Shown here: positions 1-64,000 of the stretch, piece after piece
How positions within the stretch are numbered: position 1 is the stretch's first letter
How the letters are laid out: every line of letters starts with the position of its first letter
Virus record (IMG/VR): IMGVR_UViG_3300028654_000001
Coordinates: 186,001 to 250,000 of that record
DNA length: 64,000 bases
Strand: one strand, 5' to 3'
Position numbers and translations under genes: made by a program
Notes under the pieces: generated by a model
Database searches by the model: none
Seen by the model: only the letters and a program-made list of their open reading frames with translations
What the model was told of the DNA's origin: nothing

Positions 1-6
1 GTTCAG

Positions 7-327
7 GTGGGTAGTGTGGTGATCCATCAGGATAATCGGGGGGAGCATATCGCGATCCTACTCGACCTGGATGCTCAGTACGCGATGGCACTATTCTTCA
101 GCTCAGTGGCCTATGGGCTTTGCTCCCGTGAGGCCGCTCTTGAAGAATTAGCTTTAGCCGGATTCGTTTATACCAAGCAGACCTTCTTGTGCTTGGTTCA
201 CCGCCAGGCCAATGAGTTCTACCCTCACCAGGGGCTTGAGTTCCCAGCTCATAGAGTTCAAGCTCTCCGAAAGGAATTCGGGATTGACCGAGAGGCAATC
301 AGTGGGGTTAGGCCTCTTCAGCCTTGA
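7..327 (+). CDS. hypothetical protein (possibly 5'-truncated by the window edge)
   Basis: Frame is open from base 1; its stop overlaps the stop of the convergent gene. Confidence 0.5.
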   Translation: MGSVVIHQDNRGEHIAILLDLDAQYAMALFFSSVAYGLCSREAALEELALAGFVYTKQTFLCLVHRQANEFYPHQGLEFPAHRVQALRKEFGIDREAISGVRPLQP

Positions 328-913
328 TGCGTGCTAAGTAGGCCGCGGCATTCTCAGGGGGTTCAGCTTCGTGGCTCTCGGAGATTACCTTCTTAGCCAT
401 AATGAGGGCCTCATTTTGGGTATCATATGGGATATCATCCCATAATGAGGTTCCGTCAATCTCATCAACGGTCTGAATGTAGATCTTACCTTGGTCATCG
501 TGGACAAGCCGTACTTCAACGTCAATGGCCGCTGGGTGTCCCTGATCTATCTGTTCTTGGTTGCAAGCATAAACGTAAGACCCAACTGTCGACCATTCAC
601 TCTCGATGATGACGGGTTCAGAGCCCTCTTCCTCAATAGTCTCCTCTTGGTACTCTAGGCTGGACTCTGGGACGAACAGACCCCGTTGCGGGCCGTTGTC
701 GGTCTCTATGGTTTCCTCCAGTTCAACAACATAGAACCAGAGGGGTACCAGGAACTGGATACCGAGAACGGTTCCAGGAAATAGTTGCCCTCCGTTGATA
801 ACATTCACGGGCTCATCAATTTCAAACTTTGGGTCGGCCATTAAATCCATATTACGAATGAGGAGGAAGCATCTCAACCACTTTTTGATCTTTGATCGCG
901 TTTTCGTCTCCAA
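308..913 (-). CDS. hypothetical acidic protein
   Basis: 201-aa ORF; true start probably Met at 850 or 841, after the 874 stop of the upstream gene. Confidence 0.7.
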   Translation of the reverse strand: METKTRSKIKKWLRCFLLIRNMDLMADPKFEIDEPVNVINGGQLFPGTVLGIQFLVPLWFYVVELEETIETDNGPQRGLFVPESSLEYQEETIEEEGSEPVIIESEWSTVGSYVYACNQEQIDQGHPAAIDVEVRLVHDDQGKIYIQTVDEIDGTSLWDDIPYDTQNEALIMAKKVISESHEAEPPENAAAYLARIKAEEA

Positions 914-1077
914 GGACTAATGTCAATGAAGGGCCAAAGTGGTATGGCCCCCTCTTCAATACCAACCCTCTCCGCGAATATGCAAGCATTCTCAGAGTAT
1001 ACTTCGTTCACAACCCTTGAAAACTTAGTGTTATCACTGCGTTGGAAGTTAATCTTGAAGGTTCTTATCCTCAACAT
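874..1077 (-). CDS. hypothetical protein
   Basis: Start overlaps the stop of 1071..1292. Confidence 0.5.
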   Translation of the reverse strand: MLRIRTFKINFQRSDNTKFSRVVNEVYSENACIFAERVGIEEGAIPLWPFIDISPWRRKRDQRSKSG

Positions 1078-1292
1078 TTGACAATCCTAGAGAATACAAA
1101 TCCGTCGGTTGATTCTGACAGTAGGAGCTTTTGACCAACAACCAGCTCAGGGTACTTCCGAACATCATCCTCAGTTATGGTGAAACTATATACATTATCC
1201 TCTTGGTTATCGGCTAAGCCCTGAAGGGCTCTGTCCCAAAATTCTGGGACATACCCTGGCTCACCTTCGAACTTACCTGACTCGCTACTCAT
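1071..1292 (-). CDS. hypothetical protein
   Basis: 73-aa ORF in a coupled minus-strand run. Confidence 0.65.
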   Translation of the reverse strand: MSSESGKFEGEPGYVPEFWDRALQGLADNQEDNVYSFTITEDDVRKYPELVVGQKLLLSESTDGFVFSRIVKC

Positions 1293-1372
1293 TTCTAGCT
1301 CCTACCCAAGTATTACGTGTAGAAGATACTTTTCTCAACATTTTTCTCAACTTACCGGTGTTATGAGACACC

Positions 1373-1603
1373 ATGGCTGACCTAGACGATGACGAAGATG
1401 TGGTACTCAAGGTTGGTGATCGGGTAAACCTCAACACAGAGGAGGGTCCCGATATGGTGGTCTCCAAAATAGAGATTGTTAATGGAGTATCAGCAGTATC
1501 CTGTATTTGGTTTGAAGATCATAGACCTGGCGGGAATGAGAGCCCAATCTGGGTTCTAAAAAAAGAAGTCTTCCCTCTTGAGGTATTGAGTATCCTAGAT
1601 TAG
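1373..1603 (+). CDS. DUF2158/YodC-like small beta-barrel protein
   Basis: LKVGDRVxL..GPDMVV..CIWF..EVFP.EVL pattern; GGTGTT variant motif upstream. Confidence 0.7.
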   Translation: MADLDDDEDVVLKVGDRVNLNTEEGPDMVVSKIEIVNGVSAVSCIWFEDHRPGGNESPIWVLKKEVFPLEVLSILD

Positions 1604-1945
1604 TTAGGGTTTCCATCCTTTCGGCGGTTTCCACCCGGCGGCGAGCGCTGTCTTAGCTACAGCCTTGATCCTTGTGAGAGCTGTTCGAGCCCCTGATTGA
1701 CTCTCCCACCAGAAACCGGTAGAATCATGGCCTTGAGTGTCCTGATCTCCTTCTTTGATGACCTGGAAACCGGCCTTCTCATAGGCCCAGTATTCACGGG
1801 AGTCTTGATCCTTCGGGACCTTATTAGAGGGCTCCCTCTTTGATTGACCAAGAAAACCTCCTGTATCAAATATATCATCATCCAATTGCCATTGGATTCG
1901 GAACTCTGCCTGTCGGTCCTCAACAACAACTAACTTATCAGCCAT
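1604..1945 (-). CDS. hypothetical protein
   Basis: 113-aa ORF; CGTGTA variant motif upstream. Confidence 0.7.
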   Translation of the reverse strand: MADKLVVVEDRQAEFRIQWQLDDDIFDTGGFLGQSKREPSNKVPKDQDSREYWAYEKAGFQVIKEGDQDTQGHDSTGFWWESQSGARTALTRIKAVAKTALAAGWKPPKGWKP

Positions 1946-1985
1946 AACCAGTATTACACGCTAGAAGCACGATCCCCACCAAAGT

Positions 1986-2306
1986 TTGCCAATAAAGTGT
2001 ACTACTCATATAGTCAGTATGTCAAATCGGGAAAAGCTAGGCAAGGTTTGGTACAAGAGAGGGCGGGTTCTCAAGGAGAAGGACCTCAAGGACGGTCTCG
2101 TCATTTGGGCCAACCTTCACCTCTACAATCCGTACAACCCAGGCTTCAACTGTCCCATTGCCCTCCTATGGCACCAGAGACCCGGGGGCGGTTTCTGGAT
2201 TCTTGGCAACTTAGACTACGACTACGAGCCCATAGGGGACTCAGAAGAGGACTGTCACGTCGTGTTCCCCGAGGGGGAGCTGACCCTTTTCGAAGCGGTC
2301 AGATAG
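1986..2306 (+). CDS. hypothetical protein
   Basis: Protein-like ORF; likely start at Met 2019. Confidence 0.6.
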   Translation: MPIKCTTHIVSMSNREKLGKVWYKRGRVLKEKDLKDGLVIWANLHLYNPYNPGFNCPIALLWHQRPGGGFWILGNLDYDYEPIGDSEEDCHVVFPEGELTLFEAVR

Positions 2307-2793
2307 CCTTTTTAGAACCATCCAGGTTGAGGGGCAGGTTCTTCTGCTCTGGAGTGTAGCTCCCGAGAGAGCTGCAGAACCGTTCAGCCTTTCGAAGGTT
2401 GTCGTTCAGGTCAGCCAACTCACGTTCTGTTTGCTTAACCCAAGAGAGCCTTAGATTAGACTCCTCTCTCAAGTTATTGGATACTTTACTAAATAAGTCT
2501 GCCACCACACTCGAGTAAACCTTGCCTGTTGTGGCTACTATCATCAGGTCTTCTCTAGTGGGACTCCAGAACTTCAGAGTCAGTTCCCAACAGTTTTGCT
2601 CCCTATCCCGCTTGGTGGTGAGCTGTGGGTATCTCCACTTGCGGTCATCTGGATTAGAAAGCATGTCCACCTGCCGGCTGAGAACCTCCAAAATACGATA
2701 AATAGCCTCTACCGAGGACTCTGCCCCGGGTAGGGTGTCTCGAAATAAATCCCAATACTCTTCAATGCTTTGCTCTTCTTTCGCTTCGTGCAT
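2299..2793 (-). CDS. hypothetical protein with N-terminal IEEYWD motif and C-terminal coiled coil
   Basis: Start moved to 2793: GGTGTA (TACACC 2804-2809) lies 10 nt upstream. Confidence 0.7.
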   Translation of the reverse strand: MHEAKEEQSIEEYWDLFRDTLPGAESSVEAIYRILEVLSRQVDMLSNPDDRKWRYPQLTTKRDREQNCWELTLKFWSPTREDLMIVATTGKVYSSVVADLFSKVSNNLREESNLRLSWVKQTERELADLNDNLRKAERFCSSLGSYTPEQKNLPLNLDGSKKAI

Positions 2794-2859
2794 TTGAGTA
2801 TAATACACCAAAAGCCTATTGAAATTAGGTTGGATTGGTGTCTACTATTGATTATTACG

Positions 2860-3063
2860 ATGAAAGACCCTGGTAACCCTGACTTACTGCAGATGCATGT
2901 ACGGTACCAGTCAGCTTTGAGTGCCTATAAGGCGGCAAAAAGTGTGTTCAGATTAGCTAGGAAGGAGTTAAAATATTCTAGAATCTCTGAGTTGCGAGTT
3001 AAGAGAAAAGCGGCCAAGCGGAATCTTAGAAAAAGTACTGAGAACAGAGAACCTCATACGTAG
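2860..3063 (+). CDS. small basic hypothetical protein
   Basis: Lys/Arg-rich helical ORF from Met 2860. Confidence 0.45.
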   Translation: MKDPGNPDLLQMHVRYQSALSAYKAAKSVFRLARKELKYSRISELRVKRKAAKRNLRKSTENREPHT

Positions 3064-3074
3064 TAGTTAATGAC

Positions 3075-3566
3075 ATGGAAAACTCAAGCCTAAGACAAAC
3101 TAACCCCAATGCAGAACGCAACCCCTTGAACCATCAACCTGATGAATCGGGTATTGCCCAAGTTAGTATTGATGCAAGGGAAACAGTTCCTCCAACAACA
3201 ACCTCGAGGCTTCTAGCTCATGTTGAAGCTCTTCGATTACAGCAGAAGATGGTGGGGAACTTCATTGGAAGAACTCTTATGAAGAGTGTCCGGATTAATC
3301 CAGACTCTTGGAGCTTTGACCTTGTCCTCACACACCTTGATAAACCAGAAATCATCGAAGAGGTGGCTCAACTCATCGAAGCAGATCCTGGTAAGGTATC
3401 CATTCACATCTCACTGTGCTACGGAAGGTTCTTCCACGGCATCTTCGTTGACGGACATATCCAACGCAGTAAGGCTGCCAAGAAAACTCTCCAGACCATA
3501 CCCTGGTCCTACTTAGTCCAGACGATGATCGAAGAGCCGGAGGATACTACTTCGATCCTAGAGTAG
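3075..3566 (+). CDS. hypothetical protein
   Basis: 163-aa ORF. Confidence 0.7.
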   Translation: MENSSLRQTNPNAERNPLNHQPDESGIAQVSIDARETVPPTTTSRLLAHVEALRLQQKMVGNFIGRTLMKSVRINPDSWSFDLVLTHLDKPEIIEEVAQLIEADPGKVSIHISLCYGRFFHGIFVDGHIQRSKAAKKTLQTIPWSYLVQTMIEEPEDTTSILE

Positions 3567-3606
3567 ATCTGAGAGTGTATCTAAAGGGGCCTCTACAAGG
3601 TAACCT

Positions 3607-3948
3607 GTGAAAGACCGATTCGCGGCGGTAGCCGCAGTAACCAGGGCTCTGCTAAAAGGACTAGTAGTTCAAACGGAATACTTCTCCGTTGACCCTAATA
3701 AAGTAGTCCACTGGACTGAGATTGGAGGTGAGATCCTTATTCAGGGGTATGACTCATTTGACATGGCCAGCTTTTTCATAGAAATGCTAGGGTCTGATCG
3801 TCCAGAGTTGGCCCAGATAGCTGCAAGCGAAGCCCTAGAAGGAACAGCCCCCACGTATAAGCGTCCTGAGATTATCCACAACTCAGACCCCAATGAACTG
3901 TTTGAAGAGCCCTCAATCGAAAATATTCGGGTAAGAACTTTCCGATAG
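3607..3948 (+). CDS. hypothetical protein
   Basis: 113-aa ORF, GTG start. Confidence 0.65.
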   Translation: MKDRFAAVAAVTRALLKGLVVQTEYFSVDPNKVVHWTEIGGEILIQGYDSFDMASFFIEMLGSDRPELAQIAASEALEGTAPTYKRPEIIHNSDPNELFEEPSIENIRVRTFR

Positions 3949-3987
3949 TAGCCCTCCAACACTAAGAGTTCACATCAATCACTGAGT

Positions 3988-4560
3988 ATGAGAACCTATC
4001 TCTCAATTGACCTAGACTTCTGGAATGACCTGAATGCAGCTGAGATAACCCTCTCCAGGCTCTTACTTCGGCGCGGAGATATCCCCGCTATAGCTGTGAT
4101 GAATCACCAACAACTACTCCAGAGTATCAACAGGTCTGGTGCAGACTTCCTAGTGAATGTTGACGAACATTCAGATCTGACCAATACCGATGTCAATATC
4201 TTCACATGCGGAACTTGGGTCTCTTACGTGAAGTGGAGAACCCAGGGGCAGTACCTTTGGGTTCGGAATCAACAGGGTACCAACCATGGGAACTGCAACC
4301 ATGGGCAAAAGTCCTGGAACACAGGTTCTGATTGGTACAGTACCAATACAATCTTTGCAACTCAGGAAGTGGATCTCCGTCAATACCTCAAAGACTGTGT
4401 TGGGATCGGTCTGTGTTTGAGCCCGTCATTCTGCGTATTCGGTGCAGAAGACTTGTTCAAGATGCTTGTTAAAGCATTCCACATCCCCTATAGGAAAGGG
4501 CAGGCTAACGAATACAATAACCTCCAATACAGACGCCCTCCGGATATCACAGCAGCATAG
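3988..4560 (+). CDS. UPF0489-like (arginase/deacetylase-fold) protein
   Basis: LSIDLDFW, H, NVDEHSDL and SPxF motifs. Confidence 0.6.
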   Translation: MRTYLSIDLDFWNDLNAAEITLSRLLLRRGDIPAIAVMNHQQLLQSINRSGADFLVNVDEHSDLTNTDVNIFTCGTWVSYVKWRTQGQYLWVRNQQGTNHGNCNHGQKSWNTGSDWYSTNTIFATQEVDLRQYLKDCVGIGLCLSPSFCVFGAEDLFKMLVKAFHIPYRKGQANEYNNLQYRRPPDITAA

Positions 4561-4599
4561 GGCTTGATTTGTAACCCAGGTTCGGTGTAAAGGCTAGCC

Positions 4600-5298
4600 A
4601 TGCCTCAACCCCACGAGTATATCGCCTTTGCTCTTGATGTCCCTGATGCCAGTACGGCGGAGCGTTTCATTACGATCCTCGAGCCTTATGTGGGTGCCTT
4701 TAAGGTAGGTCTGGAATTATTCATAAATACCGGACGAACCTTCATGGAGTTGACCACCAACCCAATCATCCTGGACCTCAAGCTGAATGATATCCCAGAA
4801 ACAGTGGAGCGGGCGGTCAAGACCGGCGGAGACCGTGGTGTCAAGTTCATGACGATCCACGCCCAGCAGAGGAAGGCCCTGGAGAAGGCGGTTAAGGCGG
4901 CCGAACCCTTTGGGATCACACTCTTGATGGTCACCGTTCTTACTTCGATGTCCGAAGAGGACTACAAGGAGTTGGACTTCAACCCAAAGAACAACATCCA
5001 GAGCCGTGTCGGGAGCCTCGGTGCATTTGGGTATGATTGTGGCATACGAGGATTCGTTTGCTCTCCCCATGAAGTTAGGTCTCTGAGTCAGGTGATGCCT
5101 GGAGCCTTTTACCTCGTACCTGGGGTTCGCCCAGTAGGATCCTCAGTAGGTGATCAAAAGCGTGTCGGGACGCCCTCTCAAGCTGTCCTTGACGGAGCTA
5201 AGCTGATCGTTATCGGTCGACCCATTCGAGATGCCCAAGATCCGAAAGCTGCTGCTCAAGCTATTGCCGAAGAGATTCGAATCGGAACTGCTCACTAG
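4600..5298 (+). CDS. pyrF: orotidine 5'-phosphate decarboxylase
   Basis: ALD, KVGLEL, DLKLNDIPETV, VTVLTS, VPGVRP, DQKR, VIGRPI motifs. Confidence 0.96.
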   Translation: MPQPHEYIAFALDVPDASTAERFITILEPYVGAFKVGLELFINTGRTFMELTTNPIILDLKLNDIPETVERAVKTGGDRGVKFMTIHAQQRKALEKAVKAAEPFGITLLMVTVLTSMSEEDYKELDFNPKNNIQSRVGSLGAFGYDCGIRGFVCSPHEVRSLSQVMPGAFYLVPGVRPVGSSVGDQKRVGTPSQAVLDGAKLIVIGRPIRDAQDPKAAAQAIAEEIRIGTAH

Positions 5299-5606
5299 TT
5301 GTTGGTATTGTCCATAATCCTAATCAGAATTTGATTAATCCGAACAAGAATGTCATTGCTAAGCTCATTCTTAGGGAGTTTGCACATGACCTGCATTATA
5401 AGGCGAGGTAACCCAGTCTTCCCTCTCTTGTGGAGGGATACTGCGAAATGATTAGCTTCATCATTGACTACTGATCTACAGATCTCCTCTAGTTGGAAGT
5501 CTGCTATCATGTAATGGCCTCTCGTATCTGCTTGCGCATACATTCCTCCGGGGTAATCCCATCCCTCGGAGTATCCCAGAATTCTGGGAACCCTGTATGA
5601 TTCCAC
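5295..5606 (-). CDS. hypothetical protein
   Basis: 103-aa ORF convergent with pyrF. Confidence 0.5.
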   Translation of the reverse strand: MESYRVPRILGYSEGWDYPGGMYAQADTRGHYMIADFQLEEICRSVVNDEANHFAVSLHKRGKTGLPRLIMQVMCKLPKNELSNDILVRINQILIRIMDNTNN

Positions 5607-5657
5607 AATAGATACCCAGCACTAGCATCGTCTAGGTGTTTGCCAAGCTTGGCAGCT

Positions 5658-6329
5658 TCATCCTTGACCGCTTCGAGCCATGTCATGATCCATTTCTACA
5701 CCGGGTAGCTCCCACGGTGCATACCCGTCGGTGAACTCGAGGTAGGGATCTGGAACCTTGATGCCTGGGTCATGAATGCCTTCAGACTTAATGTAGTAAT
5801 CCATGAACTTCCAGAAGTGGATACTGACTTGCTTTTTATCTAGTTGGCAGATCAACTTCCCTGGCTCATGCCCAACAACATCAAGGAGGGTTCCTGGGGG
5901 TAGACTAATGTCCTCACGATAATCAAAGCCCTGTCCTCGGCGCTCTTCATCCTGGTTGATGATGAACTCCTCCAACTTTCTGATCATCTGAACCTGTTTA
6001 CCCACTGCCTTGGAGAAAGCTATGTCGAGCTCGATGTCTCGAGCCCACTTGGGGAGAACCTTCTCAACCTCAGCATAGGCGGCGGCAATAGCTTCAACCC
6101 TACTCGGTGCAGTCACCCGAATACAACAATCCGTCTCCTCGTGCTCACCCCCTGGGTAGTCTTCCAAAGGGTGCACGTTGATCTCGATGGTCGCTCGAAA
6201 CTCATCGTCATTCCAGTTGGCACCAATCCCATAACCCAGAGTCTCCTCGAGGTGGTACGAAGTAAGACCCCTTCTGACGGGATTTAACAGATCTCGAATA
6301 CGCTTTCTGGCTTCAATAATATCTTGCAT
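5658..6329 (-). CDS. hypothetical protein
   Basis: 223-aa ORF. Confidence 0.75.
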   Translation of the reverse strand: MQDIIEARKRIRDLLNPVRRGLTSYHLEETLGYGIGANWNDDEFRATIEINVHPLEDYPGGEHEETDCCIRVTAPSRVEAIAAAYAEVEKVLPKWARDIELDIAFSKAVGKQVQMIRKLEEFIINQDEERRGQGFDYREDISLPPGTLLDVVGHEPGKLICQLDKKQVSIHFWKFMDYYIKSEGIHDPGIKVPDPYLEFTDGYAPWELPGVEMDHDMARSGQG

Positions 6330-6356
6330 CGGTCTTTTGGTGTATCACTGACCTAT

Positions 6357-6569
6357 ATGGAACGTCAAGACCGGGTTACTATTGTTGAAAAGGCCAAGTC
6401 AGTAGTTCAAATCCGTGAATTGATTCGAACGGGTTCTGACGAGGAGGGTAATCGACCATCCCCTCAAGTTCCTGAGTTTCGATATTCTTTCATTGTGTCT
6501 AGGTTAGATACCCGGTATGCTTCCAAAACTGAGTTCCAGCGGTTCGTGGGAAATAACCTCTCATGGTAA
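6357..6569 (+). CDS. hypothetical protein
   Basis: Start set at 6357: GGTGTA 6339-6344 lies 12 nt upstream. Confidence 0.55.
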   Translation: MERQDRVTIVEKAKSVVQIRELIRTGSDEEGNRPSPQVPEFRYSFIVSRLDTRYASKTEFQRFVGNNLSW

Positions 6570-7029
6570 AACCCAGGGTAACCTTACCAAGGTCTCTAGC
6601 TTGGCTGTCCCGTCTGATCTCGTAGTGACTGTTCCCAAAGCCATCTGGGCTTATTGGGTAGGTGAAGGGGATGCCGCTGAGGAGCCAGAGAGTGGAGAGG
6701 AGTGGGCCTTCTTCGTCGGTGGGGCCAAGCCATCGATTGAATCTGGGGGACGTCTCTACATCGTTGCCTGGGGCAAGCTGAGGGGTTACTCACCGGTGAC
6801 TCGAGTCATCCGTCGAGAGGGAAGGGGTTGGGGAATCTGCCGCAAGGGCGGGGCCGTAGCCTGCACCATCGAAGAGGCTATCCCAGGGTTTCGGGGTTAT
6901 CGAAAGCGGTGGTGGTCAAAGAGTTCCGAGGTTCCCTTCCCCAAGTGGCGCACCGAAGGTGTGGACAAGAAACAGATTGAGATCTTGTTCAAGGCCGAGC
7001 GGGCCACTACTCGAAACTCAAGGTTCTAA
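6517..7029 (+). CDS. hypothetical protein, possibly ASCH/PUA-like
   Basis: Trp/Gly-rich DLVVTVPK..GGRLYIV..GFRGYR; real start likely near 6601. Confidence 0.6.
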   Translation: MLPKLSSSGSWEITSHGKTQGNLTKVSSLAVPSDLVVTVPKAIWAYWVGEGDAAEEPESGEEWAFFVGGAKPSIESGGRLYIVAWGKLRGYSPVTRVIRREGRGWGICRKGGAVACTIEEAIPGFRGYRKRWWSKSSEVPFPKWRTEGVDKKQIEILFKAERATTRNSRF

Positions 7030-7178
7030 TCAGCGGGTAGTTGATGTCGATTCTCAAGTACGTTCGCGACTTTTGATCGTACTTGAATCTGATGTAGTAC
7101 ATGTCCTTGTAGGGTAACAAGGTGGCCTTCGACGACTACGAGAGTGTTAAGGGTCGGTACTTGAACGCAAGCGGGCAT
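7026..7178 (-). CDS. small hypothetical protein (50 aa, below the ORF-track cutoff)
   Basis: MPACVQVPTLNTLVVVEGH...; strong AAGGAGGAGG Shine-Dalgarno upstream of the ATG. Confidence 0.5.
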   Translation of the reverse strand: MPACVQVPTLNTLVVVEGHLVTLQGHVLHQIQVRSKVANVLENRHQLPAD

Positions 7179-7346
7179 AGAATCCTCCTCCTTAGGTACA
7201 CTTAGGAAAGGACTAGTTATTTCTTAGCTCTTAAGAGTCTCAAGTTGAGGACCGGAGAGCCTAATCTCTTGATTTTAGCCGTAATCTACACTATATGCTA
7301 CCCAGCGAAGTCTCAACACAGAAAGTTCTTTTGGTGTAATAGTGGT

Positions 7347-7889
7347 ATGTCCTACAACCGAGTCTACCTAGCAGGCCCGGACGTATTCTTCCCAGATGCG
7401 GCCGAACGAGCAGCCAGGTTGAAAGAAATGTGCAGCAAACGAGGCTTGGTTGGTGTGTTCCCCTTGGATTCTGGGGTTAAGTTGCTCCAACCCGTTGAGC
7501 GAGAAGATAATGGTTACATCATTGCTTTTGAAAACATTAAGCTTATCGAAAGCTGCTGGGCTGTTCTCGCTAACATGTCCCCATTTCGTGGTCCCTCAAT
7601 GGATGTTGGGACAGCCTTTGAAATGGGTTACGGTCGAGCTCTTCGCATGAATGTGGTTGGTTACACTGATTCGAAAACTGAGTATAAAACTCGAGTCAAA
7701 GAAGACGGCCTACTCATTGAAAACTTTGGAATGATCGACAACTTGATGGTTCACTCGGCGGTCGCTGGGGACATCTTCGAGAATGTCGAGGACGCTATTG
7801 AGTATCTGGGTCATCTATTCAATGATGGTGAACCCACACAACCCATCGACAGACATAGCTATGCTTTCCTGCTAGAGACTGATACCTAA
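7347..7889 (+). CDS. nucleoside 2-deoxyribosyltransferase family protein
   Basis: VYLAGPDVF, PFRGPSMDVGTAFEMGY, DNLM motifs; GGTGTA 8 nt before ATG 7347. Confidence 0.9.
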   Translation: MSYNRVYLAGPDVFFPDAAERAARLKEMCSKRGLVGVFPLDSGVKLLQPVEREDNGYIIAFENIKLIESCWAVLANMSPFRGPSMDVGTAFEMGYGRALRMNVVGYTDSKTEYKTRVKEDGLLIENFGMIDNLMVHSAVAGDIFENVEDAIEYLGHLFNDGEPTQPIDRHSYAFLLETDT

Positions 7890-7910
7890 CTTATAGCCAG
7901 GTAAGAGGGT

Positions 7911-8645
7911 ATGTCTTCAGATCTCGAACTAGTAGAGCGAGTCAAGCGACGCTTCTTGGCTCATCAAGATCGCGCTAGTCGACGTCTAATTCCATTCGAT
8001 ATACTCAAAGTAAGCGAGTTAGCCAGAGAGATTACAGAAGAAGCTCTTGACTACTTGGAGCATCGTATCGACCCTGGTTCAACTCTAGGTTCAAGTGTAC
8101 GACCTAATGCCATTTGTGCATCTAAAATCATCAACCTGAAGACTGTCAAAGGGGATGACGTTGACTTCCTAGTTCAGGTTAGAGTTGGAAAGACCGCTCA
8201 TGGCGATAAAGCTACTCACGGGTACTATGATCATAGAGACAACACCATCGTAATTTACCTATCACCTTGGTTGAACTCAGACGATCTAAATGAGACTCGT
8301 AAGTACGATATTGTGAATGAGAACAAGAGTGTACTCATTCATGAAGTGACCCATGCCCTCGATGTCATTGACAACTACAAAAAGGAAGAGGGCACTGCTT
8401 ATTACAACAACCCTCATGAGATACGAGCATTCACCAGACAGATTGTTGATGAAGCTAGTAGGGTGTTGAAGGGTCTTCGCCTCACCTCACGAGCACTGAA
8501 GAGGCCTATGCCTCAAGGGTCTAAACTAGTAGAAGCGCTACTTGATGGATCAAAGACGTGGCGTGAGATTAAGAATAACTTGAACGACGCTAGCAACAAG
8601 TACATTCGTCAAGTGCTCGTCAATGAACTAGACCTCGTGGTGTAA
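7911..8645 (+). CDS. zincin-like metallopeptidase with N-terminal RVxxRF motif
   Basis: LIHEVTHALD (HExxH) and downstream YYNNPHEIRA. Confidence 0.7.
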   Translation: MSSDLELVERVKRRFLAHQDRASRRLIPFDILKVSELAREITEEALDYLEHRIDPGSTLGSSVRPNAICASKIINLKTVKGDDVDFLVQVRVGKTAHGDKATHGYYDHRDNTIVIYLSPWLNSDDLNETRKYDIVNENKSVLIHEVTHALDVIDNYKKEEGTAYYNNPHEIRAFTRQIVDEASRVLKGLRLTSRALKRPMPQGSKLVEALLDGSKTWREIKNNLNDASNKYIRQVLVNELDLVV

Positions 8646-8653
8646 CCATAAGG

Positions 8654-9286
8654 ATGACGAGATACGGTGACTGGTCTCAGACCCTGACGGGTCGTCGATT
8701 CTATGTGTTTGACCCTCACCCGGATGACATCTTCATTGAGGACATTGCAGGATCAAGCTCTAAGATATGTCGTTTTAACGGTCACTCAACAGTTTTCTAC
8801 TCTGTGGCTCAGCATTGCGTTGTTGGTAGTTATATTATCGAAGAACGAACCAAGAACTTGCTGCTAGCCTTTGGGTTCTTGCTCCATGACTCAGGGGAGC
8901 CTTACGTTGGAGACATGACCCGACCTCTGAAGCTGATGCCAGAGATGGAAGCTTACCGGAATGCCGAACACAATATCAACCAAGTCCTAGCAAAGAAGTT
9001 CAAGGTTGATCTAACAGATCCTATCATCAAAGAAGTAGATGATGAGATGCTTGCCACTGAGCGAAAATACTTCATGGTTCCACTTGAAGGGTGGCACCTA
9101 AGGCGAGAACCACTGGACATCAAACTCAAACCGTGGACTTGGCAGAAATCTCAACGAGAGTACCTCAATCGATACTACGAGCTGTGTCTCCGATTGGATG
9201 GGTTCCCCAAGGTGGCCACCACCATTCTCAAGCACACTAAGTTGCTTAAGCTGTCAAACATAGCCTTCTCGTCAAGGAGTGGTTGA
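8654..9286 (+). CDS. HD-domain 5'-deoxynucleotidase (YfbR/YfdR-like)
   Basis: CRFNGH, YSVAQH, LLHDSGEPYVGD, D..MLATE motifs. Confidence 0.88.
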   Translation: MTRYGDWSQTLTGRRFYVFDPHPDDIFIEDIAGSSSKICRFNGHSTVFYSVAQHCVVGSYIIEERTKNLLLAFGFLLHDSGEPYVGDMTRPLKLMPEMEAYRNAEHNINQVLAKKFKVDLTDPIIKEVDDEMLATERKYFMVPLEGWHLRREPLDIKLKPWTWQKSQREYLNRYYELCLRLDGFPKVATTILKHTKLLKLSNIAFSSRSG

Positions 9287-9516
9287 TGTCAAAAGCTTCT
9301 CGTAACAAGAAAGTTGCGTCTGTAAAGACGGTAGGCACTAACGATGTGGGGCTGAAGAAGATTAGTCAGATTGAGTTCCCACAGGCGTGGTTGGAAGCTC
9401 GAGACCGTGATCCTAGTCTACCAGAGACACCCCCGGATGGGATACCAGAGGAGGCCAAGCGGGTCATAACCATTCTTGTTCGCCAAGTGCTCAAACTGGA
9501 ATACGAATGGTCATAG
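9283..9516 (+). CDS. hypothetical protein
   Basis: Start overlaps the stop of the HD gene. Confidence 0.55.
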   Translation: MMSKASRNKKVASVKTVGTNDVGLKKISQIEFPQAWLEARDRDPSLPETPPDGIPEEAKRVITILVRQVLKLEYEWS

Positions 9517-9858
9517 GGGGCTCTTGAGAACTCTCATAATCAAGGATTCAAGGTCTTTGATATGGAACGGCTTTTCTAGTATGAATGGAAAACCCTTTTT
9601 CCCTGCCCAACCTGTTGTCAGAATAAATAGGTTCGTCAACTCAGGGTGATTCGTCTTGATCCAATCATAGAGGGAATCTGCATTCCCATCTGGCAGGCTG
9701 TAATCAGAGATAACTAAGTCGAAAGACTCCGTACTCAGCACTGTCTTAGTTTCAAGCAAGGAGCCAGTACTTCGCACTTCAAAACCATCCGCAGATAGGA
9801 TGGTTGTGAATAACCTCCGAACAACCGGCTCATCTTCGACTAAAAGTATGCGGGTCAC
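9511..9858 (-). CDS. single-domain response regulator (REC/CheY-like)
   Basis: ILLVEDE, DLVISD (phospho-Asp), LPDG, TG and KPF motifs. Confidence 0.9.
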   Translation of the reverse strand: MTRILLVEDEPVVRRLFTTILSADGFEVRSTGSLLETKTVLSTESFDLVISDYSLPDGNADSLYDWIKTNHPELTNLFILTTGWAGKKGFPFILEKPFHIKDLESLIMRVLKSPL

Positions 9859-9944
9859 TCTCTCATATTTTAGAAGTTGTTTAAGGTGGTTAATGTTACA
9901 CTAGGCCACCAATTCATCAGTGTATTCATAACGGTAGGTTAATC

Positions 9945-10064
9945 GTGGAAGTTCCTGAGAAAGTAGTTTCAATTTGCAGAAGACTCGTACGAGCTGGCCA
10001 TCAAGGTTGGCTTGTAGGGGGTGCAGTGCGTGACTCCATCATGGGGGGGCCAAATCTACGATAG
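9945..10064 (+). pseudogene. 5' remnant of a second CCA-adding enzyme gene
   Basis: Translates VEVPEKVVSICRRLVRAGHQGWLVGGAVRDSIMGG then stops; parallels MKVPEKVHLICSTLKQAGFEAWVVGGAVRDSLLG at 11441. Confidence 0.8.
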
Positions 10065-10399
10065 ATGACCCCTCATTGCCAACTTGATGATTTCAATGAG
10101 AGCGTCAATATGAAATGGCTTGGCCAAAAAGTAAGGAAATCCCTCGACCTCGGGCCACCCTGAGATTACAATGAACCTTTCCTTCATTGCCGGGTACTTA
10201 CCCAGAATCCACTTGTACAGGTCATCAGCAGATCCAGATCCAAGCCTCAAGTCTGAGACAACTAAGTCAATCAGCTCGTTATCTAGGAGTAGCTTGGCTT
10301 CGTCGAGGGTCGAAGCCGCCTCGACGATGTAGCCCGAAGAAAGGTGCAGAACATCTTTCTCAAAATGGGCTTGTCTTCCACCAATAGAACGTGTTTCAT
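10056..10399 (-). pseudogene. second REC-domain gene, frameshifted near 10336-10343
   Basis: MKHVLLVEDKPILRKMFCTFL continues in another frame as SGYIVEAASTLDEAK..DLVVSD..KPF; paralogous to 9511..9858. Confidence 0.8.
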
Positions 10400-10428
10400 A
10401 CTCTTTACTTCAGAGAAAATAGTTATGT

Positions 10429-11403
10429 CTAGGTAGTATCGGTTTGGTAAGACCACTGAAATCCCTTATATACCCTACCACTTTTACATAGTGACCTTAG
10501 GGTCATACCTGAGATACCGCATTTAGTGGTGGCTTCTTTGGAGCTTGAATACAACTCCATAGTATCAAGCCCAACTTTCTGAATCCTACGAACTCTGAAC
10601 TTGGCCATCGGGTAGTGAGCATGAGCATGTCTATTGTTTTCACTCTGAGTCGCCCACTCCAAGTTATCAGCCCTATTGTCTATTTTGTTGAGGTTCTGGT
10701 GGTTCACCGTTAGGTCAAGAGAGGTGAATCCTTCAGGAAGTGGTAAGAATGCTAATGCCACAAGACGATGGACTGAAACCTTGGACCCTGCTAGATCTAC
10801 AGTTAGATATGGGTCACCACTACCGTAGGTTACCCTACCGCCTTTCAATCGGACTCGACCTAGGGATGATACCTCAACAGTTTTGTCATTGAATTGTGTG
10901 TTAGCCCACCTCTCACCGGGTAGCTCTTTAGTAGCGTATGCCCACTTAACTCCATACGCTCCTCGAATCCTACCTTGACACGCTAGCCAGATACGGGAGT
11001 AATCATGCGGGATTGACCTTATTGAGGGCCACTCTTTGATAACCTGACCATTCTGATCAAGCTGTAGGACAGCCCTGGAACTAGTTTTTGATCCTGTTGA
11101 GCGGGCAAGCCTTCTGTGATCTCCAGTAGTTGCCCATTCAAGATTTCCTACTCGATTGTCCTTTGTATTCTGGTTCTTGTGGTGGACGATCATATCCTTT
11201 ATCGGAGAATTCCCTAGAAAAGTAAGTGCAACGAGCCTATGTACATGAATCGTGGTTTTCTTTCCGCCTACTGATAGTACAACACTATGGTACCTACCTG
11301 ATTTAGATCCTCTTAGCACATAACTGTCCGGGTTCCGTACTTGACCAGAATCCGATATCTCATACTTTTGAAAGGGTTCTGGTGCGCTTAGCCACTTTTC
11401 CAT
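10429..11403 (-). CDS. NUMOD4/HNH homing endonuclease with two HNH modules
   Basis: YEISDSGQVR, VHRLVALTF..HHKNQNTKDNRVGNLEW and a second VHRLVALAF..NHQNLNKIDNRADNLEW. Confidence 0.9.
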   Translation of the reverse strand: MEKWLSAPEPFQKYEISDSGQVRNPDSYVLRGSKSGRYHSVVLSVGGKKTTIHVHRLVALTFLGNSPIKDMIVHHKNQNTKDNRVGNLEWATTGDHRRLARSTGSKTSSRAVLQLDQNGQVIKEWPSIRSIPHDYSRIWLACQGRIRGAYGVKWAYATKELPGERWANTQFNDKTVEVSSLGRVRLKGGRVTYGSGDPYLTVDLAGSKVSVHRLVALAFLPLPEGFTSLDLTVNHQNLNKIDNRADNLEWATQSENNRHAHAHYPMAKFRVRRIQKVGLDTMELYSSSKEATTKCGISGMTLRSLCKSGRVYKGFQWSYQTDTT

Positions 11404-11440
11404 TGAATCCCTGCATTGAGTTGGGTACACTGGCCCTGCC

Positions 11441-12793
11441 ATGAAAGTCCCAGAGAAAGTTCATTTAATCTGCAGCACCCTAAAACAAGCAGGCTTTGAA
11501 GCTTGGGTTGTTGGTGGCGCAGTGAGAGACTCGCTCCTAGGTAAGGACGCCCATGACTTCGACTTAACTACTAACGCAAGACCTGAACTGATAAGTGGTT
11601 TATTCAGCCATGTCATTGAGACTGGCATTCAACATGGGACGGTTACTGTGATGTTGGAAGGTGAGGCCTACGAAGTCACCACCTTCCGTGGTGAGGGCGT
11701 CTATTCTGATGGTCGTCGACCTGATGAGATTCAATTCCTTGATCGAATAGACCAAGACTTAGCTAGGCGGGACTTCACTATGAATTCCATCGCCTATGAC
11801 CCAATTGGGAATGTATTTTGTGATCCATTCAACGGACGGTCTGACATTAGAACCAGAACCATCCGAGCTGTTGGGGATCCCGTGGAGAGATTCTCAGAGG
11901 ATGGCCTACGAAGTCTTCGAGCCCTGAGATTTATGGTTACCCTGGGTTTTGAGGTGGATTCTCAGACCTACAAGGCTATCCCCATAACCCTCGGGACCTA
12001 CTCAAAAGTAAGTGCTGAACGAGTTCGGGATGAGTGGTTCAAGATCATGACCGCCCATCTTCCTTCAGAAGCTTTTCGAGCTATGGCTTACACAGGGATG
12101 TTGAATATTACAGTCCCTGAGATGATCCCCATGATCAATTGTACCCAAAACCGGTATCATGGGTTCGATGTCTGGGAGCACAGCCTCGCCACCCTTGATG
12201 CCTGTCCAGAAGAGGACCTAGTCCTTCGGTGGGGTGCATTGTTCCATGATATCGGGAAACCAAGATCCAAAGGGGTCCACCCAGAGCACGGGGACGCTAC
12301 CTTCTACAATCATGAGAATATCGGAGCTGATATGGCTATCGATATTCTATCTAGACTGAAGTTGTCCAATGAAGATCAGGAGAGGATCACTCATCTAATC
12401 CGCCACCACTTCATTCGATACAATTCCGAGTGGTCACCGGCTACCATCCGCCGGTGGGTTCGCCGGGTTGGTCTCGATAATGTAACTAGCTTGTGCACCC
12501 TTGCACGCGCCGACATCTTCGGAAAAGGTCATGCCAAAGTTCAGTTGGAAGAAGATCTCATCAACGAACTGGAATCCAAGATTGCCAACATGAGAGTCAC
12601 CGAGGTGCTGCCCACCTCGACCAAAGTCCTTACGGTCAATGGACACGATGTTATGATCCACTTGGGCATTGGCCCAGGGCCAACTATCGGAAAGGTTCTA
12701 ACAGCCCTTCTCGAGCTCGTGACAGACAATCCAGAGGTCAATACTCGAGAGAACCTGTTGACACTGGCCGAGACAATAGTAGCATCTACTTAG
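11441..12793 (+). CDS. cca: CCA-adding tRNA nucleotidyltransferase (class II) with HD domain
   Basis: VGGAVRD, DFDLTT, RRDFTMN, EDGLRSLRALRF, SAERV, HDIGKP motifs. Confidence 0.92.
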   Translation: MKVPEKVHLICSTLKQAGFEAWVVGGAVRDSLLGKDAHDFDLTTNARPELISGLFSHVIETGIQHGTVTVMLEGEAYEVTTFRGEGVYSDGRRPDEIQFLDRIDQDLARRDFTMNSIAYDPIGNVFCDPFNGRSDIRTRTIRAVGDPVERFSEDGLRSLRALRFMVTLGFEVDSQTYKAIPITLGTYSKVSAERVRDEWFKIMTAHLPSEAFRAMAYTGMLNITVPEMIPMINCTQNRYHGFDVWEHSLATLDACPEEDLVLRWGALFHDIGKPRSKGVHPEHGDATFYNHENIGADMAIDILSRLKLSNEDQERITHLIRHHFIRYNSEWSPATIRRWVRRVGLDNVTSLCTLARADIFGKGHAKVQLEEDLINELESKIANMRVTEVLPTSTKVLTVNGHDVMIHLGIGPGPTIGKVLTALLELVTDNPEVNTRENLLTLAETIVAST

Positions 12794-12804
12794 GGCTAAA
12801 CTGA

Positions 12805-13557
12805 ATGCTAATTCTCGGAATAATGGCGATTATACTGGTACTAACCATCTGTGTATCCACCGTTGTTTATTTTCTTGGTAAATACCACAAGGCAAAGGAT
12901 GAGGCTGAGAAACAGAGGTTGAGAGCGGTATCCGCTGAGAATTCTGCTCGAGTGGCTGCTGGACAACGACCGATACCTGGGAGTGGGGTTGATGCTAGTG
13001 AATTAGCAGCTAGGTATAGAACACCTTCCCCACCTGAACCCCCTCCAAACAGAACTGAGTCAGGAAGAGTTTCAACCCGACCAAGGACACGGCCAAGATC
13101 TCGTCAAAGTATGGAGTCCTCTTTCACTGATCTATTCAGTAGCATGAGTGAGCAGATGACCCAAGTCTTTACTGGGGTGTCTCAAGCAGTGAGCGTGGTT
13201 AGTGAGCAAGCTACCCTCTCTGTAGCCATAGCTCGGGATGCTCAATCCCTATTGAATCTTGGGTTTGTTCAAGAAAATATTCAACTTGATCAAAGTCGGA
13301 GGTCTAACTTACAACACCTGAGTCTCATTCCTGGAGTATCCTCTCGAACGGTCACTGCACTACAGAGGCTTGAAACTTCGAATCGTATAGCTGAGCACCT
13401 TAACTGGGGGCGACTAGTAATCCAATTCATGCGTATGATTGACTCTGGTGGGATAACCTTCGAGAACGAGAACAAGGCTCCTGAACCAACTACTGCTAAG
13501 GAACCAGAGCCCGAGAAGCTACCTCCAACAAGGTTTGAGCGCGAGGATGTGATATGA
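12805..13557 (+). CDS. membrane-anchored hypothetical protein with C-terminal TRFER tag
   Basis: N-terminal TM helix; ends EKLPPTRFEREDVI; shares a domain (..NR..WG..MR..SG..) with the next gene. Confidence 0.8.
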   Translation: MLILGIMAIILVLTICVSTVVYFLGKYHKAKDEAEKQRLRAVSAENSARVAAGQRPIPGSGVDASELAARYRTPSPPEPPPNRTESGRVSTRPRTRPRSRQSMESSFTDLFSSMSEQMTQVFTGVSQAVSVVSEQATLSVAIARDAQSLLNLGFVQENIQLDQSRRSNLQHLSLIPGVSSRTVTALQRLETSNRIAEHLNWGRLVIQFMRMIDSGGITFENENKAPEPTTAKEPEPEKLPPTRFEREDVI

Positions 13558-14603
13558 GACCATTGTTTGATGGATGGGCCTTGCTCGCCTTCCTGTTCTG
13601 GATGGGTTTCTGCTGGCTCCTCTGCGTACGAAGATTGTTCTGGGGTTCCTTGGTAAGGAACTTCATCACAAGTGTCTTCTTTGCAATCTCTGGTATTGCA
13701 CTCCTCTTCCTAGCAACTAGGCCTTGGATTAACACGGCCCACATCCCTCATGGAGTCAACTTTCCGCCCCCGAAGTACAATAGTGAGATCCTAAATCTTG
13801 TAGGATCAATGTGCCTGACTCTATCCCTCGCCATCAGGGTAGTAATTCAACCGATCCCTACGCCATGCCCAAGAGTCTTGGTTTCGGATGAGAACATATC
13901 TCACCTTAGAGGTACTTGGCACATCATTGATGAGGTCAGGGTTCGAGTGGGGGACATCGTAATCCTTATAAATCAGAATCGAGCTGTAGATAACGGAGCT
14001 TGGGAAGTCAGAAAGCCACCCTGGCGCAGACCTCAATCAAATCAGAAGGGCTACCATTCCTTTGGTTCTTGGTTCATTGCTAATTGTGGTAACAAGTATG
14101 CTCATACTCTATGGGTGGGATCATTATGCCGCAATGACATCATCGGTGAGGGTGAACTCGAGTGGAAGCAACTCGATCTAAACAGCAGAATACGAACTTT
14201 CGTGAGCCTCGAGATACCCTGCAGTATTGGTGAGACCGCCAAGTTCCTTCTTCGAGTAGGAGTACTTCCATACCAGATTCGATGCAATCTCCAAGAAGAA
14301 GCAGTTAGGGACCTTTTGCAAGCAGGACACATATCACCAACCTCAGTAGGTATCCTACTGCACAAGCCTGACCCTAATCGGAACTCTACTGAGTGGGGTC
14401 CTCGAGTCAAAGCGGTGATGAGGTTGCTCATTCACTCGGGTGAGTTTGAATACCCCAAGGAAGCCTACGAGAGTGCAGTAACTAATGGGTTCGAGCACCG
14501 TATGACTGAGACTGAGGTGAGGGCTGACTTCGAGGTTCGAGTTAGGAACGAAACCCCAGAACCTCGAACCCCGACTAGGTTCGAAAGAGATGAAGTGATA
14601 TGA
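13554..14603 (+). CDS. multi-TM protein with tail-fibre-like domain and TRFER tag
   Basis: Three hydrophobic segments; VGDIVILINQNRAVDNGAW; ends PTRFERDEVI. Confidence 0.75.
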   Translation: MRPLFDGWALLAFLFWMGFCWLLCVRRLFWGSLVRNFITSVFFAISGIALLFLATRPWINTAHIPHGVNFPPPKYNSEILNLVGSMCLTLSLAIRVVIQPIPTPCPRVLVSDENISHLRGTWHIIDEVRVRVGDIVILINQNRAVDNGAWEVRKPPWRRPQSNQKGYHSFGSWFIANCGNKYAHTLWVGSLCRNDIIGEGELEWKQLDLNSRIRTFVSLEIPCSIGETAKFLLRVGVLPYQIRCNLQEEAVRDLLQAGHISPTSVGILLHKPDPNRNSTEWGPRVKAVMRLLIHSGEFEYPKEAYESAVTNGFEHRMTETEVRADFEVRVRNETPEPRTPTRFERDEVI

Positions 14604-14824
14604 GAGCCTCGAAGTCTGTACTTCAGGTTATGTTATTCCTGGTCATACTGCTATTGTTGTACTTGGAATTGCAACATGTTATTTTTAGGATCAACAAAAA
14701 GTCTGTAGCTACCACCACGGTACCGACTCCATCATCTGCCAAGGTAGTACCATGCGCTCCAAGTGCTACTGCTGATGTGAGAACCCAACATGAGGATAAA
14801 ACTAGCCTATCAGAAGATACCTGA
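14600..14824 (+). CDS. small single-pass membrane protein
   Basis: Hydrophobic VMLFLVILLLLYL; ATGA coupling. Confidence 0.6.
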   Translation: MRASKSVLQVMLFLVILLLLYLELQHVIFRINKKSVATTTVPTPSSAKVVPCAPSATADVRTQHEDKTSLSEDT

Positions 14825-15425
14825 TACCCACAACTGCCCGCTCAAGAAATGCATAGCCTTTGAGAAGTACGATGGTACCAACATCCATTGGGTTGCACAG
14901 CCCGAGTGGGGTTGGGTAGACTACGGTACTCGTCGCGATCGATTCCCCTTCAATAACGGTGGAGATCAGAAGTTTGAGGAGGCTCATCCAGAACTATCTG
15001 GGGTTTCTAGGTTGTGGGACCCAGATAGTAAGCTAGAGCATTATTTGAGGGGTAACTACAGCTCTGCCCAAGAGATTGTGGTGTTCACGGAGTACTTTGG
15101 CCCTAACTCGTTTGCTGGGATGCACAAGCCTGGTGACAAAATGCAGCTGGTCATCTTTGATGTCCAGATTGATGGCAACCTTCTCCAACCGGAAGAGTTT
15201 ATCACTGCCTTCAAGGGCTTCAACATCGCTCAGGTTGTCTTCAAGGGCAAGTACTCAGGACAGTTATTTGTTGATGTCCGTAAGGGCAAGTACGGCGTGA
15301 AAGAGGGTGTAGTCGTCAAAGGTGTAGCCGACGGTAATATCTATATGGCCAAAATCAAGACGAACGAGTATCTTGAACGTCTGAAGAGTAAGTTTGGAGA
15401 TTCCTGGCAAGAATATTGGGAGTAG
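14790..15425 (+). CDS. RNA ligase-like covalent nucleotidyltransferase
   Basis: Motif I EKYDGTN, EYFG, IFDV, motif IV EGVVVK, motif V AKIK. Confidence 0.8.
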   Translation: MRIKLAYQKIPDTHNCPLKKCIAFEKYDGTNIHWVAQPEWGWVDYGTRRDRFPFNNGGDQKFEEAHPELSGVSRLWDPDSKLEHYLRGNYSSAQEIVVFTEYFGPNSFAGMHKPGDKMQLVIFDVQIDGNLLQPEEFITAFKGFNIAQVVFKGKYSGQLFVDVRKGKYGVKEGVVVKGVADGNIYMAKIKTNEYLERLKSKFGDSWQEYWE

Positions 15426-15428
15426 GTT

Positions 15429-15779
15429 ATGCCAAAGAAAAGAGCAATTCTGGTTGGAACAGCAGAGCCGTTACCAAACCCACGCCCCCGGAAGAAGGTT
15501 AATCCAACTCCCCCAAGCCCCTTTGCCCCGGTACCTACCCTAGGCCCCTATGGCACCCGGGACAACCGGGAGAAGCTGATGTTATTCCTGCGAGGGTTCA
15601 AGGATGGGGCAGCAGCCACCGCCCACCGGCACCCAACAGAGTTGCCCTACCTAAAAGGGTACGAGGAAGGCTCAAGGGCACGGGCAGGGGCCGTACGAAT
15701 CTTCTGTGACGAGATTGGACACGACCCAATGCAAGACATCCTTCGGTGTAATACCGTGGATGCTACTGAGAATAGATGA
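15429..15779 (+). CDS. hypothetical protein
   Basis: 116-aa ORF directly after the ligase. Confidence 0.6.
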   Translation: MPKKRAILVGTAEPLPNPRPRKKVNPTPPSPFAPVPTLGPYGTRDNREKLMLFLRGFKDGAAATAHRHPTELPYLKGYEEGSRARAGAVRIFCDEIGHDPMQDILRCNTVDATENR

Positions 15780-16179
15780 TAACACCCTAGATCCGTCCGA
15801 GTTCAGAGATACTTTGGCCGTTCGGTTCGCACTTCCCCAGGAATGGGAGATGGAATCACGCGAGGGTATGGCTAGGTGTGGGGTTCTGTTGCGTGACGAA
15901 GTGAGCTTCCGAAGAAACACTTGGCTTCCGTTTGACATAACGGACATGTTTGAGGCCACTGTGTTCCTTCGTCAGGCTGCCCCAGAGGGGACTGATCGTA
16001 TCCAGTCCTGGGTTTACGAGGTCTACACTTGGTACCAGTCGCGGATGATGATCCCTTGGACGGTTACCTTGATCTACCACCCTGAAGGATGGCACTTCTG
16101 CTTTGGCCCTGCAGGACTCATCCAGGGCTTGAGGGTAATTCTTCCAGACTACATTCCACTATCGGGTCCTCAGACATAA
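15760..16179 (+). CDS. hypothetical protein
   Basis: Start set at 15760: GGTGTA 15745-15750 lies 9 nt upstream. Confidence 0.65.
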   Translation: MLLRIDDNTLDPSEFRDTLAVRFALPQEWEMESREGMARCGVLLRDEVSFRRNTWLPFDITDMFEATVFLRQAAPEGTDRIQSWVYEVYTWYQSRMMIPWTVTLIYHPEGWHFCFGPAGLIQGLRVILPDYIPLSGPQT

Positions 16180-16519
16180 CTCTCTGGAACCTGGTTTGGA
16201 CCCCACGTCGGCAATAAGCTGAGATTATCATGCTAGACATCTCATCTACGTGAGTTGCTCCGTGAACTTGCTCCATATGCTGAGCAAGTGGGGACCCAAG
16301 CCGGAGTCCCCACTTGTTGCGCAGGTACCTGCCCAAGGTATGGTGAAGCTCGGTCATTGCTGTCTTCTCGTTAGCCACACTGAGAAACAACCGAGTCTCC
16401 TCATTCAGCATACCATCAATTGCTTCAATTGCTTCATCAAGAGTAGTAGGATTAGGGTGCTCAATCCGAGTTGATGCGTGTAATGGGTAATCCTTGAGAG
16501 CCTTGTACTGAGGGATCAT
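16118..16519 (-). CDS. DUF6794-like protein with TRFQR tag variant
   Basis: HHTLGRYLRNKWGL..H.DEMS..II pattern; QTRFQRVM near the C-terminus. Confidence 0.65.
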   Translation of the reverse strand: MIPQYKALKDYPLHASTRIEHPNPTTLDEAIEAIDGMLNEETRLFLSVANEKTAMTELHHTLGRYLRNKWGLRLGSPLAQHMEQVHGATHVDEMSSMIISAYCRRGVQTRFQRVMSEDPIVECSLEELPSSPG

Positions 16520-17060
16520 CTAGCACCTCAAAAGGTGGATGACTAATGGTGGTAGTTTTTAATGGTTCTTCAATAAGAGGTTCAAACGCCACTCCTGGTG
16601 GATCACAGATGCAAGCCTGAAGTCTCTCTTTACAGGTCGCACAGTAACCACTGTCGCCGATTACCCTTCGAACAGGAGGTGGCGGGGTTATCTTACTCCG
16701 AACCATCTTAGGTAGGGGTTCTCCACAGTACGGACAGAACCTCGCCGGGGGCCGATCGAGGTAGTATCTCTGAGTACCATCCATGAACCACTTGAGTAGC
16801 TCACTGGAAGCATGAACCCTCCAATCACCATCCGCCGTATTGGAGTCGTAGTCCTTTGGAACGTAGAACTTCGTGTCGAGCCCTGAGTCGACTTCGAAGG
16901 TAATGACCGGGTACTTCTGAGCCGCCTCGCAACAGGTTGGTCTGATAGTCTTGCTGATGGCTTCCCAGACTCGCTGATCCACTAAGTGTTCCAGCTCCTG
17001 CTCTTCTTCCGTACTTAGCTCTCTTCGACCACGAAGTTCTTGAATTCTTTCGAAAGACAT
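16461..17060 (-). CDS. Cys-rich hypothetical protein
   Basis: CC, FCPYCG, CATC..CIC; start 17060 supported by a GGTGTA motif 12 nt upstream. Confidence 0.7.
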   Translation of the reverse strand: MSFERIQELRGRRELSTEEEQELEHLVDQRVWEAISKTIRPTCCEAAQKYPVITFEVDSGLDTKFYVPKDYDSNTADGDWRVHASSELLKWFMDGTQRYYLDRPPARFCPYCGEPLPKMVRSKITPPPPVRRVIGDSGYCATCKERLQACICDPPGVAFEPLIEEPLKTTTISHPPFEVLDDPSVQGSQGLPITRINSD

Positions 17061-17078
17061 GGTGTAACAAGGTACACC

Positions 17079-17537
17079 ATGATCCACGAGAAGTCGCCTG
17101 TAGTTTGGGAAAAACGATGGTTTGTTGTCGAGGTTGACGGGGATCTAGTCAAGAAGCAGTTCGAGTCTCACTTTATACAGGATCAGAACGGGTACTCAGT
17201 CAAACTGGGGTGTGTGAGGGACTTCGTGCCCGCCAGCAAGTGTTACGAAACTGAGCAAGCGGCCGACTCTAAGATTGCTGAATTAAAGAGCCTGATGGGT
17301 GTCCGCGAGGAGTTGGCCGAGTATGCTCACAACTGCTGGTCTCGCTGGATGAGGCACCTGTTCGGAAAGGGTGCCAAGAACCAGGATGGGTCACTCACGC
17401 TGCCCAGAGAGGTTGTGGAGCGGTGGCTACGCCAGATGAACACTCCTTACCAAGAGCTCACCGCTGAAGACAGAGTCTCTGATCAGAACGAAGCCCACAA
17501 GATTCTGGACCTAGTGGCAAAGAATGCCTCAATCTAG
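17079..17537 (+). CDS. hypothetical protein with RyR-like domain
   Basis: LAEYAH..W..WM...TPY.EL...D..SD pattern; GGTGTA 12 nt upstream. Confidence 0.65.
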   Translation: MIHEKSPVVWEKRWFVVEVDGDLVKKQFESHFIQDQNGYSVKLGCVRDFVPASKCYETEQAADSKIAELKSLMGVREELAEYAHNCWSRWMRHLFGKGAKNQDGSLTLPREVVERWLRQMNTPYQELTAEDRVSDQNEAHKILDLVAKNASI

Positions 17538-17539
17538 GG

Positions 17540-18058
17540 TCATCTGTGTTGAGACTTCATTAGCTTGACGGTAGCATTGAAGGCTACCAACCAAAACTTG
17601 CTTTTACCAGCCCTCTTGGACTTCACAAGTTGAGATTTGTTGAGCTCTACTGGACTCAAGTCAAGAGCTTCTCGTATGCCATCCACTGTAGCATCAAATT
17701 CGGCTAAGCTTTCCGGAGTAGCTTCGTCGCTGACGGTATACTGTTGAAGGGTTGCCGTTGTCTCCAGGTCACCAATAGTTATGAATGTCTTTAGCTTACC
17801 CCCAATTCGATCTGTGGTGATATTAGCCTGACCTCGATAGTCCCCTGTTGCCTTCTTCTCGTCATCTGTACTATGGAGTTGATACTTCAGAGGCGGTACG
17901 TCGAAGTTCAGCTTTGAGAGATCGTACGCAGAGGATAGGTAATCAAAGTCCTCAGACAGCTTAAACTTCATCAACAGCCCATTCTCAATCACAATTCTTT
18001 GAAGTGAAGAGGCGGCGGTAAACCTACGAACGACGCGGGCTATGATTTCGAGATCCAT
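17540..18058 (-). CDS. hypothetical protein with N-terminal RVxxRF motif
   Basis: MDLEIIARVVRRFTAA. Confidence 0.7.
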   Translation of the reverse strand: MDLEIIARVVRRFTAASSLQRIVIENGLLMKFKLSEDFDYLSSAYDLSKLNFDVPPLKYQLHSTDDEKKATGDYRGQANITTDRIGGKLKTFITIGDLETTATLQQYTVSDEATPESLAEFDATVDGIREALDLSPVELNKSQLVKSKRAGKSKFWLVAFNATVKLMKSQHR

Positions 18059-18109
18059 GGTTTGACCTAGTGGCTCAGGTAGTCCCGAACCACTAGGATC
18101 ATCAAAGGA

Positions 18110-18505
18110 TCATCGAGGGCATGGAATGCCGCTAGCGGCTCGACTCCTCTCGAACTCAAGCTTGGCCTCAGCTTCCTCCTCAGGAGAGAGCTTCCCTCCA
18201 AAACAACCACCGTCCATGAGGTCTTTTACTGTCATGCCATCAGGAAGCATGTCCTCAAGCAAGAACAAGCCCTTGGTCTTGGTACCGTCATCATCTTCGA
18301 GTGTTGACTCAACGTAAAGGTGCGGGTACCCATTCTTGTCGAGGACTAATTGCCATCGACCATCCTCGGGCTTGATGCAGCCCTGAGCTTCAGGATCATT
18401 ATTGTAACGGCCTATTATGACGTTTTGCATCTGAATGACTCTATTCTCGGAAGGTTTGAACCAACCGGAAGTCATCCACTTCACGGTGCCGGTACCATAA
18501 TTCAT
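18110..18505 (-). CDS. hypothetical protein
   Basis: 131-aa ORF; start uncertain. Confidence 0.6.
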   Translation of the reverse strand: MNYGTGTVKWMTSGWFKPSENRVIQMQNVIIGRYNNDPEAQGCIKPEDGRWQLVLDKNGYPHLYVESTLEDDDGTKTKGLFLLEDMLPDGMTVKDLMDGGCFGGKLSPEEEAEAKLEFERSRAASGIPCPR

Positions 18506-18547
18506 TGGGCAGGCCCCGTCAAGAACTTTTTGGTGTACTTAGGACGT

Positions 18548-18925
18548 ATGAAGCCGGGTGAGGTAATCGCAGAAGGTCTACTCGGCTTCTATGCCTGTGC
18601 TGTCCTCAACGATCTCGAGAAGATGGTGGTCTTACCCTCTGTTGTACTCGAGTCCGTCAAGGACAACTCAGGGGTAACCCCCGAATGGCCCCTTGGGGTC
18701 TATGTCCTGTTCACTGAGGATGGGGTCCTTCTTGGAATACACGGTAAGAACAAAGAGGGGGAGATACTCGACAGGTATAGTTTCTTTGACCTCGACGAGG
18801 ACACAATCCCGGATCTTGGTGAAGATATCTGGAACCTGTGGAAGGTCCTTCGTGAGGCCTCTGATGAGTTGGTCGAGGCCAACTATCAGGCTTTACTGAA
18901 GCAGACTCTGGAGTCTGAAAATTGA
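18548..18925 (+). CDS. hypothetical acidic protein
   Basis: Start set at 18548: GGTGTA 18532-18537 lies 10 nt upstream. Confidence 0.7.
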   Translation: MKPGEVIAEGLLGFYACAVLNDLEKMVVLPSVVLESVKDNSGVTPEWPLGVYVLFTEDGVLLGIHGKNKEGEILDRYSFFDLDEDTIPDLGEDIWNLWKVLREASDELVEANYQALLKQTLESEN

Positions 18926-19392
18926 TGCTTACAGTAGCTGACGTCATACCGACTGCAGAGGTTGGACAGTATTGGGTACATACCTTTCCCCTGTACATGT
19001 TTCGAGTTATAGCCGTTGATGTACAACAGTGGCAGTTCACCCTTGTCACTTGGATTGTCGGAGGGGTCCCTGAAGAGGATAGTTACTATATCGGGTATGA
19101 TACTTTTAAGGGATGCCGTAGACTTCACAACTCTGTAGTAATTGATCCCCATGCACTTAGCCTCAAGGAGATCCCTCGAACTGGAGACATTTTAGTTTTC
19201 CCAAGTGGGGAGTTGGTTTTCGTGGTTACCGATGGATCCCTAGTAACCCTGTACCATGATGGGGTTGTACCCAAAGACCCAGCTGTACTTTCCAAGCTTA
19301 AGCTATTTCAACGTGGCCCAGTCGACCCGAACCTAAAACCCACAACCAGATTCGAACGAGTGTTAGGTGATCATGCCCTTGACCCAGACTGA
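18922..19392 (+). CDS. hypothetical protein with TRFER tag
   Basis: Ends KPTTRFERVLGDHALDPD; paralogous to the next gene. Confidence 0.75.
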   Translation: MMLTVADVIPTAEVGQYWVHTFPLYMFRVIAVDVQQWQFTLVTWIVGGVPEEDSYYIGYDTFKGCRRLHNSVVIDPHALSLKEIPRTGDILVFPSGELVFVVTDGSLVTLYHDGVVPKDPAVLSKLKLFQRGPVDPNLKPTTRFERVLGDHALDPD

Positions 19393-19840
19393 TATATTCC
19401 CGGTGATGCAACCCGATCAGTGGTGGGCTCAAACCAGAACCCTTGGATTAGTACATATCTTGGCCATAGATCAACAGGTTGGCCCAGAGAGATGCTTTGA
19501 AATGGAGGTTTGGGCACCTGATGAACTACCTGGGAATAAGTGGCATTGGAATCGGGGACTTGGGCCTCCAAATGAATCACTCCTCTGGTTCAGGTCCAAG
19601 GTGGATGTCAAGCATCCAATTGAAAAGTATAGGATTGGAACGGTCTACATTTCAGCGGTGAACCACCAGCTATTCTTCTTAGCTATCATCCACGGAGAGG
19701 TTTGGATACTCGCCGATTGGGAGGTTACGGACACAGATCTTCAGAAGTCCTATGTGTTTCAACCAGCCCAGAAGGATCCAACTGAGTTGCATGACACTAG
19801 GTTGGAAAGGGTTCTGAACGAGGAGCACTCACCGACTTGA
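19367..19840 (+). CDS. hypothetical protein with TRLER tag
   Basis: LTQTDIFP..DQWW..LAID resembles the previous gene; ends DTRLERVLNEEHSPT. Confidence 0.75.
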   Translation: MIMPLTQTDIFPVMQPDQWWAQTRTLGLVHILAIDQQVGPERCFEMEVWAPDELPGNKWHWNRGLGPPNESLLWFRSKVDVKHPIEKYRIGTVYISAVNHQLFFLAIIHGEVWILADWEVTDTDLQKSYVFQPAQKDPTELHDTRLERVLNEEHSPT

Positions 19841-20082
19841 CACCTGTAGTTATAAGTGGTACTGCCACCTACATGGATATACCCCAAAGAGGCGTTCACC
19901 ACCTTCTCCACACGCTGTGGACAAAAGCCGTAGGTACTGAGAATTACAACAAGAATGAGTGGAAGCAGCTGGCTGCTTACCTGTATGCTCTTATGGCCGA
20001 CCCTATGGCTTCCCAGAATATCATTGAAGTCGACAGGATACTTCAACCACCGACGCGGTTCGAGCGGGAGCCGGTGATCTAA
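19837..20082 (+). CDS. small protein with TRFER tag
   Basis: LHTLWTKAVG..Y.K.EW core; ends PPTRFEREPVI. Confidence 0.7.
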   Translation: MTPVVISGTATYMDIPQRGVHHLLHTLWTKAVGTENYNKNEWKQLAAYLYALMADPMASQNIIEVDRILQPPTRFEREPVI

Positions 20083-20621
20083 GTTAGCTCCACCTGATCA
20101 TATAGCTTGAATCTCGGGTCAGTATAGGACGTAATCGAAGCCATTTCTTCAGGGAAAGGCTTCCTCGATACTGTCAAGAAGTCTGTGTAGCAGATGAGAG
20201 TGTTGCGGCGATCTGGAAGATACTCTGCTTTTCTTTTGAGTAGGTATTGGAACATCTCCGGTGTCCCGCACGCGGTACCATCAGTGTTTTTTCCTAAGTA
20301 GATAACCACTCGCGACCGCTTCAGGATCGGAACAAGACCTGTGTCATGATTAGGGGGCCAGCTGATGAAGGCAACATCAATAGGGTCGTCCTGGACATCT
20401 CGGAAGAGAACCTGACGAAACTCTATCCCCTCTGGGATACTCATGAATCTTACTGGATCCTTGTCAATAGCTATAACCTTCGAGGCTCCAAGACGTAGAA
20501 GCTCGCAAGATACATATAGGTTAGCGGCTCCGAAATCGTGAACTACCTGTCCACGTACGAAGTGTTCAACGAGTTGTGCTTGGGCTTGATTCAGGACACC
20601 GTACGGCATGGAGCTGTCCAA
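20079..20621 (-). CDS. class I SAM-dependent methyltransferase-like protein
   Basis: VHDFGA, VIAID, DVAFISWP motifs. Confidence 0.65.
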   Translation of the reverse strand: MDSSMPYGVLNQAQAQLVEHFVRGQVVHDFGAANLYVSCELLRLGASKVIAIDKDPVRFMSIPEGIEFRQVLFRDVQDDPIDVAFISWPPNHDTGLVPILKRSRVVIYLGKNTDGTACGTPEMFQYLLKRKAEYLPDRRNTLICYTDFLTVSRKPFPEEMASITSYTDPRFKLYDQVELT

Positions 20622-20679
20622 TTAGACAGGAAGATGTCTCCCAAATCAAGATATTTTAGGTTCCAAATCTGCTCTAGGA

Positions 20680-21039
20680 CTACTTTTGTTGATGATCTGC
20701 AGTCCCCATAGGCGGAAGATCATCTAAGTCACAGTCATCGCAATCTTTCTGACCGGACTCTATACAGTGGAGGGCAAGAAACTTACGCTCTATTCTGACT
20801 ATCCTTGAACTCTGTTGACCTATTGCAGTGATTATCTGAACCTGACTATCCAATACATTAGTGACCAATGCTCGCATGTCCCCTAACGCTGAAAGGTCTG
20901 CTCGAATCCCCTTAAGTTCGGCTATTATTGTTCGAAGGAGTGTATTCCCAGCAAGTGAGCTGAGCTCTGAATCATTGAAGGTAGCAGAGTCTGGTGCCTC
21001 CAACTCAGACGGATCTGTTTTTTTGTCGTTTTCCGGCAT
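20680..21039 (-). CDS. hypothetical coiled-coil protein
   Basis: 119-aa ORF with heptad pattern and Cys cluster. Confidence 0.6.
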   Translation of the reverse strand: MPENDKKTDPSELEAPDSATFNDSELSSLAGNTLLRTIIAELKGIRADLSALGDMRALVTNVLDSQVQIITAIGQQSSRIVRIERKFLALHCIESGQKDCDDCDLDDLPPMGTADHQQK

Positions 21040-21160
21040 AATGTGTCGGCGAACCCAATCCTAGGGGATGGTTAGAAAAGCCGTCTCCTACCCTATAAAA
21101 ACCCATCGGGAATTTATCAAGTCCTACGGTAGTTTAGAGGTGGTTGGTGTAGCTGTAGGT

Positions 21161-21538
21161 ATGGCTGAATGGATCGATTTAGTGGCTATGATCATCGACA
21201 TCCAAGTTCATGTTCAAGAGACCGGAGACAAGATCCTAGCTTGGGATCACTTTGAGACCATGGAAAACCCTACCAACCCCCTAATCCCAGGGTATCCAGT
21301 CATGGGATTCATCGCCAGTAAGTCCTATCAAAAAGTGGAGACCGACTTCAATGGGGACTGGATGATATCTAACCATAACGTGAAAAGAAGTCTAGACTCA
21401 CTTGATGACGATGGAAAGGAGTTATTAGATCAGATCCGCTCCCAATGCACTGGACGATTTAACACGCGCAATATATGCAAGTTTCTGAATGGTGAGCCTT
21501 TAGCTGAAACTGTGAGTAGAATGAACGCAGAGTACTAA
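21161..21538 (+). CDS. hypothetical protein
   Basis: Start set at 21161: GGTGTA 21146-21151 lies 9 nt upstream. Confidence 0.7.
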   Translation: MAEWIDLVAMIIDIQVHVQETGDKILAWDHFETMENPTNPLIPGYPVMGFIASKSYQKVETDFNGDWMISNHNVKRSLDSLDDDGKELLDQIRSQCTGRFNTRNICKFLNGEPLAETVSRMNAEY

Positions 21539-21705
21539 GATATTAGCTGGTGCTTGTAATAACAGTATATCTAACTTAATAACTAATTGAGCTTCTTTAA
21601 GGTAGTCTAGTATCGCTCCTTGGGGTATATAGCCATTGAATCAGGTTACTGCCTACCGCTGTAGCCATGGCTTGATTCAAACTTCCGACGCTTCGGAAGT
21701 CTGCT

Positions 21706-22710
21706 GTGAAGTGCTGTGAAGGAGCTAATTACATGACTAAAGATCCCTCTGATAAGGATCCATCGTTTGGCAGTGAGGCCGCCAGGGTTGCTTCAAGCTA
21801 TCTAGTTCAAAGGGTAGCCCCTGAAATCTGTAAAGGATTTGTAGACCACCTGCTTAAACACGGTGAGTTGGATGTTACGACTCACAATAATAAGGCGGCC
21901 AGGAGTAGGGCCAGGAACAACTACATTCGCTGGGCTCATTGGATGGAGCTAGCAATGTTCTCTCAAGTGGTACCCAATGAGACCGCTTCAGATAAAAGCT
22001 CTGAGCTTGTGAAGAATTCGGTTCCGACTGACCCTATTGAAGCTGAGATCCACAGGGAGAAACATTCTAGATCCGATACTAAGCTCAAAGTAGTAAGCTC
22101 CACTCCCCCACCACCTAAAGAAACCGAGCAAAGTTACGATAATGACCCCTCTTTAGGTTTAGAGATTGATAAGTCGAACCAAGCTCTAATCAATCAGCGT
22201 AACTTCTTGACGGAACTCTGCAAAGAAGCTTCCTCTCTTTTGGATTCCCTTATCGAGGATAGTGGTAAGTTGGGGATCTCTGAACTCAGATACCCCCCAA
22301 TAATCATCACACACAGCGGTCTACGAGCTGTCTTGGTCCGATCCATCACTGTGGTAAAAAATGGAACGGTATACAAGTGTGACTACAAAACAGGGGGTAA
22401 TGCAATCACCCGTCACAACTCTGATATGATCGTACTGAGAGACAACAAGAAACTCATTAGGTCTAATCAAAAACAGCCAGGGTATATCGAAGGTAGAAAC
22501 GAACAATTTGTCAAGGGGATGGAGTACAAGAATGGGGCTGTCTACAGTGGCTACTTGATGGCTGATGGAAAGGAACAGTTCAAGTATGCTGTTCACTATC
22601 AGCTTCAAGACGGTGAAGTTGTACAGGTAGATGCCAAGCGGTGTCGAGAGGTGGAAGACCTTCTTTCCACTGGACAAGACCCAGCTCTGTCATTTAAGAA
22701 GGCCAGTTAG
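21706..22710 (+). CDS. hypothetical protein
   Basis: 334-aa ORF; AAGGAG precedes the likely start at 21733. Confidence 0.8.
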   Translation: MKCCEGANYMTKDPSDKDPSFGSEAARVASSYLVQRVAPEICKGFVDHLLKHGELDVTTHNNKAARSRARNNYIRWAHWMELAMFSQVVPNETASDKSSELVKNSVPTDPIEAEIHREKHSRSDTKLKVVSSTPPPPKETEQSYDNDPSLGLEIDKSNQALINQRNFLTELCKEASSLLDSLIEDSGKLGISELRYPPIIITHSGLRAVLVRSITVVKNGTVYKCDYKTGGNAITRHNSDMIVLRDNKKLIRSNQKQPGYIEGRNEQFVKGMEYKNGAVYSGYLMADGKEQFKYAVHYQLQDGEVVQVDAKRCREVEDLLSTGQDPALSFKKAS

Positions 22711-22735
22711 TTAGTAAAAGGTGTAGGATACCCGC

Positions 22736-23020
22736 ATGGGTATCCCTGTAAAGAAAAGCAGAAGTCTCGAGGTCGATAAGGTTCGGTTCCGTTTCATGAT
22801 CAAAGATGGACCGATCACCCCAAACCCATCCGACCGAGAGATCTTCCTTACCGTGCAGGAGGACGCAGACTCCCCAGGACGCGTCCTCCGTGTTACCCTG
22901 CCTCATGGACATGAAGTGACCCCTGAGACCGTCCGTAGGCTCGTACGTCAAGCACTAACCTCCGGTTGGAAACCCTCCGACCGTGGCGGTCCCTTCACCC
23001 TTGAGAAGTACGTTCTGTGA
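22736..23020 (+). CDS. hypothetical protein
   Basis: VTP..VR.LV..AL..GWKP C-terminal pattern; GGTGTA 10 nt upstream. Confidence 0.75.
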   Translation: MGIPVKKSRSLEVDKVRFRFMIKDGPITPNPSDREIFLTVQEDADSPGRVLRVTLPHGHEVTPETVRRLVRQALTSGWKPSDRGGPFTLEKYVL

Positions 23021-23676
23021 GTACTAAAGTATACATAGCCTACAAGGTACATAAAAGTGCCAACATGTGGGATATAGTACATGACATTCGAATACAGGGC
23101 ACCGAGAATGTAAAAGCAGCCCTCATCAAGTTTGGCAATATCCATCTACCGGAGGTTCAAGAAGACACAGATCTGTTCAAGGCAGCACTTGAGCGTTGCT
23201 CTCATTACGGCCGCTCTAAAGAGGTAACCTGGTGGATAGCCAGGACTCAGGTCGCAACTGAGATCATCAAGCGTTGCTACAGAATTAACTCGACCAGCTC
23301 TCTTAGGGGTCCCTACAACTTTGATGTCTCAGTAGGTTTTCGTCAGTATAAAGGCCGAATATACGTCATCCCTTATTGCGATTGGACTATGGGGAAGGTA
23401 CTAGACTTTCTGAAACATGACCCAAGACTTACAGATTTCCACTATCAAAATCAGACGGACAAACCAAAGTCCATATCTGAGAAGTCTTGGGATCGAAGAG
23501 CAGAAGTTTGGGATGGAATGGACAAAGAAGGAAGGTTTCAAGACGTTCTTTGCCTGGATATCTGCAGGTTCGATATGTACTGGCAGTTTGACCCCTATCA
23601 TAGTCTAGTCGAAGAAATATTGAGAAGGGACACAGCCAAAGGTGTAGATCCAGAGCCTACCGGGAGTAACCAATGA
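23017..23676 (+). CDS. hypothetical phage protein
   Basis: MSTKVY start and DFHYQNQTDKP..W..R..VWD pattern. Confidence 0.75.
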   Translation: MSTKVYIAYKVHKSANMWDIVHDIRIQGTENVKAALIKFGNIHLPEVQEDTDLFKAALERCSHYGRSKEVTWWIARTQVATEIIKRCYRINSTSSLRGPYNFDVSVGFRQYKGRIYVIPYCDWTMGKVLDFLKHDPRLTDFHYQNQTDKPKSISEKSWDRRAEVWDGMDKEGRFQDVLCLDICRFDMYWQFDPYHSLVEEILRRDTAKGVDPEPTGSNQ

Positions 23677-24206
23677 GAGTCGGACGTCTGCGTGTACTAA
23701 CTGGCCCAATGTTCTCAAATAAGACAGAGAACCTGATTGCCATGGCAAGATCCATGAACGAGGATGAGCGAGGAATCTACAAGCCCATCACCGATACTCG
23801 ACATGGGGACGGAATAATCGAGTCTCATAAAGGCACCACTATCCCAGCTCTCTGGACTGACTTGGATTTATTAGACGTCGAAACTGATGGGGTTTCACAG
23901 ATATTTGTTGATGAAGCTCAGTTCCTGAATGAGTCAGCTGTAAAGCAGATTCAGACCTTTCTAAGAGCTGGAATCAACATCACCCTCTCAGGTTTAGATC
24001 TGGATTACAGGGGGCTCCCATTTGGGATAATGCCGGTGCTTCTAGCCTATGCTGATGTTGTTCTGAAACTAACAGCTACCTGTTCAATCTGTGGTGGCGT
24101 TTCTAATAGAACCCATCGTAAAGTTCAATCAGACGAGCTAATACTGATCGGTGGAGATGAGTCCTACGATACTCGTTGCCTGATCTGCTATCCGATTGAA
24201 TCTTGA
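23673..24206 (+). CDS. tdk: thymidine kinase
   Basis: GPMFSNKT, DTR, VDEAQF, GLDLDYRGLPF, CxxC..IGGDESY..RC..C. Confidence 0.95.
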   Translation: MRVGRLRVLTGPMFSNKTENLIAMARSMNEDERGIYKPITDTRHGDGIIESHKGTTIPALWTDLDLLDVETDGVSQIFVDEAQFLNESAVKQIQTFLRAGINITLSGLDLDYRGLPFGIMPVLLAYADVVLKLTATCSICGGVSNRTHRKVQSDELILIGGDESYDTRCLICYPIES

Positions 24207-24424
24207 CTTGGAGGGAACCTAGTCACACACGGGCCAGGTAGGCTACTGTCGTTAGTGATTCGTTCGACCCTCACTTTTAACTTGCTCACCTCGCTTGATT
24301 CTGGCATCTCAGCATACACAGATTCAAGATGAGGCAGGCAGAATACTACCTCAATGCGGTGATCTCCTAGGTCATAGATCAATAAGTAATCCGCTGGCTG
24401 ACCGCAGAGAATACACGTTGGCAT
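24188..24424 (-). CDS. small Zn-finger protein
   Basis: CILCG..FCLPH. Confidence 0.55.
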   Translation of the reverse strand: MPTCILCGQPADYLLIYDLGDHRIEVVFCLPHLESVYAEMPESSEVSKLKVRVERITNDSSLPGPCVTRFPPSQDSIG

Positions 24425-24443
24425 TTGTTAACTGACAGGCTAA

Positions 24444-24767
24444 TTAGGAGTTATTGATCCGATCAAACCGAGTAGGTGGCTTATCCGTATACATAGTGGA
24501 CTGCGTGGTCCTTGCCACGTCTACGGAGGGTGGCTCTTCCTCCTCAACCTCTTCCTCCTCCACCTCAGGTTCCACTTGGTTGATGATCATAGGTTGTTGC
24601 GCAAAATTTGCGAGTAAGGCTTTCCACCCAAGAAGAATGTGGTTGGAGATAGTAGCTAGCAGATTGTAGGTAGATCCAATAACAACAATCACTATAAATG
24701 TAGCTAATCCTGGGTTGGCATGAACCCATATCCAGACCTGACTCATCACGGGGACAGTATACCCCAA
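24444..24767 (-). CDS. small membrane protein with TRFDR tag
   Basis: TM segment, acidic linker, ends KPPTRFDRINNS. Confidence 0.7.
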   Translation of the reverse strand: MGYTVPVMSQVWIWVHANPGLATFIVIVVIGSTYNLLATISNHILLGWKALLANFAQQPMIINQVEPEVEEEEVEEEEPPSVDVARTTQSTMYTDKPPTRFDRINNS

Positions 24768-24806
24768 TTTGGGTATCGGTGTAACTAGATTGCTGGACCA
24801 ACTAGC

Positions 24807-26780
24807 ATGGATAAGATTGAACTTAGAAAAGTAGGGGACTTAGTTCCGCACCCATTCAATTTGAAGTACTTCTTGGAACCATCAGCTGATCCAAGCTTCT
24901 TGGCAATTCGAGAGTCCATTGCAAGGGAAGGAATTCAAGAGCCGCTTATAATCAAGGCTGATGGGACCATCCTCTCAGGTAACCTACGGTATGCAGGGTT
25001 AGTTTGGTCTCTCGCTGAAAAGTTTAAGAATGCTCCTAATATCAAGAAGCTCGTTAATGAGTCTCTGGTTCCAATTAGGATACACGCTGAATTTGCCAGT
25101 GAAGCTGATGAGGTTCTCTATCTTATCAGGTCAAACTTGGATCGACGCCAATTCACTCAGGAGCGAAAAGCAGCCATCTGGGACTTGTGGAGAAGCGAGT
25201 ATGAATCCCTAACTAAGAGGAAGCCTGGGCGACCAAAGGCTGATGCTCCAAAGGTTGAGAGCCCAAAGGATGTAGCTGCAAAGCTAGGGATCACAGTAAA
25301 GTCTGCTGATGCTCTAGTCGTTGTCAAGAACAGTCCGCTTGTTCCTCAATCGATCCGAATGAGGGTGTTCAATGAAAAGATTTCAGCAAACATCGTAGCT
25401 AAAGCTGTTGCATTCGCCGAAGAGGAAGCCGCTAGAGAACAGAGGGATCCTGTTCAAGTTGATGTGCTTAGGTATCTAGAGAACCCGCCTCCCAAGAAAT
25501 TCTCAGATACCCTTCAAGAGACCATCTCCAAACCTACTCCTGAAAAGCCTACTGTAGTCAAACCCGTCATTGAGAAACCTACTGAAAAGCCTACTGTAGT
25601 CAAGAAAGCTATCCCTGTAGAACCCGCTCCTATCCCTGACCCTGAACCTTCCTTCGAAGACGTTCTGGTTCAAGTAGAGGAACCCCAGGTATCTACTGTA
25701 GAGGTTGTTGAAACCTCCCCTGACGAGTCAGAGATTGCTGCCTCTGTACCTCCTGCCGTCGAGACTGACGAGCCCTCAGTTAGCGAGCCTGAATTACCTG
25801 AGTACTACCCAGCAACAGATGAGATTGACGAATCCGAGCTATTGTTCGACGCTGGGTTAGACCCCACTGATCCTTCTGGAAGCGGAACCCCAGATCCGCT
25901 TCAGTTACCAGAGACCCCCGGGTTTATAGATCTCCACACTGAGTACCCCATCAGTGAGATCAAAATCGATAACAACCCGGAGAAGCTGGAATCTTGGAAA
26001 GAAGCCTTCCTCAGAGACCAGCTAGCTCCAGCGAATACCCCGGAGCCCTCCAACTACGACAAGGCTATCGAAGTTCTAACCGAGCAGGCCGTTGAGAATC
26101 GTGTGGCCAGCGCTAGGAAGATCATCGAAGCCTTGCTTGGGGAAGTCATTCTCAATGAGAACATTACTGGCAATCTTGTAGGGCTCCACAAGAGCCTGGA
26201 TACCTTCCTTAAAGATATTGGAGCCATCTCCAACGTAGCACCAGCCGAGCAGAACCCCTACCTCTCTGGCTTGCCAACGGACATCAAAGGGCAACTCCTT
26301 CTAAGCCAGTCCTTCGTCAGTGGCATCACCGAGGTGGATGATCCAGAGGAGACTCGAGACTTACTATTGAACATTATTCAAGATGCCAAAGTCTCCGTCA
26401 ACAACCTGACCAACTCCAAACGCTCCCTTGAGCCCAATGGGTTGTTCTGTGTGGATTGTCTAGCACCTCAATTCAAGACAATTCACGGAGATGTCTGTGA
26501 GAACGGTCATGGTGGAGCCCCTGGGATCACAGATGCCCAGATGCAGCAGGAGAAAGCTAAGAGACAAGCTAAGAGTGAGCCTCCTAAAGTGACCCCTGTC
26601 GAAGATATTGACTTCGACAATATTGACTTGAGCGATGACCCCGTACCCACCTCCTCAGATCTGAAAGAATCAGATCTGGACGATCTTGCAACAAGCATCC
26701 TGTCATCACACCCACCGAAGGGGGACCCTGTGGTAGATATCCTTGAAGAATTCTCGGATGTACTTGGCGGATTGGTGTAG
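24807..26780 (+). CDS. ParB/Srx-like N-terminal domain protein with long acidic/Pro-rich region
   Basis: LVPHPFN..ESI..GIQEPLII..ILSGNLRY..SNLDRRQ; late CxxC..CxxGH. Confidence 0.75.
   Translation: MDKIELRKVGDLVPHPFNLKYFLEPSADPSFLAIRESIAREGIQEPLIIKADGTILSGNLRYAGLVWSLAEKFKNAPNIKKLVNESLVPIRIHAEFASEADEVLYLIRSNLDRRQFTQERKAAIWDLWRSEYESLTKRKPGRPKADAPKVESPKDVAAKLGITVKSADALVVVKNSPLVPQSIRMRVFNEKISANIVAKAVAFAEEEAAREQRDPVQVDVLRYLENPPPKKFSDTLQETISKPTPEKPTVVKPVIEKPTEKPTVVKKAIPVEPAPIPDPEPSFEDVLVQVEEPQVSTVEVVETSPDESEIAASVPPAVETDEPSVSEPELPEYYPATDEIDESELLFDAGLDPTDPSGSGTPDPLQLPETPGFIDLHTEYPISEIKIDNNPEKLESWKEAFLRDQLAPANTPEPSNYDKAIEVLTEQAVENRVASARKIIEALLGEVILNENITGNLVGLHKSLDTFLKDIGAISNVAPAEQNPYLSGLPTDIKGQLLLSQSFVSGITEVDDPEETRDLLLNIIQDAKVSVNNLTNSKRSLEPNGLFCVDCLAPQFKTIHGDVCENGHGGAPGITDAQMQQEKAKRQAKSEPPKVTPVEDIDFDNIDLSDDPVPTSSDLKESDLDDLATSILSSHPPKGDPVVDILEEFSDVLGGLV
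25540..25603 (+). repeat. intragenic 22-bp direct repeat (EKPTVVK x2)
   Basis: ctgaaaagcctactgtagtcaa occurs twice. Confidence 0.8.
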
Positions 26781-26803
26781 TCATCTAGGCACAGAAGCCT
26801 AAA

Positions 26804-28042
26804 ATGACTACAGCTCTTGCACGACCTAAGTTTTCGTGGAGGAAAGTTCTCGCTTTCGCGACTGATATCCTCCAAAAGCTTCCGAATCGAAGTGATGGGG
26901 TTCTGGCTATCATTGTCAAGTCTCTTTCCATTGTTGACTCATTCAACGTCCAAATGAACAAGGGTAAGTCAACTGCCCTGTTCGACTTCTTCGGCGATCT
27001 AGACTTGATTGAGGTAACCAATGCCCAGTTTGTCAGCTTGTTCTACTCAACAGGACTGAGGGACAGCTTCAAGATCATCAAATTCGAGATGGGGGATTAT
27101 GTAGAGATCGTGAGAGCCGAACACACTGGGATCGGTACTCTCTACTTCGTTGAGTGGCACTGGGGAAGTAAACCAGAACCTTCTGCTGACTTCTGGCATA
27201 CCAAGGGGTTCAACTTTGAGAAAGCTCTCGAGGTACTTTGGGACAAGTTCCACGGACGCCTCCATCTAGGGATCACCCAAGACCGAAGTGGGGAGCTCAA
27301 GTCAACCTATTCGGAGATTCCCGAGCCAAAAGATCCACTCTTAGGGAAGACCGCGGCCGTCCTTGACGAGTTCAAGGAGCAACACCTACTCTACATGAAG
27401 GATAAGATCCCGAGAACCTATCTGTTCTGCGGAAAGCAGGGGATCGGTAAGACATGCTTCTGTCTTCGACTCTCTCAACTCACCGGCGGTCGAACTCTGC
27501 GCATTGATGCCTGTGGGATCACCTCGGTTGGAGTCAAGGACCTAGACTTCATCATCAATGGTCTGTGCCCTAACTTCCTAATCGTGGATGACATCGACCG
27601 AGCTCCGGAATTGGAGAAGTCCCTCCCAACCCTGTTCTCAATCCTCTCAGACTTCAAGTGCAAGCACCCCAATGTCACCGTGGCCTTGACCATCAATGAC
27701 ATCACTAAACTTGACCCAGCCCTTCTGAGGCCAGGTCGTATTGATGAGATCATCGAGTTTGAACCACCCGATGAAGAAGAGCGTAGTCAAATTCTTGAGG
27801 GGTATCTGAAAGAGTTCGAGGTAGCCACTGAGGTAGACCTGAAGAGGATCGCTGAGTCTACTGAGGGGTTAACCGCCGCCTACCTTCGAGAAGTAGCCCT
27901 TCAACTCCGGTATCGCCCCCAAGAGAGAGTATTGAAGGTCATCAACCGGATGAACGATCTTGCCAGCGCCAAAGAGGAAAAGAAGAAAGAAACTAAGTGT
28001 AGCGAACCCGTTGGAAACTCGGCCCGCGCGACTCCGGTGTAA
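26804..28042 (+). CDS. AAA+ ATPase
   Basis: Walker A GKQGIGKT, Walker B IVDDID, SRH LDPALLRPGRID. Confidence 0.9.
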   Translation: MTTALARPKFSWRKVLAFATDILQKLPNRSDGVLAIIVKSLSIVDSFNVQMNKGKSTALFDFFGDLDLIEVTNAQFVSLFYSTGLRDSFKIIKFEMGDYVEIVRAEHTGIGTLYFVEWHWGSKPEPSADFWHTKGFNFEKALEVLWDKFHGRLHLGITQDRSGELKSTYSEIPEPKDPLLGKTAAVLDEFKEQHLLYMKDKIPRTYLFCGKQGIGKTCFCLRLSQLTGGRTLRIDACGITSVGVKDLDFIINGLCPNFLIVDDIDRAPELEKSLPTLFSILSDFKCKHPNVTVALTINDITKLDPALLRPGRIDEIIEFEPPDEEERSQILEGYLKEFEVATEVDLKRIAESTEGLTAAYLREVALQLRYRPQERVLKVINRMNDLASAKEEKKKETKCSEPVGNSARATPV

Positions 28043-28050
28043 TTAGGGCC

Positions 28051-28344
28051 ATGACTCCCGATAAGATTATGACGGCTTGTCATAAGTACAAGGAACTCCT
28101 CTTTGGATACCAGCCCATTAGCTTCCCAACAGCAGAGATGATCCCAGCCCTTGAAAGGGATTGCCGAGACTACAACAGGGAAAGTAGTCTTCAACACGCC
28201 ATGTGGATGTGCACTGCCATAGAGGAGCAGGTGAAAAATGGTAAGTGCTCCAAAGCCGAACGCTGGCTATGCTTCATTCAAGGGGTTCTCTGGATGAACG
28301 GGATCTGCAGCATCGATGAGATGAGAGACGATAATCGGGATTAG
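28051..28344 (+). CDS. hypothetical phage protein
   Basis: HAMWM..KAERWLCFIQGVL pattern; GGTGTA 9 nt upstream. Confidence 0.75.
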   Translation: MTPDKIMTACHKYKELLFGYQPISFPTAEMIPALERDCRDYNRESSLQHAMWMCTAIEEQVKNGKCSKAERWLCFIQGVLWMNGICSIDEMRDDNRD

Positions 28345-29567
28345 GTAGCAGCTGCTATAGCTGATTTCCTGCTTTTACCCCTACGAATTAGGGAGATATT
28401 AGAGTGATGAGTCTTGTATATCTTTGCAAGGTGAGTTCCCGGTAAGGAACTGGCTAGTATCTCCTGAACCTCATTATCTGTAAGTTTGGTGGCATAGTGG
28501 GTTTCACCACGAGGTCGACTCTCAGGGTGCAAACGAGACCCAGAGCGATCCCCACGTGGGACTCGCTCTGGGTTGGTAATAGAACTATGTCTCCCTTTCC
28601 TAGACATATCTATCATATTGTCTAGTTGAGTCCCCTCAAATAAGTGGTCTGGGTTGGCACAGCTCCTATTATCACACTTGTGGAGCGCAAACATTCCTGG
28701 GAGCAACTTACGCCCAAGCTTGGCTTCTAGTACTATACTGGTGACCCTACGTGTCTTTCTATTCACCCCTATCAAACCATACCTGTCATTACTTGAACCA
28801 GTACAAGTCCAACAACGGCCTAATTCCTCACGTAGTGTAGGCCCATTAATGTTCAGGTGCTGGATCAAAACTTCCGCAATTCGCATTCCGTGGAAGTATG
28901 CTGATTGTTCTTTCAAAACTTGAAGCTCCGCTGACACAACTACTTGCGGATTCAGAAGGTGCTTCCAAGTTAAACCCTTACAGATCTTTTGAATACAACT
29001 CTTGTTTACTCCAAACTTAGTGGCAAGCCACTGATAGCTCTCATGACTAATACGAATTTCCTGAATCATGTCTGCAGTGAGCTTAGAGTTCGAATTACCA
29101 GACCCACCCCTACTTTGAAGCACTTGCCTACAACACCTGCCCTTGGTGACCTTATCCACCATATTGTCTCTTGTTGTGCCTTCGAACAAGTGACTCGGTT
29201 CAAAACATGAGGGGTTGTCGCACCTGTGACATGAGAGCATACCAGAAGTAAGAGGGCGTTTTAGCTTGGCTTCCAATACCAAACGACTAGCCTGGTAGTG
29301 ATTTCTACCGATCATTACCCGGTAACGCTCACCGATCCGACTACTAGACTTTTCTAAGCACGGGCCTAAATCCTGTCGTACAACTACCTCAATCAGATTG
29401 TAAGTGATCCGATCCGCCAGAGCACGACCATGATAGATCATGGTCATATTGTAAATGTTTTGGATACTCATTGGCTCTAATAGATAGACATTAAATGAAG
29501 TATATGGTTTAGGGGTACCTAAACCATATACCACACTGCCGATTTTACTACAATGCTTCGGTAACAA
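28341..29567 (-). CDS. HNH endonuclease with tandem HNH modules and HTH-like tails
   Basis: CHRCDNPSCFEPSHL..N..D and LHKCDNRSCANPDHL..N..D; true start probably downstream (~29471-29447). Confidence 0.88.
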   Translation of the reverse strand: MLPKHCSKIGSVVYGLGTPKPYTSFNVYLLEPMSIQNIYNMTMIYHGRALADRITYNLIEVVVRQDLGPCLEKSSSRIGERYRVMIGRNHYQASRLVLEAKLKRPLTSGMLSCHRCDNPSCFEPSHLFEGTTRDNMVDKVTKGRCCRQVLQSRGGSGNSNSKLTADMIQEIRISHESYQWLATKFGVNKSCIQKICKGLTWKHLLNPQVVVSAELQVLKEQSAYFHGMRIAEVLIQHLNINGPTLREELGRCWTCTGSSNDRYGLIGVNRKTRRVTSIVLEAKLGRKLLPGMFALHKCDNRSCANPDHLFEGTQLDNMIDMSRKGRHSSITNPERVPRGDRSGSRLHPESRPRGETHYATKLTDNEVQEILASSLPGTHLAKIYKTHHSNISLIRRGKSRKSAIAAAT

Positions 29568-30561
29568 TCACCCAGAAGTCTGAACACAGGTTTGTGTTCT
29601 TGATGTAGTCATAACTGGCCCAATAATAGCCATTTAGCCCCCAATCAACTCCCCATGAATTGCGTACCAAGAAGGCACCCTTGGAGTTCGCTCTAAAGGG
29701 GTTGATCATGTTATCATTATATCCGACAAGGCATTGCGCGTGTCCGCCTTGGAGTTGCTCAGACGAACTTGGGAGATCCAAGAAGCCCTTAGTAGCCATG
29801 TCCTGGGACATGAAGTAGTCATAAACCTGAAACCCATAACCCACGAGCAAACCAGAGGCAATAGAGGCCTTCATTGTCGCTAGATCACCATCCGTAATAG
29901 AGTGGTAACTAGTGATCTTCTTGGCTGAGGCTGCTGTCCAGATTGCTTGAGGGGGCTTGACCGTAAACTTGGTAATATCATACGGCCAGGATGCCTCATC
30001 TGCGCAACCGTACTGGGCACCAGCTTTGATAGTGTCACGAATTGTCGCCCCTGAGTCCTCATTGACTGTGTTTTCTATAGTCCTAGTAACGTAGTACTCA
30101 AACAACCTGCTGACCTGGATCAGCTTCGTGGGAGTCGGCGTTGGGGTTGGTGTAGGAGTCGGCGTTGGAGCTGGTGTAGGAGTCGGCGTTGGAGCTGGTG
30201 GGGGTGTAACCGTTGTTAGGTAAGAGATCACCCCAGATGCAGATACTGTAATACCAGATACTGTAACCGTTGCCCCTGCTGCCATAGCGGAGCCAACAAT
30301 GGACTTTTTAGCACCCTTGCTGATCTCATCCGCTTCAACCATTCCGGCGAACATATTGGCGGTACAAGATCCAAGTTGCCCTTGATCCTCAATCGTGCTG
30401 CAGCCTGACCTGAGGTCAACAGAAGTAGGGGCTGCTGTTAGCAACCCTTGAGGTAATTTAACTCGGAATGCTTCATCCCGAGCGTCAAAGGTTTGTTTTC
30501 TCCATCCACCAAGGTGAACTTGGCGAACAGAACCGTCATGAGTGTGGTGTGCTCTGAGCAT
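29548..30561 (-). CDS. papain-like C1 cysteine peptidase
   Basis: DQGQLGSCTAN, GGHA, VRNSWG..WG..GY; Pro/Thr insert. Confidence 0.92.
   Translation of the reverse strand: MLRAHHTHDGSVRQVHLGGWRKQTFDARDEAFRVKLPQGLLTAAPTSVDLRSGCSTIEDQGQLGSCTANMFAGMVEADEISKGAKKSIVGSAMAAGATVTVSGITVSASGVISYLTTVTPPPAPTPTPTPAPTPTPTPTPTPTPTKLIQVSRLFEYYVTRTIENTVNEDSGATIRDTIKAGAQYGCADEASWPYDITKFTVKPPQAIWTAASAKKITSYHSITDGDLATMKASIASGLLVGYGFQVYDYFMSQDMATKGFLDLPSSSEQLQGGHAQCLVGYNDNMINPFRANSKGAFLVRNSWGVDWGLNGYYWASYDYIKNTNLCSDFWVIVTEAL
30130..30200 (-). repeat. tandem repeats encoding a PTPTP linker
   Basis: ggagtcggcgttgg unit repeated three times. Confidence 0.8.
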
Positions 30562-30595
30562 ACCCCAGAGGGGTAATAAGTGGATTAGTATCTGA

Positions 30596-31156
30596 CTATT
30601 TTTTCACGTTTGAGCTAACCTCAAAGGCTGCCCACGCCTCACTCAGCCCCATGAGTTCCGGATGGAACCCGAGCTCCAACATCTCATCATAAGCATCGTC
30701 TTTTGGCATATCCCCAGAGAGAACTCGATGTCGACCAATCAAGTACCCAGTTCGGTCATGGCCATGGGTGCAATGAACTAGAACCCCATCCCTCTTCAGG
30801 ATGATGAAATCGGCTTGAGCCACCTTCTCTGGATCAGGCTTTAGAAATGTATTCGTGAAGTCATTGATGATATCCTTGTCCCCATCAGGTTGAATACTCA
30901 GGACGTAGACCCACAACCCAACAGAAGTAGCGCCAGAGTCACTACCCTCGGATTCGAAGTTCAGTTTGACAACTACGTTGATCCCTAGCCCCTTTAGATA
31001 CCTCCAATCATCGATACTCTGAGGCTGCCCTGATCTCCAAACCCCTGGCTTCACCTGAATTAGGTTCGGAATGTTGTGCGAGTAAACTGTCTTTTTCCCG
31101 ATGACAGCTAAGATCCAAATCCAGATAGTGTGAAAGAACTTCTTGATGCTTGCCAT
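30596..31156 (-). CDS. dual-specificity/tyrosine phosphatase
   Basis: VWRSGQP and CX5R loop VHCTHGHDRTG. Confidence 0.9.
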   Translation of the reverse strand: MASIKKFFHTIWIWILAVIGKKTVYSHNIPNLIQVKPGVWRSGQPQSIDDWRYLKGLGINVVVKLNFESEGSDSGATSVGLWVYVLSIQPDGDKDIINDFTNTFLKPDPEKVAQADFIILKRDGVLVHCTHGHDRTGYLIGRHRVLSGDMPKDDAYDEMLELGFHPELMGLSEAWAAFEVSSNVKK

Positions 31157-31185
31157 TCCATGGCATTTTGATAAGAATATTAGTA

Positions 31186-31434
31186 ATGAACCGGTTTACC
31201 CGAATCCTGAGTGAGAGTCACCTGCCCTATGATATGAGGCAAACAAGGATTGTCTACCTCAAGCTATACGATGATTGTAGGGTAGGGGACCCCGGAGTTA
31301 GAGATACACTCAACCCATGTGACTACTTCAAATATGGTACCGCCAGCGGTGATTGTGAATCCGATGGCCACTACATGTGCAAGGAATGTAAGTGTCTGAC
31401 ACCACTCAAGGCAGGGCGAGCACTTTCAGAGTAG
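31186..31434 (+). CDS. small Cys-rich protein with degenerate N-terminal tag (NRFTRIL)
   Basis: C..CESDGHYMCKEC; start taken at the internal Met. Confidence 0.55.
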   Translation: MNRFTRILSESHLPYDMRQTRIVYLKLYDDCRVGDPGVRDTLNPCDYFKYGTASGDCESDGHYMCKECKCLTPLKAGRALSE

Positions 31435-31951
31435 GCTCAATGTGGGTTGAGGATAAACCCCTTGCATAGTCGGTCTTGATCAGATGATCCTTCAAGTAAT
31501 CCATATCATCATCATCGTCAAGAATGACAAAATGATCGACTGGATTCCGGTCCATCCACTCTTGGATCTCGTGCCCTCGACAGGTATGGTCCCACCGATC
31601 TAGGTTGGTGGCCGTCATATCAACGATATCGCCTTGAAACCCCTTGAACTTCAGTATCCTTTCAAGGGCTTCCAAAGGATGACTGTATCTCCACGAAGAT
31701 GAGATCACTACTTTAGCCCCAGACTTAGCTAGGATCTCATTAAGAACAACGACTGCCTTTGTGTCGATGCTGAGGATACTATTTAGGATTGTCGACCGAG
31801 GACAAGGTGGATCAAAGAGATATCCAAGGTCACACGCTAATTCGAACTCAACTGGATTCGGAGTGGTGTCCGCTTTGATAGTCTTTAGGTGCTTTGATGA
31901 GTTGAGTACCCCGTCCAGATCAAGAAATAGTATACTAGTGTACTGTGCCAT
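31406..31951 (-). CDS. HAD-superfamily phosphatase (Swiss-Army-knife RNA-repair HAD type)
   Basis: FLDLDGVLN, ISSSWR, RGHEI..W, FVILDD. Confidence 0.88.
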   Translation of the reverse strand: MAQYTSILFLDLDGVLNSSKHLKTIKADTTPNPVEFELACDLGYLFDPPCPRSTILNSILSIDTKAVVVLNEILAKSGAKVVISSSWRYSHPLEALERILKFKGFQGDIVDMTATNLDRWDHTCRGHEIQEWMDRNPVDHFVILDDDDDMDYLKDHLIKTDYARGLSSTHIEPTLKVLALP

Positions 31952-32003
31952 CTAGTAATCAAGTACACCTCACATCAGAAAGTTTTTATGACAAACACTT
32001 GGC

Positions 32004-32141
32004 ATGAAGACTATAATTGTTACAGTGCTACTTTCCTGCTCTTTACTTAGTTGCTCAAAAACCAAAGCACCTGAAAGCCCAGTAACCGCTCAAACACAAA
32101 GGTCTGATGCTGATGCTGGTGCTGACGCTGACGTTGAGTAA
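32004..32141 (+). CDS. small lipoprotein (45 aa, below the ORF-track cutoff)
   Basis: MKTIIVTVLLSCSLLS-C signal peptide and lipobox. Confidence 0.6.
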   Translation: MKTIIVTVLLSCSLLSCSKTKAPESPVTAQTQRSDADAGADADVE

Positions 32142-32147
32142 TAAACA

Positions 32148-32184
32148 ATCGGGTCAGGGGAGCCACAACATCCCCCCTGACCCG
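32148..32184. terminator. GC-rich hairpin between convergent genes
   Basis: tcgggtcagggg...cccctgacccga inverted repeat. Confidence 0.6.
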
Positions 32185-32195
32185 ACCGAGAGCTT

Positions 32196-32564
32196 CTAGC
32201 GTCGACGAGAAGATCTACTACGAGCCTTCGGCTCTGCCTTTGCTCTTGGGGCCACAGGAAGTTTTACGGCTCTCTTCTGATGAGACCGTCTTGGGGAAAC
32301 TTCAGCCTCTGGTTCAGTTGTTGGAGCAAATGGAATCTTTGGAGTTCGTCGAGCTATAGAAACTGGATCAGTACCAATATTGACTCGAGATCCAGCTTTA
32401 CTACCTCTACGTTCCTCCCCTATGAGCCTAGCTATCTGAATGGTTAGAGCAACCGGATCCAAGACATTTGGAGAACTTACGGGACTAATCTTTCGCTCCC
32501 GATATACGTCCACAGCTTCGGCTAAATCTTGGGAAACTTGTTGCGCTTCTCGACTCAACGGCAT
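32196..32564 (-). CDS. hypothetical protein with basic C-terminus
   Basis: AGGAGG SD before Met 32564; ends RSRSSRRR. Confidence 0.65.
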   Translation of the reverse strand: MPLSREAQQVSQDLAEAVDVYRERKISPVSSPNVLDPVALTIQIARLIGEERRGSKAGSRVNIGTDPVSIARRTPKIPFAPTTEPEAEVSPRRSHQKRAVKLPVAPRAKAEPKARSRSSRRR

Positions 32565-32668
32565 GATTCCTCCTACTATACTCTTTAGAATCCGGTGGAA
32601 ACTACACCAGAAGCACCGAGTTTGCATCAAGTTTTTGCAAGACCACCAAAAAGGTGTAAGCTTAGCTC

Positions 32669-33076
32669 GTGGCTTCCCCTCTTTTCAACTCTCAGAATCG
32701 CCCTCGGGCGGCTTCCCACTTAGCCGAGATTGACTTCGGCCGACTGGAAAAGTCTCGTAAAGAGAGCGGGAACGTCATCATAACCTACGAGACTTGCCCG
32801 GGTATTTTCCTACTGGCCTATGAGCAGGTTCATAATAGGAGCATCACATTTGCTCCGTTCCCAGTACCGAAGTACTGGGAACGACATGTGACCAGGGTTC
32901 ACTTACTGGTACCCGCTCCAGGCTCAATCAATCTCAAGAATGGGTCCCAAGTTACAACTATACCGGAGGATAGTGTAGCCCATGTTCTAGGGGCCATCCA
33001 GTATGTGCTAGAACAAGGTGGGTTCCAGGTAGTACTAGGTGCTCCAACTCGATTTGAACGAGCCGACGTGATTTAG
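32669..33076 (+). CDS. hypothetical protein with TRFER tag
   Basis: Ends APTRFERADVI; GGTGTA 10 nt upstream. Confidence 0.75.
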   Translation: MASPLFNSQNRPRAASHLAEIDFGRLEKSRKESGNVIITYETCPGIFLLAYEQVHNRSITFAPFPVPKYWERHVTRVHLLVPAPGSINLKNGSQVTTIPEDSVAHVLGAIQYVLEQGGFQVVLGAPTRFERADVI

Positions 33077-33598
33077 ACGAATAATCTTACGGACTGCCAT
33101 GAGAATCTTCCCCAACCGATTGACTCCAGTCTTTGAGCTTCCCCATCCCCAATAGGGATCGTGGACAGTACTCTCGATAATTGGACTTTCTCCGGTGCTC
33201 AAAAGAACCAACTGGCAGCTCTCATTCTGATCGAACTTGGATAGAACTACCCCGAACATTGCCCAATCTTTGACAAGGTTAATGACCTTGCTCGGACCAC
33301 GTCCATCATCTACAAGGTTATCGAAGTCCGGGTGCTCGTTTGTCCTGATAAATGGAGAATCCCAATCTTCCCGTAAGGGAAGGGTCCTATCTCGTCCGAT
33401 GGTGGCTGCAGCCATAGGATTGGCAGCGTTATGAATCCGATCAACTAAGTCCATCCGATGTGGGAAGAACTTCATTGCCTGAAAAGAAGCTTCTGAGGTC
33501 TTCCACTTACGACCCATAAACATAAGGCCATGCCTTGAAAAGTTTGAGAAACATCCGTAGGGTATCTCCTTTGGTGAATAAAATAGTACTAGTTCCAT
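33035..33598 (-). CDS. NADAR (YbiA-like) family protein
   Basis: YGCFSNF, TSEASFQAMKF, LREDW, KF.Q, LLSTG, DPYWG..G.NRLGKILM.VR. Confidence 0.9.
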   Translation of the reverse strand: MELVLFYSPKEIPYGCFSNFSRHGLMFMGRKWKTSEASFQAMKFFPHRMDLVDRIHNAANPMAAATIGRDRTLPLREDWDSPFIRTNEHPDFDNLVDDGRGPSKVINLVKDWAMFGVVLSKFDQNESCQLVLLSTGESPIIESTVHDPYWGWGSSKTGVNRLGKILMAVRKIIRLNHVGSFKSSWST

Positions 33599-33790
33599 AT
33601 TTTTGAGTACACCGAGTAGAAAGTTGTTTACTTCAGCCTACCGTTGATGTACACCTAGACCTTAGGCGGCTCTAGAGAGGACCTTCTGCTCCGCCCCCCT
33701 CAAGACAGAGGGTCTCCTAGGGCCGTCAATTATTTTGGTATTTAGAGGGATACATTTGTCCAGAAATGAGTGTACCCTGATTTAGGTAAA

Positions 33791-34276
33791 ATGCTCTGCG
33801 TCGGATTATTCGGAACTTGTGACAAGCATAAATGGAGAGATCCATTTATGGAGAAGTACGATGAGCTGGGAATCCCCTACTTCAATCCGATGGTCGACAA
33901 TTGGCACGCGGGGCTTGTACCACTTGAAGCTCAGCACTTGGCCGAAGATGAGATCATCATGTTCCCGATCCTCGGGTGGTCCTATGCTGAGGGCAGCCTT
34001 TCAGAGATGGGTTTTGGACCATTGAAGGCTATGCGCCAGAACAGTAATCGAAGCTTTGTGTACTTCATCGAGACAGTTCTCCACGAGAGGTTAACTGATC
34101 CAGAGCGATGTGAGGCATCACTCCGAGCTAGGGAGCTCCTCATTGGTCACCTAAAAGAGTTGGGTGCACCCAACATCTACCTTGTGCAGAGTCTCGAGCA
34201 AGCTCTCGAGACCACCATTGATCTCTATGGTGTACACAAGAAGATGAGTGAGTTGCACAATGCCTCAGCTGGATAG
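33791..34276 (+). CDS. nucleoside deoxyribosyltransferase-like protein
   Basis: GLFGTC..WR..YFNP.V..W..E..SLSEMG Rossmannoid pattern. Confidence 0.55.
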   Translation: MLCVGLFGTCDKHKWRDPFMEKYDELGIPYFNPMVDNWHAGLVPLEAQHLAEDEIIMFPILGWSYAEGSLSEMGFGPLKAMRQNSNRSFVYFIETVLHERLTDPERCEASLRARELLIGHLKELGAPNIYLVQSLEQALETTIDLYGVHKKMSELHNASAG

Positions 34277-34377
34277 ACTAGGTCAAGACCTAGAAGATCA
34301 GCGCCAACTCTGTAAACGCCCGATGACTTAAGAGACAGCGCGGACGAAACGGATAAGGCCTCGGTGTACTTGGGGGA

Positions 34378-34845
34378 GTGGCAACCCCTAGCATCGACGA
34401 TCCTTACCGTATACTAGCTTCATACGCTCTCCGTAAGCCACCTGAGGTTCTACCTAGCTCTGTTATTTTCGAGGCTAGGAAGAGGGCAAAGCAAGTATGT
34501 GGTTATGACCCACCACTATTGGATAGATTTCTCAGCTTCTATACAGACGTTGAACCTCACATAAGTGTCACAGCTGAGGATGCCGTACGGGCTGAGAAAC
34601 TACTTCGGTGTATCTGGAGGGGTGATGTCGATGAGGCCTATGATCCAACCCCTGGTACCTACCAGCATTTCAAGGGAAACTTCTACACAGTACAATCGAT
34701 AGCCAAGCTCCTACAAGGGCCAAAAGAAGAGCTGGCTGTTGTGTACGGAAATGATGATGGAACGTTTGTTAGACCCCTACGAGAGTGGGTTGAGTTAGTA
34801 CTTTGGCCTGATGGTGAATACCATCCTAGATTCAAGAGACAGTAG
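34378..34845 (+). CDS. DUF1653-domain protein
   Basis: GTYQHFKGNFYTV..VVY..FVRPL..PRF. Confidence 0.8.
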   Translation: MATPSIDDPYRILASYALRKPPEVLPSSVIFEARKRAKQVCGYDPPLLDRFLSFYTDVEPHISVTAEDAVRAEKLLRCIWRGDVDEAYDPTPGTYQHFKGNFYTVQSIAKLLQGPKEELAVVYGNDDGTFVRPLREWVELVLWPDGEYHPRFKRQ

Positions 34846-34847
34846 TT

Positions 34848-35597
34848 ATGCCAGCTGGAGCCTTTTGGCGCCTTCAGTACAGAGATGGCCTAGATCACAG
34901 AATTCAAGCTCGGGCTGATAGGCAAAGGTTTGCCCAAGACAGGAACGTCCTCACAGCCATTACTCGCTACCACGAGGGCGCTTTCGTTCTGGAGGTTCAG
35001 CTTGTCGATGATGCGGAGTCTACCTTCGATGGGAGTCTTCACGAGCTCTACAATCGACAGCAGTCCATTCGAAACCCACCGCCAGTGACTAGGACCATCT
35101 CCTCCTTAGCTAGATGGGGAAACACACCTGATTCAAATGGGATGGTCATAGATCCCCAAGTCAGGGAGAACATCATCAGTCAGTACATCCAAAGCTCAGG
35201 GGGTCGTCAACGATTGGCCCAGGCGATGGTAGCCCCTCTCCGAACACGACTAGACTACTCGGGGATGGCAAGACGGGTATTCATGGTTGAACCTCTCCAA
35301 GGAGGGGCCTTGCCCACCTACGACAAGGACATGGTCAGTGACTTCAACCCGCCCGACTGGGTCGACGCTGGCACGTGGGTCAAGAGTGACGATAAATACG
35401 CGATTATTGTGGCCACCGAGCCGAAGAATACCGAAAGCCTACCCTTCAACTCGGCTATAGTTGAATACCAGGTCTGGAGGGATTACGGGCCTCCAAAGAG
35501 GCTTGACGCGGAAACCTTCTGTAAGTACTGGTTACCATCCGAGACTCCAGCAGAGCCTAGAACCCGATTCGAACGAATTCTGATGGACGATGATTGA
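34848..35597 (+). CDS. mosaic protein: capsid-like segment + PxW domain + TRFER tag
   Basis: IISQYI..GRQRLAQAMVAPLR.RLDY...RRVFMVEPL..GALPTYDKD; ends PRTRFERILMDDD. Confidence 0.75.
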   Translation: MPAGAFWRLQYRDGLDHRIQARADRQRFAQDRNVLTAITRYHEGAFVLEVQLVDDAESTFDGSLHELYNRQQSIRNPPPVTRTISSLARWGNTPDSNGMVIDPQVRENIISQYIQSSGGRQRLAQAMVAPLRTRLDYSGMARRVFMVEPLQGGALPTYDKDMVSDFNPPDWVDAGTWVKSDDKYAIIVATEPKNTESLPFNSAIVEYQVWRDYGPPKRLDAETFCKYWLPSETPAEPRTRFERILMDDD

Positions 35598-35931
35598 AAC
35601 CCCACTTATCGATCTACCTACCGTGAGTAAGGGAAGACGGTTGGTTCAGGTCATCCTGGCCATACTAAAAACCCATCCCGAGGGGATCACAGAGGTTGGT
35701 CTCCACAAGGATGACTTCTGGATCTTGCTGGACATGCTCGGGTATTCATGTTCAACTGCAGTCGTGACCCTGCACAAGGTCAAGGTGTTTACTGATAATA
35801 CCAAGCAGGATATGCTTAGTATCCGAGCAAGTGGTGGTAGTTCCAAGGTCTTTATCGAGGATATCTGGGTGATCCTACATCCAGAAGAGGAAACCCGACT
35901 TCACCGCGTACTGAGGGAGGGAGTAATTTGA
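35590..35931 (+). CDS. hypothetical protein with TRLHR tag variant
   Basis: Ends ETRLHRVLREGVI. Confidence 0.7.
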   Translation: MIETPLIDLPTVSKGRRLVQVILAILKTHPEGITEVGLHKDDFWILLDMLGYSCSTAVVTLHKVKVFTDNTKQDMLSIRASGGSSKVFIEDIWVILHPEEETRLHRVLREGVI

Positions 35932-36297
35932 ATGATGAGGGTTCTGATCATTGATTCATACGCCAAGGAAGAAGCAGACAAGGTAGTCAAGTTTGCGTTC
36001 CGCCCAGAGAATCTTTACCGTCCAGGGACTACCGCCAGGATCCCAGGAAATGTGAGGAAGCATATCCTTGTACTCGGGGACTACAAGATAGTCTTCTCGT
36101 TGACACGAGATCCTCAAACTGGTGAGGTTTTCAGACACCTCTCAATGTCGGTTCCAACTCTAGGGGCCTTCCCACACCCTGCAGCGATAACCGAGGTCAT
36201 CGACCTATTTGGATTCAAGGGGGGTTTGTGTAACTGTCAACTCGATGCAAATAGAGTTGATAATTGCATCACAGTAGCTCAGAACCTCGAATCTTAG
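35932..36297 (+). CDS. hypothetical protein
   Basis: VFS..RHLSMSVP..PHP pattern. Confidence 0.75.
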   Translation: MMRVLIIDSYAKEEADKVVKFAFRPENLYRPGTTARIPGNVRKHILVLGDYKIVFSLTRDPQTGEVFRHLSMSVPTLGAFPHPAAITEVIDLFGFKGGLCNCQLDANRVDNCITVAQNLES

Positions 36298-36680
36298 ATC
36301 ACATCCTCCCTCTCAAATCGAGTTGGAGGGAGTTTTTCTTCTACCACCTTCTCTCTTTTGCGACTTAGGACCTGTGGCTTTGGGGCTGGACGCCACTTAT
36401 CTAGGACATCTTTTAACCAACGAGAGATGGCTGACTTCGGGTTACCTTCACGTTCGAAGTGGATGTAGTTGTTCCCACCTGAAACTACCCGTATACCTGT
36501 TATTACGAACACAGGCATATCATAGGGTGTAGGGTTTTCGGGCAGGTTACGACAAACCCAATCAGGTCCTTCAGGGAATAGTGAGGTAATCTTGGATGGT
36601 GGAAGTGGGATTATCTTACTCCCCACTGCAACCCAACTATCATCCTTTGGAGCTTTCCAGGGGTCTTTGATCCGAGGCAT
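36294..36680 (-). CDS. PxW-domain protein with TRFER tag
   Basis: Ends EKLPPTRFEREDVI. Confidence 0.75.
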   Translation of the reverse strand: MPRIKDPWKAPKDDSWVAVGSKIIPLPPSKITSLFPEGPDWVCRNLPENPTPYDMPVFVITGIRVVSGGNNYIHFEREGNPKSAISRWLKDVLDKWRPAPKPQVLSRKREKVVEEKLPPTRFEREDVI

Positions 36681-36718
36681 TAGTTACCACTACACCGGTG
36701 TAAGTGGTAACTAATGCC
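36676..36718. promoter_or_regulatory. palindromic divergent promoter region (two back-to-back GGTGTA motifs)
   Basis: ggcattagttaccactacacc|ggtgtaagtggtaactaatgcc; perfect inverted repeat except one extra A. Confidence 0.7.
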
Positions 36719-37754
36719 AACGTGGAGGATTGAGTACCCTAGCCTACTTGCAAACGATAGAACACAGCTATACGCCGAGTGGGCTCTCATCCGAAACGAT
36801 CCTATGCTGACAAACTGTGAGACTACAGAAAGTCAGGACAACCCAATAACGATACTTACAGCCTCTTTCCTTGGGTTTGGCCCTGAGAACCCCGCGGTCT
36901 CAGAGATTATCCGAAGGCGAGGGATCCTACAACTTCCTGTCAACATCCAGATGCCGCTTATAGTATCCCGTCTGGCATCCAACAGTGAAGGTAGGTATGA
37001 GGTCGTTAGGGATGACCAACCCAGGTTCGGTGATGGCAGGCATTCGAGACCAGACAGGTTGCGAGGACACACCATTAACGCGATCATGTTTGATGTTGAG
37101 GCTTCGTTCAATAGTGGGATCCCACTACATCCTGGGGATCTTGTCGGAGTGGATCCCGCTACTGGATTAGTTATCCGTGAGGGTTTGTCCTTACTCTCGA
37201 CTCCTCCCGTTGGGATTGTAGCTGGGGTTGATATCGCAGTTGGTAGTGATCGATCTGAGATTACCCTGGCTCGGAGAAGGTTCCCAGAAGATGCTGATAG
37301 AGCTTTCAGGCAAGAGTTCATGGGGGAATTCCCAGAAGAAGGCTCCCCGGTTAGAACTGAGCTGACAGTCCTCGCTGCGGATCCCCCAAGAGCCCCCATT
37401 GGGTTCACGGTGCATGAGCGGATTGGAATGGCAGTCATCAACCCACGTACAATCGAACGGATTCAGGCAACTAGGGTTAACGTACCCCTATTCGAACTTG
37501 AGAATAACCCACAAATCAACCTGAGTGACATACGAGAACGAAGACTTGACCTGATCGAGCGTTCGGTGCACTCGATCCAAGAACAAGAGGATCGGGAGAT
37601 CTTGGCCGCACTCGAGGGTACCTTCACGAACCAGCCGAGGCCTCCAGTGACCCCGACCCCAGTGGTGGCACCTGAACCTGTGGAGGAGAACTTCATCCGT
37701 AGAACCCGCTTCGAGCGTATCCTTGATGATACAGATGAACTGTACCCACTCTAA
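36714..37754 (+). CDS. mosaic protein with terminase-like and capsid-like fragments + TRFER tag
   Basis: LRGHTINAIMFD, GVDIAVGSDRS, FRQEFMGEF, RTELTVL, PLFELENNPQI..I.ERR.DLIER; ends RTRFERILDDTDELYPL. Confidence 0.75.
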   Translation: MPTWRIEYPSLLANDRTQLYAEWALIRNDPMLTNCETTESQDNPITILTASFLGFGPENPAVSEIIRRRGILQLPVNIQMPLIVSRLASNSEGRYEVVRDDQPRFGDGRHSRPDRLRGHTINAIMFDVEASFNSGIPLHPGDLVGVDPATGLVIREGLSLLSTPPVGIVAGVDIAVGSDRSEITLARRRFPEDADRAFRQEFMGEFPEEGSPVRTELTVLAADPPRAPIGFTVHERIGMAVINPRTIERIQATRVNVPLFELENNPQINLSDIRERRLDLIERSVHSIQEQEDREILAALEGTFTNQPRPPVTPTPVVAPEPVEENFIRRTRFERILDDTDELYPL

Positions 37755-38290
37755 GTAGGATTTAGGATCGATCCTTCTGCAACAGCTTCAGTAGCCTCCA
37801 GAGCTTCCTTGGCTACCCCTCTAGATTTGATGGTAATTAAACCGGTGGCTGTACGGGTACCCGTTCTATGAACTCGATGCATCACCCCCTTGTGCACGTA
37901 AGTTCGTTCGGGTAGCATTCGAGTCCAAACCGCGATAAGTCTCTCTCCGAGCCCCCTGACGGTCAGGGTTGACCCTTTGAGGAGTTCTTGGTCAAGAGGT
38001 TCAATCCCAGGGCACTCGCCTTCTATGTCCTCCAGAGGTTCACCATTGAGTGCTTCCCCCAATGAGATTAACCCAACCTCAATGGTTGGATACTTACCAG
38101 ACGGTCCAGTTGGAGTTAGAACTAGAGCGATTCTTTTTCCTTCTGCTCGTACTTCCAGTGTAGATCCTTGTAGAATGGCCCTGTCAACGAGATCAACCTC
38201 TCGGTCAAGACGATCGAACCTAGAAGTTACCTGGCCTGTAGCAGGCTCGGTAACCTCAATGTCGTGGTCAAAACGGGTCATTTCAGGCAT
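37751..38290 (-). CDS. hypothetical protein with two N-terminal tag copies and an internal duplication
   Basis: TRFDH..SRFDR; LQGSTLEVR..RIAL / LKGSTLTVR..RLIA repeat. Confidence 0.7.
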   Translation of the reverse strand: MPEMTRFDHDIEVTEPATGQVTSRFDRLDREVDLVDRAILQGSTLEVRAEGKRIALVLTPTGPSGKYPTIEVGLISLGEALNGEPLEDIEGECPGIEPLDQELLKGSTLTVRGLGERLIAVWTRMLPERTYVHKGVMHRVHRTGTRTATGLITIKSRGVAKEALEATEAVAEGSILNPT

Positions 38291-38302
38291 TTTGGCTCAC
38301 TA

Positions 38303-38734
38303 ATGGCAACACCCTACTGCCCACAGCCGACGGATCAACCGGTGGACCCTAGCACACTACCGTGGATTCTGAACTTGAATGACATGAGATTCTCGCATGT
38401 TGAGGAGTTAGTATTTGTATGCTGGGCTAATACTATAGAAGAATTGAAGGAATTCGTCAATCGGGAAACCGTTGAGTACTACAAGGATGATAAGTGGGGG
38501 AAAACATTCAGAAAATACGGACCCATTGAGTGGTTTAATCGACCCTGGGACTATGATGAGAGCAAGCACTTTCTGCAAGTACCACCAACCTTAATTGCAT
38601 ACGGAGTCATGGAGTACCGAAACCCGATAGTTGTGAACCTCCCGAGTATCCAAGACCTGGTTTCTAGAGCTCAGTATGAAAACCCACAACCGGCTACGCG
38701 GCTCGAACGAATAGCCTTCAATATGGTGGAATAA
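38303..38734 (+). CDS. hypothetical protein with TRLER tag
   Basis: LNLNDMR..W.KTFRK.GP.EWFN.P; ends PATRLERIAFNMVE. Confidence 0.75.
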   Translation: MATPYCPQPTDQPVDPSTLPWILNLNDMRFSHVEELVFVCWANTIEELKEFVNRETVEYYKDDKWGKTFRKYGPIEWFNRPWDYDESKHFLQVPPTLIAYGVMEYRNPIVVNLPSIQDLVSRAQYENPQPATRLERIAFNMVE

Positions 38735-38735
38735 T

Positions 38736-39611
38736 ATGCCACTTCCAGATTGGGCTATCCTTGGATCCGTTATCTACCCACGGCCGCGTGATTCATATAT
38801 TAGAATCATAAGGGAATCTGGGGCTATCATAGTATATGCACTTCGAGAAGAGGTGCAGTTGAATCAGAACCATGTGGTATTCAGCGTAGACTCTGAAACT
38901 CTAGAGCATAACTGGATGCCACTTTCAGAAGCTGCACCCTTGTTTTCTGACTCAACTTATGGGCCAATGCCCTCCTGGTTTACAATTGGCTCGCGAATTA
39001 TTCAAAACCACAACAATCTGACTTACATAATCCTCTCTTTTGACCCTATCCGCTGGTCAATGACTGCAACATTAGAAGACGAAGTGAGTCCAACCAACTT
39101 CACGGTGACAAACTTCATTAGACATTGGAGACCCGCTAGCTCAATCACAGAGCAGAAACCCACTACGAATGTCACTAATATCGTTCAAGGTAGGGTTCAA
39201 GTTGCCCCAGATTGGTTGTATCCGGGGAAGTTCCTTAGAAGGAAAGTGAATCCAAATCACGTGTTTGTGGTCTCAAGCCTAGACCCAAGACGTTTCGTTG
39301 CAGTACTGACTAGACTGGATAGCCTAAGGCCGATGGTTCTTGGATCGATCTTTGAAGAAGCTGATTATTGCCGTATCGATGAACAGTTCACTCAAGTCGA
39401 CAGTACAGGGAGCCCAGCAGCTGAGTATACGTGCAAGAAGTGCGGTGAAACCGGCGAGAGAGACTACGACGCTGAGGAGAGACGAGCCAGCATCGACACT
39501 GTTAGGGCTTATACCTGCAAGAGGGGTCACACCTGGTACTTCGTGGCGGGTACCGATCAAGATGGTAAGCCAGCCAATCCAAGTAGATTTGAGCGTGATA
39601 TCGGCATTTAG
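38736..39611 (+). CDS. triple PxW-domain protein with Zn ribbon and SRFER tag
   Basis: LPDW/MPSW/APDW repeats, CKKC..CKRGH, ends PSRFERDIGI. Confidence 0.8.
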   Translation: MPLPDWAILGSVIYPRPRDSYIRIIRESGAIIVYALREEVQLNQNHVVFSVDSETLEHNWMPLSEAAPLFSDSTYGPMPSWFTIGSRIIQNHNNLTYIILSFDPIRWSMTATLEDEVSPTNFTVTNFIRHWRPASSITEQKPTTNVTNIVQGRVQVAPDWLYPGKFLRRKVNPNHVFVVSSLDPRRFVAVLTRLDSLRPMVLGSIFEEADYCRIDEQFTQVDSTGSPAAEYTCKKCGETGERDYDAEERRASIDTVRAYTCKRGHTWYFVAGTDQDGKPANPSRFERDIGI

Positions 39612-39653
39612 TAGTATTCTTTTTATAGTTTTGGTGTAGTGTTCACTGCCATT

Positions 39654-40838
39654 ATGCAAAAGAAGCCGATTGTGAAGTCCACACCGAACAAGAAACCTAG
39701 CTGGTGGAACGCCCTTAACCTAGAATCACTAGATAGGTACAGTGATATGGCCCGGATGGTCATAGATCACGCTGTAACATCCGGAAAAACGGTATTCTCT
39801 GGGAATTGTAAGGGCAACCTGGAAGATGCTGATCAGGAAGACGCTTTCGAAGCTTTCGTTCAGGCATTGGTAGACGGCATTCAGGGTTACGTCAGCTTCA
39901 CCCATGCTCCTCCATTCGGCCGTGGGGCACTTGAAACTTGGGTGCTATGGGAAGGTGGATCGATTACCATCAAAATGGGTCTTGACAAAAAGGTCATGGT
40001 CAGTGTTGTAGCCCTTGGTTCCGAGGATTATGCAAATATTGCAGGGATTCTTGGTGGGTACCTGATTCCAGATAATGTCCGTCAACCGGTATACTCCCTG
40101 GCTAACGGAAATAATGGGATCGAAATCATGGAAGTCGGTCTAGCAGGAGAGTATCTAGAACGAGAGAACTACGTGCAGGAAGTTCTCGACGGTTTCGAGT
40201 ACATCATTGAGGAGATCAGAAGAGAGAGTCCAATCGGTCGTCTATCCATTATCTATGGGGATCCTGGTAGCGGGAAAACATACTTGATTCGTGGAATTAT
40301 CAACGAAATTCCAGATGCTATCTTCGTCCTAGTACCCTGCCACCTCGTTGAAGACTTGGCTGGCCCTCAACTGGTACCTATGTTGATTAGGGCGAGAAGC
40401 TTAGCAGGTACCAATAACCCCATTGTCCTGATTATCGAAGACGCGGACAGGGCCCTAGTACCTAGAGAAGAAGGTTCCCTGGCGGCTATCTCCTCTTTGT
40501 TGAATGTATCGGATGGTATCCTTGGCCGTACCCTAAATCTCAGGGTAATCTGTACAACCAATGCAAAGTTGGAGGATATCGATCCAGCCTTAAAACGGGC
40601 AGGTCGTCTATCTGTACAACTCAACATCGGACTTCTACCACTTGAAAAGTGTCAGGAGATCTACAGTAGACTCATGGACGGAGCTGAAGCATTATTCAGC
40701 GAACCCTTACCACTAGCTGAGATCTACCGATTTGTGAGTACCGAAAAGTTCGCCGACTCCGACGAGGACACTGACGAGAGTGAGGACGATGATGACGAGG
40801 ACGATGATGACGAGGACGATGATGATGACGAGGAATAA
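39654..40838 (+). CDS. AAA+ ATPase with poly-Asp/Glu tail
   Basis: GDPGSGKT, IIEDAD, LLN.SDG, TTN, DPALKRAGR; GGTGTA upstream. Confidence 0.9.
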   Translation: MQKKPIVKSTPNKKPSWWNALNLESLDRYSDMARMVIDHAVTSGKTVFSGNCKGNLEDADQEDAFEAFVQALVDGIQGYVSFTHAPPFGRGALETWVLWEGGSITIKMGLDKKVMVSVVALGSEDYANIAGILGGYLIPDNVRQPVYSLANGNNGIEIMEVGLAGEYLERENYVQEVLDGFEYIIEEIRRESPIGRLSIIYGDPGSGKTYLIRGIINEIPDAIFVLVPCHLVEDLAGPQLVPMLIRARSLAGTNNPIVLIIEDADRALVPREEGSLAAISSLLNVSDGILGRTLNLRVICTTNAKLEDIDPALKRAGRLSVQLNIGLLPLEKCQEIYSRLMDGAEALFSEPLPLAEIYRFVSTEKFADSDEDTDESEDDDDEDDDDEDDDDDEE

Positions 40839-41138
40839 GTGGCCCCAAGGAAGATCACTGACCTAACCCTTCTGAACTCACTCCTTGATGCCGGAAAGTC
40901 TAGGCTAACCCAAGGCGAACTCAAGGCCTTCTCATCCATGTTGGAAGGCCTTGAAGGAGGCCAGTTCGTTAACCTATCCAAGGGCCAGCGCGAGTGGGTT
41001 GAGAAAAAGTATTACGAACTCGGAATGGATCGGGCGTACCTCAGCCAGGCCCCACCTATCCGTAAACCAGTCATTAGGTTCAAGACCACCACACCTATTT
41101 GGGAACAACCTAAACAATTGAGACCGCCTGGTAGGTAA
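40839..41138 (+). CDS. hypothetical protein
   Basis: LT..E..AF..M...LS..QR.W pattern. Confidence 0.7.
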   Translation: MAPRKITDLTLLNSLLDAGKSRLTQGELKAFSSMLEGLEGGQFVNLSKGQREWVEKKYYELGMDRAYLSQAPPIRKPVIRFKTTTPIWEQPKQLRPPGR

Positions 41139-41142
41139 GCCC

Positions 41143-41718
41143 GTGGGTTGTTCACTCCTCTTTAGAAGAGCAATACTAGTTGAGGTAGCCCCTTGGTTAC
41201 ACAGTAGTTGCCAGCTTGTGGTTGCTTATGGCGGTGGTCAAATCACTGTCCATAGGTATGACCCCTACAGCATGATTGAAGAGGATTCCAGGATAGTAGG
41301 GAGATCTATCAACCTCCCTATTCGTCACTACTACTACGTTGACACTACAGAACAGGGGTACTACTTCTATGTTGACATTCAGGGTAACATACTCGAGTTC
41401 GATAACTCAACGTTTTTTGACTTAGCTCGAATGAGCAATGACCCAAGTCTAGGGTATGGTCACGAACCGATAATAGGAGTCCTTAGATCAAACCCTGTTA
41501 GGCCAACGAGGTTCGAGCGAATCCTTAGAGAGAATGAAATCTGGGAAGATTACCGCCCCACCCCAAAGCCAATCCAAGAAACCAGGAAAACTGAAGTCAC
41601 TGAAGCTGATCTAGCAGCTATCTTCAACAAGCCCCAAAAGTTGATTGCAGATGCTCCTAAACCCATGGACATTGATATCCTCAAGTGCATGGAAGAGGTA
41701 TTAGGTAAGACCTCTTAG
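41143..41718 (+). CDS. hypothetical protein with internal TRFER tag
   Basis: PVRPTRFERILRE. Confidence 0.7.
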   Translation: MGCSLLFRRAILVEVAPWLHSSCQLVVAYGGGQITVHRYDPYSMIEEDSRIVGRSINLPIRHYYYVDTTEQGYYFYVDIQGNILEFDNSTFFDLARMSNDPSLGYGHEPIIGVLRSNPVRPTRFERILRENEIWEDYRPTPKPIQETRKTEVTEADLAAIFNKPQKLIADAPKPMDIDILKCMEEVLGKTS

Positions 41719-41734
41719 GTGTAATGAGGGTGCT

Positions 41735-42670
41735 ATGTTGTTCAGATTAGATAACCCACGCTTCATTATGAATGCGCAGGAATTTCCTGCGAATGTGGTT
41801 TTCTATTGCCTGGCTTACCAGGATTGCACAGGAGATCTGATTGTAAACTACACTGAACCGTCTACCTCCAGACGAGTAACTGACTCTATTACTCCAACTA
41901 GGAGTCTTCCTATATTCCCTGGGATGACCGTTCACGAGTATGTAGCCCCCTTCACTGACTTACATGACAATCTAGGAAGGCGCGGATCCACTATCGGATT
42001 CAACTTCGTGGCTCGGAGTTCATTCAGGGCCGCGGGGGCTAATTACGGTGTCAGAACCCTGGACATCATAATGATCTTCCCTGTCATTGGCGGGGGGATC
42101 ATCAGAATTCAAGCTGGTGGACAGGATTGGGATGTAGCCAACCCAACGTTTGACCCTCATGCTCCAGTACCGGGTCTTAGCACCCGATATGACGGCTCTG
42201 GAAGAATGGACGAATATGTCAGTGGGCCAGCTGGTATCGACAATCGAAGAGTCCCAGACGATGTCATGATTAATGCATACCAGAGGTCCCACCGCGGGTA
42301 TGTAGGGAACACAGATGAGATTGAACGTCGAAGGACTGCACGGTTGGCCAACTTTGACCTACAAGAGGTCACCGAAGAGCAACGGATACAAGAGGCTCAG
42401 ACTCCTCCACAAGAAGCTGGACCGCGGATAGCCTTGTCAGCTACCGAGATTCGAAGACAGGAACGGCTAGCTCAGATTCAGGCCGCTGAAGCTCGACAAT
42501 TAGGTCAGTTAGCAAACCCACTGACACCGGCGGTATCCGGACTGATACTCGGGAATGAACCACGCCCACAACGTGAAGTTAATCTAGTCATGCCGGTAGA
42601 ACGAGCTCCTAAGGCTCCCCCAAAGACTAGGCTCGAGAGAGCTGCAGCCGATGATGAAGATGAAGATTGA
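41735..42670 (+). CDS. hypothetical protein with TRLER tag
   Basis: Ends PPKTRLERAAADDEDED; GGTGTA 11 nt upstream. Confidence 0.8.
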   Translation: MLFRLDNPRFIMNAQEFPANVVFYCLAYQDCTGDLIVNYTEPSTSRRVTDSITPTRSLPIFPGMTVHEYVAPFTDLHDNLGRRGSTIGFNFVARSSFRAAGANYGVRTLDIIMIFPVIGGGIIRIQAGGQDWDVANPTFDPHAPVPGLSTRYDGSGRMDEYVSGPAGIDNRRVPDDVMINAYQRSHRGYVGNTDEIERRRTARLANFDLQEVTEEQRIQEAQTPPQEAGPRIALSATEIRRQERLAQIQAAEARQLGQLANPLTPAVSGLILGNEPRPQREVNLVMPVERAPKAPPKTRLERAAADDEDED

Positions 42671-42721
42671 TTGAATTCCATATTCGTGTTATCTGATTCA
42701 GTCTTTCCGGTGGAGTGAAAA

Positions 42722-43240
42722 ATGAGACTTCCAAGAGGGTTGTACCCACTACTAGCTGAAATCAGGATCACCATCCGACACATCATCGGGGTCAGCTTAC
42801 GTAAGATCTCAGACCTTCTCTTGTACGACTTAGAAACACCTTCTAAAGTCAATACCCAGCCTGAGGTTACCGTAGACACCGCTCCTGCTGAGGCTGGACC
42901 ACCCCCGACAAGGGTCAGGGATAGGAGCGGGTATGATCCCATGAATCATGGGGCAGTACCCTCAGCTCTCTACGGTGCACTGACCATCCTACGCCGACAT
43001 GGTCATGAAACATGCCTAACCGTCAATCAAATCCTTGAGGAAATAGAGGCTACTGATTCAACTCTTCGCAAGGGTTTGAAGGTAATGGAGGAAAAAGGCG
43101 TTATGGGGCATCGAGGTGCCCCAGCAGAGTTCTATATTCTAGATGAAGAGAAGGCTACTGCCTACCTCCAAGAGTTCGAAGAGCGTGGTGTACCTCTTTT
43201 CTTAAAGGATCCCAGGGAAGAGAACCTGGGCCTGCACTAA
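42722..43240 (+). CDS. putative winged-HTH protein
   Basis: LTVNQILEEI..TDSTLRKGLK.MEEKG.M..G. Confidence 0.6.
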   Translation: MRLPRGLYPLLAEIRITIRHIIGVSLRKISDLLLYDLETPSKVNTQPEVTVDTAPAEAGPPPTRVRDRSGYDPMNHGAVPSALYGALTILRRHGHETCLTVNQILEEIEATDSTLRKGLKVMEEKGVMGHRGAPAEFYILDEEKATAYLQEFEERGVPLFLKDPREENLGLH

Positions 43241-43245
43241 CTCTC

Positions 43246-43773
43246 TCAAGTCTGGTGAGGGTTTTCATCTTGGGTAACCCTCTCAAATATTGTAAAATGA
43301 ATCCTAGGGGCCTGTGGTCCCCTTAGGGTCAAAAGTTGATTAAGGCTTTCAGTTAGGTGGTTAATTCCATCTACTAGCCCTCTGCGCTCCTCATTATTAA
43401 CTATCAAACCCCTACGGATAACATCTTCAGCTTCTCTGAAAATGTTGACCGCCCTTAGGTTACTCTGCACTTCGATCACATTTCCGAGTAGGGCACTGTA
43501 GCTAGACCCAACATAAGCAGGAAGACACTCGATGTCACCTACACATTCTTTACACTCTTCATCACCCCTATTCTCAAAGTAATCAATGATTACTTGAGGG
43601 GTTGGAGCTTTCAAAGTCGAGTGGAAGTAGAGCTTCAAAAACTCGAATATTCTATAATCAGCCGGCCGATCCCACTCAATGTTTGAACTCAAAAGTTCCA
43701 GGATGTTCGCTATCAGGTCCTCTTGAGAGGGGCTCCCAAAGTCGATAACTGAACGGAGCGCTCTTCTTGGCAT
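43246..43773 (-). CDS. hypothetical helical protein with degenerate tag (TIFERV)
   Basis: GGTGTA 10 nt upstream; tentative resemblance to a phage helicase N-terminal region. Confidence 0.7.
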   Translation of the reverse strand: MPRRALRSVIDFGSPSQEDLIANILELLSSNIEWDRPADYRIFEFLKLYFHSTLKAPTPQVIIDYFENRGDEECKECVGDIECLPAYVGSSYSALLGNVIEVQSNLRAVNIFREAEDVIRRGLIVNNEERRGLVDGINHLTESLNQLLTLRGPQAPRIHFTIFERVTQDENPHQT

Positions 43774-43782
43774 AGAAAAGTA

Positions 43783-44343
43783 CTACACCAAAAATGGAAA
43801 GCGTACTCTAGCTTGCACTAACTTACGATATAGAGCTTCTTTACCAGGCATTGAGAACGGTAGCGTGGTGAATATCTTGTCGTCACCAGAGTCACCACCC
43901 CACAGTACCATCTCGTATGCGGCCCATTCAAATGGTCCAACAGCCACTGACTCTATGGGCTCTTCTGCGTAAGCTAGACACACATGAGGCTTGTAAGTTG
44001 GGTACTTCTTAGAGTACCCAACTTTTGCTTTATCCAAAGAACTGCATAGATCCTCTTGAAAACTCATTAACTCTGAGCTAACAACAGATCCAATGATTGG
44101 AACACCCTCATCGCCTTTCGGAAAGCAGATAACCTCTTCAATGAGTAGTTGAATAGGTTTGGTGCGAGCTGCCACTTCATAGGCCACTACAATAGCTTTT
44201 GAGATGTGATCAATAGGAACTTTACTGCCCAAGTGTACGCAGGTTATGTGTTTTTCGTCCCGAGGTACGGGCTCTCCAGGAACCTGAATCTGGCTCAGGA
44301 GACGCGATACTTCGTGAGGAACTTTAATCCCGATGAAGGCCAT
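43783..44343 (-). CDS. 2H phosphoesterase (LigT/Acb1-like)
   Basis: KHITC and YKPHVCLAY histidine motifs. Confidence 0.85.
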   Translation of the reverse strand: MAFIGIKVPHEVSRLLSQIQVPGEPVPRDEKHITCVHLGSKVPIDHISKAIVVAYEVAARTKPIQLLIEEVICFPKGDEGVPIIGSVVSSELMSFQEDLCSSLDKAKVGYSKKYPTYKPHVCLAYAEEPIESVAVGPFEWAAYEMVLWGGDSGDDKIFTTLPFSMPGKEALYRKLVQARVRFPFLV

Positions 44344-44402
44344 TCACTACCTCAACTTGATAAGAGGAATTTCTCACTCTAACTTCAGGTGTAATAAACG
44401 AC

Positions 44403-44951
44403 ATGTCAGAATCACAAGTAACTAAGATCCTTCAAAAACATTCAGTCTTACGAACAACCCCTGACAAGCCCTTCATACTAAAGTCTGGGAAGCAATCTCT
44501 TGTCTACGTCGACGTTAGAATCACTGCCCTCAGTCATGAAGGGATCTGGGTACTAGCCCCCTTCATCTATGAGTACGTAGTCCGGTTCCCAAACGTTGGT
44601 TTGGTAGCTGGTGTTGCCATTGGCGGATGCCCCTTGGCCACCGGAGTCTCAATGTACTCCTCCACTCGAGGACAGAACTTGAACGCGCTCTACGTGAGGC
44701 CTGAGGCCAAGGACCATGGAACCGGCAAGCTTGTCGAGGGATCCTTCAAACCCGGCGACGAGGTTATCCTTGTCGAGGATGTGGTCACCTCTGGAGGGTC
44801 CTCCGTGAAAGCTATCAAAGCACTTCAGGAAGCCGGACTTCAGGTCAAAGCGGTGGTGGCCGTTCTTGACAGAGAAGAGGGGGGCAGAGCTCTCATCGAA
44901 CCACTCTGTGAGTTTCACTCTCTTACAACTCTAATTCAATTAACGTCCTAA
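44403..44951 (+). CDS. pyrE: orotate phosphoribosyltransferase
   Basis: FILKSGKQS.VYVD, R..KDHG, VILVEDVVTSGGS, VLDR. Confidence 0.95.
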   Translation: MSESQVTKILQKHSVLRTTPDKPFILKSGKQSLVYVDVRITALSHEGIWVLAPFIYEYVVRFPNVGLVAGVAIGGCPLATGVSMYSSTRGQNLNALYVRPEAKDHGTGKLVEGSFKPGDEVILVEDVVTSGGSSVKAIKALQEAGLQVKAVVAVLDREEGGRALIEPLCEFHSLTTLIQLTS

Positions 44952-45002
44952 TGGATAACCTACCCTAGTGCACCAAGTAGCTAAACCTAGGGGGTCGCAC
45001 AC

Positions 45003-45050
45003 ATTTTTTTAGGGCCGATACATGGAAAGTTAGGTACCGGCCCTAAAAAT
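45003..45050. terminator. hairpin flanked by T and A tracts
   Basis: tttttagggccg...cggccctaaaaa. Confidence 0.6.
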
Positions 45051-45084
45051 AGCTGAGAATCAGGGTCCTCAAACGTAGTACTTT

Positions 45085-45306
45085 TTGAGGCACATGAGCT
45101 CAGAAAGTATCATAAGTTTCCGCGCAGTTAGACGAATAGCTAAGCTTTGGGGAGTCCCCCCTTACCGCGTGGATGTCAGAGTTGACCTGGCCAACTGTAG
45201 ATTGATGGCCACTCTCGATGGAAACCCTCCAGATCAAGAAAAGATATCTATATTAGAAAATGACGTCCTTGAATCCACTAGACAAATGAGAAAGTCGATG
45301 AACTAA
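45085..45306 (+). CDS. hypothetical protein
   Basis: Coupled to the next gene (TAATG). Confidence 0.6.
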   Translation: MRHMSSESIISFRAVRRIAKLWGVPPYRVDVRVDLANCRLMATLDGNPPDQEKISILENDVLESTRQMRKSMN

Positions 45307-45566
45307 TGCCCACGAAACCCTCTAAGGCTTTTCGAGTAGAAACCCGAGTTGACACGTTCGATGCCTCTTACCAGACATTTCGAGTCAAGTTAGGTATCCG
45401 TAATGCAGCAATAGAAGCCCTCCGAGAAGCCGTAGGCCCTACTACGATAACACCAGTGCTCGGTGGGTTCGAGATAGTTTGCAGAGGGGTATTAGAGATG
45501 TCGGACGATAATGAAAACTCTTTCCTGGAAGCTGCGCGTAGAGTAGCCTCCAAGTTTAGAAGGTGA
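45306..45566 (+). CDS. hypothetical protein
   Basis: Coupled to coaD; ends RRVASKFRR. Confidence 0.6.
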   Translation: MPTKPSKAFRVETRVDTFDASYQTFRVKLGIRNAAIEALREAVGPTTITPVLGGFEIVCRGVLEMSDDNENSFLEAARRVASKFRR

Positions 45567-46087
45567 GCACTATGCCAGAAAAGTCTGCTGAACTGTTGGA
45601 ATTTGATCCACATATCGCGGTTTACGCTGGCAGTTTTGATCCACCTACCAATGGGCACCAAGATCTCATCCTTAGGGCTAGTCGTCAATTCAGTACAGTT
45701 TACGTAGGTATTGGCATAAATTCGGCGAAGAAACCCTTCTTCATACCAGGAGACCGCAAACGGCTCCTCGAGATACTTTGCTCAGGACTAAGCAATGTGA
45801 AGGTAGACCTCTTCAATGGACTCCTAGTCAAGTACTGCGAGCAAGTTCGAGCTGGCGTTATTATCCGCGGGTTCAGGTCAGTCTCAGACTTTGAGGCTGA
45901 GTTAGCCATTGCACATGTAAATGCCCAACAACAACCTAGAATCGAAACCTTCTTCTTAGCTGCTAAGCCTGAGCATACCTTCATCTCTTCCTCCGTAGTC
46001 CGTGAGCTGGATAGACATGACGGGAATCTCGAGTACTATGTTCACCCTGAAGTGGCTCAAGCCATGAGGAAGAAGGCTAGTGGGTAA
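45563..46087 (+). CDS. coaD: phosphopantetheine adenylyltransferase
   Basis: AVYAGSFDPPTNGH, NSAKKP, IIRGFR..DF..E, ET.FL, FISSS.VRE. Confidence 0.93.
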   Translation: MSTMPEKSAELLEFDPHIAVYAGSFDPPTNGHQDLILRASRQFSTVYVGIGINSAKKPFFIPGDRKRLLEILCSGLSNVKVDLFNGLLVKYCEQVRAGVIIRGFRSVSDFEAELAIAHVNAQQQPRIETFFLAAKPEHTFISSSVVRELDRHDGNLEYYVHPEVAQAMRKKASG

Positions 46088-46382
46088 TAAGCCTCTGACT
46101 GAACGTGACTATGAGGTCCTTGGTGAACTCGTGCATCAGTCCAAGGACGGTGAGTGGTTGCGCCCAATGGATGTAGGTGGTTTTGACGGATCTCACCACT
46201 CAGCTACCCTGAACAATCTTGTCAGCCACGGTATGGCTGAACTAACGTGGTTCGGAAAACCTTGGCAGCCTCGCTTACACAAAAGGTACAGGGTAACCAA
46301 AAATGGAGAAGCTCTGTACCAAGAGTACAAGTTGAAGAAGCAAGCGGCTAGATCAGATCCTCTTCATCTAGTAAAGCGTTGA
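46080..46382 (+). CDS. putative winged-helix protein
   Basis: RPMDVGG...SHHS.TL..LV..G..YRVT..G. Confidence 0.65.
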   Translation: MGNKPLTERDYEVLGELVHQSKDGEWLRPMDVGGFDGSHHSATLNNLVSHGMAELTWFGKPWQPRLHKRYRVTKNGEALYQEYKLKKQAARSDPLHLVKR

Positions 46383-46842
46383 TTCTATCAAAGCGAGTGG
46401 GTTGAACACTTGGGTTAACCCCATTAAATAGTGGGGTTTGGGTTCCTAGATTAGAGAAAACCCATCGAACTGGAGTACTCGGGTTTACCAGGATAGAGGT
46501 GCCAAATACGATGAAAGTAACCTCAAAGTTTACCCTCAGGATCTCTAGAACGAGATTGTCCCAACCTTTACCCTCTTTAATTATGGTAAAGTCAAAGGCA
46601 AAGGCGGTCCCTCTTTTTGAGTCTAGATATGAACGAGCCTCATACTCACCTGGTGCATAGATTCTAATCGGTTTTGATTCCTTGATACCACTTACGCGCC
46701 ACTTGCGGGTGGGGTTGCGATCAACCCTGACGATAGATGGAGTCCAGGTCGGTTCAGGCCCTCTCCCTAATATGATCTGTGGAGTGTTCCACTTGATCTT
46801 ATCAACCCAGACATCTGGACGGGATAGGTCAATTTGAATCAA
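46348..46842 (-). CDS. hypothetical protein with TRFDR tag
   Basis: Ends QPTRFDRINALLDEEDLI. Confidence 0.75.
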   Translation of the reverse strand: MIQIDLSRPDVWVDKIKWNTPQIILGRGPEPTWTPSIVRVDRNPTRKWRVSGIKESKPIRIYAPGEYEARSYLDSKRGTAFAFDFTIIKEGKGWDNLVLEILRVNFEVTFIVFGTSILVNPSTPVRWVFSNLGTQTPLFNGVNPSVQPTRFDRINALLDEEDLI

Positions 46843-47756
46843 GTGTGTCCCTTACCGGAGGGTTTGCTCCAGGCTGCACCCTTCTTGAATCGAACTAGCA
46901 ATCTTGGATGAACCTCCTTTAGCTGAGCTTTATCCTCATCCGAGCCACGCCAACCAAGGAGTAGATTCAGAGGGCATCCAATAGAAACCCAACGATCCAA
47001 AGCTAGGATTATTTCGTTGATCCCTTCTGCCTTATCTAGAGTCAGTTTTCCGATCTCACCGAGGAATAGGATGAATTCTTCTATGAGTTGGTTGTCCTTG
47101 GCTAGACTGAGAATGAACAACAGTAGATCCATCCGCTCGTTACTCTGGACGTCCCCCTTCACACCTGTCTTCAACTTAAAGCTAGTCGGGTCACTCAAAG
47201 TACCCTCAACCCATCGACCGAGTGCCTCAATATTCTCTTCTATTGAGGGTATTGACTGTCGCTCCTGAGCCTCAAATCTAATCTCCACGAGGGCCGTGTA
47301 AAATTCAGTCAGACGCGAGGATTTCCTTCCAACAAGGTCTTTGAGGTATGAGGTCAGTACTAGCTCTCTATGAGCCACTAGGCACCAAAGGAGGTCCCAT
47401 CCAAATGGGTTCATACTAGGATGCGGAGGTCGGAAAGACAAGGTGTTTCTCACACGAAACTTTGATGGAACTCGCATCTGACGGATACTGTTCAGCAGAT
47501 GTCCGACCGGATCTCCAGAACCCTGTAATCCAGGATCCCTTAGTAAGGTCTCACTCGGCAAACCTAGTTCTAAAGCCTCTACAGTTAGACTCGCGTTAGC
47601 ACCAGGGATCACCCTAAAGGTTTCCCTTGAGGTAGACTGAAGGTTGGTACCCCATTCAATCAAGCGATCTATTGTGTAAGATGGGTTTTTCAAGTACTTA
47701 GCCCGTTCCGGCTTTATCCGGATATCATCCCAGTACTCTTCGACTGAATGGGTCAT
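46839..47756 (-). CDS. hypothetical protein with N-terminal VEEYWD motif
   Basis: 305-aa ORF in a coupled operon. Confidence 0.75.
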   Translation of the reverse strand: MTHSVEEYWDDIRIKPERAKYLKNPSYTIDRLIEWGTNLQSTSRETFRVIPGANASLTVEALELGLPSETLLRDPGLQGSGDPVGHLLNSIRQMRVPSKFRVRNTLSFRPPHPSMNPFGWDLLWCLVAHRELVLTSYLKDLVGRKSSRLTEFYTALVEIRFEAQERQSIPSIEENIEALGRWVEGTLSDPTSFKLKTGVKGDVQSNERMDLLLFILSLAKDNQLIEEFILFLGEIGKLTLDKAEGINEIILALDRWVSIGCPLNLLLGWRGSDEDKAQLKEVHPRLLVRFKKGAAWSKPSGKGHT

Positions 47757-48361
47757 ATCGTGAATAACTCTCTCAATCGAAAACTAATGGGGCCGTCGTT
47801 CCTGTGTCTATCAAGCTGGAATGAGATGATTAACTTTCCATCTGAGTCTCTCTCTAAAACATAATCATGGTCTAGGTCGCTGTCTCGATACAGAGCCTCA
47901 AGAGTCAACAACGCTTGCAGACCTGTCCCTCTACTTCCGTTACTTTCGATCAGCCGTGCAAGGATCCTATCAATAATTGACCTAGGTAGAGCTCGAAGGA
48001 ACTCCTTCACCTCAACAGCTGGCATCGAAGGAACCTCAAGAAATAGCTGAATCAGTACACTCGAGTCCTTCTTCCGTTGTTCCACCATCAAAGTCTTCAG
48101 TAACTCGCGGGAGAACTCGGTCAGGATCTGCGTGAGATAGTAGACGAAGTTACCCCTTGAGTTGGGGTCTGGGGCTAGGTGATCAAGTGCCTGGTTGCAC
48201 TTGGTGTACATAGTACTCGGAAACTTAACCACCATCTCTGCGATGGCATCACTGATCACTGACTCTGGTCCGCTATCCTCCTCTATGGGTTTGACTTGGA
48301 TTCGTTCAAGTCGAATAGCATCCCAAAACTCTTCTATCTCCTCTATGTTTTGAACCGGCAT
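47753..48361 (-). CDS. hypothetical protein with N-terminal IEEFWD motif
   Basis: 202-aa ORF in a coupled operon. Confidence 0.75.
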   Translation of the reverse strand: MPVQNIEEIEEFWDAIRLERIQVKPIEEDSGPESVISDAIAEMVVKFPSTMYTKCNQALDHLAPDPNSRGNFVYYLTQILTEFSRELLKTLMVEQRKKDSSVLIQLFLEVPSMPAVEVKEFLRALPRSIIDRILARLIESNGSRGTGLQALLTLEALYRDSDLDHDYVLERDSDGKLIISFQLDRHRNDGPISFRLRELFTI

Positions 48362-48362
48362 C

Positions 48363-48818
48363 TCAAGTTAGCCCCTTACTCAACCATTCAGGGAGTGGGT
48401 CTTGAGATGAGTAACCGATCGCCACCCACCTATTCGGTTCTGGTATGGAAAATATATGGTTCACTCGAGTTTCTGGCAAGTGAAGTGACTCAAGTAACTT
48501 TCTGGCAATGATACTGGACTTCTTTCGGCTATCCAGATTAGGTAGCTTCTTCACACATCCTGTGAAGTTCTTAGCCATCAGATGAACTCTCTCAATTACT
48601 GCTTTACGTAGATCTTTAGGTACGATCACATGTACTCGATTACAAGAACCGTTATCAGCTACACGTGAGATAGCTAGGATGAGGGTTGCATCAATACTCT
48701 CTGGATCATTCTCCTTCGAGGATACACCATGGGTTTTTGGATTCTGATACAGAGACGTCTGTAACTCTGTTACAACAGGGCCTACAAACAGCTGGTGCAA
48801 CTTCAGTGGTGTCATCAT
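48363..48818 (-). CDS. hypothetical protein
   Basis: First gene of the operon; GGTGTA 14 nt upstream. Confidence 0.7.
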   Translation of the reverse strand: MMTPLKLHQLFVGPVVTELQTSLYQNPKTHGVSSKENDPESIDATLILAISRVADNGSCNRVHVIVPKDLRKAVIERVHLMAKNFTGCVKKLPNLDSRKKSSIIARKLLESLHLPETRVNHIFSIPEPNRWVAIGYSSQDPLPEWLSKGLT

Positions 48819-48865
48819 GCTCCCAAAGGGGATACACCAGAGACCGTCTAAGGCATCGACTTGTG

Positions 48866-49114
48866 CTAATTTTTTGGCAAACTTCTAACTGGGAAGACCG
48901 TTAGTGCCGGCAAGTCTTTTGATTCAACCCATTCTTCAAAGGCTCGATATAATGCAGTAAACGCGATTGGAGAGGCTCGTTCTAGGGTCAACCGAATCCT
49001 GAGAACTTGAAGATCTTCAGTTGGTATCCAATTGCGACGAACTACTTGCTCAGCAAAGTCCCCAATTAGGTCAGTTCGATATCGTTGAACCGATAGCCAA
49101 GAGAGGAAGTTCAA
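48866..49114 (-). CDS. YozE SAM-like protein
   Basis: FLSWL..RTDLIGDFA..P...AF.EW. Confidence 0.65.
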   Translation of the reverse strand: MNFLSWLSVQRYRTDLIGDFAEQVVRRNWIPTEDLQVLRIRLTLERASPIAFTALYRAFEEWVESKDLPALTVFPVRSLPKN

Positions 49115-49821
49115 GCCTCGCCCCTTTTCGGCTCGGTTAGAGAAAAGATTCGTTCTCTATGAAGTTGGAAGATAGGCTTCACAGGGTCCTTCTTCGCCCC
49201 TTCATGATCTATCCAACGTAACCACTTTGCCTCATCTGATCTGAAACTAGTAGCACACCACTTAGCTAGAAGCTCAGCTGACCCGAAAGTTGTGGAAACT
49301 GGACGACCCTCAGGGGGTTCGAACTCCCAAAGCTGCCAAGCATCTCCAGACGGAGGTTCAATTGGTTGCCATTCTTCGTATAGGTTGATCCCTCTGTAGA
49401 GGCGCTGAACAGCTGGGTTCTGATTGGGGATTGTTTGAGTTCCTGCGCAGAGATCACACAAACCCCATACACCTCTTCGTCGAGCTCGGATCTCAATGAG
49501 GTAGGACCTAATCAATGGGGAGTCAGCTGACCAATTTCTATTCTGAAGTTTGGTAACTTCAGTCAAGTCCATTCCACTTTGCTTAGCTGCTACGAGTTCT
49601 AGTTTTGTAAGTCGACTAGCCCATTTCTTGAATGTGAAGTACAGTTTAGTACACTCTTCGTTCAGCCCAGTACCGTGACAGAGGGGACATGGAATTGGAC
49701 CAGGCCACGGGTTGATGTACCCGTTCCAAACCTGACCTATAGGCCAATCGAATTCAAATGGAACTCGTTTTATGAACCATCGCTGACTCACAACTGGCTT
49801 CAAATATAAGGGCTTTTTCAA
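49111..49821 (-). CDS. hypothetical protein with DnaJ-type CxxCxG zinc motifs
   Basis: CPLCHGTG, CDLCAGT; EPPSG..WQLWE..EG.P.S. Confidence 0.75.
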   Translation of the reverse strand: MKKPLYLKPVVSQRWFIKRVPFEFDWPIGQVWNGYINPWPGPIPCPLCHGTGLNEECTKLYFTFKKWASRLTKLELVAAKQSGMDLTEVTKLQNRNWSADSPLIRSYLIEIRARRRGVWGLCDLCAGTQTIPNQNPAVQRLYRGINLYEEWQPIEPPSGDAWQLWEFEPPEGRPVSTTFGSAELLAKWCATSFRSDEAKWLRWIDHEGAKKDPVKPIFQLHRERIFSLTEPKRGEA

Positions 49822-49852
49822 TGAATACTGATCTCGGTGTAGTTAGCAGTAC

Positions 49853-50032
49853 GTGAGAACCTTCTCAAATTATACCAACCCTATAATTGTAGCCAAGTGT
49901 AACCTTAGGTACTACCTAATCTGTCGCTTAGGGTTCCGGCCTGTGTCTATGAGAATACAGGGTGTAAGTTTTGTTAGCAGCCTAATTGAGCAAGAGGCTG
50001 AATCGGTGATCTTTAATAAGTTCTATCAGTAG
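49853..50032 (+). CDS. small hypothetical protein (59 aa, below cutoff)
   Basis: GTG 11 nt after GGTGTA 49836-49841; frame is open to TAG 50030-50032. Confidence 0.4.
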   Translation: MRTFSNYTNPIIVAKCNLRYYLICRLGFRPVSMRIQGVSFVSSLIEQEAESVIFNKFYQ

Positions 50033-50302
50033 CAATTACTAACTGAATATGATGACTTCCCACTGGTGGCTTGTTAGATCTATCTATAATTAGGCTTGGT
50101 GCTCTAGTGAGTTAGGTTGACCAAAGGTCAGGGGGCCTAATTACTTTTTGATTGACTGCAGCTATTATGTGACTATCGTGCAGGACTATTTCAAGGAGGG
50201 CTGAACATATCCAGATAACTGCTCCGAATCCCTTTATTCTATGGAACTAACCAGTGTGGCTCTCACCGAGATGGGGGGCTACCTGAAAAAGGAGTCAATG
50301 CC

Positions 50303-51100
50303 TTGGAACAGGTAATTGCTTGGATCGTATCACTCATCACCTCTGTGGCCCCAGTGGGTCGAAAACAATTCATCCCTGAAGCTACAGAAAGCACCGAAGA
50401 AACCGAAGCCCGCTACTATTCGATTGCCTCCGATGCAATGAGTGTGGCTTATGATCCACAAGAAAAACCGCTGTTTTCAGGCAGTCACGGTAGGGCCCGT
50501 ACAATTACGGTTCTGCTAGCGACAGACCTGTATGAGAGCTCATTCAGGAAAGATGTAGACTTCGGTCTCGGAAAGCTTTCCAAGGGCGACGGTGGTAAGT
50601 CATGGTGCTTGAATCAAATTAACCTTGGCAAAGCTGATGCAGAAGGGAACACTCCGTACAGAATCATCGTCACTGTTGGGGGTGGGTACAAGTTCACAAC
50701 AAAACCTGACGAAGGTTGGAGTGGAACTGACTTAGTACAAGATCGTAAAAAGTGTTTCTACGCAGCTCTAGCTATCATCAGGTCCTCGTTTGCTGCTACC
50801 TCCAGTTTACCACTTGAGGATAGATTGAAGGTTTACGCAAGTGGCAGTCTTGACAAGGGTGAGGAAGCTAGCCGTCGTAGAATGGGTTTAGCTATGAGGT
50901 GGATGACGGTAAAAGCACCAAACTTCCGTGATGCTGATGTGCTTCAGTGGGTTGAGTCACAGCAAGATCAAGATAACCAGCCAAGTGGTATCGACATGAA
51001 CTTGCCAGTAGCGGAGATCACAAGGCACCCTATGCTCGTAGCCACTGGCGTGTACATGGCAGTCCCTCGGTTACCATCATTTGGCGGTACGGCTCTGTAG
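50303..51100 (+). CDS. lysozyme/lytic transglycosylase-like protein
   Basis: YESSFR.DV..GDGGKSWCL.QI (catalytic Glu, GxxQ-like); AAGGAG SD. Confidence 0.55.
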   Translation: MEQVIAWIVSLITSVAPVGRKQFIPEATESTEETEARYYSIASDAMSVAYDPQEKPLFSGSHGRARTITVLLATDLYESSFRKDVDFGLGKLSKGDGGKSWCLNQINLGKADAEGNTPYRIIVTVGGGYKFTTKPDEGWSGTDLVQDRKKCFYAALAIIRSSFAATSSLPLEDRLKVYASGSLDKGEEASRRRMGLAMRWMTVKAPNFRDADVLQWVESQQDQDNQPSGIDMNLPVAEITRHPMLVATGVYMAVPRLPSFGGTAL

Positions 51101-51102
51101 TA

Positions 51103-51654
51103 GTGATTCCTTTTATCTGCAAGTCCGATAGGAGAACTTCAATGGCTATGCCGAGTCAGGAACTGTCAGAACTAAAGTCTAGAGTACTCGTTGCAGTACG
51201 AACTGGAACCAACATTGCTCGAGTATCGGACTACCTCATCAGTCTCATTCGAGAAGCTGGATCCTCCTTACCAGAGCGGCCAAAGAGCGATACTGACACT
51301 GAGTACTTGTACTCAGTAATCATTGCAATCGAGTCGAAGAGGAAGAATCAAGAGTTATCACAGGTTCAGGTGACAGAAGATCCTGAGCCAACCATTGTAG
51401 AAGATGTAGCTCCTGTCATCCCAGAACCTATCAAGGCGACAGAATCTGAAGATGTTACTGTCACTCCAGAACCTATCGAACTGGAAGAGACTCCTGTTGC
51501 CTCAGAGATCACAACAGTAGAAGAACTGGACTCAGCAGAAGTTAATCCAACTGACAACAAAGAAGCGGTGGAGTTAGCTCCAGAACACTCCGAAAGTACC
51601 CACAAGACCAAGGGTGGGAAACAACCTAAGAAGAATAAGAAGCAACTCTCTTAG
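51103..51654 (+). CDS. hypothetical protein with acidic low-complexity region and basic tail
   Basis: AGGAG precedes the likely start near 51142. Confidence 0.7.
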   Translation: MIPFICKSDRRTSMAMPSQELSELKSRVLVAVRTGTNIARVSDYLISLIREAGSSLPERPKSDTDTEYLYSVIIAIESKRKNQELSQVQVTEDPEPTIVEDVAPVIPEPIKATESEDVTVTPEPIELEETPVASEITTVEELDSAEVNPTDNKEAVELAPEHSESTHKTKGGKQPKKNKKQLS

Positions 51655-52373
51655 GCTACTGTCTCAGCCCCATTCGAATCATCTTCAATGTTGAATGGGG
51701 CTTGGATCACATCATCAAGACTCTGATCCATTGTGAGTGCTACCAAGTTTGAGATCCGAGTCTTCTGATCATCGGTTAGTTCTGGAGGAGTCGTATAGTC
51801 CACATTCAATTGCGAAATGGTGTGGAACACCGATGTTAGGGTCTTAGTATAGGCCAACTCATCGGCCGTATAGTATCCTTGGGAACGCAGTAGGTGAGAG
51901 AACTGAGCTGGATCACCAGTAAGCACCGCTGGCCATGACCTAGCAAACCGCTTGTTGAGTAACCCTATGTAGTCGACAGCCCCATCAACTAGAGTGTTGA
52001 AGGCCCTAAATCGACATCCTGGGTGCTTTGGGTAGAACCAGATGATGGACGTCCCATCACCACGATCCTGAGTCACCCTGGCAGTAGCAGGGGCCGCAGT
52101 GGCCATTGCATGAGCTGTGGCTGTCTTCAGAATCTCGTTGCAGGCAAAGTAGCAATAGTCGTGGCCATCCCCCTCGACCGACTTCACATTTCCGAAATTA
52201 AAATTCCACATTGCCTTACACCAGCCAGTTTCCAAAGCAACCTGGCTAGCTAACACCCAAACGGACTCTTTTTTTGGGACTTCTCCAAACAAGTGAATCC
52301 AAGCCTCGTACAGAGCTCGAATAAACAGTTCTTTGCTGACAGGAGTCTTCTCGGCAATGAGTTCGGAGGGCAT
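51651..52373 (-). CDS. glucosaminidase/FlgJ-like (GH73) peptidoglycan hydrolase
   Basis: QVALETGW, N.NFG.VK, FRAF, GYYTA..Y. Confidence 0.75.
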   Translation of the reverse strand: MPSELIAEKTPVSKELFIRALYEAWIHLFGEVPKKESVWVLASQVALETGWCKAMWNFNFGNVKSVEGDGHDYCYFACNEILKTATAHAMATAAPATARVTQDRGDGTSIIWFYPKHPGCRFRAFNTLVDGAVDYIGLLNKRFARSWPAVLTGDPAQFSHLLRSQGYYTADELAYTKTLTSVFHTISQLNVDYTTPPELTDDQKTRISNLVALTMDQSLDDVIQAPFNIEDDSNGAETVA

Positions 52374-52430
52374 ACCCAAGAGCGGGTATAGATAGACTAC
52401 CTATCGGTTTGACATAAGAGAGGCCCTCTT

Positions 52431-52934
52431 ATGTCAAATTCAAGTGACACCTTCGTTACACTAGTCAAAAAGTACGTTGGCTGCTCGCTTCACGTACGGA
52501 AGGACGACCTTGCAACTTTAGTATGTCGAGGGGTGGATGACCCGGATTAATCGGTTCTCATCAAGACGAACTGTGGTATGTTCGCCTTAGGAGTCATGCA
52601 TGAAGCTGGGGTTGTTCATGACTTACTAGGCCAAAAGTACAAGTCAGGAATGGCCATCTCCTGGGTACGAACCATCGGCAAAGACTTGAAGGCTCTCAAC
52701 AAGTATGTCAGTGGTACAGCCCTCAAGGCTGGGTGTCTGATGCACTACTACACACCCGGGAAAAATGACAACCACGTTGAGTGGCTCCTCTCGGACATGG
52801 ATGACCAGGGTTGTGCTGAGCATGGAGGTGGTGGTAGGACCGACAACGCTATCACCACCGGAGAAGGTGACGTACTCGTCAACTACGGGAGGGCTCTTCA
52901 GGAGTGGTTAGATCCGGACATGCTACTCCCGTAG
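52431..52934 (+). pseudogene. NlpC/P60/CHAP-like amidase gene with an in-frame TAA at 52548-52550
   Basis: ATG 52431 is in frame with 52578..52934; ..KYVG..D*SVLIKTNCGMF..NHVEW..GGG. Confidence 0.55.
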
Positions 52935-53121
52935 CCTCAACTCTAGCTCGGGCCTCCCTCATCCTTGGTAGCAGGTAGTCTTCAACATAAGTTGCTACGA
53001 AGTTCACAAGCAACAGCCCGGAGACCCAAAGCTCTTGCCCTTTACTGTTGACGATCTGGACCTCTCCAGACAAGTCAGAGTTGTAGTTGATGTGACCATC
53101 TGGATGCTCGAAGTGATGCAC
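52879..53121 (-). CDS. hypothetical protein
   Basis: INYNSDLSGEVQI pattern; last gene of the minus-strand NAD operon. Confidence 0.65.
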   Translation of the reverse strand: MHHFEHPDGHINYNSDLSGEVQIVNSKGQELWVSGLLLVNFVATYVEDYLLPRMREARARVEATGVACPDLTTPEEPSRS

Positions 53122-53138
53122 TTTTAGAACCCCTCAAG

Positions 53139-54278
53139 TTAGGAAGCGGTCTTGTACCGCTTCCCCTCTCGGATATCGGTTGAGCTGATATCAAAGTCAC
53201 ATTGAAGTCTATGACACCTGAGGTTTGGTGGACAGGGAAAGTCCATCAAGGTCTTCATAACCCCGTCCAATCGACGGTCAGCTATAGTCAGACCTGTACA
53301 AGTTTCTGTGAAGATCTTGGCCTGCTCCTCGATAGTGATCCCCCATCGTTTAGCATCAAAAAGAGTTTCTAAGCTATCGGCACCCAAGAGGATCTCTATT
53401 CCAGGGAGATGTTTTGCCTTGTCCACATAGTAAGGGGCGCCCCAAGTTATGTAGACATTCCTACCCTGCAGCATCTTGGCTCGCTTGAGGATGTCCCAAG
53501 GCTTGAGAGGATTCTTGTGCGGGGGCTCGGCTTCCAGGGTGAAGGCAACAGGGCCTCCTACCTGGTCAATGTACCCGTCAGCCAGACCAAAGTGCCCAAA
53601 GTGTGGTGGGTTGAAAGATCCCGGAAGCAAGGCCCCGCGCCTCCGATACTCATCCTTGGGAAACTCCAGGAGTCTCTTGCCTGTACTCGAGAAGTAAGGT
53701 CGGCGACGAAGTCGTTCTTCAGACAGGACTTCAGCCCTACCATTGCGGAACTCTTCGATGCACCCCTCAGGTAGGTCTAGGCCAGTGATGAAAGTATTGG
53801 TGGCATCCTTGATGGAACTGATCAGGAGAGCGTTACAGATCTGACCGTCCAGGTGCCTTCTTTCGGCTCCAACTCCCTTAACCAGCTTGACATAGGTCAA
53901 GGTAGCTTTGTACTCTTGGAAGGTTGCCACGAAGATTCGGTGGTCTCCCTTATGGGCTGTAGTGCTCGCTGTGACCGCACAGACTCCGATCCCAATAGCT
54001 GGGGCCCCTTCATATTGGTACGCTCTGTAGAAGGCATCCATAGCGAAGTCCATGGCCGTCCCTTCGTTGGCATAACCGTCTGGAGAGAACCCAAGAAAGT
54101 TGTCAATGTCCTCCTTGGCATACGGCATATGACAACCAACTAGTACATCTGAGACCCCCGGTACATCCCAAATGTGACCAAAAGTCCCGGCACCCGCCAT
54201 ACCGGCAATGCAGAGCCGTACTTTCTTGGTTGGAAGGAAGTCTACTGAATCAAGTGATTGTAGTTGGGGTAGTGGCAT
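53139..54278 (-). CDS. CinA-like N-domain fused to a nucleotidyl (NMN adenylyl)transferase
   Basis: PGSFNPPHFGH (HxGH), LGAD, DISSTDIR; N-terminal GAG..VPG.S..PY. Confidence 0.75.
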   Translation of the reverse strand: MPLPQLQSLDSVDFLPTKKVRLCIAGMAGAGTFGHIWDVPGVSDVLVGCHMPYAKEDIDNFLGFSPDGYANEGTAMDFAMDAFYRAYQYEGAPAIGIGVCAVTASTTAHKGDHRIFVATFQEYKATLTYVKLVKGVGAERRHLDGQICNALLISSIKDATNTFITGLDLPEGCIEEFRNGRAEVLSEERLRRRPYFSSTGKRLLEFPKDEYRRRGALLPGSFNPPHFGHFGLADGYIDQVGGPVAFTLEAEPPHKNPLKPWDILKRAKMLQGRNVYITWGAPYYVDKAKHLPGIEILLGADSLETLFDAKRWGITIEEQAKIFTETCTGLTIADRRLDGVMKTLMDFPCPPNLRCHRLQCDFDISSTDIREGKRYKTAS

Positions 54279-54282
54279 ACTT

Positions 54283-55326
54283 TCAGCTTCCTGCTGCTAC
54301 GAGTTTAGGTTCAGCATTCTTCCTCAAAAGACTGCAAAAAGAACCTGGTACCTCAAATGGCCTGAAGGTAGGCTTCCCGACGAGGCTCTTGAGCAGGTTG
54401 TCAAAAGCCTCGTGAACATCATCTGCCTTGGAGGGCCTCATTCTTCTCTCTGGGTTCAGACAGATCTTGAGTAGGTTTTGGATCTCTCGGGGTACCGCAT
54501 CAGGCATCTCGTTGGTTTTAACGTCTCCGCCGAGAATAGCAACCATACACTTGACGGCCATATAGATGTCGGTCGCTTCCGAAGCTTCCTTTTTTTCTGG
54601 TACCTCAGGCGGGTAGTAGTCAGCATACCTAGTGATGAGTACGCGAATTCTGGTCATACCAGAGTAGATTGAATCAGCGGGATCAGGCTCGCCAACGGGT
54701 CTACTCCCATGAGGAGTGTCCTCTAGTGCCCGCTCTCTAGTAGAGGCCGAGTAGCACCAATCGATGAGCTTGGCGCCGTGGTTCTGACCAAACAACAGGA
54801 TGTGAGGGGGGAGAACTGCCCCATGCAGGAAACCATTCTTGTGCGCCCACCATAGGCCAACCAGGGTTCTCTTGAACATCCAAGCCATGTCCCGATAGTC
54901 AATCCCTTTTGGGTAGGCTCTAAGAACATCATCAATGGTGAAGTAGTCGGGTATCAATGAAAGGATGTTCCCCCTCTGTCCCCGAGAGTCAAACCCTCCG
55001 TAGCTAGTTGGATAGTAGAGGTTGAACTTGGACCAATCCGGATCCGTTGATGTTAGTCCATTCAGGACTTGGCTCTCCCTGATCAATAAATCGTTGTTAC
55101 TTGGATCCGAGCAGATCCTAACGATGACCGGAACCTCAACCACATCATCATCGTCATCCTCTAGAATGTGATCAAAGCGAGTCCGAGGCCCTGCGTGCTT
55201 GACAGGAGTTTTTGGAGCTGGGTTCTCATCCTTGTAAGTCCCCTGGTAAAGGTTGCAGAGATCACCCTCCATCAACCGAGCCCCAAACGTCACGCTCTTC
55301 TTGTCACCAAGAGCTAGCGTCGGCAT
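54283..55326 (-). CDS. atypical Ser/Thr kinase-like protein with an inserted TRFDH tag
   Basis: N.DL..RE, AWMFKR.L..L..AH..G.LHGAVLPPHIL, LIDWCYS, YPPE, DIYM. Confidence 0.8.
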   Translation of the reverse strand: MPTLALGDKKSVTFGARLMEGDLCNLYQGTYKDENPAPKTPVKHAGPRTRFDHILEDDDDDVVEVPVIVRICSDPSNNDLLIRESQVLNGLTSTDPDWSKFNLYYPTSYGGFDSRGQRGNILSLIPDYFTIDDVLRAYPKGIDYRDMAWMFKRTLVGLWWAHKNGFLHGAVLPPHILLFGQNHGAKLIDWCYSASTRERALEDTPHGSRPVGEPDPADSIYSGMTRIRVLITRYADYYPPEVPEKKEASEATDIYMAVKCMVAILGGDVKTNEMPDAVPREIQNLLKICLNPERRMRPSKADDVHEAFDNLLKSLVGKPTFRPFEVPGSFCSLLRKNAEPKLVAAGS

Positions 55327-56693
55327 GTTAGTTCTTTGTCATCAGCGGTTGACCCATACGAGAAAATAGTGACAGGAGCTCTCATAGTTTTAGTTATTCC
55401 AGATATTAGACGATCTGTATTCTTAAGGGTAGTGAAAACTGGCTCAGCATAGATATCTAAGAAGTGAGAGTAGGGGATCCCATCCTTATCGAAGTACTTT
55501 TTGAGGTATTGGTAGGCTTCCCAAGTATTTGCGTCGAGGAGTATCTTGTAGAAAGGCTTGGTCGAACAGTCGTACCGTAAGCAGACTTTTTGTGGGCCGT
55601 GGATGTGGTCGAGGTGATTGAGGGCTATCTCATCCAACCCACCAAGAACTTCGCGGGCGTATCTGGCCATAACGAAGTCGTAGTAACCTACCCGGAAGGC
55701 ACCTTGCCACTCTCCTTGAGTGTTATGCTCTACTAATCTGGCATCTGGGTCCTCCGATGGGAAGGGTCCAGTCCCGTGCCGCGTAAGATAGGTTCGAGTA
55801 ACCCACATCCTGGTCACCTTTCCAGAGAACCCCTTGAGTAGTTCTAGGGCGTTGTGGAAAGTGCAGTTGCTCCAAGTAGAGTGAGGGTGGAACCCGTACT
55901 CCTCGTCCAGAAGTACTCCTTGAGCCCCCTCGAATAGGGTGACCCCTGATTCGAGAGCCTTGGTTAGGTAGTCTTGGTTGACTACCCTGACCCCTGCCTT
56001 GTCGATTAGGTGGTAGTAGTTCTCCATGAAGTACTCGACCAAAGTTCTGTCCCTGAGCATGTCATATTCGAACATGAGCCTTCGAGTCATATCCACGGAT
56101 AACTCAACGGGTAGGTCGTCCAAAAGGGGGGTCGTCTCCTCCAACTTTCTCTGACGAATAACTTCAAGTTTGTCCTTGATGACTGATGGCTTTCGGAAGT
56201 CCCTCATCCGAATAGCACCCTCCGGATCTTGTATTGAGTCTGAGACAGTTTCCCCAATACCCATGCCACATGACCCGTGGCGCCCAAACCCAACACTCTT
56301 ACAGGTAAAGAGAGCCTCTCGGTGCAGCTCTCGAAGGCGGTTAGTCGCCATGTGGAAAGGAGTGGTGACTAGGGCCATCTCATCAATGGCCAACCTTTGG
56401 TAGGCGTCGGTCACCCCAAGAGTTTCAAGGTGCTCCTCTTCGTATTGGAGAAGAAGCGGGTTCACCACCATGTAACGGCTAAGGTAAGTCTCCGCGCCGG
56501 CAAGAGTACCCGAACTAAACTGGGAAAAACAATGAGTTTTACCGTCTCTTAGGACTACATGATGGGCAGCTTGAGCACCACCATTAAAACGAACTACAGT
56601 GTGAGACCCCTCCCTACGAGTAAGGTAGTCTACTACACTACCCTTCCCTTCGTCCCCAAACCCCAATCCAACAACGATCCATACCTTAGCCAT
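55314..56693 (-). CDS. purA: adenylosuccinate synthetase-like protein
   Basis: GLGFGDEGKG, RFNGGAQAAH, HGSCGMGIG, FEGAQG.LLD, TRHGTGPFP, FRVG. Confidence 0.85.
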   Translation of the reverse strand: MAKVWIVVGLGFGDEGKGSVVDYLTRREGSHTVVRFNGGAQAAHHVVLRDGKTHCFSQFSSGTLAGAETYLSRYMVVNPLLLQYEEEHLETLGVTDAYQRLAIDEMALVTTPFHMATNRLRELHREALFTCKSVGFGRHGSCGMGIGETVSDSIQDPEGAIRMRDFRKPSVIKDKLEVIRQRKLEETTPLLDDLPVELSVDMTRRLMFEYDMLRDRTLVEYFMENYYHLIDKAGVRVVNQDYLTKALESGVTLFEGAQGVLLDEEYGFHPHSTWSNCTFHNALELLKGFSGKVTRMWVTRTYLTRHGTGPFPSEDPDARLVEHNTQGEWQGAFRVGYYDFVMARYAREVLGGLDEIALNHLDHIHGPQKVCLRYDCSTKPFYKILLDANTWEAYQYLKKYFDKDGIPYSHFLDIYAEPVFTTLKNTDRLISGITKTMRAPVTIFSYGSTADDKELTCRR

Positions 56694-56726
56694 GGAATTT
56701 CACCGAAGTGCTTCAAATAAATGAGC

Positions 56727-56761
56727 AGTAGTTCGATATAAAGAGAAATACCGAACTACTG
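56727..56761. terminator. intergenic hairpin between the vWA and purA-like genes
   Basis: cagtagttcg...cgaactactg inverted repeat. Confidence 0.5.
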
Positions 56762-56775
56762 TTATGTTATGCAAA

Positions 56776-57744
56776 TTACAGTCTTTGGATCTTCGGGGGT
56801 TTTCCTGGGTCCACTCCCTTGGCCTTGGCCAAGTCCACCAATGAGGATGCTATCTTGTTCGAGACCAATTGAGAGGTTCCGGTAGCCTCGAGAGCTGCCT
56901 TGGCCCCATCAACGGTTACGACCTTCTCACAGACACCCATCGTGGTTGCAATGAGCTCACAGATGTCCTCCTCATCTTGAAGGAGCAGGACATTCTCTGG
57001 CCCAAGTAACTTCTTCCAAGCATCCTGGATCTTGGTATCACGACCATGGTTGGTGTGCTGGGGTATGATGTAGAAGACGTTGTACCGTTGCTGACACTCC
57101 TTGATGATGTCAGCAGTTGGTATCTCAGCTACTTCCATTGTCTCTCCGAAGAGAGTTTTGACCGACTCACGTCTTACCGCCGGATGCGCGTACTCATCAC
57201 CAATGATGAATAAGTAGCCCTTTTTCTGTCGTTTCTCCCAACAGTCGATCTTGGTATGTCGAGCGAAGAAGTAGATGGCATTCTGGTAGGACTCACCGTT
57301 GTTACCCCCACCGTTACCCTCGAGCCAGAAGGACTCGAGGTCTTCATCCATCCGGTTGTCACTCTCGAATTGACCAAACTGAGCTGAGCCTCGGTCTGAG
57401 AACTCATCCCCGACAGCCCCAAACAAGATCTGAGTATCTGGAATACCAACTTTGCCAATTAGGCCGTGTAGCTTAGGGAGTTTCCCGTGAGCTACACGAG
57501 GTACCGACTCCATTGACCCAGTGACATCCAGGATAATCCCAACTGCAATTGAGTTTGGGTGCTCCAATGAGTCACAAGACTCGCGTATTGCCACCCCAAG
57601 TGGATTCAGACGTGGGTGAACATTCTGCTGGTCCCGTGGTTTTGACGCCTGTGCAGCGTGGTGTGCAAAGGTTGGCTGACCAGTCTGTTGACGAGTCGTG
57701 CTCCTTTGTTGATAGAAATCATGACTCCAACTTCCGCCTCCCAT
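56776..57744 (-). CDS. vWA-domain protein
   Basis: MIDAS ILDVTGSM, AVGD, QFESD, EGNGGG..ESY, LFIIGDE. Confidence 0.85.
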   Translation of the reverse strand: MGGGSWSHDFYQQRSTTRQQTGQPTFAHHAAQASKPRDQQNVHPRLNPLGVAIRESCDSLEHPNSIAVGIILDVTGSMESVPRVAHGKLPKLHGLIGKVGIPDTQILFGAVGDEFSDRGSAQFGQFESDNRMDEDLESFWLEGNGGGNNGESYQNAIYFFARHTKIDCWEKRQKKGYLFIIGDEYAHPAVRRESVKTLFGETMEVAEIPTADIIKECQQRYNVFYIIPQHTNHGRDTKIQDAWKKLLGPENVLLLQDEEDICELIATTMGVCEKVVTVDGAKAALEATGTSQLVSNKIASSLVDLAKAKGVDPGKPPKIQRL

Positions 57745-57800
57745 GAGAGACCTCTACTTTCCTTCATGTTTACTGTTAGAACAACTCGTTGTGGTCTGAT

Positions 57801-58046
57801 CTAATCTTCATCGTCTCTAAGAATCCGATCGAACCGAGTACTCCCAAGAAGCGTTGTACTCGGTTTACTAGACACCGATGGCACTTCATCGGTGTCTAGA
57901 ATTCGATCGAATCGAGTTGGTCGAGAAGTACTTTGGGTATCTGGTACTTGACTCCGAATAGGCTCTACACCCGCTTGACTTTTAGGCTCTTGTTTTCTAC
58001 GAGACATAAGAGTGTAGAAGTCATCTGTCCAAAAACCGCCGCCCAT
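57801..58046 (-). CDS. mini-protein: copy of the vWA N-terminus + two TRFDR tags
   Basis: MGGGFWTDDFY vs MGGGSWSHDFY; PTRFDRIL and STRFDRIL. Confidence 0.8.
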   Translation of the reverse strand: MGGGFWTDDFYTLMSRRKQEPKSQAGVEPIRSQVPDTQSTSRPTRFDRILDTDEVPSVSSKPSTTLLGSTRFDRILRDDED

Positions 58047-58053
58047 AAGCCTC

Positions 58054-59442
58054 TTAGACCCGTGAAAGATTCTTCTCTGAATTCTTTCGAACTTCTGAGA
58101 ACTTCATGTCACGTATGAGCTTGCCGTTTTCGAAGACAACCTGAAGCACGTCTGACTTGGTTGACCCAGCTGGAACCGACTTGAACTCCCCACCTTCCAT
58201 AATGAGGCTCAGTCGCCCCGACTTTGAAACCTTGCCTGGATCAGTAACAGGATCTTTGAACACGGGCACGGTTGCCCCTGTATCAGTTGTGATCTCCGAG
58301 CACTTCAGAGCCCACTTCTGGGTATCGCGATCCAACTGCTGAAGTAAGCCGCCGCCCATACCGAAGGCAATGTTCGAGGTTGAGTACTTGTGAGCCGTTA
58401 TTGTGGCAAGGATCTCACGAAGTGAGTCAATGTTGATGCCGTCACCTTGAATGAGCTTGAAGTAGGGGGGAAGAACCTTGAACCCACGCATGTTCCTGGT
58501 CATCCCAAGCTTGTTCTCAAGTGTCTGTAGGCACCGAAGAACCATTGCGGGTGGATCCCCTGAATCAGGTCGGATCACCAAGCAACCACCAGAATTCTTT
58601 ACCTGATCAAGGAGCTCTCCGCACCACATGTTCTCGATAACATTGAAGATATCGTAACTATCCGACACACAGGCAACGACCTTGTCCTTTTTCAGGAACT
58701 GAGTGATCATGTTGCGGTAGGCGAGGAGCTCTCGTTCACGGCCCCACGAAGTAATGCTCGAATGCTCAGCCGCTGGGATTGAGAATCCGGCCATGGGCTC
58801 ACCATAGAAAGCCCTAGCAAACATGATCCCTTCGAGGGTATCGGTACCCCTGAAGTTCACGAGATGGCTCATACCTCCGATGCCAGCCGATTCATGTGAG
58901 CTGACCCCTCGGGCTCCGAAGTCGTGCAGCTTGAAGTAGATCTCGGCCCAAGGATCGTTGGCTGTCTCCAATAGGTGCTCGAGAATGACTCGCTTGCAGT
59001 AGTAGGACTGGGTGGCCACCGTACTCGGGTACCATGTGCGAACAATCTGAGCTTCTAACCAACTGGCTGCCCAGAAGGTATCAGCGCCGCCGGTGCTCTC
59101 CAATGATAGGACAATGTTCCGGGTTGGAACCTCCAGACCCTCAGGCACCGCCTTGATCCTCACAGGCCAGTACCCACCGTTGGCCACTATTTTCCCAAAA
59201 CCTTCTGCATTGAATGGCTCCCCATGAGCCTCCAGAACCTCCTTGGCTTCGACAACATCCGCGTCCGTGATGGGTGTCGTAAGGTATTCCTTGATCAGGT
59301 ACTGCAGTCCAAAGAAAATTGTAGATCCGAACTTACCACCCCGTGACTCCATGTAATCGTACATCCCAGTGGTGCTCGGTGGGTAAGTCAGCCAATGGGC
59401 TGACTTATAACTGTCTGTATTTAATATTGGATTGAATCTCAT
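58054..59442 (-). CDS. nadV: nicotinamide phosphoribosyltransferase (NAMPT)
   Basis: TDSYK, FFGLQY, WYP.TVAT, LHDFGARG, PAAEHS, VSDSYD, IRPDSGDP, QGDG, FGMGG.LLQ, KDP.TD.GK.SK.GR. Confidence 0.95.
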   Translation of the reverse strand: MRFNPILNTDSYKSAHWLTYPPSTTGMYDYMESRGGKFGSTIFFGLQYLIKEYLTTPITDADVVEAKEVLEAHGEPFNAEGFGKIVANGGYWPVRIKAVPEGLEVPTRNIVLSLESTGGADTFWAASWLEAQIVRTWYPSTVATQSYYCKRVILEHLLETANDPWAEIYFKLHDFGARGVSSHESAGIGGMSHLVNFRGTDTLEGIMFARAFYGEPMAGFSIPAAEHSSITSWGRERELLAYRNMITQFLKKDKVVACVSDSYDIFNVIENMWCGELLDQVKNSGGCLVIRPDSGDPPAMVLRCLQTLENKLGMTRNMRGFKVLPPYFKLIQGDGINIDSLREILATITAHKYSTSNIAFGMGGGLLQQLDRDTQKWALKCSEITTDTGATVPVFKDPVTDPGKVSKSGRLSLIMEGGEFKSVPAGSTKSDVLQVVFENGKLIRDMKFSEVRKNSEKNLSRV

Positions 59443-59451
59443 CTTGTCCTC

Positions 59452-60183
59452 TCATAACTCGAAGTTAAAACCGCTTTGAACTGCTTTATCGTACTTCTTC
59501 TGGTCAAATCTGTAAAGTTGGGCAGGCCTGCCTAGTTTAGGATGGATTGCACCACCGACCCCAACTAGGATGCCCATGAGGATAATTCGGCGTCTGAAGT
59601 TACCCTTATCAAGCTTCTTCTGAAGGATCGCTTCGTATAACTGTTGCAACTGCCCGAGAGTGAACGTCGTCGGTAGCAGGTTGAAACCTATTGGAGCGTA
59701 TCTGATCTTCCCTTGAAGTCGGTTAAGGGCTAACTCTAGGATCTTCTTGTGATCAAAAGCCAACTTCATTCGACTCAGCTTATTAACTGAAGTCCAGACA
59801 GCCAGGTCTGCATCGTCCCCGCCGACGATATCTTCGTAGTCGGTTTTTCTAACCAAGGCGAAGTAAGCAACTGAGATGACTCTCCCGCGTGGATCACGAA
59901 ATGGATCTCCAAAGGTATAGAGTTGTTCCAGATACTCGAAACGGGCTCCGGTCTCCTCTTCTACCTCGCGTACAACAGCTGCTTCTAAGCTCTCATTACC
60001 CCCAATGTTGACGTAACCCCCTGGAAGTGCCCAGTGATGTTTGAAAGGGTCCCTAGCCCGTCGAATTAGAAGAACCTTGAGTGGGTTGTCCTCGTCACTT
60101 GGATCAAAGCCGAATACAATTCCATCTACGGTAAGGGCTGACATCGGCCAATCGTAAACGAACCTCTTCTTTTCTTTGGTCAC
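59452..60183 (-). CDS. nrtR: NrtR-type Nudix-wHTH transcriptional regulator
   Basis: WALPGG..RE..EETG Nudix box, LEQLYTF..RDPRGR, LAFDH, FTL..LQ..YE.IL..NFRR..GRPA.LY. Confidence 0.9.
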   Translation of the reverse strand: MTKEKKRFVYDWPMSALTVDGIVFGFDPSDEDNPLKVLLIRRARDPFKHHWALPGGYVNIGGNESLEAAVVREVEEETGARFEYLEQLYTFGDPFRDPRGRVISVAYFALVRKTDYEDIVGGDDADLAVWTSVNKLSRMKLAFDHKKILELALNRLQGKIRYAPIGFNLLPTTFTLGQLQQLYEAILQKKLDKGNFRRRIILMGILVGVGGAIHPKLGRPAQLYRFDQKKYDKAVQSGFNFEL

Positions 60184-60524
60184 TTGTCAATCCCCAGAAA
60201 CTTCTTAGTAATTGATGCAGCCTCAACCATTGGAATCTTTCTGTGTGAAACGGTTCTGTTGAGCTTTGGCCTGAAGTACACGATGCAGGCCATCTCTAGC
60301 AGGTCTAAGTCAGCCTCTGGGTCAACTCTTCGTATGAAGATCTGATCGAATTCCTTTGACTTATGCCTGACTATAGCTGAATGAACGCTAATTGATTGAC
60401 CTATATACATCAACTCCCCTAATAGGAATAGAAAATAAATCACAGAGGTTCTATACACCTCGACTTCTTCAAGGAGTTTTGCCTCAACCTCCTCGGTTAC
60501 TACCTTCCGTATGATCTTGGCCAT
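60180..60524 (-). CDS. GIY-YIG-like small protein
   Basis: VIYFL..MYIGQS..H..E..I..P.LN. Confidence 0.6.
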   Translation of the reverse strand: MAKIIRKVVTEEVEAKLLEEVEVYRTSVIYFLFLLGELMYIGQSISVHSAIVRHKSKEFDQIFIRRVDPEADLDLLEMACIVYFRPKLNRTVSHRKIPMVEAASITKKFLGIDK

Positions 60525-60538
60525 CCGTGGTCGGATAC

Positions 60539-60559
60539 TTATAGTAGAAGTGACAATAA
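60539..60559. promoter_or_regulatory. candidate NrtR operator
   Basis: TTATAGT-N7-ACAATAA imperfect palindrome (GT-N7-AC core) just upstream of the nrtR-nadV operon. Confidence 0.65.
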
Positions 60560-60656
60560 GTCAAGGTAGAAAAGAATATTTCTGTAACCAGTTGTAATCA
60601 TTACGGTTAACCAAATGACTCTCACATTTTTGACATACTTGGTGTAAAGGTGCCAA

Positions 60657-61118
60657 ATGCCAGTGCAAAGGCGAGGGCGTGCGGTTGACTTTGTAAAGGA
60701 AATCCTGAACCACGAGCACAGAGACTGGGTTCGATCCGATGACCCAAGCACTTCCAGTTGGGGCTTCGAGTGTCGGATTTGCAAATCCCGCTACCTAATA
60801 GCCATCGAAGCCTTCCGATACCAAGGGGGCGACCGCTACTCGAATGCTCTCCGAGATTGTGCAATGGATCCGAGAAAGGATCCATTGGAGACAGTTCTTG
60901 GGTTCGATTGTATCGCCTGTCATACGACTGAGGGCGTCAAACTGGAACCTTCAAGAACTCAATATGGTACAACGTATCCTCGAACGAGGTTCGAACGAAT
61001 ACTTGACCCTGAGCCAGAAGATCCTAACATCGACATCCCTCTCTGCCGAAGTTGCGCAGAGGATCATCATTCGTACTGGGATGAAATGTGGCAGATGGTT
61101 CGATATGATCAGATGTGA
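60657..61118 (+). CDS. Zn-finger protein with internal TRFER tag
   Basis: CRIC, CIAC, CRSC..H; YPRTRFERIL; GGTGTA 10 nt upstream. Confidence 0.75.
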   Translation: MPVQRRGRAVDFVKEILNHEHRDWVRSDDPSTSSWGFECRICKSRYLIAIEAFRYQGGDRYSNALRDCAMDPRKDPLETVLGFDCIACHTTEGVKLEPSRTQYGTTYPRTRFERILDPEPEDPNIDIPLCRSCAEDHHSYWDEMWQMVRYDQM

Positions 61119-61468
61119 GGAAGCAAATGAAAGAAGTTAGGTATTTCACCTGCGAAACTGTCAGTGAGGCTAAGTGGTCCCTAATCGCAGAGGATCACCG
61201 ACCTCGCCTTGATGTCCGCTTCTTCGGACTGAGACGGGACATCGAGGGTCGCCCCGAGGAAGAGGTCTACCAGGTCAAAGACCCAAACTATGCAAAACTT
61301 TACCAGGAGATCAACAACCAAACTCCTGGCAGCTACGTCTTCAGGAAGTTCAAACTTACCCAAGCCGAGTGGTGCTGGATTCGCGGCGTCATCCACAGCC
61401 TGATGTGTGACAACGCTACCTCGGTACCAATCGAGGCTATCTTAGTGGGGGACTCAAAGGCTCTTTAG
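61115..61468 (+). CDS. hypothetical protein
   Basis: Coupled to the previous gene. Confidence 0.65.
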   Translation: MRKQMKEVRYFTCETVSEAKWSLIAEDHRPRLDVRFFGLRRDIEGRPEEEVYQVKDPNYAKLYQEINNQTPGSYVFRKFKLTQAEWCWIRGVIHSLMCDNATSVPIEAILVGDSKAL

Positions 61469-62236
61469 TCCTTCAACCATCTTGTCGACCCGAGCCCAAA
61501 GATCGGTGAGGGTCGAGTTGTTGTCCAATACCCAATCGAAGTCATCGTCATGTAGGGAAAGTAAATCATTCTCACTCTTGTGATCTGGGGATACTTTGAT
61601 CTCTTTGACCTTCCGCTTCACACGGACAAGCTTTCCACCAGCTTTGCGAACGGCCTCAGCTTCATTCTGATATCGTAGGTCGGTGAGTACCACGTCTGTA
61701 CGAGGTACTCCAATGAGGACCGGGCCTCCCTTGATCCCAGAGCAATGAAAGTTTGGGTTACTTGAGTGACGGGCTTCAGCAAGTTGGTAGAGTCCCAGCT
61801 TCTGGTCGTACCCAAACTTGCCGGTAGCCAGCCTGTTGGTCATACGGATAGCGTACTCCGCCCAGATAGGCTCGTAGCACTCATTGCGCCCCCACCCGTC
61901 ACCCAAGGTTTGGAGAGCGTGCCTGACCGTCAAGCAAACTTGAGTATGGTCCTCAGCGGAATGAACTAAGGGACTTCCTCCGAAGATAGTTCTGGGGTAC
62001 CTCGGATCTTCCTTGTTCCGATTCTCACTCGGACCCCACAACTGGTCATCAGTGAAATCAAACACATCTTTCAGGATACGCTTAAGGGGATCAGCAAAAG
62101 CAATCGGAACATAGTTGTGGGCTTGAACTAGCTGTCTAGCAGCTTCGTCCTTACCCGCACCGGCGCTACCTCTCTTACGGGAGAGCCCATTGAACCAACC
62201 AGCCTCAGTGGTGAGACCCGAGATAGCTATCAACAT
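61454..62236 (-). CDS. deoxynucleoside monophosphate kinase
   Basis: GAGKD, FADPLK, R..LQ.LG..WGR, DLRY.NE, H.SE. Confidence 0.88.
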   Translation of the reverse strand: MLIAISGLTTEAGWFNGLSRKRGSAGAGKDEAARQLVQAHNYVPIAFADPLKRILKDVFDFTDDQLWGPSENRNKEDPRYPRTIFGGSPLVHSAEDHTQVCLTVRHALQTLGDGWGRNECYEPIWAEYAIRMTNRLATGKFGYDQKLGLYQLAEARHSSNPNFHCSGIKGGPVLIGVPRTDVVLTDLRYQNEAEAVRKAGGKLVRVKRKVKEIKVSPDHKSENDLLSLHDDDFDWVLDNNSTLTDLWARVDKMVEGLKSL

Positions 62237-62245
62237 GTACTCGGA

Positions 62246-63493
62246 CTACACCGAGTAAGGGACGAGGCCTTCGTCTGAGTTCAATATAGACCAAAGGATC
62301 ATTCCTAGTGTAGACCAATCTACACTAGTCTTATCTATAGACGAGGAATCATTGACCAAGTCCCTAAGCTTGATTACCTCAACGTAGGTTTTCTCTGTGT
62401 CAACCTCTATACCGAAAGTCTCTCCGGATTGAGCTATTCCCATAAGGTGGTCTCGCTCAGCCTTAGTGATCCTCCCGTAGAACAACGTGCTTGTGTGAGC
62501 TGATAGAGTACCTGCCAGCTGCAAGGTACCCAGCTCCTTGAGTCGAGCTGGGTCTATGGTGAAAGAGGTTTCCTCGTGGAGCTCTTCGAGGGCCACTTTC
62601 TTGGTCTCCCCTTTATCTTCCTTGGCGCTCCCACCTGGTAGCTCAATAATATACCCTGTATTAGTCCTAGCCGGGCTTCTAAACTCTTTTACCAAGAGAA
62701 CCTCAGTATCCCACAGATGCTTGAGACCCTCTTCCTCAGGACGGTAGAGAAGCGCTACAGATGAGACGTCTGAACGTCCGAACACGAACTCATTTTTCTT
62801 GGCCCTTTGTTCGGCTGCAATCCAAACATTGACATGAAGGCACCAGCAAAAGACTTTGTCCATCTGCTGTCCCACCCGGAATGTCCAAAGGACTCGAGCA
62901 CTGTCCAGGCGGTTGCCAGCGGCCGTCTGGGACTTATACCACCTCTGGAAGGTGGTGTCCTTCCAGACGAGCAAGGGTACCTGAGCTTCGCCGCCGACTC
63001 GTAGGGAACCCTCTCCCAGGCTCTTGACGGCATCCTCGAGGGTGGTGTCCAGTGTCGAGTAGTTGGCCACCTTCAACTTGGTAGCCATGTGCTGAATGTA
63101 TTGAACCTTCTGAGCATCAGGTGGGGTACCAAGAATCACCTTCCCTGTGTCTGCCCAGACTCCGAATTCGACATTGGTTGTAAGACCTGGGAGAGTATTC
63201 AGATCTCGAGGAATCCAGAAAACAATCACATCAGCCATATTCAGTGCGGAGGTTTCCCACTCAACCTGGTCGACGTAATCTCCGAACACTTTTCCATCAC
63301 GAGGTTCCGGAACAAATACGTGACCATCGAACCCAAGCTTCTCAAGTAGTTCGAGGGCTTCGGGTCTCCAACTCTTGGTTTCCTTATCCCTAGGTGTAGG
63401 CCCCGCCAAAAACAGACTCTTCACAACCTCTGTGGGAAGATCCTCTTTAGCATAGACCACCTTCATGCCCGACTTCCATGTCTCTGGATTCAT
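62246..63493 (-). CDS. nucleoside deoxyribosyltransferase-like domain fused to a Nudix hydrolase
   Basis: LFLAGPTPR..SWR..WE..ADVIVFW..TTNVEFG; EFRSP..ELPGGS..ALEELHEET. Confidence 0.8.
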   Translation of the reverse strand: MNPETWKSGMKVVYAKEDLPTEVVKSLFLAGPTPRDKETKSWRPEALELLEKLGFDGHVFVPEPRDGKVFGDYVDQVEWETSALNMADVIVFWIPRDLNTLPGLTTNVEFGVWADTGKVILGTPPDAQKVQYIQHMATKLKVANYSTLDTTLEDAVKSLGEGSLRVGGEAQVPLLVWKDTTFQRWYKSQTAAGNRLDSARVLWTFRVGQQMDKVFCWCLHVNVWIAAEQRAKKNEFVFGRSDVSSVALLYRPEEEGLKHLWDTEVLLVKEFRSPARTNTGYIIELPGGSAKEDKGETKKVALEELHEETSFTIDPARLKELGTLQLAGTLSAHTSTLFYGRITKAERDHLMGIAQSGETFGIEVDTEKTYVEVIKLRDLVNDSSSIDKTSVDWSTLGMILWSILNSDEGLVPYSV

Positions 63494-63557
63494 GGTCCAG
63501 AATTACACCGGAAGTTGGGTACCTAGTTTACTAAACCCCTTATCGGAGTGTTCAAGC

Positions 63558-64000
63558 ATGGCATCGGACCTCCACCTAATCCAACGGGTAGCATCAAAGT
63601 GGTCGAGTAAGGATTTTGAGTCAAGGTATGCCCGCCTTCTGCTTTCGATGTCAAGGGATCAAGCCAAAAAGGTCCTTGGTTTCCCTCCAAATGCTAACCC
63701 ATCAGAAAGTGAAATTACCAAGAACTATAGGGAGTTGGCTCTTAGGAACCACCCTGATCGTGGTGGTGATCTTGACACAATGGTGGAGATCAATGTTGCC
63801 AAGGATGTGCTGACCGGAAAGGCTCAGGAACGTTGGCAACCAGAGCCGAGCCCAGAGCGTACTAAATACAAGCCACCCCCACGTCCAGAGGCAGCCTACA
63901 CAGTGAAAGGGGTTCCATTTGCCGCCGCTTGGTCTGGAGCAGGGGTCCCAAGTGGCACTGATTGGAAGTTCGTCAGTGAGCAAGTTAGCTTGTACAGTAA
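63558..64000 (+). CDS. J-domain protein (3'-truncated by the window edge; absent from the ORF track)
   Basis: MASDLHLIQRVASKW..AKKVLGF..EITKNYRELALRNHPDRGGD..M.EIN.A.D.L; frame open to the end. Confidence 0.85.
   Translation, partial: MASDLHLIQRVASKWSSKDFESRYARLLLSMSRDQAKKVLGFPPNANPSESEITKNYRELALRNHPDRGGDLDTMVEINVAKDVLTGKAQERWQPEPSPERTKYKPPPRPEAAYTVKGVPFAAAWSGAGVPSGTDWKFVSEQVSLYS

What the first reader, a model, noticed from the sequence alone, without database searches (positions are those of the whole stretch)
2804..63509. GGTGTA element 8-15 nt before more than 20 start codons, mostly without a Shine-Dalgarno
GGTGTA with its spacer to the start. Plus strand: 4584(10), 6339(12), 7333(8), 8639(9), 15745(9), 17061(12), 18532(10), 21146(9), 22720(10), 28036(9), 32653(10), 34363(9), 36697(11), 39633(15), 41718(11), 44388(9), 49836(11), 60641(10). 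Minus strand (TACACC): 2804(10), 17073(12), 31964(12), 33608(9), 36691(10), 43784(10), 48833(14), 62247(10), 63504(10). It picks better starts than the longest-ORF calls and is often embedded in the end of the previous gene. Inference: a phage-specific promoter giving leaderless or near-leaderless mRNAs, or a non-canonical translation-initiation signal.
Basis: partly seen in the sequence, partly recalled or inferred. Interest (0 to 1): 0.7.

Follow-up and report, generated by a model that had tools for sequence, protein, structure and literature searches.

The report
Phage promoter hexamer making leaderless mRNAs
GGTGTA sits 9-10 bases before about a hundred start codons in this 512-kb soil phage and its relatives, and it is most likely a short phage-specific promoter that starts transcription at the start codon, not a ribosome-binding site.

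Summary
All 27 listed sites exist at the stated spacers, and I found three more. The window has 50 GGTGTA copies against 25.7 expected, and 30 of them precede an ORF start.

Across the 512,571-bp phage genome, GGTGTA is the most start-linked hexamer. I count 95 sites, with spacer mode 10, then 9, then 12. One-mismatch variants and the perfect 16S complement GGTGAT show no start linkage.

The evidence favours a -35-less promoter that produces leaderless mRNAs:
- Motif genes sit at the heads of transcription units (divergent upstream neighbour 51% against 19%).
- They lack Shine-Dalgarno sequences, while other genes are enriched for them.
- Copies 19-43 nt from a start usually have a canonical SD in between.
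- A copy lies 15-18 nt before the non-coding tmRNA gene in two genomes.
- A second, clearly bipartite promoter class in the same genome places its GTA in the same register before ATG.

The motif and its spacing are kept in eight related huge-phage records with GC of 49-59%. All of these records carry an unusual sigma-like protein family.

No transcript data were available, so the transcription start site and the recognising factor are inferred. I rate this a new variant of a known kind.

The parts
4584..4589 (+). GGTGTA, N10, ATG 4600; gene 4600-5298 (232 aa, OMP decarboxylase family)
6339..6344 (+). GGTGTA, N12, ATG 6357; gene 6357-6569 (70 aa)
   Evidence: motif kept in relative G001
7333..7338 (+). 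GGTGTA, N8, ATG 7347; gene 7347-7889 (180 aa, nucleoside 2-deoxyribosyltransferase)
8639..8644 (+). GGTGTA, N9, ATG 8654; gene 8654-9286 (210 aa); motif lies in the end of the previous gene
15745..15750 (+). GGTGTA, N9, ATG 15760; gene 15760-16179 (139 aa)
17061..17066 (+). GGTGTA, N12, ATG 17079; gene 17079-17537 (152 aa). Half of a divergent pair catGGTGTAacaaggTACACCatg whose start codons are 18 nt apart
17073..17078 (-). GGTGTA, N12, ATG 17060; gene 16461-17060 (199 aa). Other half of the divergent pair
18532..18537 (+). GGTGTA, N10, ATG 18548; gene 18548-18925 (125 aa)
21146..21151 (+). GGTGTA, N9, ATG 21161; gene 21161-21538 (125 aa)
22720..22725 (+). GGTGTA, N10, ATG 22736; gene 22736-23020 (94 aa)
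28036..28041 (+). GGTGTA, N9, ATG 28051; gene 28051-28344 (97 aa); motif inside the end of the AAA ATPase gene 26804-28042. The orthologue in G001 has GGTGTT
32653..32658 (+). GGTGTA, N10, GTG 32669; gene 32669-33076 (135 aa)
34363..34368 (+). GGTGTA, N9, GTG 34378; gene 34378-34845 (155 aa)
36697..36702 (+). GGTGTA, N11, ATG 36714; gene 36714-37754 (346 aa). Abuts the minus-strand copy as TACACCGGTGTA
36691..36696 (-). GGTGTA, N10, ATG 36680; gene 36294-36680 (128 aa). In relative L005 a 58-nt insertion separates the two copies, yet each gene keeps its own
39633..39638 (+). GGTGTA, N15, ATG 39654; gene 39654-40838 (394 aa, AAA ATPase). Longest spacer of the set; relatives also have N15
41718..41723 (+). 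GGTGTA, N11, ATG 41735; gene 41735-42670 (311 aa)
44388..44393 (+). GGTGTA, N9, ATG 44403; gene 44403-44951 (182 aa)
49836..49841 (+). GGTGTA, N11, GTG 49853; ORF 49853-50032 (59 aa)
60641..60646 (+). GGTGTA, N10, ATG 60657; gene 60657-61118 (153 aa)
2804..2809 (-). GGTGTA, N10, ATG 2793; gene 2299-2793 (164 aa)
31964..31969 (-). GGTGTA, N12, ATG 31951; gene 31406-31951 (181 aa, HAD_SAK_2 domain)
33608..33613 (-). GGTGTA, N9, ATG 33598; gene 33035-33598 (187 aa, NADAR domain)
43784..43789 (-). GGTGTA, N10, ATG 43773; gene 43246-43773 (175 aa)
48833..48838 (-). GGTGTA, N14, ATG 48818; gene 48363-48818 (151 aa)
62247..62252 (-). GGTGTA, N10, ATG 62236; gene 61454-62236 (260 aa); motif overlaps the end of the upstream gene
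63504..63509 (-). GGTGTA, N10, ATG 63493; gene 62246-63493 (415 aa, nucleoside 2-deoxyribosyltransferase-like)
5697..5702 (-).
60454..60459 (-). Extra copy: GGTGTA, N10, GTG; ORF 60180-60443 (87 aa)
49468..49473 (-). Extra, weak copy: GGTGTA, N10, GTG, 63-aa ORF. Purines precede the motif, so it may be a chance match
24778..24783 (+). Leadered copy: GGTGTA 23 nt before ATG 24807 of the 657-aa gene; motif and distance identical in two relatives
32603..32608 (-). Leadered copy: GGTGTA, N38, ATG about 32564, with a canonical tAGGAGGaatcATG Shine-Dalgarno in between; motif kept in relatives
1950..1980 (-). Second promoter class: GGTGGGGATC, 13 nt, GTAATACT, ggtt, ATG 1945 (gene 1604-1945)
1310..1337 (-). 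Second promoter class: TGAGA, N16, GTAATAC, then a 17-nt leader with AGGAG before ATG 1292 (gene 1071-1292)
849..876 (-). Second promoter class: TGAGAT, N15, GTAATAT, N7, ATG 841 (177-aa ORF)

Best explanation
YYGGTGTA is the only conserved element of a -35-less promoter specific to a clade of huge soil phages. Its TA takes the place of the first two bases (-12/-11) of a -10 element. RNA polymerase therefore starts 9-10 nt downstream, on the A or G of the start codon, and the mRNA has no leader or only 1-3 nt of leader. Such mRNAs need no Shine-Dalgarno sequence.

Downstream genes in the same unit are translated through SD sequences or overlapping stop-start junctions. When the motif lies further from a gene, the transcript has a short leader with an ordinary SD.

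[quoted passage not shown] The best candidate, though unproven, is a clade-specific 384-aa sigma-like protein.

Shown here: the motif, its spacing, its position in transcription units, its conservation, and the lack of SD.
Inferred: the transcription start site, leaderless translation, and the identity of the factor.
For: 1. Specificity. All six bases are needed. One-mismatch variants and GGTGAT, the best complement to a canonical 16S tail, are not start-linked. Start-linked copies also have Y at -1 (85%) and -2 (77%) and T at +2 (51%), and other copies do not.

2. Head-of-unit position. 51% of motif genes have a divergent upstream neighbour against 19% of other genes (Fisher p=1.6e-7). Only 1 of 32 same-strand cases overlaps or nearly abuts the upstream gene, against 39% of others (p=9e-6).

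3. Motif density per kb per strand is 1.57 in divergent intergenic regions. It is 1.08 in the sense orientation of tandem regions and 0.24 in the antisense orientation. It is 0.22 in convergent regions, against a genome mean of 0.29.

4. No SD at motif starts (5% against 24% and 9.5%). AGGAGG and AAGGAG are strongly avoided inside genes, so the host reads canonical SD.

5. Of 9 tandem-intergenic copies 19-43 nt from a start, 7 have AGGAG, GGAGG, GAGGA or AAGGA before the ATG (p=0.001 against the 24% rate).

6. Non-coding target. GGTGTA ends 15 nt before the tmRNA 5' end in this genome and 18 nt before it in record G006, with unrelated flanks. In G009 it is 88 nt upstream. The chance of two of three is about 2e-5.

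7. A second class, ttGGTGAGATC then about 16 nt then cGTA[AG]TAC then N5 then ATG, has 32 copies, 22 at spacer 5. It is plainly a bipartite promoter. It puts 9 nt between its GTA and the ATG, the same register as GGTGTA-N9/10-ATG. Its few leadered copies have AAGGAGG or AGGAG.

8. Divergent pairs have start codons 18-33 nt apart, and each pair holds both motifs.

9. Conservation. 27 of 32 orthologous starts in a relative keep a perfect hexamer, against 0.9 expected. Per-site identity is 0.79 in the motif and 0.54-0.55 in flanks and spacer. Counts of GGTGTA-N9-10-ATG against the reversed control are 28/1, 42/2, 10/0, 22/7, 15/1, 79/6 and 48/5 in related records. De novo it is again the top signal in a 59% GC relative. 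Unrelated big phages give 5/8, 10/1, 1/3 and 1/1.

10. Three sigma-70 family ORFs are present. No RNA polymerase domains were found.

11. Start codons after the motif are ATG (51) or GTG (13), both starting with a purine. Pyrimidine at -1 of the start is 70% here, 70% in G008 and 94% in class 2.
Against: No 5'-end or other RNA data exist for this phage, so the start site is inferred from geometry alone.

About 200 copies lie elsewhere at roughly chance frequency. The hexamer alone may therefore not suffice, or spurious starts are tolerated.

Antisense copies inside genes are fewer than codon shuffles predict (51 against 90), but that depletion ranks only 290th of 4096 hexamers, so it is not decisive.

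There is no T at the position equivalent to -7, so this is not a classical -10 hexamer.

No hairpin or terminator enrichment lies upstream of the motif.

A copy 5 nt before tRNA-Trp cannot serve that tRNA as a promoter.

Spacers of 12-15 nt would leave 2-5 nt leaders, and their translation is untested.

Three giant ORFs of unknown function (1677, 1408 and 1195 aa) could hide an unrecognised polymerase.

The pyrimidine preference at -1 is not significantly above that of other genes in this genome (p=0.11).
Confidence: 0.75

Rival explanations
1. GGUGUA acts in the mRNA as a non-canonical ribosome-binding or translation-enhancer element. It would be read by the 16S rRNA, a ribosomal protein or a phage factor, on leaders of at least 16 nt.
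For: The motif lies at a fixed short distance before start codons and replaces the SD there. GGUG can pair with CACC of a canonical 16S tail. Some copies directly follow tRNA 3' ends, which could give processed 5' ends. Conservation across phages of different GC could reflect a universal ribosomal target.
Against: T5 and A6 are indispensable but would mismatch the canonical tail, and GGTGAT, the perfect complement, is not start-linked. GGUG would end 11-12 nt from the AUG, outside the usual SD range.

The motif is almost absent from genes that overlap or abut the upstream gene (1 of 32 same-strand cases against 39%) and enriched at unit heads. It occurs 19-43 nt from starts that have their own SD and before the tmRNA gene.

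In divergent pairs each mRNA would have to start inside the opposite gene. In the pair at 17061/17073 the motif could then pair with its inverted copy in the 5' leader.

No bS21 gene was found.
Confidence: 0.1
2. GGTGTA is the binding site of a phage regulator, either a repressor or an activator, acting on DNA or RNA. It would overlap start regions, like stoperators or start-associated sequences of mycobacteriophages, while the true promoter is a different, degenerate signal.
For: It is a short, invariant, asymmetric, orientation-specific site before many non-structural genes and is conserved across a clade. Sites of this kind with unknown function are known in Cluster K mycobacteriophages (PMC3203893). 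The hexamer occurs elsewhere at chance frequency.
Against: No other conserved element exists within 50 nt upstream in either of two distant genomes. Sigma-70 consensus matches are at chance level. In divergent pairs with starts 18 nt apart there is no room for another promoter. The register matches the -10 of the bipartite class.
Confidence: 0.1
3. GGUGUA marks an RNA-processing site. A phage or host endoribonuclease would cut long transcripts there, giving mature mRNAs with short leaders.
For: Several copies lie 1-5 nt after tRNA 3' ends in a mixed tRNA/ORF array. Copies are embedded in the ends of upstream genes.
Against: Half of the motif genes have a divergent neighbour, so no co-directional precursor is evident. 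Divergent pairs would need read-through on both strands. There is no associated secondary structure. No candidate nuclease was linked to it.
Confidence: 0.03

Closest known systems
T4-type late promoters (TATAAATA at -13 to -6, read by the phage sigma gp55 with gp33 and the gp45 clamp; PMC1524935)
   Same: A single short, nearly invariant element in the -10 region with no -35 element. It is specific to the phage, present in tens of copies, and conserved among related phages with different hosts. It depends on a phage sigma rather than a phage polymerase (the last point is inferred here).
   Different: The sequence differs (YYGGTGTA). The sigma-like ORF sigma3 matched no PHROG family at all, and the other two phage sigmas matched only generic sigma-factor families. 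T4 late mRNAs have leaders with SD, whereas here the start codon sits where the transcript should begin. Clamp or co-activator dependence is unknown.
Promoters of leaderless genes in Actinobacteria and Deinococcus (TANNNT 7-12 bp before the TSS, no -35, TSS on A/GTG; PMC3898074, PMC4007540, PMC3160421)
   Same: A -10-type element about 10 nt before the start codon, no SD, ATG or GTG starts, and closely juxtaposed divergent promoters. Distal genes of the unit use SD.
   Different: Those are host housekeeping-sigma promoters with a degenerate TANNNT. Here the conserved part lies upstream of the TA (GGTG plus pyrimidines), the -7 T is absent, and the signal belongs to a phage clade, not a host.
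ECF-type sigma promoters (bipartite, -10 containing CGT; recalled from memory, not tested)
   Same: The second class found here (GTGAGATC, about 16 nt, CGTA[AG]TAC) looks like this kind, and both classes share GTA. The phage sigmas score best with the sigma70-ECF superfamily model, or level with FliA/WhiG.
   Different: GGTGTA sites have no -35 partner.
Start-associated sequences (SAS) of Cluster K mycobacteriophages (13-bp GGGATAGGAGCCC, 3-7 bp before starts; PMC3203893)
   Same: A phage-specific, oriented repeat just before start codons of non-structural genes. It strongly prefers ATG and is conserved across subclusters before unrelated genes.
   Different: SAS contains the SD core AGGAG and sits at RBS distance, and its proposed role is in translation. 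GGTGTA has no SD, lies further upstream, heads transcription units and also precedes a tmRNA gene.

Membership tests
Shine-Dalgarno type ribosome-binding site | Complementarity to the 3' tail of 16S rRNA | tested here: not met
   Only GGTG could pair with a canonical tail. T5 and A6 are required but would mismatch, and GGTGAT is not start-linked. The host 16S itself is unknown. Canonical SD use is inferred from SD-led genes and from SD avoidance inside genes.
Shine-Dalgarno type ribosome-binding site | Spacing of about 5-9 nt between the paired stretch and the start codon | tested here: not met
   There are 9-10 nt after the hexamer, so 11-12 nt after GGTG.
Shine-Dalgarno type ribosome-binding site | Found before internal genes of operons as well as first genes, and only before protein-coding genes | tested here: not met
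   1 of 32 same-strand cases overlaps or abuts the upstream gene, against 39% for other genes. A copy lies 15-18 nt before tmRNA genes.
Bipartite sigma-70 family promoter (-35/-10) | A -35 element 16-18 bp upstream of the -10 element | tested here: not met
   Nothing is conserved upstream beyond three pyrimidines, in this genome or in G008. The feature is met by the second class in the same genome.
Bipartite sigma-70 family promoter (-35/-10) | A -10 hexamer with A at -11 and T at -7 | tested here: inconclusive
   TA is invariant. The -7 equivalent position shows T in only 22% of sites, and +2 is T in 51%.
-35-independent phage promoter of the T4 late type | One short invariant element in the -10 region, conserved across related phages | tested here: met
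-35-independent phage promoter of the T4 late type | Read by a gp55-like sigma with a co-activator and the sliding clamp | not testable with these tools
   sigma3 matched no PHROG family, and the other two phage sigmas matched only generic sigma-factor families. Three sigma-70 family ORFs exist, but which one reads the motif is unknown.
Leaderless mRNA genes | A -10-type element about 7-12 nt before the start codon and no SD | tested here: met
Leaderless mRNA genes | Transcription start coincides with the start codon | not testable with these tools
   No RNA run was listed and only DNA assemblies carry the gene. Indirect support: ATG or GVG-type purine starts only (ATG 51, GTG 13) and a pyrimidine at -1.
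Start-associated sequences of Cluster K mycobacteriophages | 13-bp GGGATAGGAGCCC with an SD core, 3-7 bp from the start | tested here: not met
   The sequence differs, there is no SD, and the spacer is 9-10 nt. Family features are from PMC3203893.

The most novel reading that the evidence does not exclude
The hexamer is read, without any -35 element, by the clade-specific 384-aa sigma-like protein. That protein has an N-terminal half of sigma region 2, a roughly 200-aa Cys4 insertion that resembles an HNH domain, an invariant block VHNIYANWCRTR, and a C-terminal helix-turn-helix.

This would be a previously undescribed sigma-promoter pair that has stayed fixed (GGTGTA, N9-10, start codon) across 400-510-kb soil phages of 49-59% GC. 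It would run about a hundred leaderless transcription units per genome.
Probability: 0.3. Interest if true: 0.75.

Novelty: new variant of a known kind. Interest (0 to 1): 0.6.

Why it matters
- The motif gives a simple rule for placing gene starts and transcription units in a group of huge soil phages that has no cultured member. No GenBank phage carries the marker protein.
- About a sixth of the genes of a bacteriophage would be expressed from leaderless mRNAs, a mode better known from Actinobacteria, Deinococcus and archaea.
- The finding points to a compact 6-9 bp promoter with a candidate dedicated sigma, which could be tested as an orthogonal expression part.
- It also hints that the unknown hosts translate leaderless mRNAs efficiently.

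Tried and rejected
- **RNA evidence.** No RNA run was listed for a 6-kb stretch with six sites. The 346-aa motif gene is found only on DNA assemblies.
- **Complex prediction** of the sigma-like protein with promoter DNA was not folded by the tool and counts for nothing.
- **Terminators.** There is no excess of hairpins upstream of the motif. Consensus terminator and sigma-70 promoter scans are at chance level.
- **Selection against stray copies.** Antisense depletion inside genes (51 against 90) is not exceptional among hexamers, so it is only suggestive.
- **A hidden -35 element.** None is shared between this genome and G008.
- **A phage RNA polymerase.** PF00623, PF00562 and PF00940 gave no match. 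Giant ORFs show no polymerase family, though three remain unknown.
- **bS21.** None found.
- **Second-class promoter pattern in IMG/VR.** Only five single, probably chance, matches.
- **Relatives of the 188-aa sigma.** None found.
- **The sigma-like family in 185,579 species genomes.** None found.
- **Assigning the factor by presence or absence.** All relatives also carry a 214-231-aa sigma, so this cannot decide.
- **Fold search of the sigma-like model.** ECF sigmas appear only weakly, and the insertion resembles HNH. A profile comparison with the 188-aa sigma aligned only the C-terminal helix-turn-helix, without significance.
- **Host identity.** Not established.
- **PurZ (Z-genome) reading of the adenylosuccinate synthase homologue.** Not supported.
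- **Literature.** No paper holding GGTGTA together with at least two of 'promoter', 'phage' and 'leaderless' appeared among the 15 listed results.

Full report
**Source of the window.** The window is bases 186001-250000 of a 512,571-bp IMG/VR virus record with direct terminal repeats. GC is 0.49 and the standard bacterial code fits. The record carries 42 tRNA genes and a tmRNA. It comes from rhizosphere metagenomes. It has no 16S gene.

**Check of the observation.** GGTGTA occurs 50 times in the window, against 25.7 +/- 4.7 in shuffles. Every one of the 27 listed sites is real, with an ATG or GTG at the stated spacer opening ORFs of 59-415 aa. Three further start-linked copies exist.

Genome-wide there are 297 copies. 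Of these, 73 are followed at 9-12 nt by an ATG opening at least 60 codons. Seventeen control hexamers give 0-4 per spacer bin in that range. The controls include AGGAGG, GGAGGT, GGTGAT, permutations of the motif and one-mismatch variants.

A scan of all 4096 hexamers against all ATGs that open long ORFs ranks GGTGTA first. It is also the most enriched 6-mer (22-fold) before crude longest-ORF starts.

The logo is YY(Y)GGTGTA. G is nearly excluded at -1, T is frequent at +2, and nothing is conserved further upstream to -45. The spacer mode is 10, then 9, then 12. I count 95 start-linked sites in the genome. They are dense at 170-250 kb (the window) and 440-510 kb. They are almost absent from the long minus-strand operons at 320-440 kb that hold the portal, protease, baseplate and tail genes.

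**A second signal in the same genome.** About 32 strict copies of ttGGTGAGATC, about 16 nt, cGTA[AG]TAC, N5, ATG lie mostly at 10-190 kb. Three of them are at the left edge of the window. With two boxes about 17 bp apart this can only be a promoter.

Its downstream box ends 5 nt from the ATG in 22 of 32 copies, so these transcripts must be leaderless or nearly so. A few copies instead have longer leaders holding AAGGAGG or AGGAG at normal SD distance. In this class, 9 nt separate the A of GTA from the A of ATG. In GGTGTA sites the distance is 9-10 nt. The two classes therefore share GTA in one register relative to the start codon.

**Promoter or ribosome-binding site?** Seven lines of evidence favour a promoter.
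- Motif genes head transcription units. 51% have a divergent upstream neighbour against 19% of other genes. Only 1 of 32 same-strand cases overlaps or abuts the upstream gene, against 39% of others.
- Motif density per kb per strand is 1.57 in divergent intergenic regions. In tandem regions it is 1.08 in the sense orientation and 0.24 in the antisense orientation. It is 0.22 in convergent regions, which is the genome background.
- Motif starts and second-class starts are poorer in SD-like words than random sequence, while other genes are enriched (5%, 0%, 24% and 9.5%). AGGAGG and AAGGAG are among the most avoided hexamers inside genes, so the host ribosome reads ordinary SD.
- Nine tandem-intergenic copies lie 19-43 nt from the next start, and seven of them have an SD in between. 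Examples are window 32603(-) with tAGGAGGaatcATG, and the copy 23 nt before the 657-aa gene. Both are kept in relatives.
- A copy ends 15 nt before the 5' end of the tmRNA gene in this genome (ARAGORN and Rfam agree on the end). Another ends 18 nt before the tmRNA of record G006, with unrelated flanking sequence. In G009 a copy lies 88 nt upstream, with an SD and a small ORF in between. A ribosome-binding site has no role before a tmRNA gene. A start about 10 nt downstream would give a 5-8-nt precursor leader.
- Divergent pairs such as catGGTGTAacaaggTACACCatg (window 17058-17081) hold both motifs in the 18 nt between two start codons. That leaves no room for other promoters. If the motif were RNA, each transcript would have to start inside the opposite gene.
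- As an SD it fits badly. Only GGTG could pair with a canonical tail, and it would end 11-12 nt from the AUG. The perfect complement GGTGAT shows no start linkage.

**Weaker support.** Starts after the motif are ATG or GTG, both beginning with a purine. A pyrimidine precedes them in 70% of cases here, 70% in G008 and 94% in the second class.

**Non-supporting results.**
- There is no hairpin excess upstream.
- Consensus terminators are at chance level.
- The antisense depletion inside genes is unremarkable among hexamers.
- About 200 copies elsewhere occur at chance frequency.

**Conservation.** Relatives at 67-78% protein identity keep the hexamer before orthologous genes while the flanks change. 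One relative has a 58-nt insertion between the divergent pair at window 36691/36697, yet each gene keeps its own copy.

Of 32 motif genes with an N-terminal orthologue in the 145-kb relative G001, 27 keep a perfect hexamer at 8-12 nt, against 0.9 expected. Per-site identity is 0.79 in the motif and 0.54-0.55 around it.

Eight IMG/VR records chosen only because they encode a homologue (33-57% identity) of one phage ORF all show the pattern. Counts of GGTGTA-N9-10-ATG against the reversed control are listed below.

| Record | GGTGTA-N9-10-ATG | Reversed control |
|---|---|---|
| G002 | 42 | 2 |
| G003 | 3 | 1 |
| G004 | 6 | 1 |
| G005 | 10 | 0 |
| G006 | 22 | 7 |
| G007 | 15 | 1 |
| G008 | 79 | 6 |
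| G009 | 48 | 5 |

G001 gives 28 against 1. In 400 kb of G008 (GC 0.59) the de novo hexamer scan again puts CGGTGT and GGTGTA first, with spacer mode 9. Four unrelated large phages show no such excess. A signal held fixed across genomes of such different composition suggests a phage-encoded reader.

**Candidate readers.** The genome has three sigma-70 family ORFs. One is 188 aa with regions 2 and 4. One is 269 aa. One is 384 aa and matches only the first half of region 2. No multisubunit or T7-like polymerase domain was found, and no bS21. The giant ORFs show no polymerase family, though three remain unassigned.

The 384-aa protein defines a family of 55 clusters. All are metagenomic, and many lie on contigs of 200-512 kb. 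The family is absent from GenBank phages and from 185,579 species genomes. Of 42 members, 34 hit Sigma70_r2.

The alignment shows four features:
- an N-terminal region 2.1/2.2-like stretch;
- a Cys4 insertion;
- an invariant FKxYLAxxVHNIYANWCRTRxRxY block;
- a C-terminal helix-turn-helix-like end.

In a model with mean pLDDT 78, the insertion resembles an HNH domain, and ECF sigmas appear only as weak matches. Every relative also has a 214-231-aa sigma. The co-occurrence therefore does not tell which protein reads GGTGTA, and the assignment stays an inference.

**Comparison with known systems.** In logic the closest system is the T4 late promoter. That is one short element at -13 to -6, with no -35, read by a phage sigma and conserved among relatives (PMC1524935).

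In geometry the closest are the promoters of leaderless genes in Mycobacterium. These have TANNNT 7-12 bp before the start site, no -35, purine starts, juxtaposed divergent promoters and both ATG and GTG starts (PMC3898074).

It differs from both in three ways. The conserved bases lie upstream of the TA, the -7 T is missing, and the signal belongs to a phage clade.

The start-associated sequences of Cluster K mycobacteriophages are similar in placement. They contain the SD core and sit 3-7 bp from the start (PMC3203893).

Among the 15 papers listed by the search for GGTGTA with 'promoter', 'phage' and 'leaderless', none contained GGTGTA.

**Verdict.** The promoter and leaderless reading is the best supported (about 0.75). 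It still lacks transcript evidence, and the recognising factor is open.

Noticed in passing
window 849-1980 (minus strand); genome about 10-190 kb: A second, bipartite promoter class: ttGGTGAGATC, about 16 nt, cGTA[AG]TAC, N5, ATG. It has about 32 strict copies, mostly before small ORFs of 55-130 aa, and also gives leaderless starts. A few copies have SD-bearing leaders. The exact pattern was not found in other IMG/VR records beyond five single matches.
   Followed up: partly
window 53139-60183 (minus strand) and 33035-33598 (minus strand): A cluster of NAD-related genes: NAMPT (58054-59442), a Nudix protein resembling the ADP-ribose-responsive NtrR/NMNAT-Nudix family (59452-60183), a cytidylyltransferase/NMNAT-like protein (53139-54278), a kinase-like protein (54283-55326) and a NADAR-domain protein (33035-33598). 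It may be a phage NAD salvage or counter-defence module.
   Followed up: partly
window 55314-56693 (minus strand): An adenylosuccinate synthase homologue. It scores far better with PurA models (161 bits) than with the PurZ model (38.8 bits), though below both cut-offs. A 2-aminoadenine genome is therefore not indicated.
   Followed up: partly
whole genome (coding regions): TTTAAA (1 observed against 52 expected) and TTATAA (7 against 66) are almost absent from genes relative to codon shuffles. This looks like restriction-site avoidance. SD-like hexamers (AGGAGG, AAGGAG, TAAGGA) are also strongly avoided inside genes.
   Followed up: no
genome 457932-479593 and 498602-498674 (minus strand), outside the window: 42 tRNA genes are interleaved with small ORFs. 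There is a tmRNA whose ARAGORN tag reads VADLPRDSLGSG, and a tRNA with anticodon CTA (a possible amber suppressor). TAG is nevertheless used as the stop of 125 of 521 crude genes.
   Followed up: no
genome 484268-485422 (minus strand), outside the window: A 384-aa sigma-like protein whose region 2 appears split by a Cys4 insertion of about 200 aa that resembles an HNH domain. The family is found only on large metagenomic phage contigs.
   Followed up: partly
genome 295843-300093 (minus strand), outside the window: A family A DNA polymerase gene of 1416 aa carrying an intein with a LAGLIDADG domain.
   Followed up: no
genome 277071-279446 (minus strand), outside the window: A 791-aa ClpX-like ATPase interrupted by an insertion (tblastn matches it in two pieces). 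It is preceded by GGTGTA at N13.
   Followed up: no
window 11441-12793 (plus strand): A CCA-adding enzyme / poly(A) polymerase family protein with an HD domain, in keeping with the large tRNA set.
   Followed up: no

What the first reader, a model, noticed from the sequence alone, without database searches (positions are those of the whole stretch)
7890..63543. Second upstream motif ACTAA-N4-CTTAT-N14-ATG marks a separate, probably late, gene class
Exact ACTAA-N4-CTTAT-N14-ATG precedes the C1 peptidase (ATAAG 30576), the phosphatase (ATAAG 31171) and the J-domain gene (CTTAT 63539). Variants precede the GH73 hydrolase (TCTAT, N14), the small lipoprotein (TTTAT, N14), the zincin (CTTAT 7890, N16) and the 2H phosphoesterase (N16). 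None of these genes has GGTGTA or a TRFER tag, which suggests a distinct temporal class (late or virion/lysis associated).
Basis: partly seen in the sequence, partly recalled or inferred. Interest (0 to 1): 0.6.

Follow-up and report, generated by a model that had tools for sequence, protein, structure and literature searches.

The report
Minor CTTAT promoter-like class in megaphage
A short DNA signal (TAAT-N3-CTTAT) sits 14-16 bases before about twenty ribosome-site-less genes of an uncultivated 512-kb soil phage and is most likely a third, minor promoter class; this is ordinary phage gene regulation, but it helps map how a giant phage schedules its genes.

Summary
The three exact ACTAA-N4-CTTAT-N14-ATG sites are real (0 expected) and are the only three in the whole 512,571-bp phage genome.

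They are the best-matching members of a small class. CTTAT is the top-ranked of all 1,024 pentamers at 14-16 nt before called starts: 13 genes against 1.4 expected, p = 4e-9. The same peak appears in three related phage fragments. The 21-site consensus is mTAAT-N3-CTTAT-N9-12-RGT-ATG. It is strand-specific, lacks a Shine-Dalgarno, and often fills the short gap opposite a divergent GGTGTA gene or just after a tRNA.

Orthologous upstream regions mostly keep the core while the flanks drift.

The phage encodes three sigma-70-like ORFs, and Pfam searches found no RNA polymerase of its own. My best reading (about 0.55) is a compact promoter without a -35 element, read by host polymerase with a phage sigma, giving very short leaders.

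"Late" is only partly supported. All six tail-fibre-like paralogues and the capsid operon head carry core variants. Portal, terminase and baseplate genes do not, and the exact sites precede enzymes (C1 peptidase, phosphatase, J-protein). No RNA data exist. This is a new member of a known kind, of moderate interest.

The parts
30559..30589 (-). Exact site 1: ACTAA-N4-CTTAT-N14-ATG in the 34-nt gap before the C1 peptidase gene (29548-30561, -); GGGT directly before the ATG
   Evidence: The orthologue in relative G001 (91% aa identity) keeps ACTAATCCACTTGT-N14-GGGT-ATG.
31154..31184 (-). Exact site 2 before the tyrosine/dual-specificity phosphatase gene (30596-31156, -). It lies at the end of a ~250-nt non-coding stretch.
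   Evidence: A sigma-70-like consensus match (TAGACA-16-TATCAT) lies about 45 nt further upstream.
63530..63560 (+). Exact site 3 before the 435-aa J-domain gene (63558 to beyond the window end). It lies in a 64-nt gap shared with a divergent GGTGTA gene (62246-63493, -).
   Evidence: G002 orthologues (83% identity) keep AATAAACCCCTTAT-N14-ATG. The G003 orthologue (70%) has lost it and has GAGGAGG instead.
7890..7913 (+). Core-only site: CTTAT-N16-ATG before the weak zincin-like gene (7911-8645). CTTAT directly follows the stop codon of the upstream gene; GGGT precedes the ATG.
   Evidence: CTTAT is kept in the G002 orthologue (80%) while the spacer diverges.
44341..44364 (-). Core site: TTCCTCTTATCAAG, N16, before the 2H phosphoesterase / Acb1-like gene (43783-44343, -). 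Divergent from a GGTGTA gene across a 59-nt gap.
   Evidence: TTCyTCTTATCAAG is kept in the G001 (76%) and G002 (88%) orthologues.
49789..49810 (-). Core site: TTGAAAAAGCCCTTATAT, N14, GTG start of a 226-aa gene of unknown function (49111-49791, -). Divergent from a GGTGTA gene across a 61-nt gap.
   Evidence: TTGAAAAAGyCyTTATAT is kept in G001 (69%) and G002 (85%).
52371..52392 (-). Variant core: TCTAT-N14-GGGT-ATG before the GH73-like gene (51651-52373, -).
   Evidence: Glucosaminidase E = 1.9e-5, below the Pfam cut-off. A G001 gene with a matching N-terminus (MPSELVAQKTPV against MPSELIAEKTPV) has CTTAT-N13-GGGT-ATG.
31985..32006 (+). Variant core: TTTAT-N14-ATG before a 45-aa lipoprotein-like ORF (32004-32141). 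Divergent from the GGTGTA-led HAD gene (31406-31951, -).
   Evidence: Weakest member: short ORF and no orthologue found.
35605..35625 (+). Doubtful member: CTTAT-N13-GTG, an internal candidate start of a 102-aa ORF (35623-35931).
   Evidence: It is not the first start of the ORF, has no RGT, and has no orthologue evidence.

Best explanation
The motif is the strongest form of a minor, third promoter class of this phage. The phage shows three upstream signals, each at a fixed short distance from start codons that lack a Shine-Dalgarno sequence.

- Class A: a ~35-nt signal (GGTGAGATC-N7-CTCAaaCGTArTACTGAGC-ATG) on about 40 small genes.
- Class B: YYGGTGTA-N9-12-ATG on about 90 genes.
- Class C, this finding: mTAAT-N3-CTTAT-N9-12-RGT-ATG on about 20 genes.

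I infer that class C is a compact promoter without a -35 element. CTTAT would act as the -10-like element and the upstream (C)TAAT as an adjacent extension. Host RNA polymerase would read it with one of the three sigma-70-like proteins the phage encodes, two of which show only region 2. Transcription would start a few bases before the ATG, near the conserved RGT, giving mRNAs with leaders of roughly 3-8 nt. That would explain why the motif-to-ATG distance is fixed.

Shown here: the position, strand bias and enrichment; conservation in orthologous leaders; absence of an SD; occupancy of gaps too short to hold another promoter; presence of sigma-like ORFs; and no phage RNA polymerase found by Pfam.

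Inferred only: that it is a promoter, where transcription starts, which sigma reads it, and when it fires. I lean weakly towards late expression.
For: 1. Enrichment. CTTAT ranks first of 1,024 pentamers at N14-16 (13 against 1.42, p = 4e-9). 6 of 18 bipartite hits are start-proximal, against a mean of 0.19 in 479 controls.
2. Orientation. CTTAT[AG] occurs 21 times sense against 5 antisense in co-directional intergenic DNA.
3. Replication. Three related fragments, G001-G003, show the same peak: 10 sites at N14-16 against about 0.3 per position elsewhere.
4. Footprints. The core is kept in orthologous leaders of the peptidase, J-domain, 226-aa, zincin-like and 2H genes while flanks diverge. Where it is lost (G003 J-domain gene), an SD appears instead.
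5. Slot. 9 of 19 CTTAT genes face a divergent neighbour. The window examples have 59-64-nt gaps that also hold the reverse GGTGTA. Two sites begin within 2 nt of a tRNA 3' end, as GGTGTA sites do.
6. GGTGTA behaves as a DNA-level signal. It forms back-to-back palindromes in a 34-nt gap and shows 62 sense against 7 antisense, so a promoter-at-fixed-distance layout is the house style of this genome.
7. Three Sigma70_r2 ORFs were found, one of which also has region 4. No T7-type, beta or beta-prime RNA polymerase was found by Pfam, with positive controls for beta and beta-prime.
8. No Rfam family and no RNA structure beyond shuffles (z = -0.07 to -0.69).
Against: No transcript 5' ends are available: all 18 public runs holding this DNA are DNA metagenomes.

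The class is small and loose. A free EM search did not hold on it: it drifted to class A or to base composition.

Raw CTTAT-N14-15-ATG counts in relatives are not above a reversed control. The strict bipartite pattern occurs 0-1 times in relatives. The more distant 406-kb relative G004 keeps GGTGTA (78 against 5) but not class C (1 against 1).

Some members have SD-like purines between CTTAT and the ATG (zincin-like and 2H genes).

The phosphatase has a sigma-70-like consensus match 45 nt further upstream that could be its real promoter.

The 4-nt gap between half-sites fits no standard -35/-10 geometry. Divergent phage RNA polymerases can escape Pfam.
Confidence: 0.55

Rival explanations
1. 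An RNA-level signal. The motif would lie inside a longer leader and act on the mRNA, as a site for a translational activator or repressor, for an unconventional ribosome-recruiting factor, or for an endonuclease that trims polycistronic or tRNA-containing transcripts to give short-leader mRNAs.
For: The distance is fixed relative to the start codon rather than to any mapped transcription start. RGT is conserved directly before the ATG. The genes lack an SD, so some other initiation signal is needed. Several sites directly follow tRNA genes in a 42-tRNA array that is probably transcribed as long precursors. The peptidase lies only 34 nt after the phosphatase and could be co-transcribed with it.
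Against: CTTAT is not complementary to an anti-SD and lies too far from the ATG for one. There is no shared RNA structure and no Rfam match. In 59-64-nt divergent gaps the transcript would have to begin inside the opposite gene, and no further conserved element is seen there. The companion GGTGTA signal forms back-to-back palindromes, which points to DNA-level recognition.
Confidence: 0.17
2. An operator for a phage transcription factor. The near-direct repeat CTAAT-N3-CTTAT would be bound by a regulator (activator or repressor) that overlays a weak promoter read by some other sigma, defining a regulon rather than a sigma class.
For: The two half-sites resemble each other (CTAAT and CTTAT, 8 nt start to start). 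Only a subset of CTTAT sites has the upstream half (6-8 of about 21). The products form a loose functional set: peptidase, phosphatase, ADP-ribosyltransferase-like, J-protein, Acb1-like. An alternative sigma-70-like promoter lies upstream of the phosphatase.
Against: No candidate regulator was identified. An 8-nt repeat period is unusual for tandem binders. The core alone, without the upstream half, is still position-specific and conserved. The fixed distance to the ATG is explained better by a transcription start.
Confidence: 0.15
3. No shared function. The three exact sites would be coincidence or local copying, and the wider CTTAT peak would be a by-product of AT-rich gene starts or of paralogous upstream regions.
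For: There are only three exact sites, all within 34 kb. Two of them are adjacent genes. The six tail-fibre-like genes are paralogues, so part of their shared upstream core could be inherited. The motif is scarce in relatives.
Against: 0 expected in shuffles. The N4 and N14 spacers differ completely between sites, so they are not copies. CTTAT is the top-ranked pentamer genome-wide at this position (p = 4e-9). There is strand bias, a replicated peak in relatives and core-specific conservation in orthologues.
Confidence: 0.05

Closest known systems
T4 late promoters (TATAAATA at -10, read by host RNA polymerase with the region-4-less sigma gp55); from general knowledge
   Same: A compact AT-rich element with no -35 partner, marking a phage gene class. 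The phage supplies small sigma-like proteins: here three Sigma70_r2 ORFs, two without detectable region 4. Core variants precede tail-fibre-like genes and the capsid operon.
   Different: The consensus differs (mTAAT-N3-CTTAT). No gp55/gp33/sliding-clamp link was tested. Late timing is unproven. The main structural block does not use it at gene starts. Here the motif lies at a fixed 14-16 nt from an SD-less ATG, whereas T4 late mRNAs have ordinary leaders with SDs.
Sigma cascades of SPO1 (gp28, gp33/34) and of phiEco32-like phages (phage sigma for middle/late genes; PMC8948821 listed, not read in full)
   Same: Several phage-encoded sigma-family proteins together with several distinct promoter consensus classes in one genome, and no phage RNA polymerase.
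   Different: Those promoters have -35/-10 pairs with about 17-bp spacing and experimentally mapped starts. Here the half-sites are 3-4 nt apart, and nothing links a given sigma to a given class.
Promoters of leaderless or short-leader genes (lambda cI from PRM; widespread in Actinobacteria and Deinococcus; PMC3160421 and PMC3898074 listed, not read in full)
   Same: The -10-like element lies at a fixed short distance from the start codon, with no SD between them.
   Different: For class C the implied leader is a few nucleotides (RGT) rather than zero. Classes A and B fit true leaderless geometry better, with the A of GTA 10-11 nt before the ATG (inference). The host and its translation habits are unknown.
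Late promoters of phiKZ/AR9-type jumbo phages read by multisubunit phage RNA polymerases (PMC7598289 and PMC5449584 listed, not read in full)
   Same: A giant phage with short class-specific motifs close to the transcription start.
   Different: No beta or beta-prime homologue was detectable here by Pfam, with positive controls. Sigma-like ORFs are present instead. The consensus is unrelated.

Membership tests
Bacterial/phage promoter (sigma-70-family -10-type element) | Strand-specific location upstream of genes, enriched over chance | tested here: met
   13 against 1.42 at N14-16, top-ranked of 1,024 pentamers. 21 sense against 5 antisense for CTTAT[AG]. 6 of 18 bipartite hits are start-proximal against 0.19 in controls.
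Bacterial/phage promoter (sigma-70-family -10-type element) | A transcript 5' end at a fixed distance (about 6-8 nt) downstream of the element | not testable with these tools
   No RNA run holds this DNA: 18 DNA metagenome runs only.
Bacterial/phage promoter (sigma-70-family -10-type element) | A cognate polymerase or sigma is available | tested here: inconclusive
   Three Sigma70_r2 ORFs at genome 255577-256143 (r2+r4), 77133-77822 (r2) and 484268-485422 (partial r2). No phage RNA polymerase by Pfam. Which sigma reads which class is unknown.
Bacterial/phage promoter (sigma-70-family -10-type element) | Conservation of the element, but not its flanks, in orthologous upstream regions | tested here: met
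   All five window genes with orthologues keep the core or a one-base variant in at least one relative. It is lost in one more distant orthologue, where an SD appears.
Late (structural/lysis) promoter class | Present before structural and lysis genes or at the heads of their operons | tested here: inconclusive
   Present as YYTAT before 6 of 6 tail-fibre-like paralogues, before the gene heading the capsid operon (TTTAT N16) and before the GH73-like gene. Absent before portal, TerL, baseplate and tail-fibre genes. GGTGTA dominates the structural block, 16 against 1.
Late (structural/lysis) promoter class | Transcripts appear late in infection | not testable with these tools
   Uncultivated phage; no transcriptome.
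Shine-Dalgarno ribosome-binding site | Purine-rich complement of the 16S 3' end, 5-10 nt before the start | tested here: not met
   CTTAT is pyrimidine-rich and ends 14-16 nt before the ATG. The genome's real SD signal (AGGAG, about 6-8 nt before the start) appears in other genes.
Structured cis-regulatory RNA (Rfam) | Match to a curated family, or a stable conserved fold | tested here: not met
   0 Rfam matches in the window. Folding z-scores are -0.07 to -0.69, and the motif is unpaired.

The most novel reading that the evidence does not exclude
Class C is the late promoter of a region-4-less phage sigma. Its enzyme cargo would then be made together with the tail fibres, packaged in the virion and injected as host-takeover or anti-defence effectors, in the way T4 packages Alt. 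That cargo is the C1 peptidase, the tyrosine phosphatase, a DRAT-like ADP-ribosyltransferase, the J-protein and an Acb1-like 2H phosphodiesterase. The promoter motif would then serve as a sequence tag for finding injected effectors in this megaphage lineage.
Probability: 0.15. Interest if true: 0.6.

Novelty: new member of a known kind. Interest (0 to 1): 0.35.

Why it matters
Huge uncultivated phages have hundreds of genes with no way to order them in time. Sequence-defined promoter classes give a first regulatory map. In this genome three signals, each at a fixed distance from an SD-less ATG, together with three sigma-like genes, suggest a sigma cascade with leaderless or near-leaderless mRNAs.

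Class C is the smallest class, but it links tail-fibre-like genes with a set of enzymes that look like host-manipulating or anti-defence factors. If it is timed late, those enzymes become candidates for virion-delivered effectors. If it is timed early or middle, they form a takeover regulon.

The motif also corrects start-codon calls; for example, the J-domain gene starts at 63558, not 63465.

Tried and rejected
- Free EM motif discovery on upstream regions locked onto class A, or drifted to base composition once classes A and B were removed (timed out, 18, 24, 25). I rejected it as a way to define class C and replaced it with position-anchored k-mer statistics.
- The strict bipartite pattern in five relatives gave 0-1 hits. 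Raw CTTAT-N14-15-ATG counts without gene calls were no better than a reversed control in relatives. Only gene-anchored counts show the peak.
- The search for RNA runs found none.
- Rfam and RNA folding gave nothing.
- Pfam searches for T7-type polymerase (no positive control rang, so uninformative), beta and beta-prime found nothing. Phage_sheath_1 also found nothing.
- Standard -35/-10 geometry for class C is rejected: nothing is conserved 17 bp upstream of CTTAT.
It is a C-terminal PTRFER motif.
- A literature search found no description of these motifs.
- The large protein searches, structure prediction and complex prediction were not used because the question did not need them.
- No alternative genetic code was used; the standard code fits.


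Full report
**What the DNA is**

The window is bases 186001-250000 of a 512,571-bp IMG/VR virus record with direct terminal repeats, estimated complete. GC is 49% and the standard genetic code fits. My own dicodon-based gene caller gives 719 genes covering 89% of the genome.

Gene content is that of a huge tailed phage:
- NAMPT, a CCA-adding enzyme, adenylosuccinate synthetase, HNH endonucleases and AAA ATPases in the window.
- Portal, large terminase, baseplate, tail fibre, helicases and ribonucleotide reductase in a long minus-strand block at about 275-460 kb.
- An HK97-type capsid gene at 403571-404440.
- 42 tRNA genes, almost all at 459-480 kb.

The DNA occurs only in rhizosphere and soil DNA metagenomes. 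The nearest GenBank TerL is an uncultured 485-kb phage (46% identity). The nearest cultured one is an Acidobacteriota phage (29%).

**The observation**

The three exact ACTAA-N4-CTTAT-N14-ATG sites exist at the stated places, against 0 expected. They open the C1 peptidase, phosphatase and J-domain ORFs. They are the only exact matches in the whole genome. None of these genes has a sense-strand GGTGTA or the C-terminal PTRFER tag.

**How the class looks genome-wide**

Upstream regions of this phage carry three distinct signals, all at a fixed distance from start codons that lack a Shine-Dalgarno sequence.

- Class A is a ~35-nt signal, GGTGAGATC-N7-CTCAaaCGTArTACTGAGC-ATG. It precedes about 40 small genes, mostly at 6-190 kb.
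- Class B is YYGGTGTA-N9-12-ATG on about 90 genes. It shows 89 against 9 expected and 62 sense against 7 antisense. It includes back-to-back palindromes in a 34-nt gap.
- Class C is the subject of this finding.

The remaining genes show an ordinary AGGAG signal about 6-8 nt before the start.

For class C, CTTAT is the top-ranked of all 1,024 pentamers ending 14-16 nt before first-called starts: 13 against 1.42 expected, p = 4e-9. This count involves no motif-guided choice of start codon.

Aligning the 21 CTTAT sites at N13-17 shows three conserved parts:
- TAA(T) three to four bases upstream of CTTAT: A in 15 of 21 and 14 of 21 sites, T in 12 of 21.
- The CTTAT core itself.
- A purine-G-T directly before the start codon: G at -2 in 74% of sites and T at -1 in 68%, against 6% GT across all genes.

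CT[AG]A-N4-[CT]TTAT has 18 hits, of which 6 lie 14-15 nt before a start. 479 permuted controls gave a mean of 0.19. Two more sites have an N5 gap, and there are CTTGT and CTTTT variants. CTTAT[AG] is strand-biased in co-directional intergenic DNA, 21 against 5.

**Relatives**

Three IMG/VR fragments share synteny and 69-77% nucleotide identity with this genome: G001 (71 kb), G002 (145 kb) and G003 (229 kb). They share classes A and B. With the same gene caller they show a CTTAT peak at N14-16: 10 sites against a background of about 0.3 per position.

Orthologous leaders mostly keep the core while the flanks change:
- Peptidase: ACTAATCCACTTGT in G001.
- J-domain gene: AATAAACCCCTTAT in G002.
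- 226-aa gene, 2H phosphoesterase gene and zincin-like gene: core kept in one or two relatives each.
- The more distant J-domain orthologue in G003 has lost the motif and has GAGGAGG instead.

A 406-kb relative, G004, keeps class B (78 against 5 in the control) but not class C. Class C is thus a small and fairly lineage-restricted class.

**Mechanism**

I take it to be a promoter, for five reasons.

1. The signal is strand-specific and DNA-position-specific.
2. 9 of 19 CTTAT genes face a divergent neighbour. The window examples have gaps of only 59-64 nt that also hold the neighbour's reverse GGTGTA. Nothing else in those gaps is conserved.
3. Class C sites occupy the same slot as GGTGTA. This includes positions within 2 nt of tRNA 3' ends, which suits promoters that need no -35 element.
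4. There is no SD, no Rfam match and no RNA fold.
5. The phage encodes three Sigma70_r2 ORFs, one with region 4 and two without. Pfam detects no RNA polymerase of its own.

If the A of CTTAT corresponds to the flipped -11 base of a -10 element, transcription would start about 4-5 nt before the ATG, near the conserved RGT. By the same reckoning classes A and B would be truly leaderless. All of this geometry is inference. No 5'-end data exist.

The rivals are an RNA-level initiation or processing signal, a transcription-factor operator, and chance. I weight them 0.17, 0.15 and 0.05.

**Timing**

For it:
- All six members of a paralogous family of large proteins carry CTTAT, TCTAT or CCTAT 14-18 nt before SD-less starts. 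Their conserved N-terminus matches PHROG tail-fibre and tail-protein N-domains. The rest of their upstream DNA is mostly diverged, and the genes are scattered among early-looking regions, where they would need their own promoter.
- The gene heading the capsid operon has CCTCACTTTAT at N16, though with an SD.
- The GH73-like gene carries the core in two genomes.

Against it:
- Portal, terminase, baseplate and the collagen-like tail-fibre gene have no such motif before their starts.
- GGTGTA is the main sense-strand signal in the structural block.
- The full bipartite motif precedes enzymes only: C1 peptidase, phosphatase, J-protein, a DRAT-like ADP-ribosyltransferase and unknowns.
- The 2H gene also matches Acb1, a counter-defence type one might expect early.

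I put late at a little under one half.

**Comparison with known systems**

In working principle it is closest to T4-type late promoters and to phage sigma cascades (SPO1, phiEco32-like), combined with leaderless-gene promoter geometry. It is not a member of any described consensus. A literature search found no report of these motifs. It is a new member of a known kind.

**Limits**

- Gene calls are my own heuristic, and start codons of non-motif genes are crude.
- Functional labels for the zincin-like and GH73-like genes are below Pfam cut-offs.

Noticed in passing
genome-wide; in the window e.g. starts at 841 (-), 1945 (-), 3075 (+): Class A: a ~35-nt upstream signal, GGTGAGATC-N7-CTCAaaCGTArTACTGAGC-ATG, on about 40 small genes (median 105 aa), mostly at genome 6-190 kb. 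Its two blocks lie 17 bp apart, like a -35/-10 pair, with the ATG where transcription would start. This is probably the early class.
   Followed up: partly
genome-wide; window 36685-36708 holds a perfect back-to-back pair: Class B: YYGGTGTA-N9-12-ATG on about 90 genes with no SD. It includes palindromic TACACCGGTGTA serving two divergent genes across a 34-nt gap. It is conserved in relatives, including a 406-kb contig (78 against 5 in the control).
   Followed up: partly
It may be a shared C-terminal sorting, degradation or interaction signal.
   Followed up: partly
genome 13138 (+), 19699 (+), 61132 (+), 71355 (-), 165979 (-), 511023 (-); outside the window: Six paralogous large proteins (235-992 aa) share an N-terminal ~60-aa module, MTTERFSNQAST... 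(48-87% identity). It hits PHROG tail-fibre and tail-protein N-domains, followed by different C-terminal parts. This looks like a set of alternative receptor-binding fibres.
   Followed up: partly
genome 459244-479593 and 498602-498674; outside the window: 42 tRNA genes, all on the minus strand, interleaved with small protein genes. ARAGORN also calls a CTA-anticodon (amber-reading) tRNA. No recoding was assumed, and the standard code gives the longest ORF set.
   Followed up: no
genome 255577-256143 (-), 77133-77822 (+), 484268-485422 (-): Three sigma-70-family ORFs. One is ECF-like with regions 2 and 4, in an operon headed by a GGTGTA site. The other two have region 2 only.
   Followed up: partly
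window 7911-7980 (+) and 63558-63630 (+): The zincin-like and J-domain proteins share an N-terminus, M[SA]SDLxL[VI]xRV, and nothing else (BLASTP 10 of 24 identities, E = 0.03). Their G002 orthologues keep it. It may be a short N-terminal signal common to some class C products.
   Followed up: partly
window 43783-44343 (-): The 2H phosphoesterase matches Pfam Acb1 (anti-CBASS; E = 1.9e-5, just under the cut-off) as well as 2_5_RNA_ligase2. It is a possible counter-defence nuclease for cyclic nucleotides.
   Followed up: no
genome 460734-461924 (-): A 396-aa class C gene with a DRAT-like ADP-ribosyltransferase C-terminal domain (E = 1e-10). It starts 30 nt after tRNA-Arg(tcg).
   Followed up: no
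genome 259680-259700 (-): The bases just upstream of the class C site at 259679 resemble the 3' end of tRNA-Arg(tcg), which precedes the class C site at 461951. No tRNA is called there. It may be a tRNA remnant copied together with the promoter.
   Followed up: no
window 63465-63557 (+): The longest ORF of the J-domain gene begins at 63465, but the motif and the orthologue alignments place the real start at 63558. Upstream of that the relatives are non-coding and diverged.
   Followed up: yes

What the first reader, a model, noticed from the sequence alone, without database searches (positions are those of the whole stretch)
7911..63602. Second peptide signal: N-terminal DL-x-h-h-x-RV-x-x-[RK]-[FW]
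Three unrelated proteins begin alike: MSSDLELVERVKRRFLA (zincin, 7911), MDLEIIARVVRRFTAA (18058, minus strand) and MASDLHLIQRVASKWSS (J-domain, 63558). Weaker RVAS matches occur in 21706..22710 and at the end of 45306..45566. Two of the three have the CTTAT-class leader and none has TRFER. Inference: a capsid-targeting or prohead-processing leader analogous to the T4 internal-protein targeting sequence, i.e. a second address label.
Basis: partly seen in the sequence, partly recalled or inferred. Interest (0 to 1): 0.6.

Follow-up and report, generated by a model that had tools for sequence, protein, structure and literature searches.

The report
Shared N-terminal address helix, megaphage proteins
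About thirty otherwise unrelated proteins of a 512-kb soil megaphage begin with the same 16-residue helix, which looks like a sorting or docking label, most likely for loading enzymes into the phage head; the destination is not yet shown.

Summary
The three N-termini are real and far from chance. The window lies in a complete 512,571-bp phage genome. A profile built from the motif finds 31 copies in 30 of about 675 called proteins; shuffled proteomes give none at that score. Copies sit a median of 10 codons after the preceding in-frame stop.

The consensus is D/E-h-x-h-I-x-R-V-A/V-x-R-F/Y-x-x-A. Conservation has alpha-helical periodicity and ends after 16 residues. All Arg and Val codons are used, so selection acts on the peptide.

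The protein bodies are mostly unrelated: five HExxH zincins, a J-domain protein, a topoisomerase IB, a DRAT-like ADP-ribosyltransferase. The leader is portable, because an orthologue and a paralogue lack it. Related megaphages keep it.

The destination is not shown. Head targeting is my best guess (0.4): two carriers lie in the head module, the cargo looks like effectors, and carriers avoid the promoter-like class of the replication genes. The main rival (0.25) is a tether to a phage ClpX whose gene sits inside the densest carrier cluster in four genomes. The leader core resembles the SspB peptide that binds the ClpX N-domain.

The two weaker RVAS matches are not members. No cleavage site was found.

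The parts
7911..8645 (+). Carrier 1: 244-aa zincin-like protein (HExxH at aa 144). The leader is aa 4-19, window 7920-7967.
   Evidence: Translation. Weak Pfam Zincin_1 hit. Profile score 29.1. The orthologue in relative G001 keeps the leader.
7890..7896 (+). CTTATAG element, 21 nt upstream of the start of carrier 1.
   Evidence: This class is enriched among carriers: 7/30 against 31/645, p = 8e-4.
17540..18058 (-). Carrier 2: 172-aa protein with no known family. The leader is aa 2-17, window 18008-18055.
   Evidence: Translation. Profile score 35.6, the top hit. No Pfam, PHROG or Atlas lead. No CTTAT upstream.
63558..64000 (+). Carrier 3: 435-aa J-domain protein that runs past the window end to genome 250865. 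The leader is aa 4-19, window 63567-63614.
   Evidence: Pfam DnaJ, 1.2e-7. The start is confirmed by an upstream stop in relatives. The leader is kept in G001, G002, G003 and G004.
63539..63543 (+). CTTAT element, 19 nt upstream of the J-domain start.
   Evidence: It is conserved in G001 and G003.
45306..45566 (+). Not a carrier. This 86-aa protein is a paralogue of carrier 470130-470420 and lacks the N-terminal leader. Its C-terminal A-R-R-V-A-S-K-F belongs to the family body.
   Evidence: BLASTP 51% identity over 69 aa, E = 1e-25. The C-terminal profile score is not above shuffles.
21706..22710 (+). Not a carrier. The RVAS strings here are chance.
   Evidence: Best profile score at that site is -4.4.

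Best explanation
The element is a portable address or docking peptide of about 16 residues. It forms an amphipathic alpha-helix at, or within a few residues of, the N-terminus. About two thirds of its surface is conserved (positions 1, 2, 4, 5, 7, 8, 9, 11, 12, 15). One stripe is variable and presumably faces solvent (positions 3, 6, 10, 13, 16-17). About 25-30 otherwise unrelated proteins of this megaphage carry it, so that each can bind one common partner.

The destination I think most likely is the assembling head. On this reading the helix docks on an internal procapsid component: scaffold, capsid-protein interior, portal, or the conserved 130-aa head-module protein that carries the most canonical copy. 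The attached enzymes are then enclosed and later delivered with the DNA, as with the T4 capsid-targeting sequence and the P1 DarB signal.

Shown: the motif, its enrichment, its N-terminal position, peptide-level selection, helical periodicity, modularity, and conservation in the clade.

Inferred: that it binds a common partner, and that the partner is in the prohead.
For: Reality and portability:
- 31 copies against none in shuffled proteomes.
- N-terminal position holds without any start-codon choice.
- All six Arg codons and all four Val codons are used at the invariant positions.
- Information content peaks at 100 degrees per residue and falls to background after column 16.
- AF2 puts a helix at residues 2-16 of the 130-aa family (low confidence).
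- Only three pairs of carrier bodies show any similarity.
- The G004 orthologue of 169406 lacks exactly the 13 leader residues; the rest is 54% identical.
- Window protein 45306-45566 is a leaderless paralogue of a carrier.
- Orthologues in G001, G002, G004, G005 and G006 keep the motif positions while the x positions change.
- In a sample of 33 of 363 homologues of the 130-aa protein, R, V, A, R and A are nearly invariant.

Head destination:
- Two carriers lie in the head module, which runs portal, topoisomerase IB carrier, large terminase, 213-aa ORF, 130-aa carrier.
- The cargo looks like effectors. Five of the genome's eleven HExxH proteins are carriers (p = 5e-5). So are a DRAT-like ADP-ribosyltransferase, a topoisomerase IB and a J-domain protein.
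- No carrier has the GGTGTA upstream element that precedes clpX and the replication genes: 0/30 against 93/645, p = 0.025.
- Carriers are enriched for the CTTAT element, which also precedes three of the four tail-fibre N-domain genes.

Precedents: T4 CTS and SPN3US propeptides (PMC5694885); the N-terminal 30 residues of P1 DarB (PMC9024508).
Against: - There is no virion proteome and no cultured relative with the leader. Phage G and Tunturi_5 lack it.
- No conserved protease site follows the leader. All T4 CTS peptides end in one.
- PHROGs gives no virion annotation for any carrier.
- Six carrier genes surround a ClpX gene rather than head genes.
- A few copies are internal or C-terminal.
- 'Late' timing of the CTTAT class rests on only three tail-fibre-like genes.
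Confidence: 0.4

Rival explanations
1. The leader is a tether, or part of a degron, for the phage-encoded ClpX unfoldase. It binds the zinc-binding N-domain of ClpX, as the SspB XB peptide does. Carriers would then be recruited to ClpX for unfolding, remodelling or timed degradation with host ClpP, or would act as adaptors.
For: - Genome 277071-279446 (-) encodes a ClpX. It has the C4 zinc finger, an AAA_2 domain, a GYVG pore loop and an M-G-F version of the ClpP-docking loop. An intein splits its Walker A motif.
- It sits inside the densest carrier cluster, with five carrier genes on one side and one on the other.
- The linkage recurs in G004, G005 and G006. In G006 six leader copies lie within about 6 kb of clpX, including the J-domain and a zincin orthologue that lie about 20 kb away in this genome.
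- ClpX is present in G004, G005, G006, G008 and G010. It is absent from the complete G007, which also lacks the 130-aa protein and all but one or two leader-like N-termini.
- The SspB XB peptide that binds the ClpX N-domain ends in A-L-R-V-V-K (PMC3983244, PMC8808172). The leader core is h-(L/A)-R-V-(V/A)-x-(R/K).
- Such tethers work at either terminus, which fits the rare C-terminal and internal copies.
Against: - The resemblance covers five residues and came from recall, so it carries a multiple-comparison risk.
- From memory, XB binds as an extended strand. The leader's nine conserved positions follow helical periodicity.
- clpX belongs to the GGTGTA upstream class and no carrier does.
- Phage G has ClpP and ClpX but no leader.
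- G007 has no ClpX yet keeps one good leader-like N-terminus, score 17.8.
- The co-occurrence follows phylogeny and may be simple inheritance.
- The most conserved carriers lie in the head module, not near clpX.
Confidence: 0.25
2. The leader docks carriers on some other common hub. Candidates are a host factor, a phage-made compartment or membrane, or each other, with the helices bundling into a multi-protein body.
For: The same facts that show a shared docking helix also fit this reading. Two conserved Arg residues plus a hydrophobic face would suit binding to an acidic or nucleic-acid surface. The 130-aa family is predicted to be largely unfolded apart from the helix, as expected of a protein that folds on a partner.
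Against: No candidate hub was identified. The motif is too sequence-specific for generic membrane binding. Replication proteins do not carry it, so it is not a general signal for a replication compartment.
Confidence: 0.25
3. The similarity is not a signal. It would be chance, a nucleotide-level element in the first codons (translation or promoter), or an ordinary homologous N-terminal domain of one paralogous family.
For: Many carriers share an upstream CTTAT-type element, so a linked DNA or RNA signal was conceivable.
Against: - Shuffles give none at this score.
- Synonymous codons at the conserved residues match genomic usage.
- The protein bodies are unrelated.
- Conservation stops sharply after 16 residues.
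Confidence: 0.03

Closest known systems
T4 capsid-targeting sequence (CTS) of internal proteins IPI-III and Alt (Mullaney & Black 1996, as summarised in PMC5694885)
   Same: Both are short N-terminal peptides (10-20 residues in T4) shared by several proteins. Both are portable. In T4 the tagged proteins include an ADP-ribosyltransferase that is delivered with the DNA.
   Different: The T4 CTS ends in a prohead-protease site and is removed; no such site is seen here. The T4 set is small and partly paralogous. Here about 30 mostly unrelated proteins, about 4% of the proteome, carry the peptide. There is no sequence similarity to the T4 CTS, and head localisation is untested.
P1 DarB N-terminal packaging signal (PMC9024508)
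   Same: About 30 N-terminal residues are sufficient to send a protein into the head, the cargo is an anti-defence enzyme, and no cleavage is required.
   Different: In P1 the signal is described for one protein, not for a proteome-wide family.
SspB XB peptide and other ClpX N-domain tethers (PMC3983244, PMC8808172; Neher 2003 and Park 2007 cited there)
   Same: Both have a core of hydrophobic-R-V-V/A-basic residues and sit at a protein terminus. A ClpX with the zinc-binding domain is encoded next to carrier genes.
   Different: XB has about five informative residues and, from memory, binds as a strand. The leader has nine conserved positions with helical periodicity. Binding was not tested.
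Cargo-loading by coat-binding helices: P22 scaffolding C-terminal helix-turn-helix and encapsulin cargo-loading peptides (from my own knowledge)
   Same: A short terminal peptide docks on the inside of an HK97-fold shell during assembly. The peptide is amphipathic and basic in P22. It is position-tolerant and transferable to foreign cargo.
   Different: No similarity to the phage's own Q-rich scaffold candidate was found. The one complex prediction, against the capsid protein, gave no answer.
MuF-domain polymorphic toxins of temperate phages (from my own knowledge)
   Same: A constant N-terminal head-association module is joined to variable C-terminal enzymatic 'warheads'.
   Different: MuF is a folded domain of several hundred residues that binds the portal. 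Here the constant part is a 16-residue helix.

Membership tests
T4-type capsid-targeting sequence | Short peptide at the extreme N-terminus, shared by several proteins | tested here: met
   Median 10 codons after the upstream stop; 25/31 in the first 20% of the frame; alignment A3.
T4-type capsid-targeting sequence | Ends in a prohead-protease cleavage site and is removed | tested here: not met
   No conserved acidic or other site follows the leader. Information content falls to background at column 17. The specificity of this phage's protease is unknown, so cleavage is not excluded.
T4-type capsid-targeting sequence | Carriers are found inside the head | not testable with these tools
   No virion proteome and no cultured relative with the leader.
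T4-type capsid-targeting sequence | Sufficient to target a foreign protein | not testable with these tools
   Natural gain and loss of the leader on homologous bodies shows portability only.
ClpX N-domain tether (XB-like) | Cognate ClpX with the C4 zinc-binding N-domain is present | tested here: met
   Pfam zf-C4_ClpX 1e-8 and AAA_2 3e-24. The ZBD is conserved in G004, G005 and G006.
ClpX N-domain tether (XB-like) | Peptide core like L-R-V-V-K | tested here: inconclusive
   The leader has (L/A)-R-V-(V/A)-x-(R/K) against the XB sequence in PMC3983244. That is five residues only, and the leader's periodicity is helical.
ClpX N-domain tether (XB-like) | Physically binds the ClpX N-domain | not tested
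Twin-arginine (Tat) signal peptide | R-R-x-F-L-K followed by a hydrophobic h-region and a peptidase site | tested here: not met
   Some leaders contain R-R-F, but no hydrophobic stretch follows.
Single paralogous protein family with a homologous N-domain | Similarity extends beyond the motif | tested here: not met
   All-against-all BLASTP of the bodies finds only three related pairs.

The most novel reading that the evidence does not exclude
This megaphage clade runs a two-label protein-sorting system. One label is the N-terminal helix, on about 30 proteins. The other is the unrelated C-terminal P-T-R-F-E-R tag, on 41 proteins. The N-terminal helix would be the handle by which the phage's own ClpX unfoldase recognises effector enzymes and threads them into the prohead, that is, AAA+-driven protein packaging. 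A translocase role for ClpX-type chaperones of jumbo phages has been suggested only in general terms (PMC7824862).
Probability: 0.1. Interest if true: 0.9.

Novelty: new variant of a known kind. Interest (0 to 1): 0.7.

Why it matters
Head-targeting peptides are known from only a few cases, T4 and P1, and each tags one or a few proteins. A single 16-residue helix on about 4% of a phage proteome would be proteome-scale protein sorting in a virus of bacteria. It is attached to proteases, an ADP-ribosyltransferase, a topoisomerase and a co-chaperone, and it is conserved across a clade of uncultured soil megaphages.

It would give a ready list of candidate injected effectors or ClpX clients for phages that cannot be cultured. 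It would also give a short natural tag for loading foreign cargo. Both leading readings can be tested directly with peptides and recombinant proteins, without growing the phage.

Tried and rejected
- Complex prediction of the capsid protein with residues 1-40 of the 130-aa carrier returned 'no answer'. It counts neither for nor against binding. It used the only job, so the ClpX N-domain could not be tried.
- PHROGs, NCBIfam and Atlas searches gave nothing useful for the carriers.
- Megablast of the window against cultured phages found no match.
- The search for related loci with the ADP-ribosyltransferase carrier found no relative.
- tblastn of the 130-aa carrier against cultured phages found no match.
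- Profile scans found no leader in Phage G or Tunturi_5.
- No cleavage motif follows the leader.
- Proline plus glycine content after the leader matches controls. Disorder-promoting residues are only slightly raised, 0.56 against 0.51.
- No leader-like segment was found in the scaffold candidate, protease, portal, terminase or ClpX.
- No ClpP gene was found by PF00574.
- No RNA sequencing run holds this phage.
- A nucleotide-level signal was rejected on codon usage.
- A Tat signal was rejected for lack of a hydrophobic region.
- Two papers on ClpX N-domain specificity were not held. The binding mode of XB and the UmuD tether sequence therefore rest on my memory.
Full report
**Context**

The window is bases 186001-250000 of a 512,571-bp IMG/VR virus record with direct terminal repeats, estimated complete. 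The standard code fits. No gene caller was available. I therefore called about 675 genes with a codon-usage score and greedy overlap removal. Counts that depend on gene calls are approximate, so the main statistics were repeated on raw six-frame translations.

By capsid-protein similarity the phage belongs to a large clade of uncultured huge phages. Its nearest cultured relatives are Tunturiibacter phage Tunturi_5 (48%) and Bacillus phage G (38.5%). Public runs that hold the DNA are rhizosphere and soil metagenomes, and none is RNA.

**1. The observation**

The three N-termini are as described. The J-domain protein starts at window 63558. In relatives G001 and G003 an in-frame stop lies just upstream, and the same ATG and leader are kept.

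Relaxing it revealed many more N-terminal copies outside the window.

- An iterated 16-column profile gives 31 hits above 22 bits in 30 proteins. Twenty shuffled proteomes never exceed 20.9.
- The profile is trained on its own hits, so I also report three independent measures:
  - A simple pattern not fitted to the hits gives 20 hits against 1.5 expected, 15 of them in the first 15 residues (p = 3e-14).
  - Leave-one-out scores have a median of 21.6.
  - The distance from the preceding in-frame stop has a median of 10 codons, and 25 of 31 copies lie in the first fifth of the frame (p = 7e-13).
- A few of the 31 are weak or internal and may be false, for example the one in 290270-291463. A conservative count is 22-25 carriers.

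**2. Anatomy**

The alignment of 27 N-termini (A3) gives M-x(0-8)-D/E-h-x-h-I-x-R-V-A/V-x-R-F/Y/V-x-x-A. Val is invariant. The two Arg residues, the aromatic residue and the hydrophobic positions are strongly conserved.

- Information content is high at columns 1, 2, 4, 5, 7, 8, 9, 11, 12 and 15, and low at columns 3, 6, 10, 13 and 16-17.
- Its power spectrum peaks at 100 degrees per residue. This is the signature of an alpha-helix with one exposed stripe and the rest buried.
- After column 16 the information content drops to background.
- AlphaFold2 on the 130-aa family predicts a helix at residues 2-16 and little confident structure elsewhere (mean pLDDT 52).
- The conserved Arg and Val positions use all six Arg codons and all four Val codons at roughly genomic frequencies. 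Selection therefore acts on the peptide, not on DNA or RNA.

**3. What carries it**

After the leader is removed, only three pairs of carriers show any similarity. Pfam finds the following:

- zincin-like metallopeptidases;
- a J-domain (1.2e-7);
- a eukaryotic-type topoisomerase I catalytic core (4e-27);
- a DRAT-like ADP-ribosyltransferase domain (1e-10).

Five of the 30 carriers contain HExxH, against 6 of the other 645 proteins (p = 5e-5). Most carriers have no known family.

**4. Portability and conservation**

- The G004 orthologue of carrier 169406-169864 is 54% identical. It begins exactly where the leader ends and lacks 13 residues.
- Window protein 45306-45566 is a paralogue (51% over 69 residues) of carrier 470130-470420, and it lacks the leader.
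- Orthologues in G001, G002, G004, G005 and G006 keep the motif positions while the x positions change.
- The number of N-terminal copies differs among relatives:
  - 24 here under a strict N-terminal criterion;
  - 8 in the complete G004;
  - at least 12 in 180 kb of G006;
  - about 5, degenerate, in the complete G005;
  - 1-2 in the complete and more distant G007.
- The 130-aa carrier next to the large terminase has 363 homologues in public data. In a sample of 33 of them the leader residues R, V, A, R and A are nearly invariant.
- Phage G and Tunturi_5 have no leader.

**5. Surroundings**

The head module lies on the minus strand at 403-422 kb. In the direction of transcription, starting at the 422-kb end, it reads:

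- a 502-aa ORF and a 678-aa ORF;
- the 130-aa carrier;
- a 213-aa ORF, possibly the small terminase;
- the large terminase;
- the topoisomerase IB carrier;
- four small ORFs;
- the portal;
- three ORFs;
- the maturation protease;
- a 479-aa glutamine-rich scaffold candidate;
- a 210-aa ORF;
- a 289-aa HK97-type capsid protein (PHROG major head protein, 3e-52).

The 130-aa carrier and the topoisomerase carrier keep their places beside the terminase in relatives down to about 60% terminase identity.

A second, denser cluster lies at 273-282 kb. It holds five carrier genes, then a gene for ClpX, then another carrier.

- The ClpX has the C4 zinc finger, the AAA+ module, a GYVG pore loop and an M-G-F counterpart of the ClpP-docking loop. 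An intein with a homing endonuclease interrupts its Walker A motif.
- No ClpP is detectable in the genome.
- The linkage between clpX and leader genes recurs in G004, G005 and G006. In G006 six leader copies lie within about 6 kb of clpX, among them the J-domain and a zincin orthologue.

**6. Upstream classes**

Two short elements are over-represented just upstream of start codons.

- GGTGTA lies 12-22 nt upstream of 93 genes, including clpX and several replication genes. No carrier has it (0/30, p = 0.025).
- CTTAT, often CTTATAG, lies 12-30 nt upstream of 38 genes. Seven of 30 carriers have it against 31 of 645 others (p = 8e-4). An earlier count with slightly different start choices gave 8/30.
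- The CTTAT class also precedes three of the four genes that share a tail-fibre N-terminal domain.

I read this as carriers belonging to a regulon different from the replication genes and partly shared with structural genes. The timing labels are inference.

**7. Mechanism**

What is well supported is that the leader is a portable docking helix that lets many unrelated proteins bind one partner. The partner is not identified.

I favour the assembling head (0.4) for four reasons: the head-module carriers; the effector-like cargo, which parallels T4 Alt and the internal proteins and P1 DarB (PMC5694885, PMC9024508); the avoidance of the replication-gene class; and the general precedent of basic amphipathic helices that dock cargo or scaffold on HK97-fold shells (the last from my own knowledge).

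The main rival (0.25) is a tether to the ClpX N-domain.

- The SspB XB peptide that binds that domain ends in A-L-R-V-V-K (PMC3983244, PMC8808172), close to the leader core.
- ClpX N-domain tethers occur at either terminus.
- The gene linkage is conserved across four genomes.

Against the rival:

- The helical, nine-position conservation does not match a five-residue strand motif. The strand binding mode is from memory, because Park 2007 was not held.
- clpX and the carriers lie in different upstream classes.
- Phage G has ClpXP without the leader.
- G007 has a good leader-like N-terminus without ClpX.

The two readings can be joined. A review of jumbo phages has suggested that phage ClpX or BCS1 chaperones might translocate proteins during head assembly (PMC7824862). 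I give that joined reading about 0.1.

**8. What failed**

The only complex-prediction job, capsid protein with the first 40 residues of the 130-aa carrier, returned no answer and is not evidence either way. No cleavage motif, linker signature or scaffold mimicry was found.

**9. Verdict**

The 'address label' idea is supported. The capsid destination is plausible but unproven. 'Prohead processing' is unsupported.

It is a new variant of a known kind, namely terminal targeting peptides of phage proteins. It is unusual in its scale and in the diversity of its cargo.

Noticed in passing
Window examples: 12805-13557 (+), 13554-14603 (+), 18922-19392 (+), 19837-20082 (+), 32669-33076 (+), 34848-35597 (+), 36294-36680 (-), 36714-37754 (+), 41143-41718 (+). 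It lies within the last ~30 residues of 41 mostly small proteins. None of them is a leader carrier. It shows no significant link to the GGTGTA or CTTAT classes.
   Followed up: partly
Genome-wide; window examples lie upstream of 4600, 8654, 22736 and 24807.: (C/T)GGTGTA lies 12-22 nt upstream of the start of 93 genes (6-mer z = 27). It is often in back-to-back palindromic pairs between divergent genes. It precedes clpX and replication genes and is probably a promoter or leader element of one temporal class.
   Followed up: partly
Genome 277071-279446 (-), L008:12074-14446: The phage ClpX has an intein (Hint plus LAGLIDADG) inserted in the Walker A P-loop. G004 has a version of similar length (771 aa aligned, 70% identity), so probably with the intein too. 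No ClpP is found in the genome.
   Followed up: partly
Genome 403571-404440 (-), L010:18574-19440: The HK97-type capsid protein is only 289 aa and is very highly conserved. It is 98%, 96% and 77% identical in G004, G005 and G007, where the large terminase is 78%, 70% and 45%. Two homing-endonuclease genes lie immediately downstream.
   Followed up: no
Genome 403571-404440 (-), residues 171-186 of the capsid protein: An invariant capsid segment, H-D-L-R-V-A-R-I-Y, resembles the leader core L-R-V-A-A-R-F/Y. Its profile score is only 2.6, so this may be coincidence. Mimicry of a capsid contact is conceivable.
   Followed up: no
Genome 405231-406670 (-), protein P0007: A 479-aa protein between the protease and the capsid gene consists largely of Q/E-rich low-complexity repeats. 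It is a likely scaffolding protein and has no family hit.
   Followed up: no
Genome 414860-415906 (-), L011:9863-10906: A eukaryotic/poxvirus-type topoisomerase IB gene sits between the portal and the large terminase. It carries the leader, and its position is conserved in relatives.
   Followed up: partly
Genome 13138, 61132, 164453 and 510316: Four proteins share a long N-terminal domain beginning M-T-T-E-R-F-S-N-Q. It matches tail-fibre PHROGs. Three of the four genes have CTTAT upstream.
   Followed up: partly
Genome 274222-274701 (-) and 273096-274115 (-), compared with G004 283167-283631: In G004 the N-terminal part of one carrier (residues 1-81, ending in its internal leader) abuts the C-terminal domain of the neighbouring carrier. 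This suggests domain shuffling at the leader.
   Followed up: no
Genome 274706-276049 (-): One 447-aa protein has a strong leader copy at its C-terminus (score 30.5, three residues before the stop) and a weaker one at its N-terminus (score 6.8).
   Followed up: partly
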